Shown here: positions 1-64,000 of the stretch, piece after piece | How positions within the stretch are numbered: position 1 is the stretch's first letter | How the letters are laid out: each line of letters starts with the position of its first letter | Origin: Perkinsus chesapeaki ATCC PRA-425 | Lineage: Eukaryota; Protista; Perkinsozoa | Length of the DNA stretch: 64,000 bases | Direction of reading: 5' to 3' | NCBI GenBank assembly: GCA_013115145.1 | Contig: JAAPAO010000118.1 | Span: 1 to 64,000 of the forward strand | Made by a program: the position numbers and the translations under genes | Notes under the pieces: model-generated | Told to the model about the DNA's origin: nothing | What the model saw: the letters and a program-made list of their open reading frames with translations, nothing else | Databases searched by the model: none

Positions 1-16
1 ACTCACAAAAACTTAA

Positions 17-721
17 TCACTGAGTGCCGCCGCCATTCGGTACTATTAGTGACCCAGCAATAACAGAAATGGTCATGATAATGAGCATTCGGAAGATAGA
101 CTGGAGACTTGAGATTTTCGATGATGAATGACAAGTATCTTGTACAACAGCAGCTGAGACCTGCTGACGAGGCTCAGTTCGGATTCCTTCGCATACCGGT
201 TTTGTAACATATTTCACCGGATATACAGGAGGCTTTCCTTCGACCACAGGAGGACCCTTTTCTGCCTTAATGTCTGCTCTCGCCACAACGGAGTCTTTAT
301 CGGCAGCACGCTCAGGATCAGCGTGCAATTGCTTACCTGACGAAACGATATTTTCGAGTACCAGGAGCATCGATTTTGAACCCAAAAAGACTCATTTAGT
401 GAACCTTCTCAAACTAGGCATATATCTTGTGTCAACATCTGCACATCATCCACATCAACGAAGGCCCCAAGTCTAAGGCCTCATCATCATCACCCGCGTC
501 TCTATGTTCTCCGCCAATCCCCTCTTACTTCTCTCAAGCCGCCTACTAGCCAGGATCTGCCGGCAAACCTCCTTTGGCACCACTGCCTCTGGCGGATAGA
601 ATCCAGAGAAAGCATATTTCCAGTATAGGTCTTCATATCTTTCGGCGATTCTAACCGCATAGCGATGCCTGATGACAGGATTAAGGATGGCGTGGTCCAG
701 GAAATCCATCAACTTCTTCAA
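17..721 (-). CDS. Hypothetical multi-exon protein, probably continuing beyond the window start
   Basis: Co-oriented ORFs 473-721 and 17-385 with plausible composition; no recognisable domain. Confidence 0.35.
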
Positions 722-3700
722 CCTCTAGCGCCACATTCACCACGATACAAGTAAACAAATGGTGAGAAAGCGGAATCTATTCCCCAGTACTGCTCAGTGT
801 GAGGTACCATAATAATATGCAGCGCGAGCCAGTCGGATATATAAGTGCGCGAGCCGGAAGCATGACCGGCGGAAGATGCTGCTGTCGTCCCTAGACCAAC
901 CCTACTATTACGTTGGATCGGTAGTGCATCCGTTCATCACTGACATGACCTTATCAACAAATCCTCGGGCTCCTATACGTAAGATCCACTTCACTACAGA
1001 ATTAGGGACCAGCCATGTCGGTACGCCAGGATCAGCTAGAACGGTAACGAATCTAACAATAATACCACAATCGGTGTAATATGTGGCTGCCAAATAAATA
1101 GGCTCCATAAGAATTGTGGGACGAATAAGGAGTATACTATAATACAGGTTTTTAATGTGTTATTATACCGAACCCCAATTCCTGCGTATACTTCGCGTTG
1201 GAGCTGAGCTACATCGAAGCAAACGCTTCTTAAAGCCAGAACACCTTGGAATATTACACATCGCTCCGTTCGTTGGGGTTCGTCAAAGATGGTCGTACAT
1301 ACACCGCGGTGGCCTTCTGCTCAGTTCGGAACACCTACACAGTCTCACATGTACTACCGCGAAGCCCCAATCTGAATAGTACTACCCTTCGACCAGGCTC
1401 CTCTAGCTTAACACCTTTCCATGATTTAGCGTCCAATGGTGGAGAATAATCAACCATCAGAGATCCCGGCGTTGGGGAACATTTCGGGGACCATGCGTAG
1501 AGGGTCCTGAATAATAATTGAAGAGTGAATAGCATACGTTGACAAAAACGAAATAGGGAGCTAGGCATGGAGAGTGCACGGTGGGCGATAATGTCGAATT
1601 TTTAGCGGGTCTCACGAACTTACGGTCGATTGCTGAGCTCAACTGAAGGAACACAGACGATATTTCAAAAGGAAGTTTCAACTTTACTTATTGGATTGGA
1701 ATTCAGCGAGAAATTTACAGGAATTTCCTGGGACGCCCCACCACTGGACTCGCCAAGGTACTACCGATGGGAGTAGGAATCCACTCCCTTTATGCCAGGT
1801 ACAGGTGGAACTGCATATAGCCTAGTCATCATCTCATCCAATATAACAGGACTGCTTGGTGAAGGGTGACTATATGTTGTGTCCTCTTCACCACTATAGC
1901 TGGCACGAGTACTACTACTTGTTGGACAGGAACAGGGGGACTGAGGAATAGGCACAGTAAAGATAAGAGCACCCAAAAGATATTACATCGGACATCCATT
2001 CAAGGTCGTCCATCTGACTGGTAGGGGTTTGCGATCCACCGCCTCCGCCACACGGGGCTTTGTCGTGCTCAGTGAACTCGGCTACCTTATCGACAGTTTC
2101 AAGCATCGGGAACCATACTGTAATAATAGCGTAATTGATAGGCAAGAGAGGTAGCGGGAGGCTTACAAGGGGCCATATCCATCTCCCAGCTGGCAGCTAC
2201 TTGGAACAGATAAGGGACGTCCATACCTTCTATAACTATTTGACCTTTAAGCAAACCTAAAGACTTTATTATTACAAACTATGCAACGGTGGGACGAATT
2301 TGAAGTGTGAATAACATACACAGCTAAAGACTTTAAATGTGTTTTAATAACCGGGCAAATGACATTCTCAGGCGTTAAGTATAGCAGACACCGTGGTAAA
2401 GTATATTTTAATATGCAAAATAACGACTGAGAATCCAACAGCATCATTAATGAGTGATGAAGCTTTAACATGCCGTATGAGCTCAAGAAACACCCGCAGT
2501 ATACTCAATATACCGCTCAGTGTACTATATTGAGATACCACTGGGGTACTGGCCAACATTCAACAAGCTCGACCGGGGGGCATGAGCACTCCTACCACTT
2601 ACCTTTATGAAATTCACAATCAACGCTCATCTTGCATTCCGGATCACTATTATCAACTTGCATCGCCATAGCGTCCTTAGTTTCCTTAATGTCCATGTCA
2701 TCCTTCTTATGCATGTGGGGTATCCAACTACTATGTGAACTTTTCTTGGTAACTCTGTTGGATTCATCGTGTCGAGCCACAGCCTGATCACAGTTGTTCA
2801 GCAAACCAAAAATCAACATATTTCTTATTTCCCAGTATTAAGGGGGAGGTTGACCAAAACCGGGCACTCTTAACATTCCCCGGCACGAGCATATTCCCTA
2901 CACCAATTCGGTAAGATAATTTTACGGTTCAACTAAATCGAATGAGATTCAATACAGTTTTTTAAAGAGATCGAGAATTCCTCAGAAGTAGTCATCTGTA
3001 ATAGATTCAGCTGCATAACTGGGCATGGTGACTGCGTCGAAGTCCCAGAGATCCCTCCTACATTTTCAGTCATTGAAATGCTCCATCTGGTGGCATCAGT
3101 CCATTTCTTAATCATTTCATCGTCCTCTGGTGATTGACAGTTGTTAGGTTCCGAAAGGCCAAGTTCCTCGGGAGGGGGGCCGATGTCTCCTCGAGGAGCT
3201 CGGGGACGATAAGATATTTCTGGTGAAATACCAGGCATTTATAATAAGCTTAAATGCTATTTAAAACGAGCTTTATAATCAAAGTTCTATCGGGAAGTAA
3301 TTGGCCGGTTCGATCCCCGGTAGTGACATTTTTACCACTGAAAAATCTAAAAAGAGCAATTGTTCGAAAACTCGCTTATCAGTTCGGGTTTCGCGTAGGG
3401 ATATTGAGGGAGTATTACTATTATAATAGTATAGTACTTGATTAGTACATATTACTCAATCAACCAACATTCGAAACGAGACACTGTAAATTTGAACCCT
3501 ACGTGCCAATACAGTCCAAAATCGATCCCGAGTGGCTCAGATCAGGACCTCCTCCTCCGAGGTGGCAACTCGGAGCGTATGTAGCAGTATAAGTAACTCT
3601 TGGACTAAAGTGCTTATTGAACCAACCTAATTCTATTACTGCTTTCCGTCCCATTGATCTTTGAACTCACGCCGTGGTAAGGCGGCTTGGATCGTTGAAT

Positions 3701-4366
3701 AACCCAATACGCTCACCCTTATATAATAAGGGCAATCTCACAACCGTTTGAAAGAGAAGGAGCACACCATGCAAATAATACATTGAATACATACTAGCCC
3801 AAAGTCTCATATCGTTTTATGCCATCCAAATCAGTACCCTCGTCATCTCCACCACCCCCTTCTCGCACCGCTTCTGCCAATACGGATCTTTCCCGACCCA
3901 GACGGACACGGTCAACCTGTACGCAACTATTGTATATCTCTCAAATAGGTCTTTGTAGGTTCACATTGCCGAGAGCCTCCTATAGACCACTTGCATGTTG
4001 ACAGATACGAGTTCTGGGCGGGCAATCCTAGCGTTCAGATGAGCACCGGTAAGTCTGTCTTCGCCTAAAGCACACTGTAGAGGTTTACAGGCCTCATTTA
4101 CGTCCGTGAATTTGATTTCAATACCAAGTACGGCCGATCGTCTTCGTCCTCATCGGCCCTACATTATGAAGGGTTCGAGCCCACAGTGCTATTGTGTCCG
4201 TCTGTCTCGAAGGATACCCCTCCGACAGAGGTCGTGGCTGTATGGGAAGGGTATGAGGTGGGCGTGGAACAGTATAAGGTAAGAAGGGATGACGAGATGA
4301 TGGTGCGAGGCTATTCATGAGATCGTATGAACTAGGCGGTAGAATTGCACTGGTTTAAAGCCCGCA

Positions 4367-4388
4367 GTGAAGACTCTTCACTGAAGAG
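4367..4388. mobile_element. 22-bp excision-type footprint (perfect), 8-mer GTGAAGAG
   Basis: gtgaaga-ctcttcac-tgaagag. Confidence 0.75.
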
Positions 4389-4665
4389 CGCTCGGTGTTG
4401 GTATATGTCCGATATAATGCCTGTCGGCCTTGTCGAGATGGAATCTGCAATTTCTTCATTACTAGTATGTGGAATGCATTCTCTTCAATCTTGGGATTTT
4501 CGTGAAATCATCCGAGATTTTACTTCCTTACCAACTTGTTCAGTTAACCGGATGAATATATTCTAAAACTGTTGCGCCCAACTGTGGATGACGTCCACAA
4601 AAACGGTCTCTGCGGGCCCTAAACTCGGGTGTTGGTTCGAGTTTCGATGAGAAATACTCCCGGAA

Positions 4666-6624
4666 ATGGGTATGTCCGCTCTTGGACTTTCACGGTGGAA
4701 GTATCGTCATGTAGTCGTACGTCGCTCAGAAGTTGAGTGTGCTACCGTTGGTGATATTCCGTATAAGAATGCTCTCGGCCTCCCGAGAAGGTTACACTGT
4801 ACATCGGAAGAACTCCCTTGGCCTGGCGAAGCTCGCCATCTGTATTATTAGGTTCTTCATGGCCCTTACCCAGATTCATATCTTATATTGGTTCTGGTAG
4901 GAGGATCAGATTCACATGCGAATGCTCGGCAATTAGTTGGTGGCGCTAGTAATACCTCAACGATGACCTCCATAGCATCTTCGTTGCTTAGGCAGCTCCT
5001 TGCCTTTATTGGAAGTCACCGGTTGTCGAATAGATGGGGCCGTCTCGAAATCGACGGACGATATCCTCGCGCCCGTACAACTTTTCGCTCCAGTCCTCAC
5101 CAAGGACCACCAATGCAGCATTTGTCTCGACCCCTTATTGTAGGGACCTGTGTGTGTCATGTATCAACCTCGCGGGTATCTTGAAAGATACTCTCCGAGC
5201 GCAATCTCAACTGGAGGGCAAGCTGCATGCGGCGGAGGTGGAGTAGCTTTGACTATCCTCTGTGGGCACAGTTTTCATTGGAAGTGCCTATCCAAATGGT
5301 GCGATCGATCATGCCCAGTATGCCGCTTCCAGCAGTATCCTTCAAGGTAAGTTCGGACAACAAGGGATTCCGTCAGAAATTGGGAACGTCTAAATTAGGC
5401 TACCAGTGCTTCGAATAGTAGGGATCTGATGAAATCGTGCCCTCGGAAACCTTAGCAACGGAATGCTTGTCTGGCAGGTGCAGCAGCTGTGACGTGTGTG
5501 GAGAGGCTGATTCCATGAAATTAATGGTGTGTTTGGTGTGCGGCTTCATCGGATGTAAGTTGAGCAACGATGGTCATCGGTGAAATCATGACATCTCATC
5601 TCAGGTTGCGACATGGACGGGTATCCGAGCCTCCTAGGCCGTGACGAGGCGAACTCTGACAACCGGTACACCCACGCTTATGAGCATTTCCTGGAGTCAG
5701 ACCATGCCTTTGCGATGCAGGTAGCTTGGAGTCTACTTTTCACTTCGGAATATTCGCTCGTTGATGGCAGGTTTCGACCCAGTCTGTGTTTGATTTTTCC
5801 GAAGGCGATTTTGTCGGCATGAGTGGTCGTAACTCGGATGCAGACGGAGAAGATGCCAAAAGGGGTGAGAAGAGTAAAGGTGAGTTGAAGAGGCGTCTGG
5901 ATGGGTCACACTTGGGGCAGGGTCGAGGCAAAAGATCCATAGAGTTGCTAAGAAGATTCTCCAAGGCGATGAGGATGACCTCATGAGCGAGTTCAATGAA
6001 GTCTATACGACACTACAAGAGTCTCAACAGCAGCATTATGAGGAGATCTTTGAGCAGATCAGAAGTCGCAACCGAGAGAGGTAGGTAGAAGTACACCTTG
6101 CCAAGTGAGGTGCTGGAAAGTTACGCTGCTGCTACGGAAGAACGAGATGAAGTTTTGTCGAGGCTCTGTGATGCCCGGGATGAGCTCGATACTGTCGAAG
6201 ATGATCGGGCTCGGCTTGAGCTGGAACTGACAAATGTTAGCACTTCGCTGGAAAGGTGAGAAAATGCTCGTATAGGGCTAGTGCATTTTCAATCAGACTA
6301 CAACGATCGTGTGACGAGTTTGAAGGACAGAAGACTGTGCTTGAGGATGAGATAGCCGGCTTGAAGAAAGAACTTCAGCGTCGAACGATCGCTTCAACGG
6401 TATACAACAGACATCCAGTTGTTAAGGTGGAGCTCATTTGGCAGGTTCGAACAAAAAAACTTCATGACGAGAAGACCGACCTCCGGGAGCAGATGAAAGA
6501 TCTGAAGCAATATCTAAGAATGCGAGCTCAAGTTGATAAATCTGGCGCTACCGATGCTGACGTCCAAGGCAGTTTCGTTATCACTCAGAACGCTGGCCGG
6601 AATTCCAGGCGCAAGAAGCGGTGA
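4666..6624 (+). CDS. BRAP2: BRCA1-associated protein (BRAP2/IMP/ETP1)-like RING and ZnF-UBP E3 ligase, multi-exon, 5' end approximate
   Basis: RING half [23 protein letters not shown] (about 5260-5340); UBP zinc finger pieces C..CDVC...[12 protein letters not shown] and [15 protein letters not shown]; C-terminal coiled coil ending [13 protein letters not shown]...RRKKR*. Confidence 0.85.
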
Positions 6625-6690
6625 CTATTTTTTGTATTTCCTGTTCAACTTGCATACCACTTCACCTTTCACCACTTCATTTGTTGTGTT

Positions 6691-7253
6691 ATGAGTTCGC
6701 AGAAGGGGTTACTCGAAGACGGTCCTCTGCCGGAGCATTCAGATCACCCGAGTATGTGGCTCACATAGTTAGATCAGCAGCTGGTTTAGTACGCCGTCCC
6801 CACTACGAACACTTTAGCTCGAGTTAGTAGACCGATATGTGGTGACACTGGGCAACGTATCTTTGTAGCTCAACGACGCTAGAACAAGCTTTGACAGACT
6901 TTGGCCTATGGGCCGTGACAGCGGTGAAGGTATGTAGCAGCAGGATTGGTCGTGCAAATGCCGTACAGTGCGGCCCCTGTTGCAGTGACATTGCTAACGC
7001 CACAAACTTTCTCGAGCTTTCCGATGAAGTTTACGAGTAACTAAAGAGCTCGTAGTTGGCAATGTGCGGACAATATTGCGGTTCAACTACCATATCATCG
7101 CCTGCTGCGTTTGCGGGGTATATTGATGATTGTCGATTACAGGATTTGGACAAGCTATGTAACAGTGTAGAACTTGAGTTTTCCGCGGAGTCCACACGAG
7201 GAACTGAAGTGGACATCCATGTAACATCCACTCACGCCCGAGGACGAACCTAA
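6691..7253 (+). CDS. Small hypothetical multi-exon protein
   Basis: ATG at 6691, short GT-AG-bounded open segments and terminal ORF 7056-7253. Confidence 0.3.
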
Positions 7254-7475
7254 TGGATCTTTAAGATTCGGAATCTTGGATTCTGCGAGCTCACATGTGA
7301 AACATTGTTGACACAAAAATGAGCTTATATAAGTGAAGCGATAGAATCATACGGTGTGGTGAGAGCATCGTAGAATGATATAACGAAAGATATAATGGAT
7401 AACTCTCACTTTTATCAACTGTCATAAGCTAAGTCTTTTGTCATCATAATAATGATAATAATGAAGTATTACGAT

Positions 7476-7497
7476 ATGCGATTATCGCATTGCGATA
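7476..7497. mobile_element. 22-bp footprint (perfect), 8-mer ATGCGATA
   Basis: atgcgat-tatcgcat-tgcgata. Confidence 0.75.
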
Positions 7498-7702
7498 GTA
7501 TAGCGATCATTCAGCAACACAGTTGGTTGAATCAACCCCCTCCGGTACTCCTGAAACTTCCTTGGTTGTTGGGCAATAGGAGTATCTATATTCACAAATA
7601 TGTGAGGTACTCTCCAGTGGAGTGTAGAGTTCTCACTAGAACTACCAGCCATTTCTATAACGAGGGTCGCCTTTCCTTGGGCAGTAGAGGAGGGCCGCTC
7701 TT

Positions 7703-7724
7703 GCTTCAAGTTGAAGCCGTCAAC
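7703..7724. mobile_element. 22-bp footprint (1 mismatch), 8-mer GCTTCAAC
   Basis: gcttcaa-gttgaagc-cgtcaac. Confidence 0.65.
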
Positions 7725-8176
7725 CAAACTCTTCGTCCACATAGAGGAAGTTAAATCTAGGATTTCCACTTTCAGAGTAACTCGAGCTCTAGTTTTAGAG
7801 CTTTGTATCGCGTTTATAAATTATTATAATGGCTTCAAATGCTACAGGGTGCCCCCCCGGGATTTAGTAACGAGTGTATCATGGATAATGTATATGTTAT
7901 TGGTATCACGGATACGGTATCATATACGGTACGGATAGCGTACCGGGATACCATTCCAAAGCTCTCGCCGAGATCTTTCTAATGCCGTACGAGTCACTCC
8001 GATATTCGTACTGTACATCGAGCAATGGTCAAACGAAAAAATGTCTACATGGGGAAATGTGCTACCGGATTTGCAATTTCGCTATCTTTCGTTGTCTAAA
8101 GAGCCAAATGAACCAGATGCAACATACAGATATCATGTAGTAACAGGCCACTAGTAACAGTATATAGTAGTAACTT

Positions 8177-8419
8177 ATGACTACTATACAGGCTACAGCC
8201 TGTATTTCATCTATCATCGTTTACTCGATAGGGAGTGCGGTATTCTATGCTAATGACTGCATCGTAACGATGCTGAAAGCAGAAGGTTCTCTTTCGTTAT
8301 CACTAGTTGGCCTAGAGCTACCACTGATAACTTTCGATTTGCGGTGGGATTTCCTAGCTTCCATCGCCCAAGATGAGCCTGTTGTGTTTTGTGAGCTGTA
8401 TCATCTGCGTATAGGTTAG
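8177..8419 (+). other. Duplicated short coding-like segment (paralog at 12745-13004)
   Basis: TACISSIIVYSIGSAVFYANDCIVTMLK...DEPVVFCELYHLRIG* aligns to SACVASIIIHLIGKVVFPANDCVVIMLK...DDPVVFCKLYHLRIG*, with several synonymous differences in the + frame. Confidence 0.45.
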
Positions 8420-8774
8420 AGGGATGTAATTCGCGACAAGTAGTTATTCCACACTCTGGCCAGTGTCACTGGCGAACTCAGAAAACGCTCGAAAAACGGT
8501 GCTATATCTGAATTAGGCTCTCCGGAGTTAAGCCAGTAAGGCTATCCGATCCATTCCACAAGTGTCTGAAGTATAATTCCCTGAAGCGCCTCTTGCACAT
8601 CGACTCGCACAAACCTGCCCGAGCGATTTGTTCTCGTACCCAAAAGAAGGACGAACGGGAAACATGACCGATTTGGTCGCTTACGAAGGAGCAGTGCATG
8701 TGAGCCACCGTGGGCCACAAGACACCCACAGGCCCAGTGGCTAAACCGTGAGAGTAGGAGCGAAATGAATAACG

Positions 8775-8880
8775 CGGAGGCTCAGGCCGCTTGAGCTAGG
8801 CGGGCCTCGTTTAGGCCCGCTGCACCCCTACCCCACTTGAGAGACGCGAGGCATGCGTACGGGCATAGCTGCCCGCTCCG
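8775..8880. other. GC-rich four-hairpin structured element of unknown function
   Basis: Closing stem cggag/ctccg encloses four hairpins of 6, 8, 5 and 6 bp. Confidence 0.4.
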
Positions 8881-9144
8881 ATGAGGGATGTGATGACTAC
8901 AGTTGGACATACAATATGTTATGAGTCATTAACAATGACATCGGAGAATGTGACACTTCGCTCTGTCTACTCCATCATGTAGGCGCTACACCAACTCGCC
9001 CAATGAAGTACTTTTTGAACTTGCTACATTGTTGAGGGTCAACTTCATTACGGAACGCATTCTCAGGAAGTCATGTTTCTTAAGATTTGCGAACAACTAG
9101 GGCGTGTTATTCGAGAACTCTCCTAGGTATGTGTTATATATGAG

Positions 9145-9166
9145 GAGTAAAATTTACTCAGCAAAT
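9145..9166. mobile_element. 22-bp footprint (1 mismatch), 8-mer GAGTAAAT
   Basis: gagtaaa-atttactc-agcaaat. Confidence 0.65.
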
Positions 9167-9445
9167 ACTTACTAATATTATACTGCCCGAATATACTCCC
9201 TAACCGCTATTGCGGCATATAACTAAGTTGAATACCCAAAACTGCACGCAAAGCTCACTTCTTCGCTGCAGTTTTAAGCTGTGACTGCTGAGGATGTTAT
9301 TGTGTTGCTATTATGATGTATAATAACGACGAAACTATTCATAGGGAACATATGCGGAGTACCCATAGGCTGATCCGCCTCAGTTGCTCCACAATCTTAA
9401 GAGAAGGGTTGCTCACAATATGTTGTGCAGTGTATATCATAACAT

Positions 9446-10546
9446 ATGTGGGCTGCTCTTCACATTCTCTCACTTTTTATCCCCATTCATTCTACCAACA
9501 GGTTCTATAAGTGGGTCGATTACCCTTGGGTGTTCAAGGAAGGCCCCTTCTGCCGCGACGGAACTCTCTGCCCAGAGAGTCAGAACTACACTTGGGACTT
9601 TTACTTTGACAAGCTCCTCGATATCGGTGGAGAAAGTTTTGTGCTTGGTGATTACAATATCAAAAACAGCGAATTCGTGAATTATAGCGGCTTCGAATGG
9701 GATATGTGTGGTTTCGATGATTTAAAGCGAAGAGTTGAGGATAAAAATGGTACGGTTTTATGCTCAGTGGAGCTTTACGATAGAGCTTTCAACAAGACCG
9801 TCTTCCTTGAGAGCGCCACGGGCTTCCTCAAGAAGTATCCAGTGAACGGTTTCATGATATCTGTATTCAAAGAATCTGAACCGAATGTGATGCTAGAAGT
9901 CATCCAGAGTATTCAGGAGCTGAATCTTACCGCGGCACTGTAGTAAGTGTGGAACTGGTCACGGAGAGTACTAAATGATCGTTGTATGGCAGTTTCGGCT
10001 CGACAGAGTGGCATGTCGCAAAGCAGTGCGGGCTGGCTGCGACCGCAGATCTCATTTTTGTTGGCTTGGAGCCAAAATATGATGATCAAATAGTGACCTT
10101 TAACACTGATGCATTCGCCGAGGAAGCTATCAAGAATGCCAGCCTAACCGGTGCGAAACCTGAAAATATGGTTTTAGCGGTAAGCTCACCGCTTAGTCGC
10201 TCTCGGATACAGCTACTGAGGGCTCTTCAATGAGTCATTGCTTCTTCAGATACCACTGATCGCAAGAGCAGTTCATCCCGCCTCTGACATGGGCTACTCC
10301 AACATGATCTACGACTTCAACGCGGATCCTAAGGGAAACGGATCGGTTATCTCCAGCTCTAATAACACATATTATTTCTTCTCTCAAACCCGTGCCGGTG
10401 ATAAGTTAGGATTGGTCACAGAACATGGTCTACATGGCGTCATGCTCGCATCTGGATATTTATTAACGGCAGACCTCTATCCATGGGATGAATCATCGCT
10501 CTTCTATGCCTTAGCTACGAAAAGTGCAAAGCCAGTCCAAAGTTGA
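9446..10546 (+). CDS. Secreted GH18 chitinase-like protein lacking the catalytic motif (3 exons)
   Basis: Signal peptide MWAALHILSLFIPIHS; FLKKYPVNGFMIS occupies the position of FLRKYGFDGIDIDWE; C-terminal YFFSQTRAGDKLGLVTEHGLHGVML resembles the GH18 last strand; introns at about 9943 and 10181. Confidence 0.7.
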
Positions 10547-11039
10547 TGATCAGGTACAGTGTTACCTGATCGGACAAGATGGAATTCCTTATCAGGCCTG
10601 CTCTTTGCGCCATCAGATCTGGATCTACTTCACCCGTCCGATAAGTATCGATTAAAATGGAGTACACTTATTATTGTAGCTTGAGCGATTACTCCAACAG
10701 TTGTACGTATGTACATTGTTATACTCGTCCGCCTACCGCCTGTTGCGCTCCTAGTACCCGGATGGCTAGCCGAACTGTTATCATTGATTATCACGGTGAT
10801 ATCCATGTGAAAACACCTGTGGGCATCCTCATTATCATTAGCTGATGTCAGACGCGGATCACACCGTAATGGTACAGCCCTCCCCAATGAATAGAATATT
10901 CCGTTTTTAACGATTTCTCGTCTGCTATTGCGTATGACGGTCGTAGCGGACTAGCTGAAACCGCAAATCTCAGTTTTGTGTAATTGGTGCGTAATTATGA
11001 TGATTAAATATCATTAAGAGAGTTAAAATAATTCTCTTA

Positions 11040-11141
11040 TGATGACCTTTAACACCGAATCGGTGTCACCGATGCATTCGCCGAGGAAGCTATCACCAAT
11101 GCCAGCCTAGCTGGTGCGAAACCTATAAATATGATTTTAGC
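11040..11141 (+). pseudogene. Isolated ~100-bp fragment of GH18-like exon 2
   Basis: Close match to 10094-10180 (FNTDAFAEEAI.NASL.GAKP.NM.LA), interrupted by a 14-bp insertion. Confidence 0.75.
11052..11073. mobile_element. 22-bp footprint (perfect), 8-mer ACACCGAT, with paralogous empty site at 12259-12266
   Basis: acaccga-atcggtgt-caccgat. Confidence 0.85.
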
Positions 11142-11594
11142 GATGCTAATGTCAGCTGCTGGCAGTAAACCCTCGGAGTTAAGAGACCAAATTAGCTCGC
11201 CGGCGATCCTTCACAGCTGAGCTACCGCTCCCTCGTTTCCCGGTGGAGCTGTCTCCCCTCCTCCATTGAGACGACGTTTAGGACCGAGGCGCCGGATGTG
11301 ACATCTCTGGCCACAACTATAGCGAGCCGCTTGCTGCAAGCGAGAGAATTATACCTTGGACGATCCCACAGTGGGAGTCCCACTCCGGTTGGCATGACCT
11401 TTGCCTTTTCCTCGATGACCTTTGCCTTTACCCGTTTAGCTGCGGCGCTGCCCATCATAGCGTCTGCGTGCTGGCTGTGCTCGTCCGAACGAGCAGCTTT
11501 CAACTGATCACGGTCAGTCTCAGTCAACTAGTCAAGGCTGGTTGCTGTAAGGCATCAGAGCATGTGACTAGTAGCATCACCTTTGTTACGACAT

Positions 11595-12687
11595 ATGTGG
11601 ACTACTCTTCACATTCTCCTACTTCTCATTCCCCTTCAAGCTACGAGCGAGTTCTACAAATGGATTTCCTTCCCTTGGGCATACAGAGTAGGCCCCTGGT
11701 GCTTCAACCAAACCCTTTGCCCACACAAACAAAGTTACACTTGGGACTCTTACTTTGACCAACTGCTGGATATCGGTGCCAAGAACTTTGTACTCGGTGG
11801 TTACGAGGTTAGGAACAGTACAATCGTACAAGACTCCATACTATACCCTGAATGGAATGTATCTGGATTCATGGATCCACAACGACGGGTTACCGACAGG
11901 AATGGGACGACATTATGCGCATTGACAGTTTTCGACGAACCATTCGACAAGGCCCACTTCCTTGAGAGCACTAAAGCCTTCCTCAAGAAGTACTCTGTGA
12001 ACGGTTTTCAAATATCAGCATTCACCTGGTCGAAGGAAAGCATCGATGCTGTACTAGGTATCATTCGGACTATCCAGGAGCTGAATCTCACCGCGGCATT
12101 CCAGTAAGTGTCAAGTTTCTCGTTAATGTCGGCAGCCCTCTATGGCAGTTTTGGAACGACGAGTTGGGAGGTCGCGCATGAAAGAGGAATACCCGCAGCT
12201 GCAGACCTCAATTTTGTTGGCTTGTGGCCTACGTATAAGGGGCAAGTCGTGACCTTCAACACCGATGCATTTGCCGAGGAAGCGATCAAAAATGCCACCC
12301 TAGCAGGTGCTAAACCCGAAAACACAATCCTATCGGTGAGTTACCCATCCCGTTGACTGCGATTTCCGACTGGTCACTATTCGCTTCATCCATCTGTTTC
12401 TGTAGGTGCCCCTCGTCGCAAAAGCTACATATCCCACCTCAGACATGGGTTACTCTAGCATGATTTATGACTTCCATGCTGATCCTAAAGGCAATGGCTC
12501 GGTTATATTCAGTCCTGGTAATGGATATTATTTCTTCTCTCAAACCCGTGCCGTTGATAAGTTAAGATTAGTAAAACAACATGGTCTACATGGCGTCATG
12601 CTCGAGTCCGGATACGACATGTTGGAGGACCTCTATCCATGGGATGAGTCATCGCTCTTCTATGCCTTGGCTACAAAGAGTGTGTAA
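11595..12687 (+). CDS. Secreted GH18 chitinase-like protein lacking the catalytic motif, paralog 2 (3 exons)
   Basis: Signal peptide MWTTLHILLLLIPLQA; FLKKYSVNGFQIS; same intron positions and C-terminus (DLYPWDESSLFYALATKS) as paralog 1. Confidence 0.7.
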
Positions 12688-12744
12688 CACAACGGTCAAA
12701 GTTCGACCATTAAGTCACTTAGAAATAGTCATTAAAAGCAGGAT

Positions 12745-13004
12745 TCAGCCTGTGTTGCATCTATTATTATACACTTGATAGGGAAAGTGGTATTTCCTGC
12801 TAATGACTGCGTCGTAATAATGCTAAAGCTAGGAGGACATTCCCTCCCTTTCCGGTCTCTTTCGTCTTCCCTATTATACATAGGGACCCTGTGGTAGGGT
12901 ATCTCTGATACCCTATTAATATGCGGTGGCTTTGTTCTTGTTTCCATCGCACCAGTGATGATCCGGTTGTGTTTTGTAAGCTCTATCATCTGCGTATAGG
13001 ATAG
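12745..13004 (+). other. Second copy of the duplicated coding-like segment at 8177-8419
   Basis: Two conserved blocks separated by a diverged middle that contains a stop codon. Confidence 0.45.
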
Positions 13005-13360
13005 AGGAAACGTTGTCCGCGTCAAAACACGGGGCGGCCAGCGGAAAGAAAAACAGCGATTCTTTCTTCCATCGTGTTTTCCATTCGTGCATGAAGTAAA
13101 ACGGAAAATCATCGGAGCTTTGCTGAGGTAGCTTTGGTGTCATAAATCTTGTCCATCATGCTGATCGATCCTTGCACTATATAGCTCACACAATTCCGGT
13201 CTTTGGTAGACAGTCTATCGCGCAATTGTCGTACCACAGTATTACAATTATACTATTACTAGCTTCCTTTACTCGTGATATTCTACCCATTACTCACTTT
13301 TCTCTATTAACCTATCTCGTTAAGTATGAGCCTGATCTATAATCGTTGAGTCACGACTAT

Positions 13361-13382
13361 GCTATCCGGGATAGCCTATCCC
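13361..13382. mobile_element. 22-bp footprint (perfect), 8-mer GCTATCCC
   Basis: gctatcc-gggatagc-ctatccc. Confidence 0.75.
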
Positions 13383-13801
13383 TAACGAGATAGTGCATCC
13401 TGTCGACTCGACTCCATAGTAGTTGCAGTTGATTTTCTTATAGTTCCCCGACTATGATCGAACAGTTGATCGTGCTGGTGGTCCAATACCAACAGTTGAA
13501 GTGTTGTCCTCTGTAGGTGTGCAAGGCAAAGTTGTGCATTTATTTCACCTTGAGTCGAGGTTCACGGCAAGTGCCAATACGAATATCCTTCAAGACCATC
13601 ATCTCTTCTTGAAATTCCCGGAAAACAGGCGTTTCATTTGATGGAAGTTTTGATTAAAGACTGGGACAAACTGAAGGTGCGTACATTTATTACAAGGAAG
13701 ACATTACCCATGTTTAACATGCACAGTTAACAAGCAGTATTACACAAGGTGTTACAGTAAGAGCCAAGAAAGCTCATAGTCAAATCGCTACAGCCAAAAG
13801 G

Positions 13802-16697
13802 CTAAAAGTGACGATCACAAATTGACTGTATAGCGGACGCGGCGGGAGTTGATTGTTGAATGTTCTCAACTTGAAGGATGTGTGAGCAAGTGCTAGCTTC
13901 CGGTAGATTCACCACCTTCGTGAGGCCCCTGAAAGAATCTCCGCTGTGCTCCCAAAGTCTCCACCCATCCCAATCGGAGGACTATTTCATTGAAAGCCGT
14001 CTCACCTTCTGAGAGTGCCACTTGCACTCGGACAGGTCGCATAAAGTGTCCAATTATATCCACTCTCAGAATCGACTTTGTAGAAGAGCACGAATGTTTG
14101 TGATTTACCAGTAACATCACCATCGGTGCTCAACATACATTGCTTTGTACCATGAATATCATACAATCGCATCTGACACAATCTCATAGTACATCAAACA
14201 CCGAAAAAAATACACCACTCATTTACCTGTCCAGCGTTGCCTGTCCCTGTTGGGGCAGTCCTATCGGATAAAATCGGTTCGAATAGCTTACAAAGGCTTT
14301 TCGTCCATGCCTCCTTATTTGTCGCTCCTGGTATGAGCCACTTCCACATTGTACAGCAGTCGCTATACTCCGTATTGGTGACTATTATCATTAAAAGGTC
14401 CCTGCCACCAATATGAAAGGCAACGAGCTTTCTGTGTAACCTACGTTCTAAGATTCTTGGTGCCGTCCATATAGCATCTACTCCTGAGCTCCCATATCCT
14501 TCGACCGGTATCATACATCATATGGAAGACTGACGATTCCCCACCGTAAAGAGTTGAGCAGCTGAGGCCTGTACGACCGCCCTCTGAAGGCTGAGGGGAC
14601 AATCCTCTACCGCCGTCATTCATTAAAGGTCTAGTAGTAGGGTTGTTATAATATGGTCTAGTAGTAGGGTTGTCATAATACGGCCTAGTAGTAGGGTTAT
14701 TATAATACGGCCTAGTAGTATGCCTAGTGGTAGGGTTATTATANNNNNNNNNNNNNNNNNNNNNNNNNNNNNNNNNNNNNNNNNNNNNNNNNNNNNNNNN
14801 NNNNNNNNNNNNNNNNNNNNNNNNNNNNNNNNNNNNNNNNNTAATATGGTCTAGTGGTAGGGTTATTATAATATGGTCTAGTGGTAGGGTTATTATAATA
14901 CGGTCTAGTAGTATGCCTAGTGGTAGGGTTATTATAATATGGTCTAGTGGTAGGGTTATTATAATATGGTCTAGTGGTAGGGTTATTATAATACGGTCTA
15001 GTAGTAGGTCTAGTGGTAGGGTTGTTATAATATGGTCTAGTAGTAGGGTTGTTATAATATGGTCTAGTAGTAGGCCTAGTGCTAGGGTTACCAGATGTGC
15101 CCCCAAAATATCGGCCACATACGGTATCAATAGCAACACGTGCCGTCACTTGTAAATTTGGAACACCTTCGTTGAGGAGAATCTTCTTGCAGTCAGCGTT
15201 ACTGGTTGCTCCCGATACAACCAAAGTTGCCCTTAGTCCTCTACACACAAATACTTCAGCAACTGCCGCCATGATTCTATCACAGCAGCAGCTTACCTTT
15301 TAACACCATCAGACTCGCTTGGATCAGGACAACTGGCGTCCAGGGTCCACTGTGATGAGGGAGAGATAACCTTATGAAACAATATGAAAAATTCGCCGTC
15401 CATGAGTGAACAATGGTCTATATTCTTAACCCGACTGGAACGTATCTAAATCGATAAGTGCCTCAAAAGTCTTTACTTATGAAACCTACGTTGTTGGCTT
15501 GGCCAGTGCCGTTGAAGGGAGTGCCCACATTCAGGAGAGGGCAGAATGATCTGATCCACGCTGGGTCCCCTTGCACCCCAGGAGAGAGATAATGGAAAAA
15601 CGGGGTGCATGAAGAGTAGGCCTTGTCGGTCGCCAAGTACATCCTCATATCCCTGAAAACACAAAAGGCATACGGAGTCGAGATGATGCACGGTGTGATA
15701 GAAATGTTTATAATGACACACAATCGACGAGCTTTGAAGGGTATGTGGTTACTTTTTGAGCATGTTAGTCCCTGGTATATAACAGTAACCATCAACTCTC
15801 CATATAGTCAATCCAATATCATACATCATATGGAACCCAACACCTTGAGGGGCATCGTAGGCCCCACAGTATATACCTGTTCTTTGCTTCAAATTCGCGG
15901 CTGGTGTCGTGGAACCGTATGGCCTGGTAGTAGGGTTATTATAATACGGTCTAGTGGTCGGTCTAGTAGTAGGCCTAGTGGTCGGTCTAGTGGTCGGGCT
16001 AATAGTAGGCCTGGTGTTGGGTGAAGAGGTAGGGTTTATGTACGGTGTAGTAGCAGTTGTCATAATGCTTGGACGGCCCATATTGACAGGTCTAGTGGTG
16101 ACCATAGGTTCTGCTGTTGTAGTAGATTGTGGTATACCACTAATAGTGCCACATATCTTATCCATGGCTCCGGTCTCATCCAACTGGGAGCTCCCTATTA
16201 TACCCAGGAATATGCGACTGCAGGATTGGTAACCAGATAGACCATTCGGTGTGACAACATTTGCCAAAGGAAGCCTAACAGAAATAATCCTCGTCAAATC
16301 TCGAACCATGTAACACCAGGCTCACAAATTAGATCCCTGGTCAGAGGGGCACTGCGCTAGTCGCTTCCAATTGGTGCCAGCGCCTGTGGGTTGGTAGTAG
16401 AGCAAGAAGGTATCTTTGTTAACCATGATGAGACATTGGTCCGCGCCAGTGTAACGACCGTATTGAACCTGAACAGGAAAAAGTTTGCTGCTGGGAATCG
16501 CGGATGACATTTACCCAGAAGGGCCACTGAGCGCCAGGCTCCCTGAACTTCGGGGCCTCCTTAATTTCCAGGTGGAAGTGACGAACACAAACCAGTCTCA
16601 TTATTGTGGCGGCCGACAACTTGGGATGAAAGTGGAACATAGTAAGCAAGTCCATACAGCTATCTGGAGATCTACCCACGGCGACCATCTTATACAA
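13802..16697 (-). CDS. Large modular, probably secreted protein: repeated two-Cys modules plus Thr/Pro and RPYYNNPTT linkers; 5' end uncertain; spans an assembly gap
   Basis: Exon-sized modules recur in order: C.L...F.L.Y/H...W.L.A.CP (three times), C..I/F......A...C, and FHMMYD.G..IW...CY..GT (twice). They are joined by GT-AG introns and end ICDRHF* at 13802. Confidence 0.65.
14628..15085 (-). repeat. Coding tandem repeat with a 27-bp unit (RPYYNNPTT) and 12-bp RPTT/RHTT inserts; N gap at 14744-14841
   Basis: Unit ggtctagtggtagggttattataatat (plus strand) repeated more than 10 times. Confidence 0.95.
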
Positions 16698-16780
16698 AGG
16701 CCTGAGACAGCAAAATAGCTAAAGGAAGGGGGAGCTCCAAAGAAAGGAGTAGAACTGAGGTTAGAAGATCGCAGGAAGGA

Positions 16781-17794
16781 TCATGCCCAGTGTCGTCTGT
16801 ATTTCACTAGGGATACGGACGGCAGTCCCTGCTTTAGAGAGGACTCCTCTCTAAAGCAGGGACTCCTCTCAGAGGAGTTCTTGCTAAGCATGAGTAAGTT
16901 GAATCCGATACAGTAAACAATACAGTGAACGGTACGGTGGTCTATTTCCATACGGTGCCACATGAGCTGATCACCTAAAATAGGCATATCCTTCTCACTT
17001 TGGATAGAGTCCTCTGGAGTATTCATCATAATTACAACGGGCGTGGAGGAGCCACACAGTATCAAGGGAGCTGTCCTCGGGTCTCGATAAGTTGAAGTAC
17101 TGTTCACCGACGCTCACGCCGTTGCATTTATAGAAGGAGCCCTGAAGGGAAGTGATGTAAAAAGGGCGTCGATATAGACCAATATTTATGTTATGAAATC
17201 TACCGGATTTGAAGGCGCCTCGGTTGTAGTGGTTGACGCTTTAGTTGTAGGAGTAGTGTGTCGACTACAAAGCTCGTCCACCACTTGCTCAGGGGTGAGT
17301 TCTATGCTCAATCCGAAGGACTCGAAGATTCCCCGACAGTCTGCCTTCCCTGACTGAGCGATGTTGATGCCATCCGTTGGTAGGAGACCCTCGGCGTTAC
17401 GAGACCAAATCCTACAAAGAACGATCGTGGAGCATGACTTCATTTAGCGATAAGAACTCACTTGAATTTAGGCTCTATATTGCGGCACTTTCCCGCCACC
17501 TGTACACGATAGGAGCCCTAGCAGGACGAGAAATTAAGAAACAACAGTGGTATTGAATGACAATAACCTACTTCTCCAGAGCGGGTACTAGTGATACCGA
17601 AGAATATGGTCTCGCTGGTCACTGACAGCAAACACATCGTTCGAGTGGGCAGCTGCTTTGTGCGTATCTGAGAAATATCATCTAGCGATAACATTGGTGA
17701 CCTATGAATGCATACCTCATCCAACCAAGTCTTTTTTACTGTCGTACCTGCCGTCGTCGTCGTTGTGGTGGTGGTGGTCGTCGTCGTCGTCGTT

Positions 17795-17831
<37 letters not shown>

Positions 17832-18060
17832 AAGTTGTTGTTGTGGTAGTTGTGGTAGTTGTGGTAGTGGGTACATGTCGACTGCATAACTCATCCACAA
17901 CATCTTCTGGGGTCAATTCTAGACTCAATCCAAATGACTCAAACATCCCACGACAGTTAGGTGCATTAGATTGCCCTATTAAGATACCATCCTCGGGAAG
18001 GAACCCAGCAGCAGGCAAAACCCAAATCCTAAAAACAACAGAAATGCGCTCGAAGACAGA
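16781..18060 (-). CDS. Modular mucin-like protein segment: two copies of the CRG.FESFGLS.ELTPE.VVDELCSR module with a poly-Thr tract
   Basis: ORFs 17518-18018 and 17186-17443; poly-Thr at about 17750-17870 followed by TWLDE and an intron. Confidence 0.55.
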
Positions 18061-18154
18061 TACTTCAGAGCCAATCCTCGACCACGACGGTCGTGGACGA
18101 TATAATAACGGGAAGAAATGGAAGCTCGAAATAAGAAAATCGCCGGAAGGCGCA

Positions 18155-18176
18155 GTGGTGAGTCACCACTGGTGAC
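18155..18176. mobile_element. 22-bp footprint (perfect), 8-mer GTGGTGAC
   Basis: gtggtga-gtcaccac-tggtgac. Confidence 0.75.
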
Positions 18177-18316
18177 AGATGCTATTGGCGGGCCGTAGGC
18201 GGCAGCAGTATACGGTTCGTAGAGTGAGCCAAAATCATGATCGGTCTGGTTCTGCTCAGAGCTTTGGAGTGTTTGAGTCTTCCCGAGTCCATGGAGCCCG
18301 TGGCTTGGACGGTGGC

Positions 18317-18338
18317 CATGTGACTCACATGATGTGCG
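18317..18338. mobile_element. 22-bp footprint (1 mismatch), 8-mer CATGTGAG
   Basis: catgtga-ctcacatg-atgtgcg. Confidence 0.65.
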
Positions 18339-18759
18339 GACAGAGACCCAAAAGTGTGAGCATCTCCAAGTCGTTATCAGGAACGGGCGCCTATCATGAT
18401 TTTTGCGCGACTGCAAAAATTCTGTTAGGATGGCCGTGTTTCCCGGAAGCGGAGGGATGGGCCCAGAAAAATCTCACGTAAAACGTGATAAAGCTGCAAT
18501 TATCTCACCGACTCATCGATAGAATCAGGATTTCAAAACTGAAAGATATGTGGCGCGCGGGATAGGCTGCTCTGCGCAGCCGTAATATACCGCGCGCATC
18601 CGCAGCCACAGAGGCAGTGGCACTGCGCCGCCGTCATGATTTTGACCGACCAATCCTTGATCACCCAGGCCACGCGTGTCCCGAGCAATCTCCAATTGAC
18701 CTCGCATAGAGATGCATGTTGTAAGATCGAGGGCTGATCAAATCAACTTGAATTACGAT

Positions 18760-21086
18760 AGTGCCTCGCAAGACTTCACAGTAGGACTACAACAATCGGA
18801 ACTCATACTGTATAACTGAGAATTGCAGACGGGATAACCCAGTTGTCGCCTTACTTTCTGGGAGGATCACTGTTACGACACTTCCCAGCAACTTCAACAC
18901 GATTAGGCAGCCCCTAAAGATATAATACAATACTGGGGCAGGAGGGAGGATGTTACTTTAGCTTCTCGAGTTATGGCGATACCAAAGAATATCTCATCTG
19001 CAGGATGGGATATGATACACATAATCCTATCATTAGTCTTCTTGCTTTTAACCTGATAACTTCACCATCACACCATCGACTAATATTATAATAATTATAC
19101 CTCATCCAACCAAGTCTTCTTTACTGTCGTCGTTGTCGTTGTGGTGGTCATTGTCGTTGTGGTAGGAATTGGAGTTGTTGTTGTTGTTGTTTCAGAGGGG
19201 GTGTATCGACTGCATAACTCATCCACAACTTCTTCTGGTGTCAAGTCTAGACTCAAGCCAAATGACTCAAACATCCCACGACAGTTAGGTGCATTAGATT
19301 GCCCTATTAAGATACCATCCTCGGGAAGGAACCCAGCAGCAGGCAAAACCCAAATCCTAAAAACAACACCAAACCTACGCCTCGCATACTCCCGACTTAG
19401 GCGATCGACCACCCAGCACGAGTGGTTTAAACTTCGCCGAAAACGAAGTCATATATCCGAGAAAGAGCAAGCCGATGAACTAGAAATCTCCGGGCTTATT
19501 CTGTTACACGATGACAAATATCAATATTGATGCTTTGCCTCGGATCTTCAGAAAGTGGCAAGGGCCAGTCACATCAATCGAACTTCTCGATGGAAGGTAT
19601 TTTTACCGACGCAGTTTGGCCTATTCGCACTTTCGATGAAAGCAAGCCACCGCCATACACCGAGTAATTTCCATCTCCCGCTGCTTATGGATACGTCACG
19701 GTAATTTTCAAAACCTCATTGGAGTGATTAGGCAACTGAAATTGTGGCAGAGTGTCAAGCCCGGAGACTCTCCCTCTGACTGAGCTGGCTCCTTGTTTCA
19801 CACTGTTGCTGGATGCAAGCAAATGAGCTTTTTCTATGTCATCAGCTTTGGAGCAAGTAATGGTCATTGAAGTATCGATCGCGGCTCAGTTGTCGCCTTA
19901 CTTTCTAGGGGGGTCACTGTTACGACACTTCCCAGCAACTTCAACACGATTAGGCAGCCCCTAAAGATATAATATAATACTGGGGCAGGAGGGAGGATGT
20001 TACTTTAGCTTCTCGAGTTATGGCGATACCAAAGAATATCTCATCTGCANNNNNNNNNNNNNNNNNNNNNNNNNNNNNNNNNNNNNNNNNNNNNNNNNNN
20101 NNNNNNNNNNNNNNNNNNNNNNNNNNNNNNNNNNNNNNNNNNNNNNNNATCGACTGCATAACTCATCCACAACTTCTTCTGGTGTCAAGTCTAGACTCAA
20201 GCCAAATGACTCAAACATCCCTCGACAGTCTGGTGTAGTTGAATCCGCATGCACTAGTCCCTCTTGAGGTAGCAAATTCCGCGCTAAAGTCGTCCAAGAC
20301 CTATGCAGATCTCCAACTCAGCGGCCTCCATCAAAAGATCTCACCTTCTCGCGGTAGCTGCTGCTCCACCTTCCTTACATTGAGCTCCGAATACGATCTT
20401 CTTATTCACCTGCATAAACGGTTCTCCCGTGAGGTTGAAGGTTGACCTACCGAGGCAGTAGCGTCGCTAATAATGCCAAAGAAGGTGTTGGCCTGGACCG
20501 CTGGCAGTTGACAAAGGGTCTCGTTATGGTCACCAGCTTGTCGTATCTGATCAGAGCAGGCGTAACTAATCTTTTTGAAGCTTCAATATACCTCATCAAG
20601 CCACGTTCTAGCTGCAGCCGTTGAAGTAGTACTCGATTCGGTAGTGGTAGTTGTAGTGCTTTCAGTGGTAGTTGTTGTGGTAGTTGTAGTGCTTTCAGTA
20701 GTGCTTTCAATGGTAGTTGTAGGGCTTTCAGTAGTGCTTTCAGTGGTAGTTGTAGGGCTTTCAGTAGTGCTTTCAGTGGTAGTTGTAGTGCTTTCAGTAG
20801 TGCTTTCAGTAGTGCTTTCAGTAGCGCTTTCAGTGGTAGTTGTTGTGGTAGTTGTAGCGGTAGTTGTAGTGCTTTCAGTAGTGCTTTCGGTGGTAGTGGT
20901 GGTTGTAGTGGTAGTTGTTGTGGTTGGTCGAGTCCCAATAGGTCTAGTTTGTGGTATGAACGGTGGCAGTGTAGTGCGTCCGTCATTCCTCGGCGCTGAT
21001 TGAGTAGTCCTTGAGGTACTAGTAGTGCTCGTTGTTGTTGTTGCTGTTGTTGCTGTTGTTGTCGTTGTTGTTGTTGCTGTTGTTGG

Positions 21087-21123
<37 letters not shown>

Positions 21124-22250
21124 AAAGCATTAGCAATAAGACGACACACTTCATCAACAGCTTCCTTCACACTAACTGTTGGATCGATGCCAAATGTTCT
21201 ATAAATATCTTTGCATCCGTCAACAGACCCTTCACCATTTCTAGCTGCTCTCACCACCTCATCGCTCACCATGCCCCCCGACGCCTCGAGACTCCTAGAA
21301 AGCAGCACCACTGTAGAAAACCAACTGAAGATCTGAATGCCTTACTTCAGCACGGTCTTCCTCTCCGGAGATTCATAGCAGTCACCTTTGACAAGGACTT
21401 CGCTGCCACTACGGACCACCTCGACCTCCTGACCGCTGGTGTCGTCCGACAGCCCGCACCCGAAGGCTTCCTCGTTGCCCTCGCGTGCATAGTCAGGAAG
21501 TGGCGTGACCTTAACGCCGAGGTTGAAGGAGTTGGTATCAATTCTGCTATCCTCACCTCATCGATCCACTGTTTGCTCTCTGGCATTTCCGGACCATTTT
21601 CTTGTGGCCAGAACGATGCGCACATTCCTCGGACCGCCTCATCAACGGATGCGTAAGGTTCCTTATTAACAGTGCCAGCAAATGATTGAAATGTTGACGA
21701 GCAAGCGATGGGAGCCTCCAAACTGACGCGCCCCAGTAAGCTGTTTTCGGCAGCTGTGACGGTTCTGTCTCTAAAATGACAGCAGTGATACCTCATCGCG
21801 CTGAAGAGGCACCCACCTAACCATTGCCTTCTTCTCCAAATCATAGCAGTCCCCGGAGACCTTTTCGATGAGCGGGGCATTGCCGGTTTCTATCGTAATA
21901 TGAATGAAGATCTGTTCGTGTGTCCTAGGACTCTGTATCGAGCACAAGGACGGGTTGCGTTGACTGGCCTGTGGTATCGATGCAACGCGGTACCTCCTTG
22001 CCAATAGCAGCCGTACGTACTTGATTCCACCATTCCACCCACTCATGAGAGACTGTTTCTGTATCACGTTGCAAGAGAGAGCGAAGAGAGAATGCAGGAA
22101 AGGTGTGTGTCCACGCCTGACAGGCGAATGCTACAGGCTACGTCGAACAGGCAGTCCTACACTAGCCAGAGCCGATCGAGCGTCAGACATTATGCACTCG
22201 ATCCTATATAGGAAACCCCCACCGGGTGAGCTGTTGACTTCAGTATGACT
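18760..22250 (-). CDS. Modular mucin-like protein(s): at least four Cys-module units with Thr-rich stalks; gene boundaries uncertain; N gap at 20050-20148
   Basis: Units end in W[LI]DE plus an intron (about 21560, 20590, 19100); GDCY and FFGI modules follow; (T)n and (TTES)n tract at 20630-21125. Confidence 0.6.
18841..20049. repeat. Recent tandem segmental duplications within the mucin cluster
   Basis: 18841-18990 is near identical to 19889-20049; 17935-18045 to 19255-19370; 19205-19280 to 20149-20225. Confidence 0.85.
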
Positions 22251-22906
22251 GAAAAGGATAAGCAATGTTGTTCTAGTTTGAAGGGAAGGATATCCTACTG
22301 GTCGCCGTGACCCATCACGTAGTGGCTTGAACTAGCGATTGCACTCCCCAAGAGGAAAGTGTTGATCAATCGCATCGTATTAAGGGGCTTGAACAAAGAC
22401 AATACAAGTCCTAAAGCGGTCAAATGTCCCGATTCAACCCAACGACCACGGCCGCACAACCAATGGAACTAGTTGCGCCGACAAAAGCGCGCGCCCCGCC
22501 CTTCGTGCGCAAAATGGAAACGCAGGTTACTTGGCCTTCTTCTATCTAATGGTTGTTCACCAATTGAGTGTCTTTAGACCGTGTCAATCATCGACGGCTT
22601 CTCGATGACGCGAATGGGTTACCCAGCGGCGCTATAAGACGCCGAGCGACATCGTCAACGGCAAGCTTTCTTGGTTCGGTTTCGCAGTGTCGCCCTCCTC
22701 GCCAGGTTCTATACCAGTATGGTCCTGTGGTTAATGTAGAGTCGAACGATTGCCACAATTGTGATATTGACACATGTCTTTCCTAGATGCCTATAATTTA
22801 CTGTCGGCAAACCAACTCTATTTAATAATGAAGGATAATGATCAATCAGTGTACGTGCCAAACGCAGGTTAAGTGACATGTAGTAATTTCCCAGGTGCCA
22901 TCATCA

Positions 22907-25453
22907 TCATAACAATACTATCATCACGGTTACATTGTCCATGCTTCCTCGACTAAGCGCCTCTTGAACCTAAACACAACAATAACAACGGCTACTCCCT
23001 ATCCCGTACACATCAAAATTCACGAATAGAACATTACCCAGCAAAGATCTTCTGAGGTGGTGAAGAGCTTTCAATACGTCCCGAGCGCCGAAAAATGTTT
23101 CTAGTGAGAAGATGTTATCGACTCAAGTTTGACGGAAAGCAAGTTGCTGTCAACGAAGGAAGGTCAAATACATTCCCAATAGGACCATGTTACTCGACAA
23201 TTTGCTTGCAGGTAATGATATTAATACGATCATCTACATGAAAGAGTTGAACAATTGAAGACAAGTCAAAGTTTAGGTGGATTCATCCGAACCACTTCAG
23301 TTCAAGTACTGTGGTACAGAGTCTGTAAAACTCGAAAAGTTTTCTCTTTTATTATTCTCACTGTTTTCTCGAAAACATGACACTAAATCGATCATAGTAT
23401 ATTATAGTATATAGAGTATATTATACTCTATTTATAATATTTCACCTCGCTCTTCCCCCATATCTCACCAGCGCGTTGGCTGCAAGCTGCGCAACCATTC
23501 CCCAATGCAGAGGCCATTTTTTGTGGTCCTCATTTTTGGACAAGTCAATCTGAGCTGCTGTCAACTTCGACAGGAACTCCAGCACCAGAGTGACCTGAAC
23601 CGTCATCTCTCCAAGTTGACGAAACCTCTCAGCTACCGCCTCCTGGTCCGATATAACGTCCCATACCCCATCACAAGCTAATATGAGAAAGTGGTCCTTC
23701 GCTTCGTTCAACACCACACTGGAAACATCAGGGATATTGGACACGATATCAGTGACGTTGCCTAAATAGAAAGAAGTCAGTCGACAAGAGCGATGGCAGA
23801 TGAGGCAAAAAAGATCTCCGAGATGAAGTAGCAAGGATGATGATAAGTACCTCAATGCGGACAGGTTGTCATAGAACCTCAAAACCCCTCCCAGTAGAGG
23901 TGCGAAGCTCTTCACAAAAAAGGCTACTAGACGCCCCCGCAGATACAAATCAGCTCTCGGCTTCTGATACATATGTTGAATGCTTCAAACACGATAGGAA
24001 TGCCAGAAGAAAAGAAAAGGTTCACTTCCGCGTCCTCTGATACCGCAATCGCCGCCTACCGACTAACGCTTAGGACCACAAGACACCCACGCAATCGAGA
24101 ATCCACTGAGGCTTCTGAAGCTGCCCAATTCGACAGTTTGGTGCGGGTCTAGTTATTACCAAGAACCAAAGGCATCTCCTCTCCCTCTTCCCTAGCCTTT
24201 GATGCCTTCATAACCGTTTGGATCGATATTGTCCTTTTAAGTTGAAAGTCTCCAAGTGCCCGAGCTATAGCCAGCATACCATTAACTCTATCATTCATTA
24301 CTATACCTACACTAACACATCAACCTCACCAACCACCTTGCTGCTGCATTACCTCCCTTCTGCGTTACCCGAGCCATCTCCACCGGATCAGTTGCCTTGT
24401 GGTCACTTTCACTAGTAAGCCTCACAGCTTTACACCCTCTACACAACACTGCTCTAGAATCACCTAAACCAGCCGCCCTCCGGCCCTCCTTCCCCCTCCT
24501 TCCTCACCAACATGACCGCAATAGAGCGTCCTATCACCATCGAATTCGTACTGCAGCAAGCACGTCACCGCCGTGCCTGATCAAATCCTTTCCGCCGAAC
24601 CAACGGTGTCAGTCTACAGCCTCCCTCCAGAGATTTAATTTCGTTTCTAAAGGCTTCATCGGTCTCCGTATAAGCACTAACCAACGCTTCGCTGGCGTAG
24701 ACGTACCGCGGTGGAGGCGGCCCACTATCGTTGGTTGCTGGATAATACAGTACCAAGCTTGCTGCTATTGAAAATTACTACTGGAAAATGCCGACTTGAA
24801 CGAACTCGTCAGACTTCCCCAGGAGGGCTTCCCCTTTTCTTCCTTTGCTTTCTCCTCCTCTTCTGTCGGCACCTCCAATGTGAGCTTCTCGAGTAGCTTC
24901 CCATGCAACCGTTTGGCAACGAAGTCTACACACTTCCGTCCGCCGTGACCATCGTATCTGGGAAAGAAAGGCACCCTGGCTTGAGAGCAAGGCACAAGGC
25001 TCCACTGCCCCATGAAAAGATACTTTGCTAACTATTATTCTGCCCTATAATAGCACCGGTAATGAAGAGAGCATACTACCTACGAAAACCTTCCAATTAT
25101 AGGCATTGCCCCGCACTGTATCTCAGGGCTAGGAAAATGAACACTAGCAAGATTTCTATTATATCACTGGAAGTTCGCTTCCTATCAAACAAAGATAATG
25201 AAAATGCTGAACGAACCTCGGACAACCATCGACACTATTGCCCATCCCGGAGACACAGCCATTACATCGCCATGAATGATGAGCTACGCTTCCGTCCAAA
25301 GCCATCAATAAAGACGTAAGAGTCTTCCATATCTGGCCTGGCACCGATGTCATCCGCCACACCAACCCCACGGACAGCTGTAGGGCAATGCATCCGAGCC
25401 TTATGGGGAGGAGCTTCCCCTTCATCCTCATCATCCTCCCAGCAGGTAGACAT
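22907..25453 (-). CDS. Protein phosphatase 2C (PPM family), multi-exon
   Basis: Motifs GARPDMED, YDGHGG, FLILACDGVWDV and last exon VQEALSRGSMDNVTVMIVLL* (stop at 22907). Confidence 0.9.
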
Positions 25454-26459
25454 TATAAAGTCAACGAACTACTAGGAGTTGGTGAAGATAATACTGAACC
25501 TTATCATACCAGATCGACTAGCAGCAATGTTTATCAATTAGATGCCAACTGATTAATTGATGAGGAGTGAACAGATACAGCGCTGAAATCCAGGTATGCC
25601 GCCCAGGGAGGGGAGTTTCAAGGGAAGCAAATTTCCTGAAGCTCAGAAAATTGTTTCCCTGACCAACACAACCAGATAAGTGCTAAGTGACAGCTGATCA
25701 AGTCATGTCAAAGGAAGCAGCTCAGACAACTGCTATGTTTCCAGCGCGCCGCGAAATTAGCCAGAATGATTGCAAGAGACATACCTATCACAGAGCATTC
25801 CCAATAGGACTGTTAGCCGTCCCAACCCACCGTAGAGCCCAGCCGAGCTGACCAACGCCTTCCCTACAAACAGATGGCTTCCTATAGGGCCAGCAGGAGG
25901 CAATGTCCAATCAAATGGAGCCAGGCGCCTTCGTTGGAGCTCAGCGGGGATACCGGTGGTATACCTGTTATGATCATAGGAAAATACGGTATATACCAAC
26001 GCGAGGAAACCCAGGGACGAAGATGTTAGAATACATCATTGACGGCGGCAGTTAAGATACCCGCTGGAACTTGGTTGTTTGGGAATCAACTTGGCGAGTT
26101 TGCCGAATGACAAAAAAGTGAACCATTGGAAGTTATCTGATTTGACTCCGATAAAAGACTCAACGTACTTTTTCAAGAAACCAAGCAGTGCAATATTCCC
26201 CAGCAGCAGCTCCCTCACCAATTGCTCGGGAATTCTGGAGCGGCAACTGTTCCTTCCGAATGGTTAACTTCCTGATTGGCAGCCCTCGCCGCAATAATAG
26301 ACTTATCAACAGCACTTGCCAAATGCTGGGACATTACTAATCCTTTAAGGGCTGCCAGCCTTGAATGATGCTAAAGAACAAGGAGCAGTGTGCCTATTAG
26401 AATGTATTATCATTTTATGGTATTATAATTATACAGTCATCAACGCCGCAGGAATGACC

Positions 26460-26481
26460 AGCTGAGGTTCAGCTGCTGAAC
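26460..26481. mobile_element. 22-bp footprint (1 mismatch), 8-mer AGCTGAAC
   Basis: agctgag-gttcagct-gctgaac. Confidence 0.65.
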
Positions 26482-27739
26482 ACGGTGTCGCCACTCCCAG
26501 AGATCGTAAGGCCTTATAGGCCGTGCCGCGCCCGAGGAAGAAGAAGAAGAAGACGTATTTCCGATTTGCAATCTATTTCCCCACCATTAGAGAGTCCATT
26601 CCCTTTACGATTCGGTCAGGATTTTCCCTCGCTCGACTGTGTAAGGTCGAGCGATATTCCAATAGTGAATCTGAAAGCCCTACTACCGCCTCCTCACCAC
26701 GGCTTTGTCAAGTGACGTTGCTGCCGCCAAGCCAAGATTCTCCAACTCCTCAGACCGCACTTTTGCCAATGCCCTTAGCCCCTCCATATGAGCTCTCCGA
26801 AAAGGGTACATCGCATCATCATCATGGTGATGATGATGATGAGTAGCCAGCGGTAGCACCTTGACTGGAGTCAACCGAGGCATCTCAGGTAAGATGGGCC
26901 AGCTCAGAGACGGAGGGTGTATCACTGGTGTTGGCACCAACAGGAAAGCTGTACTTTCAACGGTAGGCTCCTCCATCCTGCCATAGTGGAGACTAACAAA
27001 CAAATACAAACATCGCAGTTCATCCGTTACAGCAGTAACACAAACTGTCCCGCATCGAAGTTTCCCTAATCACAGCAAACCCCTGAAAATGACATTCGAG
27101 AGAGGTTCGAGGCTGAAATGATCATGGGGTTGATAAGCGCGCCCAAGAGCGACTTTTACCTATTAAATCCAATCCTTGGAGCACCCTTCAATTTCAGCAG
27201 AGGTAGTCTACTAAACACCCTCTATTAACCTATTCATGACCTCGCCCTCGCCCAGCTCAAAATACCGACTCGCGTCAAGGAATTCACTATAATAAAATTT
27301 TCCCCGAACACCAGGGTGTCTCGTCGACATAGAGTATTTAACTTACTCCGAATATATACATTATCAATTATATCTAACAATACAGGGACCTATCGGTTAG
27401 TTCGATCAGTCTTAACAGCTTCCAGTTTAAGCGCCTAACCAGACTGGGAAATAGGTTCGGGAACCATCGAATACATCATTTCCGCTGGGTTTATAGACCC
27501 CCAAACGTTCACACTGGAGTGGCTTCTACAGCAACATATTCCTACCTGTTGGCCTCACATGGATGATGCGACCCAGGGGAAACCGATATTCCTCTTAAAG
27601 TAGTAGAAATTCAGATACACAGTATATTCCTAGACCGAAAAGAGATCCTTCTGGCAAGGTCCGATGCTCTCTCGCTCATTACCACTTTAAAACCAAAGAC
27701 TGGCAATGGATAAAATATGCCTTTCGACATCATGATAAT

Positions 27740-28230
27740 AATGACGACTATTGCTGTTGTTGTTGTCATTGAGGACAACTACTGTCCCCCCACTGTTTAC
27801 TAATACTAAGTAGGAGAGGAGTCATTCCATCAAGCACACCATCAATTCCGAATATCATCATCACCACCAGCAGCAGCAGCAGCAGAAAGTCGTCCTTTCG
27901 ACTAGGACAAAAAAGAGGAGGAGAAGTCAAGTGTTCAGAGCAGTCACTACAACAACAATACTAACTATACCATTATTACGTGTCATAAGTAATACGACAC
28001 GTTTATCAGCCAAACAGAACCAGACGGGAGGAGGCTGCAGCAGCCGCAGCCACAGCCACCAGGAGGAAGGGGGAGGAGGAGGAGGGTTGATATAAAATAA
28101 TAATCGGATTTGATGAGAATGATAAGAAAAGACAACTCATGTTCAATTGAGTGTATGTGATGATGTTTTTACATCCTACTTTACTACTACAACTACTACA
28201 CCAGTGCTAACACCAACATAGCCAAAAAAT
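27740..28230. repeat. Low-complexity trinucleotide-rich intergenic tract
   Basis: Short (TGT)n, (CAG)n, (GGA)n and (ACT/ACA)n runs. Confidence 0.6.
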
Positions 28231-28271
28231 ACGACACGTCGCGGAATCCCCCAACAGTCGGCGTTGCTCCC

Positions 28272-29588
28272 TCACATCCCCGAAGATGTCTCCGCTGTCA
28301 TCCATAAACTTCGAGGGCTGCCAGAATCCTCGGTCGATGCCGTCGAGGCAAATCTGTGTCGTCTGAGCCTCCTAGCTACTGTCTCCAGATGTCCACTGGT
28401 ATCAACTGGGCACTCGGGACCCACTCCTCCTTTGTATTCCAATGACATCTCAAAGACGAGAGATGACCAATCCGGGCCAACACCAAGAATGCATACCTTC
28501 CCTCCAGGTGTGACGCATGCGATCCCTTCAGCACTTCTACACCACCTTCTTGGTAACACACTTGAGAACTGCTCAGAAAGTCTAGTGCAGTTGTCGACTA
28601 GACGAAAGCCGCTCACGCTGCCGCTCGCACAGGAGAATTGAAGAAGTATCTCATGGCATCCTCCCAGCCAACACAACCTCGACGAGCCATCCAGCCGAGC
28701 TACCAATTTGTCCCCTACATAGACCTTGCCGCCAAAGCAGTACCTCATCAAAGTGTACCCAGAATTGCCCATAATACGATAAACCCCAATGACAGGCTCC
28801 TCCCTGCCATTGCTGACACTGTACACCGGATGGCAAGTGAGGACTGTCCTCGGCACATAGGTGTAGCGGGCTTGTTGATCACCAGACCTGTCCCTTAACA
28901 GAAACACCGTACGGTCATCAGCTACATAGATCCTCCCGGACTCTGCCGCCTGGACGAGGGTAACTCTATCCCAATTGATTTCGTATTCCGACGGTTTCGC
29001 AGCGACGGTCGTCGTTACTTTGCACCAAGAAGTTCGTCCTGTTTCCAAATCATATCTGAACAACCCTCCCCGGTAGTCTCGTCGAGTATAATAAACAAAT
29101 CCATCCGACGACACCGTCAGCGTGTTCACATTAAGATCTTTCGCGTCAAACAAGTCAACAGCCACACCGCCCAAAGGCTCCTCTTCTGCAGTGCCGGGCT
29201 TCCGTTCCTCCTGCTTTGCCGGACAGAAGGGAGTAACAATACTTAGCAGGCGGACTCGGACCACGTTGTTCTCACGGAGCTCGGCATAGACGACTTGATC
29301 GCGCTGATAGCCTTCCGAGTGCTTCGCCAGGACAGTGTTATATTCACCCAAGTCCGGCAGGACCACATGGAAGTCTTTGAAACCGGTGGCCATTTTTTGG
29401 CTACAGAATTGGTAAACCTCAGAGACCACGGCCAACGTGCGCCCAACGAGCTTGCGTTCTAAGGTGGCCAACTCCATCGACAACTTCCTCCTGGACACTT
29501 TCACAGTACTAGTGTCATCATTATCATCAATAGTCATAATTTTAGTCGAGGCTGCTTGGGGGAAGAGATTCGATGAAGCAATCATCAT
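28272..29588 (-). CDS. Hypothetical single-exon 438-aa protein, possibly beta-propeller-like
   Basis: Long uninterrupted ORF with beta-strand-like repeats (GGLFRYDLETG, GRIYVADD); no family recognised. Confidence 0.7.
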   Translation of the reverse strand: MMIASSNLFPQAASTKIMTIDDNDDTSTVKVSRRKLSMELATLERKLVGRTLAVVSEVYQFCSQKMATGFKDFHVVLPDLGEYNTVLAKHSEGYQRDQVVYAELRENNVVRVRLLSIVTPFCPAKQEERKPGTAEEEPLGGVAVDLFDAKDLNVNTLTVSSDGFVYYTRRDYRGGLFRYDLETGRTSWCKVTTTVAAKPSEYEINWDRVTLVQAAESGRIYVADDRTVFLLRDRSGDQQARYTYVPRTVLTCHPVYSVSNGREEPVIGVYRIMGNSGYTLMRYCFGGKVYVGDKLVARLDGSSRLCWLGGCHEILLQFSCASGSVSGFRLVDNCTRLSEQFSSVLPRRWCRSAEGIACVTPGGKVCILGVGPDWSSLVFEMSLEYKGGVGPECPVDTSGHLETVARRLRRHRFASTASTEDSGSPRSLWMTAETSSGM

Positions 29589-29845
29589 GTTCCAACAACA
29601 AAAACAATAATAAATCGCGTCTTCGTTTCATTTGGCGCGCGCCCGGAAATTCGAGAGATGACGAGGATACGCTGGAGGTTGAAGAATGGTCCTAAGGGGT
29701 CGTTCAATAAACCGAATTCACAACTGATACGTTAAATGCGATGCAGCTGGAATCGATAGGGTAAGTGAGGACTCTCCTCAGAGGCAGCCCCAACGAACAC
29801 AATGACAGATGATGCACGTGAAAAGGTTTGCAAGGAACTACAAGT

Positions 29846-33424
<3,579 letters not shown>

Positions 33425-34021
33425 CACAATCAAACAATCTCCTAAAAGATAAAGACCTATCCTTTAGACTACAAAGCATGATTGACCACAAGCTCTCATT
33501 AGGCACCAGTGGTGTACTCTATATCGCCGAGTTCGCAGAGCGTTTCGAGCGCTCTTGCAACTGTGTTAAGATATGTTCAGCTACAGGAATCGGCAGTGGA
33601 CAGAAATATTCTCGAGCTCCACGAAATCGTTAATCGTCTAACTCACACAGTGAATATCTGTACGCGTTGAGACTGTAGCAACTACGCGGCTTAAACTTGT
33701 CTCGTTCTTAACAGTACTTTAGACTCACTCAACAAAATAACGGTAAAGACAACAACATATTTGCTTTAACATGAACACACAGCATCATAACAACAACAAA
33801 AAATAATGAACATCATCATCAACAATGACCACCGGTCTCTCTTAACGTTTGCGGTTGTTCCTTTTCGCCTTGCTGTTCCGACGTCTCTTCCACCCGCGGA
33901 TGTCTGCTTGTGGAGGGGGACTGTCGCTCTGGACCACCATGTCCTCGAGAAAATCTAGTAGCTCATTGGCAGATATTCCCGAACTGGAAAAAACAAGTGA
34001 CGAATGTTTCATATTTACGGC

Positions 34022-35518
34022 CTACCTGGATTCCCGCTGAGAACGGTGATGACTGTACGGCTCGTAAAGCTCAAGGATTGACGTGGGCTCATCTTCATCG
34101 GTATCAACTCCGCGATGACTCTTCCTTCTAGATGTCACCCCGGCCACATCCCCCGACTTGTAGAAGGCCTTCTCGATCCTATCCAACCTCATCATCAAAG
34201 ATTTCATAGACTTCTGTACCGAGCCAGGAGCGATATAACACTGTTGGGCAGCGCAGCCACACTCCAGCTCGGGCACGTCCACAACGAGGGCGTTGAGGAA
34301 GGAGAGATCTTGGCTTGGCGCGGAGACCACAGCGAACTCCACGAAGCAGTCGATATTCGCAGCGCCATGGCGACCCCAGCGGGTGCCCATAAGATGCTCC
34401 ATCCAGGTGACCAAATTCTTCGCAGTGAGGGACGCATCTTTTCCCGAATCTCCACAGAAGCAGCAGCTGTTATCGGGACTCCCCAAAGTCATCAGCGTCC
34501 TCCTCAATCTTTCCATAGTGAAAATGACAGCCGGCGCGTCGCTCAATTCTTCCTTCTCATGCTTCCAAGTGAGCTTCTCCGTCATCACAGTGGCCAAGTC
34601 CACATAAGGCGCCCTCGGGCCGACCACACCCTCATGCGCCTTCAAACCGATAACATCATTTTCGTGTCGACTCAGCACCAGGACGGTCTCTTTTTCTGCC
34701 GAGGACGGCGGGCCCTCAACAACCGTTTCGATCGAGAGTATCTTCACAAGCTGGTTCGTATGGAAAGTCACCTTGCCCACATCCAGCCCATCGACGGGGA
34801 CCGAAGGCGCACCCCAGCGAGCCGGTATTGCCGAGAGCCTTCTGGCCACTTCGACCAGGTCGTGGTCACCCGGCTCCGTAATCACGCACCACCACCGAAG
34901 TCCACTATCTTCCCCAGGCGTCACAGCTCGGGCTAGGACATATCCTCCAGAGTGCGGAACGCGCACTCTTAAAGACGTCAAAACCACAGGTTGAGCGAAG
35001 AGGACCTCGAAAGCACCTTGACGCACCGCACTGTGCTCTCCAAGCATGGATTCCTCGGGCCATGACGCCTCCAAAGCCTGAGTCTGATGTAGCAACCAGT
35101 CAAGGTCCCCCTCCCCAGCCGACCAGCTCTGCTTCTGGAAGGCCTCGGATGGTCTCGGCGGCAACGGTGATGGTACCGGTGATCTGCCTTGCTCGCCATA
35201 AGGCTTCACAAGCGCCAATACGGTCTGAAGGAGACCGTTCTCGTCCACCGGACCAGAATGCAGAGACGCCGGCACAAACCCGCAGACTGGGGGCGACCGG
35301 TCTCCACGGAAGCACCAGGGCCCGCCCGACAGAGAGTCACAGATGACGTTGCTGTCGGCATTCGAAGCATTTGGCTTGAGGGAGTCCAGATGCACTAGGA
35401 CTCGGGAGCGTGCCATTTCGGTAAGGTCCTCAACATGCATACCAATGCCAAGGGCAGCATCACAAAATGTGATGAACAGCGATGATAGGATGATGGTCGA
35501 TATCATTTTACGAAACAT
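34022..35518 (-). CDS. Hypothetical 498-aa single-exon protein with predicted signal peptide
   Basis: Long ORF; hydrophobic N-terminus MISTIILSSLFITFCDAALG. Confidence 0.75.
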   Translation of the reverse strand: MFRKMISTIILSSLFITFCDAALGIGMHVEDLTEMARSRVLVHLDSLKPNASNADSNVICDSLSGGPWCFRGDRSPPVCGFVPASLHSGPVDENGLLQTVLALVKPYGEQGRSPVPSPLPPRPSEAFQKQSWSAGEGDLDWLLHQTQALEASWPEESMLGEHSAVRQGAFEVLFAQPVVLTSLRVRVPHSGGYVLARAVTPGEDSGLRWWCVITEPGDHDLVEVARRLSAIPARWGAPSVPVDGLDVGKVTFHTNQLVKILSIETVVEGPPSSAEKETVLVLSRHENDVIGLKAHEGVVGPRAPYVDLATVMTEKLTWKHEKEELSDAPAVIFTMERLRRTLMTLGSPDNSCCFCGDSGKDASLTAKNLVTWMEHLMGTRWGRHGAANIDCFVEFAVVSAPSQDLSFLNALVVDVPELECGCAAQQCYIAPGSVQKSMKSLMMRLDRIEKAFYKSGDVAGVTSRRKSHRGVDTDEDEPTSILELYEPYSHHRSQRESR

Positions 35519-36110
35519 CTACAGTATGCGTCATCCAGAAATGCGCAAACTTGGCGGACGATTTTCTAGACAACCAGAAAACCCCAGTTACCCATGTTGG
35601 GAGGATATCTTGACGCAGACAACCTCTTGTCTAAGCGGCAGCAGTATTTCCCTCGCAGGAAAATTTCGGGAATATTAACCTCTCAAAAGCTGGAAAAAAT
35701 TCGGCACCGTTTTTCCGACCCACAACAAAATGTTATAACGGTGGAGCGGGAAGGGTTTTGCGCCTCAATCGAATGTAAACCTCTGTCACCCTCCCCCTCC
35801 ACTTGAGCCCTATCACTATCGACTATCCAGATCATTGCATGAAATAAACCCTTTAATGCTCTTCGGATGCGAGAAGCTGCCAAAGTTTCCCTCAAGAAAC
35901 GCAGACGGAAAAGTGCATGCATTCCTAGACATCGGCTAACACCTTGTAGAGCAACCCAGAAAGCAAGACGATCCCGGGCTAACACTGCTTGCACTCATCA
36001 GGTACTATACTATAATGTTCAACCCAAAATGGCGAGAGCGGTATGAAATACAACTGTCCACCTTAACAACACGACACCTTTAACCAGTTTGAACTGTGCT
36101 TCCCCACTGC

Positions 36111-38262
36111 TCAATATCTAGCTCTCTTATATGGCCTTTCTTCACCACCACCTCCTTCAGAGTAATACTGTCGACCACCTTGCTGATACGGCGGGTAACC
36201 ACCTAACAAACGCCAATTGCCTACCATACAAAGATCTCAATGGAGATACAACGCTTTGGATTCGAAATCTAAGTCCATCATCCTCTTCCTAGAATTCACG
36301 ATAGCCTAGAGCCGACATGAGCAAAGGCCTCACGTACCATTTATTGAGGCATAGATGTGATGCTTTGATGACTCAAATAGTTCAACTAGGGTAATTTGCC
36401 CAGCTTGCCAAAGGCCCCGAGATCTTTTGCAAAGCATGCTCCTAGTAAATCCAGAGTTTCTGGATACACGAAGGACAACTGCAGCATATTCCCACTAGAA
36501 TGATCCCCAATCACCGAGCACTCTCCTTCTATGGTATATCACATTCCTATCCGACTCCCCTCTCACCTTTCCCTCCACTCCTTGGTCCACCATATGATGC
36601 CCGCCGGAATCCTCCACCTTTACGCTGACCAAAATAGAAATCATTTGACCTAGTAAAAATCTTCATAGTGCGTTCCATCCATATCCATCGCATACCGCGT
36701 TTCCCTATCTCTTTTGCCGACAAACAACTGATTCCCGTCGCCACTTTCCAGTGCCTTCAGCAGGCCTCTTCCCTGACCACCTACATGGAATCTACGCTAC
36801 TATTACATTATCCCTTCACACTGAGAATAACTGTGAGATCGTCTCCATATTATAATAGCCCACTTGTGTCGGCACGGAAGAGACAACACTCTCACACAGT
36901 TTCAATTTACGTTTGTACCATTAAAGAAGGCTATTCCTTACAATGACTCGACGCTAAGATTTTCATGCTCTATTTAGAGAGCAGGCAACAGAGAGATATT
37001 CCAACAATGCCTTTGAACTACAGTACATCTCATCAGTCACATACCTCTGGAAGGGTCGAAATCATCACGGAAATCATCTCGCCATTGGTCTCCCGTCTGC
37101 CCCCTTCCAAACTGCCTCCCTGCCGACACACCGCTATCCCAGTCCACTCGGATGACCTAGAAAAGAAGCAAACGTCAAGCAGTTGGACAGAGGGAGAGTT
37201 ATTGTGCAGAGTTACGAGTGGAATACAACTGGTCATTGGAAAGGCGACTTCATTATCAGTCTGGCCAGAATTGCCCTGTGTTATCGAGGTTAAAGAGGGC
37301 GATGGTCCGCTGTGTGGTGAAGATACCACAAGCAAGCTACTCAACCTGGTACACCGCGTGCCATCTATTATGAAGGGATTTAGTCAAGCCAAATGTGTGT
37401 ATTCCTTTTCGCAATTTGATCGGCAAAAGCTCCACCTTCCCGAGTCACTAATATCTCCCTAGACACATGACAACCGATCCCTTTCCCTCCGTGCCAAAGC
37501 TTTTTATATTCCTCTGTGGCCTCTAGTAACCGACACAAAGTAGACAGCCCTGATCATTACCCTATCATCAAATGTTGATGTATTCAATAGATTCTGTGCC
37601 CATGCCGCGTCATCTCTGGTATCATACTCGACAAAGCAGAATCCACAAGGGGACTTCTTAAATCGATTCAACCCCATTGTAACCTAGATACCACTAGACA
37701 GCTTTTCCCGCGCGCCCCAAAACTACCTTCTTGACCTTCCCGCACTTTGAGAACAACTCTAAGATCTGCTCTTCCTGAAAATGACCAACTATTCCTCTCG
37801 CCTTGACTCATCGCCAGATGGCAACATATAGAGCCATACAAAGACAGAAACCCCGAACAAACGTTTCTGGTTGCGACAAGTACACATTATTGTTCGAGTT
37901 ATCACATTCGGCATTCAGACAGAAGTCCGATGAGTCGGGGTGCGGCCTCGGAATTAACGCCATACTCTGCTCGGGTATCACCGCTAATAGCGTAACTTAT
38001 GCTGCTGCACCGCACTCTATATGAAGCTATTCAACAGTTTATACTATGAAATGGTGTAAAGTACTATAAGCTTTATAGCACTATATATTCCCTTTACACC
38101 ATTCACCCTCCTTCCCATTATTACTGTCGTATAGAAGCTAAGATTTCCAACGTAAAGGGTAGTTGACGTCTGTAAACTGTTGAACCATTCCTCTCGAGTC
38201 AGTCCTGACTTCTTATCATAGTACTTAGTACTTGGCGTGAGATCGACAAAGAGATGCGCCAT
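36111..38262 (-). CDS. NCBP2: Nuclear cap-binding protein subunit 2 (CBP20), multi-exon
   Basis: [14 protein letters not shown] / [16 protein letters not shown] / [20 protein letters not shown] / VIRVDWDSG...GRQFGRG, followed by a Gly/Arg-rich tail. Confidence 0.92.
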
Positions 38263-38517
38263 CGGCAAAAAGTCAACTACCACCTCAAACCGCAGAACGC
38301 AATAGCACTGTTGACTTAATAGAAAGCACTCGAGTAGAATCATCAGCCACGCCAACAAGGGGACTTAAGTTTCAAAAATGCTTTGATGGCAACCTTTGAG
38401 ACGTAAGTCCACCGCTCTTCTTCTAGGGACCGGTTGATCTCCGAAATGGGTATCTATGAGCATTAAATGATATTAAGGGTGATATTGACAGGCCAATAGC
38501 ATCTGGTGAAGGAAGGA

Positions 38518-39653
38518 CTACAGGTCCATCATGAGCCTCCCAGTTGCCTTTGCCGAATCTTTGCGTGTACTTGTATTTCTATATGTGCATTTACATTTCA
38601 GAGACAATGAGACATTGGATATTAGCAATTGGATAATTTGGATATGCATTGCTTGGTAAATCTGCCCTTTCATGGCCACGAGTAAATCCCTCAGCGCTTC
38701 TATACACTGTGTATACCGTGAATGCCCAATAATCACTACCGCCCGAATCCTGCTATGCTCCCAGTTATCAACTGCTTCATTCTTCACTCCTGCCAAGACA
38801 CCCGAAGACTTCATCGACCCCAGATCAATTACGAAAACAAGCTCAGGTTTGTACGCTTGTTCCCTGCCAGTGTTGAACAAACCTATGAACACAGCCCATC
38901 TACCCTACCGACGGGCATTTGGCTTCCTTACCAAGCAAACGAACGTCAAGTGGATCCCCTGGAATACCTAGCTCTTCCAACATCTCTTTTTTTATAACAG
39001 CCACAGGATCATCGATATCTATTGTACCTGTCAGTTTAATCCCTACTATAGCGGGATACTGTATATAATTATCATTCTACCAGCGGGGGTAAGATGCCAC
39101 ATATTGGGACAGCAGGCCACTTTAGAGGACCTCCTTCCCGCCATGATAGCCGTGCCGTTGTCAACTAGGGTGATGCTGCAGCACCCGAAAGGATTTAGTT
39201 TTTCTGGTATTTCCAGAGCTCGAGGAGAAAAATGAAGGTACCTGGAGATAAGGGAGATGCCCATCTAATAATGCAGTAAGGATTTATTGCATTACAGCTG
39301 ATAGCGATACCACGACCGCTGCAAGTCAACTTGGAGCTTATTGGGCCCCACAGATCGCCATTGGCGGACTCCCCAAACGCGGCCATCGAAGGTTTTCGGG
39401 TTCGAGGGAACGATAACATTATCCCAATAGTCCTGAGTATCTACAACATAGAGAAGTAGTTGATGTCCAGAGGATATGAAAGGCAGCAAGAGTCAGGTGG
39501 TGTCTTACTTTGTACGGTTTCATCGGTGAATTTAACTTCTCCAGGTAGTTGATGAATTTGAATAGCATCAGAGGCGAGAGGAAGAGGTGTCTCCGGCATC
39601 CAATAGACACCATCAGTCAGATCAGACGATGATGATGATGATGAAGTTGACAT
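38518..39653 (-). CDS. Possible NUDIX-like hydrolase, multi-exon
   Basis: Segment AIMAGRRSSKVACCPNMWHLTPAG resembles the RRS..V...PG.W..P.G pre-Nudix motif; the Nudix box itself was not read. Confidence 0.4.
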
Positions 39654-39753
39654 TATTATTCGTAAAACACTGACTGCTCATATACCATATATCCAATAGT
39701 CCGCAAGTCTCCAATGCCGAGACGGAAACGCACGAAAATGCGCGTTTAGCGAA

Positions 39754-39826
39754 TAGTCCCGGCGGGGGTCGAACCCGCGGCCTACGGCTCATAAGACCGT
39801 CGCTCTAACCACTGAGCTACAGGACC
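39754..39826 (-). tRNA. tRNA-Ile(UAU), intronless
   Basis: Full cloverleaf GGTCCTG-TA-GCTCAGTGGTTAGAGC-G-ACGGT CTTATGA GCCGT-AGGCC-GCGGG TTCGACC CCCGC-CGGGACT-A. Confidence 0.95.
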
Positions 39827-40129
39827 GCTCGATAACATACGGCTCAGATTCCTTTGGCTTTTCTTAAACTGATTAAACTACGAAGTTACTCCTTATTCCG
39901 CACACCGTCACTGGACAAATGTTCCTCTGCGCTGTCCAATTTGCACTTTGCCTCGCTGCAGTTTTGTGTTGCCCCTTGCCTAATACTGCGGTCGGCGCTG
40001 CCACGACTGGCCGACTCGTTTCATCGCAGAGTCTCTACAAAACTAACTGCATCATCTATCTCGCTCTTGGATAGAGCTCAGCCACTGATAGACACCCCCG
40101 GACTACTGGGAATATCTCAAGGACGCATT

Positions 40130-42468
40130 ATGAGTACCGCAGCTGCCACGAAAGTATGTCGGTAGAGATCGTTGAGTCGTTCATTTGATTCTAGAAGACA
40201 TTCTGGAACAAAGTATTCCATAAACGTTGGTTCATTCGGTAGGGTGCCACTTCTGCATTGGACGCTACAGGGGAAATTCAAGGACTGTTCAATAAAAATA
40301 CTTATACTGGATGAGTGGTAAAATACTCATAGTCATGGGAACGGTGAGATGGCGTTAGTTCTGCTGTCACTAGCCGTTTCGGTAGTAGCAGTACACCGCC
40401 ATAGCTTCCTATTATTGGCCCAATACTGCTGGCAAAGCTTTTCCCATCGTATCTGCCTCAGACCTCATCACCGATGGTGATCTCCGAAGACGGTGAGAAT
40501 GTGGTGATACTAATGAGAGTTAACGGGAAAAGGCTTACCTTCAATCGTAACCCTTCCGACACTATGGACCAGGTGAGAGAGGTAGGAGGGCCTGAGACGG
40601 CACACTGAGCTCTGTAAGGTCCTAAGGCGGATGCAGCTCAGTGTAGAGAAGGCGTACGGTATTGGTGATAACCGTAAAGGTAAGAAAAGAAAAGGTGCTC
40701 CATCGACAGATGAACAACAACAGGAGCATGATAAGAAGGTAAGGATGATCTAATCGAGGGGTTCGGAAAGTTGTGACCGACTAGGTGATGATTCGATGGT
40801 CCGATGGCGAGGGAAAGGAGCTCGCATCAACCGATGGCGCAACTAATATGTGCACCTTGGCAGAGCTTAGTCGTTCTACTAAGGCAATTACTGTCAACGA
40901 TCACGTAGAAGATCATTTCCAGTTCACTGTATACAAGGCTGATTAGGTATACTCTGTCTTTCTCAACCCGCCTATGGTCAAGTCGGTAGCGCTGAAATAT
41001 TTCCTTTTTGCAGAGTATCCAGTCATACCTCTGGTAGAATGCAGCAACACAACTCCTGATGAGCTGGTGTATGAATACAGAACTGCTGACTCAGAGGACA
41101 TTGTCCACTCCGGCAGAATATTCACTCCCAATGACGATCTGGTTGGGAAGAAGCTGCGAGTGACAGCCTATCACAACCAATGCCGAGACTTGCCGCAGGC
41201 CGAGTCCGATGCAAGCAAGGCCATCCGCGCCTCCCCGAGCAAGGGAACGTTCCGTGATCGTCGGCTCCCTCACCCTTTGGCGATCACTCCCCCAAATCGC
41301 ATTAGAGTTGCCAGTTTCAACGTGCTTGCTCAGCGGTATGTTAGAACGCCTCTGGCAACTAAAGTGATGTACCAGAATGTTAAGAACTGCCGAGAAGTCC
41401 TCGAATGGGAGTATCGATGTCCACTACTGATGAGGGAGCTGATGGACGTAAAGGCAGACATCTTCTCATTCCAAGAGGCTGAACCGAGATTCGTTGAGAC
41501 CGTTCATGAGGTGACGCCCGAGTACACTGTTCGGTACGTCGAGAAGAGCGGCCATAAGGGCGAAGGCTGCGCCATCGCCTACAGAAATGATCGCTTTGAA
41601 ATGCTTGATGAGACTACATTGGACTTGGCATCCGATGGAATTAAATCTGAGCTCAGCGAGGTGCAACTTGCCGAACTCCAAAAGAAGTGGGGGGACGTCA
41701 ACCTGTTTAATGACGTCTTTGACAACCTCGGCACCGTTGGCCAGGTCGTTGTGCTACGCGACCGATGCGATACGAATAAGATATTTGTCGTTGGTAACAC
41801 ACATTTGTTCTTCCATCGAAACGCGGCTCATGTTAGACTGTTGCAAGCTCATATGTTGGCCATGGCAGTGAAGCATGAACTGGATAGGTTTCAAGGGGCG
41901 AACGCCTTCATCTGTGGCGACTTCAACTCCTTCCCTGACAGCGGTGTGGTCGAATACCTGAGCTCTGGCGAGGCACCGGCGAACCACAAGGACTGGTTTT
42001 ATGGTCCTCAATTTAAATGGGACTCCCAGGATTGTGCAGACCTAGACGAGGCCGTGGATGAATCGGCGTACCATGACGTGTTGGTGGATGAACCGGAATG
42101 GGGGGAAGGCGATGAGCTGTTTGGACTGGCGGGGGAAGTTAAGCGAATGAAGCCTGAGAAGGTTGATATGAATCTGGGCATTGAGCTGCATCACGGTATA
42201 GATGGCTTACAGCATACAGAGTTGCCGCAGTACACTAACGCCGTTTGCAACTTCAAGTGAGGCGAATGCGTCATGAAAGTAGATTTGAATATTTCCTCTT
42301 TTCAGAGCCGTGCTGGACTACATTTTCTACACGCCCCATCTCACTCCTACATGGACCCTTCCCGGCCTCACTGATGATGACATCAAAGCCTGCAATGGCG
42401 GCTTGCCGTACAAGTGTTACGGTAGCGATCACGTTATGATTGCGACAGAGTTTGAAGTGTCGAATTGA
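40130..42468 (+). CDS. PDE12: 2',5'-phosphodiesterase 12 / CCR4-nocturnin-family EEP nuclease; 5' end uncertain
   Basis: RVASFNVLAQ, ADIFSFQE, VVGNTHLFF, ICGDFNS, VLDYIF, GSDHVMIA; N-terminal MRVNGKRLTFNR resembles PDE12. Confidence 0.85.
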
Positions 42469-43055
42469 ATAAGCCATCATTTGCTGAGTGTTTCCGTAGA
42501 CCGCACTAGTTGTGTAGCCAGTAGTACTTCGGGCAGTCATAACGAAACGACAGAGACATGGGCTGATACCGGAACGGGAAAGCCTAGGTGGAGTGTACCA
42601 CATATCAATGGGCAACAACAATCTTAGACAGTTCTCTGATCGGTGTAGCTGTGGAAACTAAAGGAGGCCGGGGGCTAGTCGATCGAACCACGATCTAGTT
42701 AAGGCTACACTTAATCGCGAAGGGGAAGCGAGTCGGCTCGGTGAGAATGATTAACTTGACTCCTGTCTGTAATATATTGCTCTCAAATGGCCGAAGGAGA
42801 GTGCACTATTTCCTGAAGCGATGGTTGCGAAGCTTCCTATCGGCGAACGATCGTATCTTCATGATCATACTAGACTCAACATTAGTGCGGTTAGTGCTCG
42901 AACGATGCGGTTGATAGTGGTAGACAGACTTTTTGTTAATATGTTTTGTACGGACAAAGTATATCGAGATTTAAGCACAAAGGCGAGAATAAAGGATACT
43001 ATAGGACTTGCCAGGTCAGGGCACAAAGTTGGACGCTGGGTTGCTAAATGCCTCA

Positions 43056-43457
43056 TTAATGCTTCTTGAATTTAATGCCAAGAGCTTCAATCCAATCTGA
43101 ACCATGGGAGAGGCCCGACCAGTCGTCGATGTCCGTGCAGAGCAGCCTAGCAAACGTCTGCAGCTCAGCATTGCCTTTGTCAAGATTGAGAGAATGCCAA
43201 GGCCAGCCACCTCTGGAATACTCCACATTGTGCCATGAAAACTCATAATCAGAAGCAAACAGACGAGTGGCAAATATACTCACAGTACCAGTTCTACCAT
43301 CTTCGTCAGATCTGGTCACGTTCCAACGCATATACAAGTCATCATTGTAGCCAGTGTAAAGACCAGTTTCTGGCATATTACAAGATCTTACAAGATAAGC
43401 GGCCCAGATGGCCGTAACGTATACCCTGTAGATGACGCTTCTGCTCAATAGGGACAT
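43056..43457 (-). CDS. Small hypothetical secreted protein (133 aa)
   Basis: Single ORF with an N-terminal hydrophobic stretch. Confidence 0.5.
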   Translation of the reverse strand: MSLLSRSVIYRVYVTAIWAAYLVRSCNMPETGLYTGYNDDLYMRWNVTRSDEDGRTGTVSIFATRLFASDYEFSWHNVEYSRGGWPWHSLNLDKGNAELQTFARLLCTDIDDWSGLSHGSDWIEALGIKFKKH

Positions 43458-43805
43458 GGGTTGGACTTTACTAAAGAACTGAGAATAACAATTAATGCTC
43501 GACGGTGGCATACGATGGTACGATGGCAAATCGAGGAATTGCTATGATTGCGGAAGGGTCGCTGCCATCTCGATATTTACGACTGTCAGTAATTAGCACG
43601 CCAGTTGTTGAAACTTTACTGCAGTTACTATATTGGTTACGAATTACTACTACTTGTCACTGGTGCAAGAGTGACAAAAATAAGGGATCGGAGTGTCCGA
43701 TCCGGATACCCTGCCTAACGGGTGAAGCTTAAAGAAGTTCTAGAATACTCTGCGCCATATGGACTGTAAGGCATCTGGTGGATGGAAGTACAATAAGGTA
43801 GCCGC

Positions 43806-43827
43806 ATTGCAGACTGCAATTTTCAGT
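43806..43827. mobile_element. 22-bp footprint (1 mismatch), 8-mer ATTGCAGT
   Basis: attgcag-actgcaat-tttcagt. Confidence 0.65.
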
Positions 43828-44355
43828 GGCAACTTAGGTTAAATGTACGTTCGTTCATAAGGAGTGTACGGGAACGTGAGATTGCCACTATAACCATGTT
43901 ATACACTTCAGGGGCCCGCTGGAACTCACTCATGCAATAGATGTTACCCTGGTAGGGAAGAGACCTTAGCTCTGTGACGTGACACGTACAGGACTCTGGA
44001 TCTATAAAACAATTCGATACGTTGAAACTTCAGCTTATTAACAGAACGCAACACGATTCATGCGTTGAAGTATTCATCTTGGCTACACCAGAACTTCAAC
44101 AGAGCAGCTCGTGTTACATGAGCCCAGGCAGCCTGGGATGTATTCCATTGTCACCGGGACACTATATAACTGTCGCCGTGACACCGACAGCGGTGTCTTC
44201 GTAATCATTTCAAGTCTTGCGACTCGTGGGAATTTCCATGTGAAATTTTACCTCATGAAATTGACATTGTTAGTTTGGCAACCCTAACGCACTCAAGCAC
44301 GACACCTGGGGAATACAAGCACTCCCAGGATTCTAATCGCAGCTACGCAAGTCTA

Positions 44356-44395
44356 GCACCGCCAGGGTATCACGGTGCCGTGATACCGCACCGCC
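44356..44395. mobile_element. 24-bp near-palindromic insert flanked by an 8-bp direct repeat (GCACCGCC)
   Basis: gcaccgcc-agggtatcacgg-tg-ccgtgatacc-gcaccgcc. Confidence 0.5.
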
Positions 44396-44508
44396 TTCGC
44401 TACCCTAAGTTTTCTGAGACAATCGGCACTTGCAAAGTTCGGTCAAACGCACCTTCGAGTTGGTGATTGATTTCAGCTCTGGTTTATTAAGCACCTCTGC
44501 GTTGATTT

Positions 44509-45597
44509 ATGGGTATACGGATTTCGGACGTCCTCTATCTCCTTCAACAGCTATCCCCTCTTTTCTGGGCTGCCGATTTGTATAGAATTCCTATTTCCCG
44601 TGAGGACGTGTTTCCGGGTGATACATGGGGGCAGCTCGTAGCCCCGATTAAGGTCGGTAACTACGACACCTACGCCCTTATCGATACTGGAACGCCACTC
44701 CTTTTCTTCATCTGGAGGCATTGGTTCGAAGGTGTTCAGCCCGGCGGTTGCAAGTTGTACGTTTTTGGCTGCTATGAATGTTCCCCTGATGTTTGCACCA
44801 AAGGCGATGAAACTACCTTCAAGTATGATAATGACTATACGGTAACTCTATTCAGGCAGCAGGATACCCTTAGCCTCGGAGCTTCGAGTGTGCCGCATAT
44901 TTCTTTCGGGTTGGTAACTGGCGTTAGCAAGCGACCATGGGCATCTCTCGGACTTGCTCCGCAGACTCCACAAACACACCCGTATCGTACGTTAATAGAC
45001 CAGTTGGCGCAGCGGCGGTTGATAAATGAGACCACTTTTTCTATTTACCTCAAGGACAACGAGCATCCAAAGGGTGAGCTGTTGCTGGGAGGGAGTGATC
45101 CAGCTAAATATCGCGCCCCTTTGAAGTACATCCAAGTTTCTGGATATGGTGTGTCGAATAATAAATGGTCGGTTGAGCTACGTAATTTGAAAATCGGTCA
45201 GACAAGGGGGATCATAATTACCCCCCAAAATGTCGATGTGGATACAGGCACCAACCATCTAATCATGCCCGACTGGTTCAAGCGAAATGTGCTAAATCTC
45301 TTGAGGAACTCAGGACAAAAGCCGGTGACTATTTCCGAGGACGCTGAGGGATATCTGGTAAAATGCTCCGACACACCTAACCTGCCTTCAATGACATACA
45401 TTTTCGTTGGACCACAGGGCCAGGAAGTTCCCCTCAGAATTCCCCCGACTAGCTTATTTCGCAAGTCAGGCGATGACGTCTGCCGTTTGCTCCTATACTT
45501 TACCGATGACTGGCTTCTGGGAATAAATGCTTTTATTGGCCACTATTTCTCTTTTCACTGGACAAAGAGACTAATCGGATTCTCCGAGGCGGTGTAG
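44509..45597 (+). CDS. Secreted pepsin-like (A1) aspartic protease, intronless
   Basis: Two catalytic motifs ALIDTGT and VDVDTGT, ELLLGG, and a LLGINAF end motif. Confidence 0.93.
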   Translation: MGIRISDVLYLLQQLSPLFWAADLYRIPISREDVFPGDTWGQLVAPIKVGNYDTYALIDTGTPLLFFIWRHWFEGVQPGGCKLYVFGCYECSPDVCTKGDETTFKYDNDYTVTLFRQQDTLSLGASSVPHISFGLVTGVSKRPWASLGLAPQTPQTHPYRTLIDQLAQRRLINETTFSIYLKDNEHPKGELLLGGSDPAKYRAPLKYIQVSGYGVSNNKWSVELRNLKIGQTRGIIITPQNVDVDTGTNHLIMPDWFKRNVLNLLRNSGQKPVTISEDAEGYLVKCSDTPNLPSMTYIFVGPQGQEVPLRIPPTSLFRKSGDDVCRLLLYFTDDWLLGINAFIGHYFSFHWTKRLIGFSEAV

Positions 45598-46240
45598 AAA
45601 ACAGCAGAACACTTGTACACATGGAGCAATTGATTCTAGGCTATATAACGTAAGGTGACTGATTGATGTCACATTTCTTTACTGAGTAGATGTTGATCAC
45701 ATGTGTCTGAGAGACTTACATTTCTTTACAGAGTAGGTCTACACCGGGGTAGCTACCTCAGAATGCTGGCAGAGTAGCATTTATCGTAGCCCGAAGTATC
45801 ACGAGGGTCTTGATCTCTTAGTTTCACTCAGACTTGCGTTAGTTACCTATTATGAGACGGTTCTAGCTCCGGTCTTTCATACAGAGTCTTGATTTAAGAT
45901 CTACTTTGAGAAATTTATCACTTTTTCGGGTTCCGTTTCTGAGTGCCGATGAGCCGCGCTTTGAAGCATCCCAAGCCGGAGGGTTTTGGTGGGAGATACA
46001 ACACGCTAGACTGCGCCAACGTCCCAAGCCGCACGCAACTTGCCAGTGTAAAGAGGACCAGAAGAACTGGGCCCAGCGCGGAAGAACGAGCTGCCGAAGC
46101 TTGTAGGCTGGGTAGTTCTCGTTCACGTTCCTTCTCTATTGCTTCCCTTTTCCTTTTCTTAGGCCACCCGCCTACTTGGAAGGACATGATAATGATGAAA
46201 AGAGCGGAGATTTCCATCTAAAATGTAGTTAGTGACTAGG

Positions 46241-46273
46241 AGTGACTGAGTCACTCCGGAGTCACTGTGACTC
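46241..46273. mobile_element. Variant footprint with an extra inverted copy, 8-mer AGTGACTC
   Basis: agtgact-gagtcact-ccg-gagtcact-gtgactc. Confidence 0.55.
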
Positions 46274-46459
46274 TATTGCGGTGTCACATTACTGCTCATT
46301 TCACTTTCGTGCCTCGAATAACTCTACAGCATTTATTGGAGGTACTTGAAACTAATATCGGACGCATGTAACGTGTTAAAAGTAACCAAGAGGAGCATCA
46401 TACCATCAATGCAGAGAGTAAACGAAAATATGAATCAGATGATTGATCGGCCGTGAGAG

Positions 46460-49400
46460 TCAATCCAGACTGTCGACAAGTCCTGCTCCGAAAACTCCTC
46501 GTCGCACAGGTTGTCGCCTCGTTGCAAAGCGGGATCCCATATCTCCAATGTTGCTCATAGTCCTCGATCGTAGGTATCTTTTACTCTTTGATACTGAACC
46601 ACCACCGTTACTCATGAAAGTAGCAGCGCTGCGGCTTGTGGCGTCGGCTGCAGCATTTGACTGGGAAAAGTCGTTAGTCCTCATCAGGGCTCGTGGATCC
46701 TCGGCACTCAGCCAGCGGCTGCCCATACCGCCGTTACAATCTTGGATGAATCTGAGGCATCAAAAAGCCTCATGATTGGCGGGAGTACGAGGCTACCTGT
46801 CAGATGCACCCTCCGAACACTCTTCTCTTACTTCGTCGTCTTTGTGCAGCACGGAGTCGAGCCCATCTCTATACGCGCCGAGACGAATGCTCCAGGTTGA
46901 CTCCTGGGCTCCACCGTCAGCAGCCTCAGCAGTTGCCGCTGTAGACCACACACGACTGAGAACAGGCTATGAGTTCGAGTATCAGGCAATGGGACAACCG
47001 ATACTTCTCACAAACGGCTTACTCACCTGAGAGTCGGGCGTGGTGCATGACTCGCTGGGGATGCCTCGTTCATTCCAGCTTGGAACGGAGTAGAGAAGTC
47101 GACCTGAGGTGGAGTCCGTATCACAATCGCTTTATCAGATTGCGAATATTAGTCAAATAAATAAGGATCTAGGGTGGCACCTGGTCTCTGGACGTATAAA
47201 AGGAAGAGGTAGATTTCCCAATGGTTGACTCGTAGTCGAACAATGCGATGGAGTCGAGGTTGCTGACCTGCAAAGGCTAATGTCATTTATAACAAATAAC
47301 ACTTTTTACATCAACATTGTAGACCCCAGTGTTGCCAACTCGCTGAACTATGCTCATCCAGCAAAGGCTGATATCTGTCCCAGGTGGCAGCCACGTCACG
47401 TCAGTCAACGGCCAAGACTTTTTTGCACTGATCTCGTGTCCTGGGCGACAATTGCTGTGCGACTTTCCAAACTACTCATGGCATACCTGTTGTAGCGTCC
47501 GTGAACTCTAATGTGCAGACAAGTTCGAAACTGCTTGCTGCATCCTTAATGCCAGTCGAGATACACGACGAACGCGTTGACGATGCTGCGTATGAGCGAT
47601 GGGAGGAGTGTCGCCTGGATCCAAGTATGTAGAAACATAGCTATCGATAGCGTACTGTGGCGTCACTGGATGGTCATGAGTAGACGTCGGTGTTATGGGA
47701 CTCGGCCAGATGTTAGCAGCAGGCATAGCAGGCTGTGGTGGAGGATTAGGAGGAGGAGCCACCGTGCTGCTCACTTGACGCGTCATCTTGTAACTATCGC
47801 TTGAGGATTGCAAACGATAACAGCGAGATGCCTCACTGTTCGCTAAAGTGTCTAACCCAAAAATGTTGTCCTACTGTAGAGGTACTTGTGGGACAGTTAA
47901 GAGTCCCACCGATGACGCTTTGGTCCCCAGGGGTGCCTATAAGGCGAAGGATATAAACGTGAGTGTATGTCATGAGAAGATACCAGTATCAATGCCAACA
48001 TCTTCGTCGTTGTCATCCTTCAGAACGTCTGCTTGGTGCAGCAGTGGCAGGCGTTCCACTGGGATGTAGGCACACACCTCCACGGGAAGGCTCATGAATT
48101 CCAGCGGTATTGACGTATCGAAATAATGCAGCTCCTGAGTAAATGTGATTGAATACAACAAACTACTGACGACGAGTGCTTCAATGTTGAGTGATGACAT
48201 GTTTAGAAATACAAAAACTTGATATTGTAATTTGGCAACTGTGGCAATGTGACGGAGCTGCAGTTTGAAATCGATAGTAATGATAATCGATCGCAGAGGT
48301 CGCCCAAGGTGTTGGGCACGGACTAATAGATCCGATGTTTGCAAATTGCAATCGATTGCTCGTCTCATATCGCAGTGGGTCGGTTTAACTGACCTGTACT
48401 GTAGGACAACTCCAGTTGTCTTCCGATGCAGGATGATGCTCAATAAGGAAAAGTCGCATGGATACGTGGAAAAAGTGACGGTGAAAAACCTGCGGAGAAC
48501 TGTCGTGCTTTAGACGTATGTATTGGTTACATTGACGAATCTAAAACACAGCCTCACGTGCTCCCTATCCGCGACAACGCTGTTGGTATGAAGCTGTGTC
48601 GGTCTATCAGGACCAACCCTGGATAAAAGGCCGAGGGTGTCTTTGACGAGAAAAGAACAACTTACCCACCAAGAACGCTGAAGGAGTCCTCGCAAGGAGG
48701 AATGGCAAACAAGCGCGTCGAGAACGCACATGCTAGATCTCGGGAACCTGAAGCAAGATTGTATTGGGCAAATGTACTGAAGCGTACTGTCTAAAGTAAA
48801 CTTGGCAAATACAATACCAGTCAGGGCCGTATGTTGCAAGAGACCCAATATAGAGATAATAGTTACCCCCACATTGGTGGCGAAACATAAAGGCTCTTTA
48901 CCACCGTAGCCTATAGTAAAAAGAGTTTGAACCTAGAAAGGAGACTGGCACGAGTTCGTGCTTTGTAGGGGATAAGGCTGAGGACATGGTATTGATAAAT
49001 AAATGTGACATATAATTCAACTGAAGGGACCTACCACAAAAAAGTAATAGTCCGCTAGATTGTGGACGTCTTTGGTGCAGACAAAGTCGCCGTCGAACGA
49101 TCGAAGACAGACCGCGTAAAGAAGTATGACGATTATGTATCTATTAGAGATACTAGATAGCACGGGTTCGAATCCTGGTTGGGGCAGGCGTACATAATAA
49201 TGACTAGGAAAAATATAGTATGCCATTTCAGTCGAATTATTGAGGGAAATGTATCGTAAAGCCAGTTCAAATAAACCTGAATGAACCCCCTCCCGTTTAA
49301 AGGAGACTACCAGGCGTCGTTTGTGTTACCTTTGTTATATACGGTATTAAACGATGGACATTGAGGTTGCCTCTTGTGGAGATTAAACTACGTCGGTCAC

Positions 49401-50303
49401 CTTGTACGAAAAGCTTAAGATTTCTCCTCTCCATGCTGTGCTGAGATGTCCCTGTCCTGAATGGAGATGACACAATTACCGTGCTACACTGCTCAAGATA
49501 TTCCGGAGCACAAAATGAAGAATCCGTCTGAGCAGGAAATCTATCGGAGAGCACTGGTTATAGAACCAATATGGATTAGAGGGCCACAGAGTGCACTAAG
49601 TTAAGCTCCATGCGACTGAGTCACAGATTCGGGAAAACGCAGAGTTGCTGCAGCAGCAATGCTGCTCACTCAGCAAGGTCTTCTACGGGGCATATGGGTA
49701 TTGGTGTAGCCTTCAATGAAGATACTTCGGACGATAAATGAGCAGCGGGTAGGGGGAAAGTCTGTTGGTGCCGCAGCTGCGGTCGGCCAATTCGTTCTGT
49801 GCTGCATGTCTCTGCATGACTCGAGCACGGGTCAGCTTCTTGAACTGACCTTGACCGCTGAGAAGACGACGCAATAAACGTCCCTGAGTCACCATGTACG
49901 CACTCACCGGTGGCGCCACGTTATGCCCGGTCGATCCTTGCTTGGAGGCCCTGGCTGGCATGAAGGGCGACGTAGTTGCATATGATGGTGGTCGCCAAGC
50001 TATGGGAGAGCTCCCCGGAGTGCTATCCTTATTAGCTTGCTGTGCACTCGATGCCGTGCTGCTGGCCAGAGGGATGGAATCTGCAACAACCTTCGGCAAA
50101 TGAGAATGCGTAGCCTTACCGCCTCCAGCATCACTCGAAGATATCGTTTCTACTCCACCGCACTCTAAATCCTCCTCATCTTCCTCTTTCAACAATGGCA
50201 AGACTAATGGCGGCTGTTCTCGTGGTAAACGGTTAGATATTGGCGGTGACGGTCGACATGATAGTCGAGTATGTGGACCGCCGCCGATCAATGGTGATGT
50301 CAT
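46460..50303 (-). CDS. Inward-rectifier K+ channel (Kir/IRK-like) with long low-complexity termini, multi-exon
   Basis: Spliced pore YYFFV/VQTLFTIGYGG (filter at 48903-48917), then TM2 TIISILGLLQHTALTGIVFAKF; downstream cytoplasmic-domain-like exons (VRLCFRFVNV). Confidence 0.8.
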
Positions 50304-50329
50304 GCTAAGTAGACTACAGATTCAAGCAA

Positions 50330-50742
50330 TTGCGTTTTACAGGAAGCTGGCATCAGTTGCTGGTCGATGATTTTCATCATCGTCAAAGGGAATCAGCTAG
50401 CTTTTCAAGTTCACTGTCACAAGGGGAATTATACCTGCACGCATGCACGAGCTCCTACAGCATCGAGCAAACCGCGTTCACGGAATATCACCAGTGGTAC
50501 TTCATCACGGTAGTGCAATTGCCAGAACCATTCGAAGTATCAGATATCATATCTATTTCCGTGAAGCTCATGCTATGACTTCTAGAATACTCTACATGGT
50601 CTATAATGCACTTGGTGGATGAGAGTACAATACGATAGCCGCCTCGCAGTACTAACGTTGATAATGTGTTCGTCTCGTTTATGAGAAGCAGATCGAATCG
50701 CGAGAGCAGTATAGACTCCGCCTGGTATCGCTTACGTAACAC
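50330..50742 (-). mobile_element. Decayed fragment resembling the APE endonuclease of a non-LTR retrotransposon
   Basis: LLSRFDLLLINETN...GGYRIV resembles D.ilLqET...GY; later YNSP; contains stops and no RT nearby. Confidence 0.4.
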
Positions 50743-50745
50743 GGG

Positions 50746-50767
50746 GATTAGGCCCTAATCATTAGGG
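50746..50767. mobile_element. 22-bp footprint (perfect), 8-mer GATTAGGG
   Basis: gattagg-ccctaatc-attaggg. Confidence 0.75.
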
Positions 50768-50875
50768 CGGTAGAGAGGGAACCCTAGGTGAGAGCGGACC
50801 AAAAGTCTCGCCCCGTCACCTCACGGCGACCCCGAGACTCAGCAACATTTTCATTCCATCAAACGCGCCTACGGG

Positions 50876-50897
50876 CTGGTGGGCCACCAGTGGTGGC
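50876..50897. mobile_element. 22-bp footprint (perfect), 8-mer CTGGTGGC
   Basis: ctggtgg-gccaccag-tggtggc. Confidence 0.75.
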
Positions 50898-50923
50898 TGA
50901 GCTCGGCTCTCGTTTATTGAGTA

Positions 50924-50945
50924 CCTCTGCCGCAGAGGCTCTGCG
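50924..50945. mobile_element. 22-bp footprint (perfect), 8-mer CCTCTGCG, with paralogous empty site at 44494-44501
   Basis: cctctgc-cgcagagg-ctctgcg. Confidence 0.85.
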
Positions 50946-50952
50946 TTGATTT

Positions 50953-52094
50953 ATGGGTATACGGATTTCGGACGTCCTCTATCTCCTTCAACAGCTATCC
51001 CCTCTTTTCTGGGCTGCCGATTTGTATAGAATTCCTATTTCCCGTGAGGACGTGTTTACGGGTGATACATGGGGGCAGCTCGTAGCCCCGATTAAGGTCG
51101 GTAACTACGACACCTACGCCCTTATCGATACTGGAACGCCACTCCTTTTCTTCATCTGGAGGCATTGGTTCGAAGGTGTTCAGCCCGGCGGTTGCAAGTT
51201 GTACGTTTTTGGCTGCTATGAATGTTCCCCTGATGTTTGCACCAAAGGCGATGAAACTACCTTCAAGTATGATAATGACTATACGGTAACTCTATTCAGG
51301 CACCACGACACCCTTAGCCTCGGAGCTTCAACTGTGGCTGGGATTGAGTTCGGGTAGACAACTGGCAGTTATCAACTGGCACCAACGCGCGACCCTGGGC
51401 CACTCTAGGAGTAGGTCTATAGACTCGGCTTATACATCCATATCGTAAGTTGATGAAGCAGCTAAACTTAACTAATTACAGTTCTTCTATTTACCTTGAG
51501 GATGACGAGACAACCTCAACCGTTTTAGATTGGAGGAGCCAACTAAATATCGCGCCCCTTTGAGGTACATTCGGGTTTCTCAAGATGGTTGTCGAATTAT
51601 AAATGGTCGGTTGAGCTGGGTAACTTGATCATCGGCCAGACGAAGGGCATTGATACCATTCCCAAAGTGTCGATGTGGATAAACGCACCAACAATCTAAT
51701 CATGCCCCACTCCTTCAAAGAAAATGTGCTGAATCGCTTGGGGAACTCAGGACAAAGGCCGCCGGTTACTATCTCCGACGACGCTGAGGGATATCTTGTG
51801 GAGTGCATAGCCGATACAGCTAACCAGCCTTCTATAACGAACTTCTTCCTTGGACCACACGGCCAGGAATTTCCCCTCAATATCCCTTCAAGTAGCTTAC
51901 TTCGTAAATCCAACGGACCGTTGGCAACGGTATCAGCCGTTTTTGCTCTTATACTACGGCGATGCTGACTGGGTGCTTGGACAGTCCACCCAGTCAGCGC
52001 ACTTATCCAGTCCAATGGGCTGAATGCCATTCTTGGCCATTATTTTTGCTTATATTGGAACGAGATACTCGTGGGGTTCTCTGATGCGGTATAG
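50953..52094 (+). pseudogene. Aspartic protease pseudogene, copy of 44509-45597
   Basis: The first ~370 bp are almost identical to the intact copy; stop at 51355-51357; frameshifts follow; second DTG changed to DKR. Confidence 0.9.
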
Positions 52095-53700
52095 CAAATA
52101 TGGGAACACTGCCTCCATGGGGAGCAATAGATCATTGGCCGAGCTACTTTAGGTGACCAAATGTTATTTAGGTCACATTCCTTTACATACTCATCGGGAC
52201 TGCTACCTTAGCACTTTGGCAGAGTAGCAGACTGCAAGCACCACCCGTGACCCCCTCGCTTCACCCAGACCTGCGTTAATTCCTCATCACAGCTTGGTAT
52301 TCCCTACTATAAGACGGTCTCACGCTTGATTCTTCATCATCATCCAGGTCCCCAGCTCAACATGTCTATATCAACTGACACCAATTTGGTGTCATCGACC
52401 TCGCAAACTGTCAGGGCTGACCATACTTCTGAGGCGACGAACGCTCATTTACGCCTGCCTTGTAATTCACTGTGTGAATTCGCGTTAGGGTTGAAATTCG
52501 ACCGATTCCTTCAGTGCGTGCGAGTGCGATGTTCTACCATTGTATCCGACCCCGTATCATCTCGTATGGATGATGCATAGATTTTTGTGGTTAACTAAAA
52601 TCGGTAGTGCCCATATTTCGATATGGAGACATCCTCTGTTCCGCTGCGCCACCCATCAAGATCGCTATAGATCAAATGCAGGCTGCAGATCCCGACGTCA
52701 TAGAACATGTGATGAGGCAAACGGTTTGGCCCAAACGGGAGGACCTCGGTGGGATGCCCAAAATTCTAATCAAATATTGGACTGGCGCCTACGTACCTGT
52801 CTGACCGATTGCCCAGCCACTCAACTCGCCAGTAGCCCTGGAGATAGGATTCAGAAATTCAACAGAAAGTATAGCAGAAACGGGGACATGCTAAAAGGCG
52901 AAACGTTTACCGGACACTCCAAAGGGTCGACTTTCGTTCTTCAGCTTCCTCTCCAGCCTCAGCGCTCTGAACTCTTCCTCGATAGCTCGATATGCGCACC
53001 GAGCCTATTAAATAGCTATCAAGAGTGAAGCAGGATCAATACTGTACCTTGGCAGGGGCGTTCTTGCTGACTTTCATATTAAAGACCTTCTGTCGAGCCT
53101 TCGTGGGCCTTTTAGTGGCGAACGTCCGACATGCTTGGGTTAACAAAGTGAATGGCATACCAGGACACGCTTGATCATAGGAACTGATATCTTTGGTGAG
53201 TGAGTTCAAGCTACTTTTGGGTTAGTGGGAGTAGCACTGAGCACCCAACACTGTATGGAATGGAAGAAACCATATAAAGTTGGGTAACTATTAGGCGACA
53301 GAGCTTGACACTGGAGCACCCGCCGGTAACAGGGCTCCTATACTTCAGCTTGGACGCCAATTCGACGCATTCTACGAATGCATTAAGGGACGCTACCGAT
53401 CGCAAGAGGATTTGATTGCCAAAATGTGCTAGTATACCTGAGCACTAGCTGGAACCACCATAGGTAGTAGAAGGGAGTTTGACGGGCATCCTATCAAGGC
53501 AAATCCTCAACAGCCGCTTCACTCATCTTGCTCTGCTGCGCCAGACACAAGTCACGCGCCACGAAATCATTATTGTCGCGCACGCCCAGGAAGACGTTTC
53601 CACAATACCCCCGACTGAACCTATTTTTTTGTACGCGTTGACAAAATCTCACATCGATTGTTGGTCTGAGATCTTCTAGATTCTCTCCCTTGTTCCTATC

Positions 53701-55120
53701 ATGCCCGTATCATCCCATCACTACGGTAAAAGGCCTATTAATGTCGCTGAGTCCAGAGTGATGAAGGTCCCACGGCCACTTCAATCCACGTCAGTGTCAG
53801 CAGCGGCTGCAGCTGCTCTAGCGGCCGCCAAAGGTAACCCTACGCTTCGATACAAGGCTATGTGTTATTAGGGCTTGTCAATGCCAGCTCTGAGTGTCGT
53901 CGAGATGTCCATGGTAACCCTATCGGACTTGGTGCTTTAGCACAGGAGCAGATCACTGCCGAAATGACCGAGCTCGGCGGTAAGATTCATACTAAGCAGT
54001 CTCCTCAGGTTTATTTCAGGACTAGGTGAGACCTCCACAGCCCCGCAACTCTTCACAGCCGAAGTCACTTGCCATAAAGACCTTGCCGGCCGTGTGGGCG
54101 CTAAGACGCTCTCGACAGATTGGTAGATCTTTTGCCTTTAGGTCATTGGAAGCCGTGGCACTAGGATCAGGGAGATACAGGAGCTAACATCTTGCAGGAT
54201 TCATAATGTTACGAGAACCTCTCAGCCTTCCTTCACCATTTTCATCATTAAAGGAAGTGGCGATGGTCGGCTCTGTCTGCCCGAGGAAGGCACTTGCCAG
54301 GTTCCGAGTCCGCTGTTGAACGATGCGTCGCACTTGTTGAGAGAGTAGTCGCTGAAGGCAGGCAAACGGAGGCAGAGGCGTCCAAAACTGCTGCGATGAG
54401 CAAGGATATGGTGAGCGTGTTGCTCCCGGTGTGTTTGGAAGTCATGTCTTAGGTCGTGGTTATTCCTGGTTCGGTGAAACCGTCATTGATCGGACCAAGC
54501 CGATCTGTACTGCGAGCGATCCAACAGGACTCTAGCACCAACATAGTGATAGGTAACCGAAATAGTGCTCGCCGTGCTAGGCTATTCTTACTTAGAGAAG
54601 ACTCCCATTGCGGGTGGTGTTTTCGAAGGTCACGATCTTGGTAGGAAGTACTGTGGTTACTTGGTCACAGTCCGCGGGGCTGATGACGTGAGCCTTGGTC
54701 TGGCCTTCGAGTACATCGCTCAAGTAGTTGCCGGAAGATACCCGATTGACTTGGCGATTTACCGTTGGAAACAGTAAGGGTGTCTGAGGTGTCTGTTGGA
54801 GGGTATGGGATCTCATCAGCGCGATTGGAAGTGAGATTTACCAGAACCTCTCTGTGGAGGAATCCTTGGCTTATCGAACAATGCCTATCGAATGGCTTGA
54901 TTATTGCCTGAGATGCACGGATGCAGTTATGGCCGAATCTGACCTGTTTAAGCGAAGCGAGCTGATCAAGTACATTTGTCATATAAGAGAGAGCTACTTT
55001 ATATCGACGGAAGTGCTCCAATGGGCGCGTCTGAATCACCGAGTGCTTTCCCGATTGGCTGAAGTAATGACTGAGGCAGCGAGGAAGGCTTACTGTAAGG
55101 TGAAGGCTGAGGATGCTTAG
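53701..55120 (+). CDS. KH-domain RNA-binding protein, multi-exon
   Basis: VIGSRGTRIREIQELTSCRIH (KH GxxG) and a degenerate second KH (LIGPSRSVLRAIQQDSSTNIVI); the 3' exon 54806-55120 is linked tentatively through a short intron. Confidence 0.65.
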
Positions 55121-55281
55121 TGGGCCTCAAGTTGTTGTTGTTGTCGGTTACTAGTTCACTGCTGTTCTTAGTGGACATGTTTACTCATTCATGCTATTCA
55201 TGTTGAAGCTTTGTTTCACCGCCGATCAGTTTGGGTTTTCAATTCCGAGGTGGATGGCAGCTTTGCTGTGGTTTGCTTGAA

Positions 55282-56577
55282 ATGGTCGATGCTGCCGCTG
55301 ATAGCAGCGCCAAGAAGCCTACGGATGCAGAGAGGCTGGCTGCGGTTAAGTCGGTGATACCGCCACTGGCTCCTGCGCCGGTCCATCTCAAGGCACTCTA
55401 CGGAAGACCAAGTGTCTTTGCAACGTAATAGTGGAGGGGGGACTGGATTCGTTCAGGGGAGGTTGGTGCCTATGTTGCCTCAGGTACGTTGATGCCGGCC
55501 AAGGTATCGAGGAGCCTGGGGCGTCGGTGCCGGGACCGGGAGCGTACGACGTTCCGCTTGACTCGGTTGGCTGCCCACAGATCCGGTCTCATTGGCGCAA
55601 CGAGGGCGGTGTACCGATCCTGGCGAAGAACGAGAAGTCGTGGTCTCGAGTGTACATTACTAGATCTCATGCGAAGGCTGTAAAGGGTCTGGATGCGCCG
55701 GGTGTTGGGACATACGATTCGGATGGCAGCACACTGAGGAAGGACAAGGGTGTCACCTTCGCAATATCACGGAGACCGGACCTGTCTACCCAACTGGGAG
55801 TGGGGGACCGGGAGAGCCCAGGGCCTGGTTATGTTGACATTCGCGACAAATACGTGGACGGGAATGTTGCATTGAAGCCTTCCTCATCGGTGGCGTTCTC
55901 GTTCAGCAATCGGTTTAGTAAAGGCGCCCCCAATGGGCTGATGGTGGGCCCTGGACAGGTAAGGTGGATAAGCACGGGCTGGGGCGAGGTCTGGCTCTTC
56001 AGTACGGTGATGTCGGTGAGACGGCAATCAATCCGAAAAGGTTGTGCAAGTCGTTCTCGGTTGGACATAGGGCATATGATAAGTAGCTTAGCTGTTGGTG
56101 ATGGTGGCTAGTATAATGGCTCAGGGTGAAGCGTCCAGGATGTGAAGAGGAGAATAAAGGTCGAGCTAGTCGAGGCCCTGGACCACCACTGTGGAGGGAT
56201 ATCAGTAACGCAGTATAGACGGAGTTATTCCTGAGAATGTTGTATCCTCTTCAGTCAAGGAAGGCTCCAAGGCTCATTCGTTCGGTCGGGCAGATCGGTT
56301 CGCTGTGGCAGTGGGGTCGAAAAGTGCCCCTAGTCTCAGAGAGTCGGCACGTTTGCCGGGGCCCGGCCAGTACAGGCCGGAGGATGTCCGGACGTGTATT
56401 GCAATGAAAAGTCGCAAAGTAGGGGAGAGAGCGGTATGACTTGTTGTCATTAGTTATGCACCTCAGCCCTTTGGTGATTATCCCGTGGAGCGCGGGTCAA
56501 AGGAAGTGGGTGGCCGGTCATTACCCGGGCCGGGATGGCTGAAGGAGAGCCGCCTTGCAGATGTAGTTAACAGTTAA
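55282..56577 (+). CDS. SHIPPO/ODF3-like PGPGxY-repeat protein (axonemal-type)
   Basis: Repeats PGPGAYD, APGVGTYD, SPGPGYVD, VGPGQ, PGPGQY, LPGPGW. Confidence 0.75.
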
Positions 56578-56987
56578 AACCGCTCATTAGTTAAGGGAAC
56601 CGCTGCAGGTCCGGAATCCCTCAACTACAAAGTTTGGGAAGCCCCCGATTAAGGGCCGGTTGAACTTTCGAGCCCTTCTCATATGTAAAGACCGTGTCTG
56701 GGGTGTTGGCTGAGTGGTAGTCTCAAGCACTGCTGTATCATAGCATGTTATGTATGTTATATCGTTGTTGTTCATGAGCGTATTCTGTATGCATTTTACC
56801 AAAGATTGCTGGAAGTAGTTGAGTTTATAGGGAGCGAGTTGCATTGTGATAAGATAAGACCCGTCGAATGGGATACAAGTTGATCTCGGATGTGTTGCAA
56901 TTGGTCTGGGATATACACGGCCTTACAGGGATCACCGTGTTGACTTGCTGTATCACAAAGTATCTGCTAGTTAAAAAGGGTATTAAA

Positions 56988-57059
56988 AGGTCCTATCGGG
57001 ATTTGAACCCGAGTCGCTGGATTCAAAGTCCAGAGTGCTAACCACTACACTATAGGACC
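56988..57059 (-). tRNA. tRNA-Gln(UUG)
   Basis: Cloverleaf with CTGGA CTTTGAA TCCAG anticodon arm and TTCAAAT T-loop, followed by T-runs. Confidence 0.97.
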
Positions 57060-57197
57060 AACCTACTTGTTGGTGTCTCAGCCGAATACACCCGTTGGCG
57101 CGAAGGCCACGCTATTGCAAACGGCAACCCTGGAAAACCGCCAACTCTTCTAGTGGAGCAACCCTATCAGTTGCAAGTGTCATTGTTTATATGAACT

Positions 57198-59104
57198 ATG
57201 GTTGATAAAACGATTGCATCTCAACCGACATCAGAGAAGGAAGAGCAATTCCGCGAGGCTATTCGGCAGTACTTCACATCCACGACACGGTGTACGGACG
57301 AGCAGCAGCAGAAAGTGAGCAGCAGGCTGGTAGAGCATCCACGTGTGGCATTCTGCCGTGTTTTAGGCCGATGGGAATATAGAGGAGAAGGTCGATGCAG
57401 CTGTACGAGAATTGAAGAAAACTTTGAGAGCTTCGCTTCTAGGTAGGGCGAGGATGGGGGAACTGCTCAATCAGTATCGAGAGGCATTTTAAGAACAAGA
57501 TTCGGGGGCTAGGGTCCATAGTTAGGACCGGAACTATGCCATATATCGTGATGAGCCGAATCCGCATACCATAGCGGTCCGCTAGAATATGCGGACTTGT
57601 CCGCTAGGAGCGGAGGCTGCCGGTCAGACACCACTCCCGATCGACTTGGTGCGGGATTTAGTACACGCAATTAGTTCTCATTGCTGCTCTACTCTGAAGG
57701 GTTTAGCTCTCCCAAATGCACATTCCGGTAGTCTCATTGATTCCGTCGTCATTTTCAGATGACAAAGACATGACGCGAGATGACATCTCCGAAATTATCC
57801 AGTCCATCCAAGCTGAGGACGAGGACCTCGACGCTACACTGAAATCAGATCACGGCGCAATTCTGCCTTTGATAGACGAATGGGTGTCCAGCTCGATACC
57901 TAGTACCCAAAGGAAGGGTATGCTGCTGTGTATTCGAGCCCTGCTCACACCGATGTCGTCGAATCCAGAGCTCCTGCAGTCCTTATACGACTCTGGCTTA
58001 GCAGAGCGAATCATCCTTACTGGGCTAGACTGCCGGGAATACTCTTGGTTGGCTGGTTTCCTATTAATGACGGAAAAAGAATCACCAATGAGTAGGGACG
58101 CCAAGCTGGAGGGCCTCTCGCAGAAGGATATGAATGCTCTCCGAGATGCCATGCGGAAGATCGAGGGAGGGCCGCGATTCATCCAATTTGGTGACGAGGA
58201 TCGCGTGCGAGTGCTACGACGGGCTGTGGGAACTAAGGAGGGCGTGAAGGCCCTGGCGAAGGGAAAGTGCTCGGTCGGCTTGGCTCTGCTTTGTATAGAT
58301 CAGAAGAATAGACCTGTTGTGGCTCAAGGAGGGCTCGGTGTCCTTCTTAAAGGGTTAGACGCTCCCAGTAGCGCAACGTTTGCTGATACAGCAGTGCTGT
58401 GTCGGCAAGCAGCTTGCCAGATTGCGGCATCGGTCGATCCACGGACGCTGACCTACGTCCAGAGCACGACGATTGCTATAGCGTGTCTAAAGCAAATACC
58501 GGCAGCCACGAACGAACTTGAAGAGTATGAGGCGGCGCGTGCCCTCGTCGGCATCACTTCTGTTGGGGCGGAGCTCCGGGACTTCATAGCGAATAAGGGG
58601 GCATGGGACATAGTGAAGGAGTTGGTGTTCAGTCCGAATGAGCGAGTTCAAGGGATGGCGCTGGATGTTTTGTGCAACCTTGTCTCCGCCGATAAGATAC
58701 GGTCTAGGTTTCTCGACTCGAGCGGTGCTGCACAAGAGGATTTCAGGATACTTACCGCGTTCGCTTCAAGTGATTCGGTGGAAATCCGGACGGCTGCTAC
58801 GGGAGCCCTTGCTAAACTGCTGGTTAGTGATGACGAGGACCGAGGCTTCCCGATCGCACACATGGCCTCCGCCAACAAGAATACCATCCCTTTACTGGCC
58901 AAGATACTTCTCAACGAGAAGGAAAATATGGGCGTTCGATACAGAGCTGCTTCGGCGGCAGAAGCCATTATAGTGTCCGAGGTTCAGGGGAGTCAGATAC
59001 TGATTGACGCATTCAGAAAATGCAACATTGGAGGCGAGGATCCCGAAAGCAAGGCCATGCAAGAGCTTGTAGAAGAGACTTTAAAAATGTGTGAAGATGT
59101 TTGA
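57198..59104 (+). CDS. UCS-domain (UNC-45/She4/CRO1-like) myosin chaperone
   Basis: ARM-like motifs RPVVAQGGLGVLL, RQAACQIAASVDP and EYEAARALVGITS...VQGMALDVLCNL match the UNC-45 UCS region. Confidence 0.75.
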
Positions 59105-59250
59105 TGATGATATTGCAAGATACTATTATCGTTTCGTTTGCTGATTTATCTCAAGTGTCGTGCATGTGGAGTCAATTAGCTTTATATAGGATATTGAGTT
59201 AGGGATAGTTTGATAATATAGACTGCAGGGGGGTTGATAAGATATAAGAG

Positions 59251-60890
59251 ATGTCCCATGAAGACATAAGCCAGAATGATTTCCAAGGGGCAATCAACCT
59301 AGTCCAAGGAATGGGTATGAGCAAAGATACAAATGGCAAGAAGAAGTCTCCAGTGAGCCACACTAGAGCTTTCAATCAAATAACGCCGGTAGGTTCGGAA
59401 GCTCCTCGACGAGGCCTACTCTCTACAAAACCTGCTCAACCGCCCTGGTGGGGTCAAGCTTGAAGCACAGCTGAATCGCCAGTGCTCCAAGTAAAAGCAC
59501 TAGTGTGTGAGTTTCAATACCGAGGCCGGAACTTCCCAGACGCTGGCACTATCGATGTGTTCGTGGAAGGCTCACTTCGACATGTTTTTGTTGGGAGTGA
59601 AACGTATTACTAGATATCGCCTGCTCGAGACTGCAGGCAGAGTCAGTGAACTAGTAGACCCCTTCCTCATTCACCTTCCCAGTTTGGTGCTTGCAATCTG
59701 ACGAAGTTAAGCAACGTGATCATGGGAACCAGCTATGGTCCTGTGGTGAATCTACCGATACTTGAAATATTCACATTACAGTGATTACTGAGGGGTGAAT
59801 CTATGCAGGTTCATTTCTATCGTGGTTCAGCTGTGCCATGACACGGAAGCAGGTTACGTTTGTCCCGATGACTTTGATAGGAAAGCTCCGGACTACCACC
59901 AAAGGGTAACTAAATACAACCAGCCTAAGCTACACCTACCTCAACTGGGTGCAGCTCAATGAAAGCCACGGGTCTGGTCGAGCTTGCGCTGAAAATTCTG
60001 ACGAGACTCCTGTGTCGCATTGAGATGCGTACATCTCGCTTTGTGTCAGATATCCGCACTGAGAGGTGAAGTTGAAGCTTTTGAGCGCCGCATTGCAGCG
60101 GCCCAGGGTGCACCACCACCTAGAAATGGTGTCATTCGACGGATAGGTGAAGTCAATGATCCAACAGAGGAGAACGACGTCATTCCTGAAAGCAAGCCCG
60201 ATGATGGGCATGACGGGGAATGCATCACTGAAGAGGTTCGTCTTCGCCGTAGCATAGGGTCTTATGCCTTCACAGATCATCCTCAAAGGTAGGGTGTTCC
60301 CAGCTCAAAACAGCAGTAACAGTTTCACGCTCGGTGCTTTCGCGGGTGACGAGCTCGAGACTTGTACAGCGGTTAACGTGCTAGTGGCTACACTACGAAG
60401 ACTACCGAGTAGCGGTGAAGTGAAGGCCGAGAGGATGGTAATGTGCATTCGGTTCTGCGTTGTGATTTCTATTTGATCAGGGTGTAGATGAAGTTGAAGC
60501 CTTGCAAAAAGACATTGTTGAAGTGGATCTGAGAAGTAAAACGGAATACCAGCTTTTCCTGGCCGAGAAGATCCGTTTAATCACGTTCGTTCCAGTACCA
60601 TAACATATTTTATCATTCATGTAGCCTCCATATGGCTGTAAGATTTAGCATAGGAAGTCTCATTGCGAAGGTCCCACGTAGTTAGATTTCTTAGGCTCCG
60701 GTATCACAGCACAAGGCTTGCAGACACTGTTGCCTGCCATCGCCACCGAAGGTCTCTTGCCTTCTCTAGAGCTCCTACGACTTGACCAACAACTTGTCGA
60801 CACCAAAATGGTGACCATGTTGATAAAAGGGTTTCGAGCCTTTAGAGAGGATGTTGTCGTCAGCTCATGTCCCCATCCATGATGATCATT
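59251..60890 (+). CDS. Hypothetical multi-exon protein
   Basis: ATG at 59251 and several GT-AG-bounded open segments; no domain recognised. Confidence 0.35.
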
Positions 60891-60945
60891 GAAACTAAAG
60901 ATTGTGTTCGAATGTCCCCACCATAAGTCGAGGACGCGCTTGTGC

Positions 60946-60957
60946 GCATGCGTGCAA
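60946..60957. promoter_or_regulatory. Candidate upstream motif GCATGCGTGCAA, identical copy at 62573-62584
   Basis: The same 12-mer lies upstream of both MDH-like genes in otherwise unalignable DNA. Confidence 0.45.
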
Positions 60958-61318
60958 GTTTTTTGTGTTCTGCGAGCTCCCCCTTTATCGCCTTTTACGG
61001 TGCCTTCAAACGGCAGGAAGCCTGTTACTTCAACTTCGTGTATTCATCAAAAGCCTGCTCTTTCTGAATACCATCCTTCCAGCAAAGCACGTACAGTCAG
61101 GTCTCGAGGAGCTGCGCAACCCCTCGGGCGATGGCTGCAACGGACGCGCTAGACACAGCCGGGGCTGTGCGGAGCTGTGGTGGAGCTGTCCCAAAGCTTA
61201 GGATACTCGTGAAATCAACAGTAATCAGGTCAGGCTCTTTTTATTCTTGCTGTTCGGTTCTAGATTAAAAGTTATCTTTCAGCTTCTTTTCAATTTACAT
61301 TTAACTGTTCCTCTTATA

Positions 61319-62284
61319 ATGAGTTCCACCACTGGTATGAAGGTCACTCTCGTTGGTGCCTCAGGCGCTATCGGTATGCCTCTCTCTTTGTTGTTGAAGA
61401 TGAACACTATGATCACCGACCTTGCCCTTTACGATGTTAAACAGGCTCGTGTCCCTGTTGCTGGTGTTGCTGCTGATGACTCCCATATCAACTCGCCCGC
61501 CAAGGTCAAGGGTTATGCTGGTCCCGAGCAGATCGAGGCTGCCCTAACCGGCGCCAATGTCATCGTTTGCACTGCTGGTATCGCCCAAAAGCCTGGTATG
61601 TCCAGAGACGATCTCTTCAATGTCAACGCTGGTATCATGCGTGATCTCGCTACTGCCTTCGCCAAGTATGCTCCTAAGGCTGTTGTCTGCATCTTGTCGA
61701 ACCCTGAGACTTGCCTGGTTCCAATCACTGCTGAGGTTTACAAGAAGGCTGGTGTATATGACTCTCGAAAGATTGTTGGTATTACCACCTTGGATGTTAC
61801 TCGTGCCAGAACCTTCTATGCCGAGGCTACTGGTTTGGATGTCGAAAAGGTCGATGTCCCTGTTGTCGGTGGTCACGGTGGTTGCGCCATTCTTCCTCTC
61901 TTCTCCAAGGCCACTCCATACGTCAAGCTTGATGAGGATACTATCAACAAGCTTGATGAGCATGTTCAAAACGCAGTTACTGAGGTTGTTGATGCGCTCG
62001 CTGGTGCCGGCTCCGCTAGTCTTTCTATGGCTTACTCTGCTGCCCAGTTTGTGGATATTGTTATCCGAGGATTAAAGGGTGAATCCCATACTGCCTGCGC
62101 CTATGTCAACGAGCCCTATGAGGACGTACAGTTCTTCGCTCATATCTGCGTCTTTGGCCCTAATGGTGTTGAGAAGGTCGAGAAACTCGACAACTTATCT
62201 CCTCATGAGAAGGAGAGAATGGGCGAGACTCTCGCAAAGCTCCGTGAAGATATTAAGAGGGGACTTGATTTCATTGACCACTAA
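61319..62284 (+). CDS. Mitochondrial/glyoxysomal-type malate dehydrogenase-family enzyme with Gln at the Arg102 position; no presequence
   Basis: [51 protein letters not shown]. Confidence 0.93.
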   Translation: MSSTTGMKVTLVGASGAIGMPLSLLLKMNTMITDLALYDVKQARVPVAGVAADDSHINSPAKVKGYAGPEQIEAALTGANVIVCTAGIAQKPGMSRDDLFNVNAGIMRDLATAFAKYAPKAVVCILSNPETCLVPITAEVYKKAGVYDSRKIVGITTLDVTRARTFYAEATGLDVEKVDVPVVGGHGGCAILPLFSKATPYVKLDEDTINKLDEHVQNAVTEVVDALAGAGSASLSMAYSAAQFVDIVIRGLKGESHTACAYVNEPYEDVQFFAHICVFGPNGVEKVEKLDNLSPHEKERMGETLAKLREDIKRGLDFIDH

Positions 62285-62832
62285 GAGTAAATCTTATTTT
62301 AAAGGCTTAGGATGAGTTCCTTTCGCCGTTTCCGAAACACTTGGTAGTTACTGTTGTCGTTTCTTACTCCATTATTAATTACGTTACTCGTTCACACTAC
62401 CATCAGAGGTAGGTGTAGAACAACAACATAAAGTGGCCTAAGGCCCATATTACTGATAAGGTTTAGTAGCCTTTCATCACTGTTATTCGTTTAGTGTTGA
62501 GTTGGACAGTAAACGAAGTGAGGTGTGGACGTGGTCATTCGAGCAGGGCACGCATGTGCAAACGATTATTGTGCATGCGTGCAAAATCGATTCTCACTCT
62601 TCGCTGGTCTATTGGAGGTATTGTATACGAGCGATGGTCGTTTTTGTTGTAAGTTCACTTATAATCACCTCTATCGACTCGATAGTTGTTCGTGGTGATA
62701 CCACTCGTTCCATTCTGAGTAGTATTTGCCATCTTCGAATAGGGCGCGCCAGAAAGCCAGCTATGGCCATTCTTTACGCTACGTTGCGGATGTCTGGACG
62801 TTGTTTTCGCAGGTAGTATTTTGTTGTAAACT

Positions 62833-63801
62833 ATGAAGGTCTGTCTCGTTGGTGCTGCGGGTGGCATCGGAAGGCCTCTTGCCCTTCTGCTCAAGATGAA
62901 CCCTGAAATCGACGAACTTGCCCTCTACGATGTTCCCGGTGCACGATTCCCTATTCCAGGCTGCGTTGCCGATCTTTCTCATATCAACACCCCTGCGAAG
63001 GTCAAGGGTTATGAAGGCTTCGATCAGATAGCGGAATGCCTCACGGGCGCTGATATGATTATTGTCACTGCCGGTATCGCACAGAAGCCTGGTATGACCA
63101 GAGATGATCTCTTTAGTGTCAATGCCAGGATCATGCGCGACCTCGCTTACAAGTTCGCCAAGTATGCCCCTAAGGCCCTTGTATGCATCATGTCCAATCC
63201 TGAGACTGCTCTGGTGCCTATTACTTGTGACGTCTTCAAGCAGGTTGGTGTATTCGACAAGAGGAAGGTTATGGGTCTCATGAGCCTCGACGTGACTCGT
63301 GCCAGAACGTTCTACGCCGAGGCTTCTGGACAAGATGTGGAGAAGGTCGATGTTCCTGTTATAGGTGGCCACGGTGGTTGTGCTATCCTCCCTGTCTTCT
63401 CGCATGCCACCCCTTATGTCAAGCTCGATGATGACACAATTGCTAAGCTCGATGATCATGTTCAGAACGCTGTCACTGAGGTTGTTGACGCCCTAGCTGG
63501 CGCGGGATCAGCCACCCTCTCTATGGCTTACGCTGCCAACAGATTTACTCAGATTTTGATTGGCGCCTTGAAGGGGAGACCTGCTAAAGCATCTGCCTAT
63601 ATCGAGGAACCGTATCAAGATGTAAAGTACTTCGCCCATTACTGCGATTTTGGACCAGAAGGAGTGTCCAAGATCCACGAACTGAGCCTCTCTCCATTTG
63701 AGCAGTCTAGGTTACCTGATACACTTGACAAACTACGTAATGATATCGCCAGAGGGTTAGAGTTCATGAGAAGGCCATCACAGATTGTTCTCACTGAGTA
63801 A
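62833..63801 (+). CDS. Tandem paralog MDH-family enzyme, also with Gln at the Arg102 position
   Basis: [47 protein letters not shown]. Confidence 0.93.
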
Positions 63802-64000
63802 GACAGTCGTGGCTCATAGAAAGGAATATCACTTTCACAAGAGTATTATGGTATGACTATTATTCATTAAAAGCGTAACCGTGAGAGATTACCCTACAAA
63901 CACGGAGCTTATTCGCTTCTTTCCTCAACCGACTTGAGTTAGTTGTCAAGTAACAAGGTGTGGTCATCTGTGTGGGTGCGATTCGGCACAGGCGTACTTC

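Follow-up and report, generated by a model that had tools for sequence, protein, structure and literature searches.

Excision of the Ac/Ds elements leaves insertions that form palindromes around the complement of the element-adjacent base, and in budding yeast the arms of these palindromes reach up to 20 nt and microhomology is used (PMC5873905, PMC1978519). The scars described here from Perkinsus have in common with the footprints of Ac/Ds, Tam3, and Hermes an 8-bp duplication, the loss of the element-adjacent base, P-nucleotide palindromes, and microhomology. However, the hAT footprints from plants, yeast, and Candida differ from event to event, and short P tracts are found in most of them, whereas the Perkinsus scars represent one dominant product, which corresponds to the full 8-nt P tails from both sides annealed together and a net gain of 14 nt. 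In Candida, 28 different footprints were counted among 128 events, compared to a single Perkinsus product (7+8+7) that accounts for about 85% of the recognisable perfect footprints. Moreover, the footprints of Ac/Ds, Tam3, and Hermes were recorded at a reporter locus, whereas the Perkinsus record is a genome-wide fossil series. Hairpin-capped flanks, off-centre opening, and palindromic additions are also features of V(D)J coding joints (RAG) and of Transib. In contrast to the Perkinsus scars, however, the nick made by RAG and Transib falls exactly on the border, the palindromes are even, and the duplications measure 5 bp; V(D)J coding joints are diversified whereas the scars are uniform. In the literature searched, we found no paper describing the Perkinsus scars and nothing relevant on hAT elements or end-joining genes in these organisms.

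A 22-base pattern specific to 8-mers

The analysed sequence (hereafter, the window) comprises 64,000 nt of contig JAAPAO010000118.1 from the Perkinsus chesapeaki assembly GCA_013115145.1. Each scar follows the grammar X1-7 + rc(X1-8) + X2-8, where X is an 8-mer, and consists of 22 bases (7+8+7), 14 more than a single 8-base site. Scanning the window with this grammar retrieved 11, 7, 7, and 25 scars with zero, one, two, and three mismatches, respectively, versus 0, 0, 0.15, and 5.2 in first-order Markov shuffles (Table 1). The pattern is far above chance and specific to k = 8: the same grammar at other k gave one match in the window at k = 5 and none at k = 6, 7, and 9-13, and when alternative k (5-13) and centre spacings (1-40) were tried, enrichment appeared only for k = 8 and spacing 7. 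An earlier sequence-only reading had reported the pattern, and the controls by other k and by shuffling bear it out. Its nine perfect and five one-mismatch sites were all found where it had placed them, but two perfect (49645, 51910) and two one-mismatch scars (11321, 11363) had been overlooked, and the feature does not end at 50945 since scars extend to about 52737 if two-mismatch sites are included.

Table 1. Scars, non-canonical footprints, and paralogous sites in the window, with one footprint from P. marinus.
Feature	Coordinates	Strand	X	Remarks
Perfect scar	4367..4388	.	GTGAAGAG	
Perfect scar	7476..7497	.	ATGCGATA	unchanged in Logan contigs
Perfect scar	11052..11073	.	ACACCGAT	clean 14-nt gap vs two paralogs
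Plain 8-mer paralogs of scar 11052	about 10094-10179 and 12250-12316			
Perfect scar	13361..13382	.	GCTATCCC	in Logan contigs
Perfect scar	18155..18176	.	GTGGTGAC	
Perfect scar	31899..31920	.	ATCTCCAC	
Perfect scar (newly found)	49645..49666	.	TTGCTGCT	in Logan contigs
Perfect scar	50746..50767	.	GATTAGGG	in Logan contigs
Perfect scar	50876..50897	.	CTGGTGGC	copy A (about 44460) single site, clean 14-nt gap
Perfect scar	50924..50945	.	CCTCTGCG	copy A 44487-44494 single CCTCTGCG, clean 14-nt gap
Perfect scar (newly found)	51910..51931	.	CCAACGGT	inside aspartyl protease pseudogene copy
One-mismatch scar	7703..7724	.	GCTTCAAC	paralog ~11700 empty, clean 14-nt gap
One-mismatch scar	9145..9166	.	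GAGTAAAT	
One-mismatch scar (newly found)	11321..11342	.	AGCAAGCG	
One-mismatch scar (newly found)	11363..11384	.	ATCCCACT	
One-mismatch scar	18317..18338	.	CATGTGAG	
One-mismatch scar	26460..26481	.	AGCTGAAC	
One-mismatch scar	43806..43827	.	ATTGCAGT	paralog 50600-50690 net 14 nt shorter
Two-mismatch scar	3551..3572	.		
Two-mismatch scar	4817..4838	.		
Two-mismatch scar	7263..7284	.		
Two-mismatch scar	12879..12900	.		
Two-mismatch scar	13239..13260	.		
Two-mismatch scar	51358..51379	.		aspartyl-protease pseudogene; copy A net 14 nt shorter
Two-mismatch scar	52716..52737	.		
Non-canonical footprint	16824..16878	.	GAGAGGAG	two palindromes
Non-canonical footprint	46239..46273	.	AGTGACTC	palindrome centres 46248 and 46266
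Non-canonical footprint	P. marinus L001 6986-7062			
Copy A: intact aspartyl-protease gene and upstream DNA	44380..45600	+		empty sites for scars 50876, 50924, 51358

Hairpins with a 7-bp stem and a 1-nt loop occur 35 times in the window versus 3.2 expected. Solitary hairpins of this type outside the scars (about 7, versus 3.2 expected for all) do not clearly exceed chance, and the offsets of direct 7-mer repeats, dominated by coding tandem repeats, were uninformative. Classical short hAT footprints with centre spacings of 1-6 were not enriched in the spacing test, which makes the repair outcome in Perkinsus unlike that of every described host. Mismatches in the decayed scars fall in each of the three arms, and the distribution over mismatch classes is roughly flat; both observations fit a steady production of scars followed by neutral decay. 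ORFs of at least 600 nt, which make up 18% of the window, contain none of 27 scars.

Hermes prefers nTnnnnAn as its target (PMC10368747), and the sequence-only reading had pointed to an excess of T2/A7. For the 14 sites of that reading the count of 14 in 28 slots could be reproduced, and the direction is right, but the preference is weak and drops to 29 of 76 slots (38%, versus a background of 26%) at 38 sites from three Perkinsus assemblies. T2 and A7 are the commonest bases among these 8-mers, and T1 and A8 are depleted.

Empty sites and non-canonical footprints

Paralogs within the window hold a single plain 8-mer, and the 22-mer is therefore the derived state. Clean 14-nt gaps lie in such paralogs opposite four scars (50876, 50924, 7703, and, in two paralogs, 11052), and a net length difference of 14 nt was found at two more (43806, 51358). 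For scar 51910, the alignment with copy A is ambiguous. These paralogous empty sites uphold the earlier claim of a +14-nt product at an 8-bp site that is derived and not ancestral. The empty and scar states exist between paralogs, but the full state was not seen, and no series of full, empty, and scar alleles was found at one locus. Neither a 14-nt polymorphism nor a heterozygous empty allele was found in the Logan contigs, but these drop minor variants, so that the absence carries little weight. Two scars reside in the aspartyl-protease pseudogene copy. Scar 50924 has a loose end at 50939, where the letters match copy A.

In three non-canonical footprints the 8-bp duplication is retained and the palindromes are still centred on X8' and X1', but their arms measure 9-28 nt; footprints of this type were absent from the shuffles. 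The footprint at 16824-16878 combines a palindrome with a 20-bp stem centred on X8' (16844) and one with an 8-bp stem centred on X1' (16870); a 3-nt overlap, ACT, links the tails. At 46239-46273, a single untemplated G separates the tails. In all canonical scars, too, the palindromes are centred on X8' and X1', the complements of the end bases of the 8-mer. Constant centres combined with longer arms are what two flank hairpins predict.

Proposed excision mechanism and alternative sources

The scars likely result from the excision of an 8-bp-duplicating, hairpin-forming (hAT-like) element, followed by annealing of complementary 8-nt tails. A cut-and-paste transposon would insert and thereby create an 8-bp target-site duplication, and would later exit by the hAT-type route. 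The transposase would nick 1 nt into each flank, and the 3'-OH of the flank would attack the opposite strand, so that both flanks become hairpin-capped, the hairpin tips being the complements of X8, the last duplicated base, and of X1, the first. Opening or resection by host nucleases, 8 nt or more away from the tip, would then produce two 3' tails. As these bear rc(X1-8) and X1-8, they would be perfectly complementary and could anneal; after trimming of flaps, if any, ligation would yield X1-7 + rc(X1-8) + X2-8 with a net gain of 14 nt. By derivation, exactly the geometry of the scars is obtained when the hairpins on both flanks have a 1-nt offset and are each opened at least 8 nt back, which allows the 8-nt tails to anneal. 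An opening "about 8 nt back", as postulated in the sequence-only reading, needs to be relaxed, because exactly 8 nt are unnecessary if opening or resection by at least 8 nt is followed by annealing and trimming. From these features we infer the transposon itself, its family, and a repair route that uses microhomology annealing.

Two hallmarks of hAT footprints were recovered: the outer arms stem from one 8-mer that the paralogs hold once, in line with an 8-bp duplication, and the palindromes of the canonical scars and of the three variants are centred on the complement of the element-adjacent base. Hairpin excision of the hAT type thus agrees with k = 8, the derived 14 nt, the hairpin geometry, and the centres of the variants; the assignment to the hAT superfamily is putative. 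hAT transposases are characterised by a BED finger, a DDE RNase-H fold (RNase-H-like core), and a hAT dimerisation domain. No hAT transposase was detected within about 150 kb of Perkinsus DNA, comprising the window and four further loci, and no hAT Pfam domain among the genes called in the retrieved loci. Likewise, a search of the same DNA for exact 8-bp duplications plus terminal inverted repeats (10/12 or 9/10 matches) retrieved no TIR element; one match in P. olseni (L003) falls within the MDH gene, and we attribute it to chance.

No hAT element was found in the Perkinsus DNA examined, and the same footprint chemistry might belong to an element of another DDE superfamily, such as a Mutator-like or Merlin-like element or an undescribed relative of Dada, hAT, or P. 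Merlin-like elements make 8-9 bp duplications. Dada elements and Merlin remnants are on record for P. marinus, and hAT is not recorded there in the literature searched (PMC3706591, PMC8101967). MULE transposases make flank hairpins, and Muta1 combines these with 8-9-bp duplications (PMC5499845). In yeast, however, Muta1 excises precisely in more than 90% of cases (PMC5499845), and a 7+8+7 product has not been described for this element. The 9-11-bp, sometimes 8-bp, duplications of MULEs should leave analogues at larger k, but k = 9, 10, and 11 all gave zero matches, as did k = 6 and 7, which would correspond to Dada. Furthermore, odd palindromes that have the complement of the adjacent base at their centre have been described as the hallmark of hAT excision (PMC5873905, PMC1978519). 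Altogether, a source outside the hAT superfamily appears unlikely.

The failure to find a donor element would also be expected if no transposon were involved, and the scars arose by fold-back template switching at stalled forks or from a host nuclease that nicks and hairpins an 8-bp site directly. Short template-switch mutations are known to yield small inverted duplications. However, template switching offers no reason for exactly 8 nt, and other k are not represented. By derivation, two hairpins that both contain the same 8 bp cannot originate from a single unduplicated site and require a prior duplication of the 8-mer, and the variants with 20- and 28-nt arms retain the 8-bp duplication. 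We regard such an origin as improbable.

The draft assembly is gapped and the pattern is highly regular, but an assembly or sequencing artefact can be rejected with near certainty: every scar checked recurs in contigs that were assembled separately with reads from two studies, scars also occur in a different species and assembly (five perfect and three one-mismatch scars in 42 kb of P. marinus GCA_000006405.1), they decay gradually with 1-3 substitutions, and long ORFs are free of them. The Logan contigs from runs of these studies span 47001-53000 and 7401-13395 and do not differ from the window at the scars. The assembly gaps sit within a 27-bp tandem array (14744-14841) and within a duplicated segment (20050-20148; 18840-19291 matches 19887-20235). 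They are harmless to scar finding, because the nearest scar is more than 1.3 kb away from either gap and each scar consists of 22 contiguous read bases. We judge the intergenic DNA of P. marinus and P. chesapeaki to be too diverged for a site-by-site comparison of scars. Synteny of the two species around MDH is only partial.

A possible fossil record of transposon traffic

If the scars derive from hAT-like excision, Perkinsus may channel hairpin-capped breaks almost wholly into deep opening or resection and annealing of the 8-nt palindromic tails, with little end joining near the tip; we put forward this single-route repair tentatively. Each imprecise excision would then leave the same datable 22-bp fossil, and tens of thousands of scars throughout the genus would go back to a few hyperactive elements that are rare or by now extinct. 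Assuming steady state and neutrality, the 11 perfect scars (x 22 sites / 63.8 kb) would correspond to scar production at about 0.4% of the substitution rate per site.

Cut-and-paste transposons leave few traces, and their past activity is normally invisible. With a uniform repair, each excision becomes recognisable from sequence alone, countable, and datable by its decay. Since each scar adds 14 nt, the reading frame of any gene hit would be shifted, which calls for caution with gene predictors and aligners. Through the scars, transposon traffic could be measured directly in a protist that parasitises oysters and clams, and they would provide a natural assay of the repair of hairpin-capped breaks in a lineage near the apicomplexans and dinoflagellates.

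Abundance and specificity of the scars

A script scan of the window for X1-7 + rc(X1-8) + X2-8, the 22-mer that adds 14 nt at an 8-bp site, recovered every scar coordinate of the sequence-only reading. It added two perfect scars (49645 and 51910; names are start coordinates) and two with one mismatch (11321 and 11363). The classes with 0, 1, 2 and 3 mismatches hold 11, 7, 7 and 25 scars, compared with 0, 0, 0.15 and 5.2 in Markov shuffles, and thus there are about 45 scars per 64 kb, arranged as a decay series. The analogous grammar at other lengths k of X (k=5-7 and 9-13) gave 0-1 matches. The window also contains 35 hairpins with a 7-bp stem and a 1-nt loop (3.2 expected), and when the centre spacing was left free and only the eight duplication constraints were imposed, the sole outlier was a spacing of 7 (13 vs 0.6). 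With these shuffle, k and spacing controls, the observation is confirmed.

That the scars are an artefact can be rejected, as the same scars occur in Logan contigs (assembled straight from reads, by a different assembler from that of GCA_013115145.1) and scars are also found in P. marinus loci. Logan contigs of the probable source run and of three or four runs from another study showed no differences from the window at 14 scars (at most two mismatches) in 47001-53000 and 7401-13395, and no 14-nt indel over these intervals. Two P. marinus loci (42 kb; another species and an older assembly) contain five perfect and three one-mismatch scars, and a second P. chesapeaki contig contains three one-mismatch scars; one gene-dense 21-kb locus of P. 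olseni has none. Both assembly gaps lie more than 1.3 kb from the nearest scar and do not matter for the finding.

Polarity and decay

The window contains old internal duplications. The segment 43738-45467, with an intact aspartyl-protease gene (copy A), is repeated at 50580-51910 (copy B; 82% identity). In the alignment of the two copies, scars 50876 and 50924 of copy B stand out as clean 14-nt insertions: CCTCTGCG is found once in copy A, and CCTCTGC CGCAGAGG CTCTGCG at the same place in copy B. A clean 14-nt gap also lies opposite scar 7703 in a paralog alignment, and scar 11052 shows one against each of two separate paralogs. Scars 43806 and 51358 differ from their paralogs by a net 14 nt, and the alignments at 51910 and 12879 are ambiguous. 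The paralog comparisons rule out an ancestral 22-mer, which the sequence-only reading had named as a refuting outcome; the single 8-mer is the source and the 22-mer the derived state. Because scar 43806 is present in copy A and missing in copy B, both copies gained scars after the duplication.

Mismatches in decayed scars are distributed over all three arms and the mismatch classes are approximately flat in the window, which fits neutral decay of scars that were produced over a long time. ORFs of at least 600 nt make up 18% of the window, yet they contain none of 27 scars. In copy B a premature TAG stop (51355-51357) directly precedes scar 51358 and a second scar follows at 51910, so that this copy is a pseudogene. 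Its first 134 codons are annotated as a gene in the assembly.

Features of the locus

Features of the window and variant footprints
Feature	Position	Strand	Remarks
Assembly gap 1			within 27-bp tandem array
Variant footprint	16824-16878		X=GAGAGGAG; arms 20 nt and 8 nt; tails overlap at ACT
Assembly gap 2	20050-20148		within duplicated segment
Perfect 25-bp tandem repeat	33124-33186		2.5 copies, AGATACTTTATAATGATACCAGTCA
tRNA-Ile(TAT)	39754-39826	minus	
Aspartyl-protease gene, copy A	44509-45597		intact, Pfam Asp
Variant footprint	46239-46273		X=AGTGACTC; one extra G separating tails
Aspartyl-protease copy B	50953-52050		82% identical to copy A over ~1 kb
tRNA-Gln(TTG)	56988-57059	minus	
Malate dehydrogenase gene	61319-62284		closest homologue 89% identity, P. 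marinus ATCC 50983
Variant footprint	P. marinus L001 6986-7062		X=CTCCTTTT; right arm 28 nt; filler 5 nt

The tandem array (CTAGTGGTAGGGTTATTATAATATGGT and variants; 14631-15090) spans gap 1, and related units occur 1 kb downstream (15918-16016). Gap 2 lies inside 19887-20235, which is 96-98% identical to 18840-19291, and its 99 N take the place of a stretch that is about 202 nt long in that first copy. Many different Logan contigs stack to 2-5 times depth at 13254-13298, 10873-10930 and 8001-8126, and these stretches of 40-125 nt are therefore multi-copy sequences. A 428-aa ORF (40974-42260) with an endonuclease/exonuclease/phosphatase domain (E=1.5e-07) could encode a host enzyme or a non-LTR retroelement endonuclease. 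The malate dehydrogenase gene forms a tandem pair of malate/lactate dehydrogenase paralogs with 62833-63801 (72.6% DNA identity); the pair is kept in P. marinus (L001 10001-12419), and beyond it the two species do not have the same neighbouring genes.

Proposed mechanism and the element family

The process would start from an element between two copies of X1-8. In each flank the transposase would place a nick one nucleotide away from the element, and the 3'-OH of the flank would attack the opposite strand at the border of the element, leaving the left flank capped as ...X1-7-X8'-X7'..X1'... and the right as ...X8'..X2'-X1-X2-8... (primes denote complements). Opening or resection of each hairpin 8 nt or more away from the tip would provide a left 3' tail with X8'..X1' and a right 3' tail with X1..X8. 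These perfectly complementary tails would anneal and, after flap removal and ligation, yield the exact 22-mer. The sequence-only reading had proposed opening about 8 nt back followed by annealing; the geometry of the 22-mer does follow by derivation, but an exact nick position is not required, because any opening deeper than 8 nt would converge on the 22-mer and tail annealing would make the product uniform. Rarer products are predicted to retain two odd palindromes that have X8' and X1' at their centres but arms of other lengths; a scan found three footprints of this logic, and none in shuffles. The filler of the P. marinus footprint, AGTGC, recurs 25 nt upstream (cAGTGCttc; L001 6971-7006) and may represent templated insertion as made by polymerase theta, or a chance match.

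Ac/Ds excision is described as leaving deletions and palindromic insertions whose centre is the complement of the element-adjacent base and whose arms can be as long as 20 nt; microhomology plays a part in yeast and Arabidopsis (PMC5873905, PMC1978519). Described hosts produce many different footprints, mostly with short P tracts, whereas scanning the spacings of the two palindrome centres revealed no enrichment of short-P products in the window. Hermes makes 8-bp duplications and prefers nTnnnnAn (PMC10368747); T2 and A7 are the commonest bases at those positions of the scars, yet reach only 38% vs 26% (n=38 sites). MULEs likewise form flank hairpins (PMC5499845), but the k=9-11 analogues are missing from the window. 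For P. marinus, Dada (6-7-bp duplications) and Merlin remnants are on record (PMC3706591, PMC8101967); the literature searched gave no record of hAT in this species and no published description of these scars. The earlier hAT reading is partly supported: it is borne out in its hairpin footprints and 8-bp duplications and is less secure in its family assignment. We give the name hAT less confidence than the mechanism because about 150 kb of Perkinsus DNA yielded no element that combines terminal inverted repeats with 8-bp duplications, and the called genes of the examined Perkinsus loci showed no hAT domain. The scars themselves can be regarded, with good confidence, as hairpin excision footprints of an element that makes 8-bp duplications.

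Follow-up and report, generated by a model that had tools for sequence, protein, structure and literature searches.

A Gln-type clade of mitochondrial-type malate dehydrogenase homologs in Perkinsus: candidate neofunctionalized 2-hydroxyacid dehydrogenases

Perkinsus has departed from Arg102, the specificity residue of malate dehydrogenases (MDHs), in an independent, single-origin, and selectively maintained event inside the mitochondrial/glyoxysomal-type MDH clade. Judging by their residues, the proteins that carry Gln at this position are probably active dehydrogenases that are no longer malate dehydrogenases. Their single most likely main substrate, proposed tentatively, would be pyruvate/L-lactate—which would make them a further convergent lactate dehydrogenase (LDH)—and a wider or different specificity for 2-oxo acids is only slightly less likely. 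In the window analyzed here, the whole 64,000-nt stretch of a Perkinsus chesapeaki contig, two such genes (c1 and c2) lie in tandem as complete, intronless ORFs where the first-pass annotation had placed them, and their proteins are 70% identical across 313 residues. The features of this region are:

61319 to 62284, plus strand: c1, predicted MDH-derived dehydrogenase, Gln-type, intronless (ORF of 321 aa plus stop, from the first ATG; Pfam and NCBIfam)
61586 to 61588, plus strand: Gln90 codon of c1, CAA, at the specificity position (Arg102 in LDH numbering, Arg81 in E. coli MDH)
62313 to 62810, no strand: spacer between c1 and c2, with zero cDNA depth in four of four runs
62811 to 62812, plus strand: AG trans-splice acceptor of c2, where cDNA contigs change from genome to Perkinsus spliced leader
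62813 to 62832, plus strand: 5' UTR of c2, 20 nt from spliced leader to ATG, without an upstream ATG
62833 to 63801, plus strand: c2, predicted MDH-derived dehydrogenase, Gln-type, intronless (ORF of 322 aa plus stop)
63082 to 63084, plus strand: Gln84 codon of c2, CAG, at the equivalent specificity position
63202 to 63207, plus strand: Glu124-Thr125 codons of c2 (NPET), replacing a Val-Asn in the NPVN(S/T) motif that shows no variation among 109 Arg-type relatives
63370 to 63384, plus strand: His180-Gly-Gly-Cys-Ala184 codons of c2, HAGxT changed to HGGCA with the catalytic His retained
63472 to 63495, plus strand: Val214 to Leu221 codons of c2, helix 213–220 in the model, with G214V and K221L (replaced residues, E. 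coli G210 and K217, invariant in Arg-type relatives)

To which family do c1 and c2 belong? Pfam finds Ldh_1_N and Ldh_1_C domains in both, and each exceeds the NCBIfam equivalog cutoff for eukaryotic/gamma-proteobacterial MDH (TIGR01772; 350.1 bits for c1 and 330.8 for c2, cutoff 273.05), a profile to which one Arg-type Perkinsus paralog scores 397.1 bits. Their scores stay below the cutoffs for canonical L-LDH (TIGR01771; 94.3 and 85.8 bits, cutoff 303.55) and protist LDH (TIGR01756; 27–32 bits, cutoff 486). Among solved structures, pig mitochondrial MDH (1MLD; E 2.9e-83) is the nearest relative, and the AF2 model of c2 (pLDDT 92.6) has the fold of mitochondrial, glyoxysomal, and E. coli MDHs (TM 0.91–0.94 to 2DFD, 1SEV, 1MLD, and 2PWZ). 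By score, tree, and fold, c1 and c2 belong by descent to the mitochondrial/gamma-proteobacterial-type MDH clade. The Perkinsus Gln proteins are 46–51% identical to members of this parent family (pig 1MLD, E. coli 1EMD) and keep its catalytic dyad, the equivalents of Arg109, Arg171, and Asn140, and the NAD-binding Asp. Unlike the parent MDHs, they have Gln for R81/R102 plus ten more fixed replacements; they are also nuclear-encoded, lack a presequence, and come from spliced-leader mRNA.

That both proteins exceed a curated MDH equivalog cutoff counts against a change of function. Together with the shared fold and the public annotation of the Perkinsus Gln genes as malate dehydrogenase, it favors the view that they are still malate dehydrogenases, in which another residue, such as Arg90 or Lys85, makes up for the missing Arg102 and everything else that changed is neutral or drifted within the lineage. 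We think this distinctly unlikely: every characterized MDH has Arg102 (PMC4109310), and the P. chesapeaki genome already holds at least three Arg-type MDH genes, whose products are 54–63% identical to the Gln proteins.

How much of the MDH active site is kept? Positions were mapped by aligning c2 to E. coli MDH, which sets Gln84 opposite Arg81. Both proteins read AGIAQKPGM at the specificity loop, where relatives read AGVPRKPGM, and the Arg102 that marks MDH (EC 1.1.1.37) is Gln in c1, c2, and 9/9 members of the clade described below. His180, Asp153, Arg90, Arg156, and Asn122 of c2, equivalent to E. coli H177, D150, R87, R153, and N119, are intact, as is the NAD site (GAAGGIG and the NAD-specific Asp33); catalytic and NAD-binding residues are invariant in all nine Gln-type proteins. 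The first-pass annotation had read these features correctly: Gln for Arg102 in both proteins, a different Gln codon in each, an intact catalytic His and Asp with both other substrate arginines, and ALAG in place of the AKAG motif. Such invariance, together with strong purifying selection, makes it very improbable that the Gln proteins are catalytically dead and kept for a structural or regulatory role, even if pseudoenzyme evolution does occur in the MDH family, as shown by other non-Arg members of the clade from the representative library, P0138 and P0260 for example, in which the catalytic His is gone.

Among the 120 best database relatives, Gln occurs in 7 (all from Perkinsus) and Arg in 113. 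At seven sites where 109 Arg-type relatives show no variation, 9/9 Gln proteins share a fixed replacement (P83A, R84Q, V124E, N125T, T184A, G214V, and K221L), and the same holds for four further, nearly conserved sites; across the nine, Gln never varies, nor do ten other signature residues. Because of this invariance, and because 7/7 Gln-bearing proteins among the 120 best relatives come from Perkinsus, Gln at 102 in c1 and c2 is not a matter of chance. Nor is a joint change at seven sites followed by freezing a pattern of drift, which argues against c1 and c2 still being malate dehydrogenases, as do the loss of two cationic residues and the gain of an acidic one near the dianion-binding site. 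Alignment and model place the replaced sites in the specificity loop, the NPVN turn, the His motif, and the 213–221 helix; from the alignment and MDH/LDH structures, residues 124, 184, 214, and 221 would lie at the substrate pocket. Position 210 is reportedly among the E. coli MDH-to-LDH paralog-shift mutations of Yin and Kirsch in 2007. A coordinated rebuilding of the pocket, as the fixed replacements in the Gln proteins suggest, would fit a change of substrate.

Did the departure from Arg happen once? All nine Gln proteins group in a single clade (support 100/100) beside Arg-type paralogs within a Perkinsus-only MDH radiation, which itself sits inside the eukaryotic mitochondrial-type MDHs. 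Monophyly and nesting of the Gln clade persist in trees repeated with 14 signature columns left out (100/99 and 100/98). The trees and the Arg-type paralogs in the assembly show a lineage-specific MDH duplication in which one daughter lost the Arg and the other kept it. The first-pass proposal of an independent departure within the mitochondrial/glyoxysomal clade is borne out, and Arg-type MDHs, which it wanted looked for in the genome, are present. Synteny of the c1–c2 tandem pair extends across P. chesapeaki, P. olseni, and P. marinus; the third Gln paralog, on a different contig in P. chesapeaki, is likewise present in three species. Orthologs of c1 (P. marinus P0003 and P. olseni L001:6443-7432; 88–89% identity) give a dN/dS of 0.09 and those of c2 (P. 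olseni P0001 and P. marinus L003:9454-10419; 85–87% identity) a dN/dS of 0.03–0.04, with synonymous sites near saturation or saturated (dS 0.7 to >3). The internal branches among the three Gln paralogs are long (0.35–0.43), which suggests that the paralogs have subfunctionalized.

Is loss of the Arg peculiar to Perkinsus? In an exhaustive search of representatives, 35 of 150 diverse cluster representatives of the MDH clade lack Arg at 102, and 6 of those 35 have Gln. Gln in eriophyoid mites forms an independent group nested in animal mitochondrial MDHs (support 97), and three long-branch singletons have no firm position in the tree. Non-Arg variants are sporadic elsewhere in the mitochondrial-type MDH clade, and six other Gln-bearing clusters and many non-Arg ones led us to reject an exclusive occurrence of Gln in Perkinsus within this clade.

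What might the Gln proteins do? We propose that a presequence-less mitochondrial-type MDH was duplicated once in the Perkinsus lineage, yielding three paralogous cytosolic NAD-dependent L-2-hydroxyacid dehydrogenases—c1 and c2 being two of them—that would have given up oxaloacetate. The chemistry would be retained, going by the conserved residues: hydride transfer from NADH via the His180/Asp153 dyad, with the C1 carboxylate held by Arg156, the carbonyl polarized by the mobile-loop Arg90, and Asn122 in place. What differs in sequence, presumably with effect, is the region of the pocket that recognizes the substrate's side chain. Gln84 takes the place of the Arg pairing with oxaloacetate's C4 carboxylate and Leu221 that of an invariant Lys, a new acidic Glu124 adjoins the catalytic Asn, Val replaces the Gly214 with which helix 213–220 starts, and Ala replaces Thr184. 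Net pocket charge would shift by about −3 and hydrophobicity would rise, so that a dicarboxylate should be excluded and a monocarboxylic 2-oxo acid favored. Descent, retention in three species, dN/dS of 0.03–0.09, the apparent pocket rebuild, intact catalytic residues, cDNA, and Arg-type MDHs seemingly kept for the malate reaction all support neofunctionalization. The residue that chiefly tells MDH from LDH is Arg81/102, which binds the C4 carboxylate, and R81Q moves E. coli MDH toward pyruvate (PMC11461317); in engineered MDHs, R102Q by itself makes poor LDHs (PMC4109310 and PMC11461317).

Do c1 and c2 resemble canonical LDHs? When they are aligned with four annotated bacterial LDHs, the LDH states KPGE, NPVD, His-Gly-Asp, and Ala-Tyr (helix alpha2G) correspond to KPGM, NPET, His-Gly-Gly, and Val-Thr in c1 and c2, and the Lys at 221 that LDHs conserve is replaced in the Perkinsus Gln proteins. 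Shared with canonical L-LDH (TIGR01771) are Gln102, a Gly straight after the catalytic His, and a residue other than Gly at 214 (mostly Ala in LDHs); identity is only 26–29%, the profile score lies far below the cutoff, and the Perkinsus proteins sit in the usually dimeric MDH branch, whereas canonical L-LDHs make up the tetrameric one (PMC4109310). Convergence on canonical LDH past residue 102 is largely ruled out, with His-Gly and residue 214 as the only partial matches. LDHs offer no counterpart to Glu124, so the residues do not point clearly to pyruvate.

It is conceivable, if somewhat doubtful, that the Gln proteins are 2-hydroxyacid dehydrogenases for other 2-oxo acids (aromatic, branched-chain, glyoxylate/hydroxypyruvate, or unusual ones) and not LDHs. 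This explanation is nested in the general one of neofunctionalization and competes solely with its pyruvate sub-claim, and the substrate might vary from one paralog to another. The nearest counterparts would be the aromatic hydroxyacid dehydrogenase (AHADH) of Trypanosoma cruzi or the broad-specificity glycosomal MDH isoenzymes of Phytomonas, and the former sets a precedent for non-LDH enzymes derived from MDH (PMC11461325). G214V, K221L, T184A, T127L, and V101M suggest a more hydrophobic pocket; Val214, however, brings bulk and not space, which argues against large side chains. Most of the fixed changes differ from canonical LDH states, yet Gln itself is the canonical LDH residue, and we know of no reports of Gln at 102 in aromatic or broad-specificity MDH derivatives. 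The three paralogs have long been retained, as the internal branches attest; their signature residues are identical, so any divergence in specificity must come from other parts of the protein.

The dehydrogenases might also serve a 2-oxo-acid class new to the LDH/MDH superfamily and not be LDHs, which we consider unlikely. This idea draws on the loss of two cationic residues (the Arg84 and Lys221 equivalents) and the gain of Glu124, a combination absent from canonical LDHs. Such a pocket would match a side chain that is neutral-polar or even cationic (e.g., in keto-analogues of basic amino acids, abundant in mollusc hosts), and the three paralogs might split different substrates.

MDH-derived LDHs are known from trichomonads (cytosolic-type MDH, Leu102), Plasmodium-group apicomplexans (alpha-proteobacterial LDH-like MDH with a loop insertion and Trp107f), and Cryptosporidium (Gly102) (PMC4109310). 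As in those lineages, the Perkinsus Gln clade combines a lineage-specific MDH duplication, replacement of the specificity residue, and a retained Arg-type paralog; unlike them, it has a mitochondrial-like parent clade, lacks a loop insertion, and uses Gln, and its LDH activity is a prediction. The five- to six-residue insertion with Trp107f and the alpha-proteobacterial ancestry of apicomplexan LDH are both missing, as loop length equals that of Arg-type MDHs and ancestry is mitochondrial-type. In the metchnikovellids Amphiamblys and Metchnikovella, a mitochondrial MDH with Arg changed to Tyr/Trp has been proposed in silico to be an LDH (PMC6190962). Metchnikovellid MDHs resemble the Perkinsus proteins in their mitochondrial-type scaffold, replaced specificity Arg, and occurrence in a parasite lineage; there, however, the sole remaining MDH is altered and carries an aromatic residue, whereas Perkinsus has a three-paralog Gln clade, Arg-type MDHs, and many fixed changes. 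The T. cruzi aromatic L-2-hydroxyacid dehydrogenase derives from a cytosolic MDH and acts on other 2-oxo acids (PMC11461325), and Phytomonas glycosomal MDH, of the same broad clade as the Perkinsus proteins, is linked to lactate production (PMC3916237). Like the Perkinsus candidates, these are MDH derivatives of protist parasites, theirs with no or reduced MDH activity; they arose in unrelated lineages by independent events and are biochemically characterized, whereas the Perkinsus enzymes are known from sequence.

In the literature that we searched, including supplements, there was no report of LDH activity, lactate production, odd MDHs, or these proteins in Perkinsus, and the Gln family is probably a case of putative enzyme re-invention not previously reported. 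Phylogeny of the superfamily recognizes four independent LDH origins, none from a mitochondrial-like MDH, and the three non-canonical ones are without Gln (PMC4109310). Perkinsus could, if we may venture it, represent a fifth independent L-LDH origin, located in the sister lineage of the apicomplexans; it would be the first from a mitochondrial-type scaffold and, among the convergent origins, the sole one in which Gln102 recurs. LDH/MDH is a textbook system for the evolution of enzyme specificity. If neofunctionalization is the true reading, Perkinsus would offer a new natural replicate of the switch from MDH to a non-oxaloacetate enzyme, with Arg-type paralogs of the same genome as a built-in control, and the 7–11 substitutions would be a candidate epistatic set that might account for the failure of R102Q on its own in engineered MDHs. 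Perkinsus species are commercially important parasites of oysters and clams, sister to dinoflagellates and close to Apicomplexa. For the same task, Apicomplexa used a bacterial MDH gained by horizontal transfer, and the closeness of the two groups makes the comparison phylogenetically tight. As the Gln genes are annotated as MDH in all public Perkinsus genomes and pass the MDH threshold, metabolic reconstructions of these parasites are probably mistaken here. The substrate hypothesis is directly testable, because the genes are well expressed and P. marinus is transformable (bioRxiv 10.1101/2021.06.11.447996).

How are the two genes transcribed, and where would their products reside? Contigs of cDNA from run X1 span 61527–62068 and 62116–62289 at c1, while cDNA contigs at c2 span 62811–63846 and cover the gene fully. 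The spacer between them is without cDNA, and c1 and c2 therefore give rise to separate mature mRNAs. Retrogene origin of the intronless Gln copies was considered and rejected: across the window, no relic spliced-leader sequence, which would hint at retroposition, was matched at ≤3 mismatches, and the Arg-type genes are intronless too. Being family-wide, intronlessness is nothing particular to the Gln copies. The loose ends of the X1 and X2 contigs at c2 read ...ACCGTAGCCATCTTGGCTCA, followed by the genomic AG, and this sequence is identical to PmaSL1 (sequence from PMC3101222). The c2 mRNA carries the Perkinsus spliced leader 20 nt upstream of its ATG with no ATG between, so c2 has neither a presequence nor an N-terminal extension; for c1, the lack of a presequence follows from the lack of an upstream in-frame ATG. 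The first-pass statement that both proteins are without a targeting presequence agrees with these results. Its suggestion that they were relocated to the cytosol holds as to the missing presequence but not as something special to the Gln copies: a presequence is missing from 6/6 MDH-family genes of the P. chesapeaki genome, and the relocation therefore applies to the whole Perkinsus MDH family.

To which family do the tandem genes belong? The window holds two complete, intronless open reading frames, whose products are 70% identical:

61319-62284, + strand: c1, 321 aa counted from the first ATG
62833-63801, + strand: c2, 322 aa

Both products contain the Ldh_1_N and Ldh_1_C domains. They exceed the curated cutoff (273 bits) of TIGR01772, the eukaryotic/gamma-proteobacterial malate dehydrogenase (MDH) equivalog, with 350 bits for c1 and 331 bits for c2, and fall far under that of the canonical L-lactate dehydrogenase (L-LDH) model (94 and 86 bits; cutoff 303.55). 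Among solved structures, the mitochondrial MDHs of pig and human and the glyoxysomal MDH of plants come nearest to them, and an AlphaFold model of c2 (pLDDT 92.6) fits these with TM scores of 0.91-0.94. About 2.2 kb upstream of c1, on the same strand, is a 462-aa intronless open reading frame of no obvious family (57716-59104, +).

The first-pass annotation had read Gln in place of Arg102 (LDH numbering), the MDH/LDH specificity position, in both copies, whose motif there is AGIAQKPGM. Alignment of c2 to E. coli MDH from the K-12 genome bears this out, and the two Gln codons do differ as described (CAA at 61586 in c1, CAG at 63082 in c2).

Residues of c2 and their equivalents in E. coli MDH
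Gln84: Arg81, the equivalent of Arg102 in LDH numbering
Arg90: Arg87, kept
Asn122: Asn119, kept
Asp153: Asp150, kept
Arg156: Arg153, kept
His180: His177, kept
Val214: Gly210, replaced
Leu221: Lys217, replaced

How widely are these Gln-type proteins shared? The 15 top matches of a word-index search against 5.8 billion proteins are all from Perkinsus. Among the best 120 matches inspected, Gln occurred in seven, all within those 15, and Arg in the remaining 113; c1 is one of the seven, and another is a partial gene model from P. olseni (P0006), a chimera across the tandem pair in which a copy-1-type C-terminal end is fused to a copy-2-type start. The tandem pair is syntenic in P. olseni and P. 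marinus, with all six coding sequences intact and identical signature motifs:

P. olseni tandem pair: L001 6443-7432 and 8001-8975
P. marinus tandem pair: L003 8001-8984 and 9454-10419

A third Gln paralog, c3, is present in P. chesapeaki (P0004; 984 nt, on a different contig of the same assembly), P. olseni, and P. marinus, so that three Gln paralogs are retained in at least three Perkinsus species. Ortholog pairs have dN/dS of 0.03-0.09 at synonymous divergences of 0.7 to above 2; the Gln genes must therefore be old, and purifying selection on them is strong. Synteny 3' of the pair is not uniform: a DUF7802 gene directly adjoins c2 in P. chesapeaki and P. olseni (L004:5697-6966, L001:9168-10924), whereas in P. 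marinus a gap is followed by a large NAD-glutamate dehydrogenase (GDH2-type) gene (L003:14899-16984), whose product also matches ankyrin repeats.

The first-pass annotation had proposed a phylogeny as a check. In a maximum-likelihood tree of 50 sequences (LG+C20), the nine Gln proteins form one clade (support 100/100; stem 0.43 substitutions per site) inside a single clade of all sixteen Perkinsus MDH-type proteins (100/99), with two Arg-type paralog groups as sister (98/87). Removing 14 signature columns leaves the Gln clade (100/99) and the Perkinsus clade (100/98) in place, while the sister relation drops to 91/73. A four-residue insertion behind the YD(V/I) motif, found in all Perkinsus members, Arg-type and Gln-type, and in P0019, the sole environmental sister sequence in the alignment, supports this nesting. 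The Gln clade thus had a single, lineage-specific origin within the Perkinsus MDH radiation.

What might the substitution have done to the enzyme? A recent review describes Arg81 as the residue that holds the substrate's C4 carboxylate and chiefly discriminates against pyruvate; the R81Q mutant of E. coli MDH moves towards pyruvate but is a poor enzyme, and second-site changes in the loop improve it (PMC11461317). Boucher et al. state that Arg102 occurs in every known MDH, and note that several MDH backgrounds are not turned into a specific LDH by Arg102Gln alone, owing to epistasis (PMC4109310). In a comparison of the nine Gln proteins and 109 Arg-type relatives, seven sites at which the relatives are 100% conserved carry a different, fixed residue in the Gln clade.

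Sites invariant in Arg-type relatives and changed in the Gln clade (c2 numbering)
P83A, R84Q: specificity loop
V124E, N125T: NPVN turn behind the catalytic Asn
T184A: His motif, HAGxT to HGGCA
G214V: first turn of helix 213-220
K221L: end of helix 213-220, AKAG to ALAG

Also fixed are V82I, V101M, T127L, and A/S181G, at sites 69-97% conserved in the Arg-type relatives. On balance, two cationic side chains have been lost and one acidic one gained, and hydrophobic bulk has been added. Judging from the alignment and from MDH/LDH structures, residues 124, 184, 214, and 221 would line the substrate cavity. Such a co-fixed block would be expected if Gln needed further changes to become productive.

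Convergence on LDH is only partial. Set against four annotated bacterial L-LDHs taken from plasmid records, the Gln clade shares the residue at 102 and the Gly behind the catalytic His; at position 214 it has abandoned the MDH Gly for Val, where the LDHs mostly have Ala. It differs in KPGM (LDH KPGE), NPET (LDH NPVD), Thr215 (LDH Tyr), and Leu221 (LDH Lys), and Glu124, Thr125, and Leu221 are peculiar to it. The sequence thus speaks strongly against oxaloacetate as substrate, yet does not single out pyruvate. The Gln-clade enzymes have probably given up oxaloacetate; that they are still MDHs seems improbable. Pyruvate is the leading guess for the new substrate, though a tentative one, and other 2-oxo acids are nearly as plausible. 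Loss of catalysis altogether, in proteins that keep Asn122, Asp153, and His180, is very improbable.

Has Arg been lost elsewhere? An exhaustive search through 1.84 billion 50%-identity representatives, with a profile built from the nine Gln proteins, gave no close relative outside Perkinsus: the Perkinsus Gln clade is a single representative at 648 bits, and the next match falls to 356 bits. Among the 150 best representatives, 35 have Q, L, Y, M, S, K, I, P, H, W, G, or E in place of Arg at the specificity position, and in a few the catalytic His is also gone (e.g., P0138 and P0260, with GGN/GGS). This suggests that mitochondrial-type MDH has many uncharacterised offshoots in environmental eukaryotes, either neofunctionalised or pseudoenzymes. 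Gln occurs in six of the 150. Three form a group (P0169, P0180, and P0195; 493-609 aa) with AG(I/L)AQKPGM that keeps NPVNS, HAGxT, and AK; its only named member, P0180, is labelled mitochondrial MDH and comes from Aceria tosichella, an eriophyoid mite. The group lies inside animal mitochondrial MDHs (support 97), so this Arg-to-Gln event, apparently undescribed in arthropods, is independent of that in Perkinsus. The other three are long-branch singletons. Loss of Arg is recurrent in the mitochondrial-type clade, with Perkinsus the most elaborately remodelled case among those compared. The theme is already known: an LDH role has been proposed for metchnikovellid mitochondrial MDHs that carry Tyr or Trp (PMC6190962), lactate formation has been linked to Phytomonas glycosomal MDH (PMC3916237), and an aromatic hydroxyacid dehydrogenase of T. 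cruzi derives from an MDH (PMC11461325). In the literature searched, nothing turned up on the Perkinsus Gln proteins themselves; the family adds a new, unreported instance to this theme, not a system of a new type.

Does the genome keep a separate Arg-type MDH, a check that the first-pass annotation had proposed? It does, and the two types coexist in one genome:

Contig 212: Arg-type MDH P0011, intronless, AGVPRKPGM
Contig 40 (JAAPAO010000040.1), L007:2001-2957 and L007:3458-4417: Arg-type tandem pair (P0009; L007:3458-4417), intronless, AGVPRKPGM

The contig 40 genes are likewise tandem, ~500 bp apart, and the Perkinsus MDH family seems to have expanded by tandem duplication. Introns are absent from all six MDH-family genes of P. 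chesapeaki; they occur in about 69% of examined Perkinsus genes (PMC3101222).

Both Gln copies are expressed. The region is represented at 99-100% identity in four public sequencing runs. Two of them, the small 2015 libraries X1 and X2, have contigs that span c2 from 62811 to about 63846, and X1 covers c1 at 61527-62068 and 62116-62289, without capturing its 5' end; the spacer (62313-62810) gave no cDNA signal in the four runs. Just upstream of 62811, the X1 and X2 contigs continue as ...ACCGTAGCCATCTTGGCTCA, which, with the genomic AG at 62811-62812, is identical to PmaSL1, the 22-nt spliced leader of Perkinsus (PMC3101222). Mature c2 mRNA therefore starts 20 nt 5' of the ATG at 62833, one codon upstream of which is an in-frame stop, and the protein begins MKVCLVG, without a targeting peptide. 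The proposed lack of a presequence thus holds for c2, and for c1, where no in-frame ATG was found upstream of 61319, but not as a specialty of the Gln copies: none of the six MDH-family genes of P. chesapeaki has an upstream in-frame ATG, so the missing presequence is a property of the whole family in Perkinsus. Neither a PTS1-like C-terminal tripeptide nor a PTS2-like start can be read in c1 or c2. P. marinus possesses a malate:quinone oxidoreductase (PMC3879968), which could carry the mitochondrial malate step.

The remaining runs, X3 and X4, are two 454 libraries of marine metatranscriptomes, labelled RT-PCR. Their contigs show the same junction with a dinoflagellate-type TTTT leader variant, CCATTTTGGCTCA, not the Perkinsus CCATCTTGGCTCA; our guess is that a spliced-leader primer in these libraries may have imposed it. 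Across 62811-63234 they have no base differences from P. chesapeaki c2 save one inserted C (behind 63165 in X4), which may be a sequencing error. P. chesapeaki transcripts thus turn up in environmental spliced-leader libraries.
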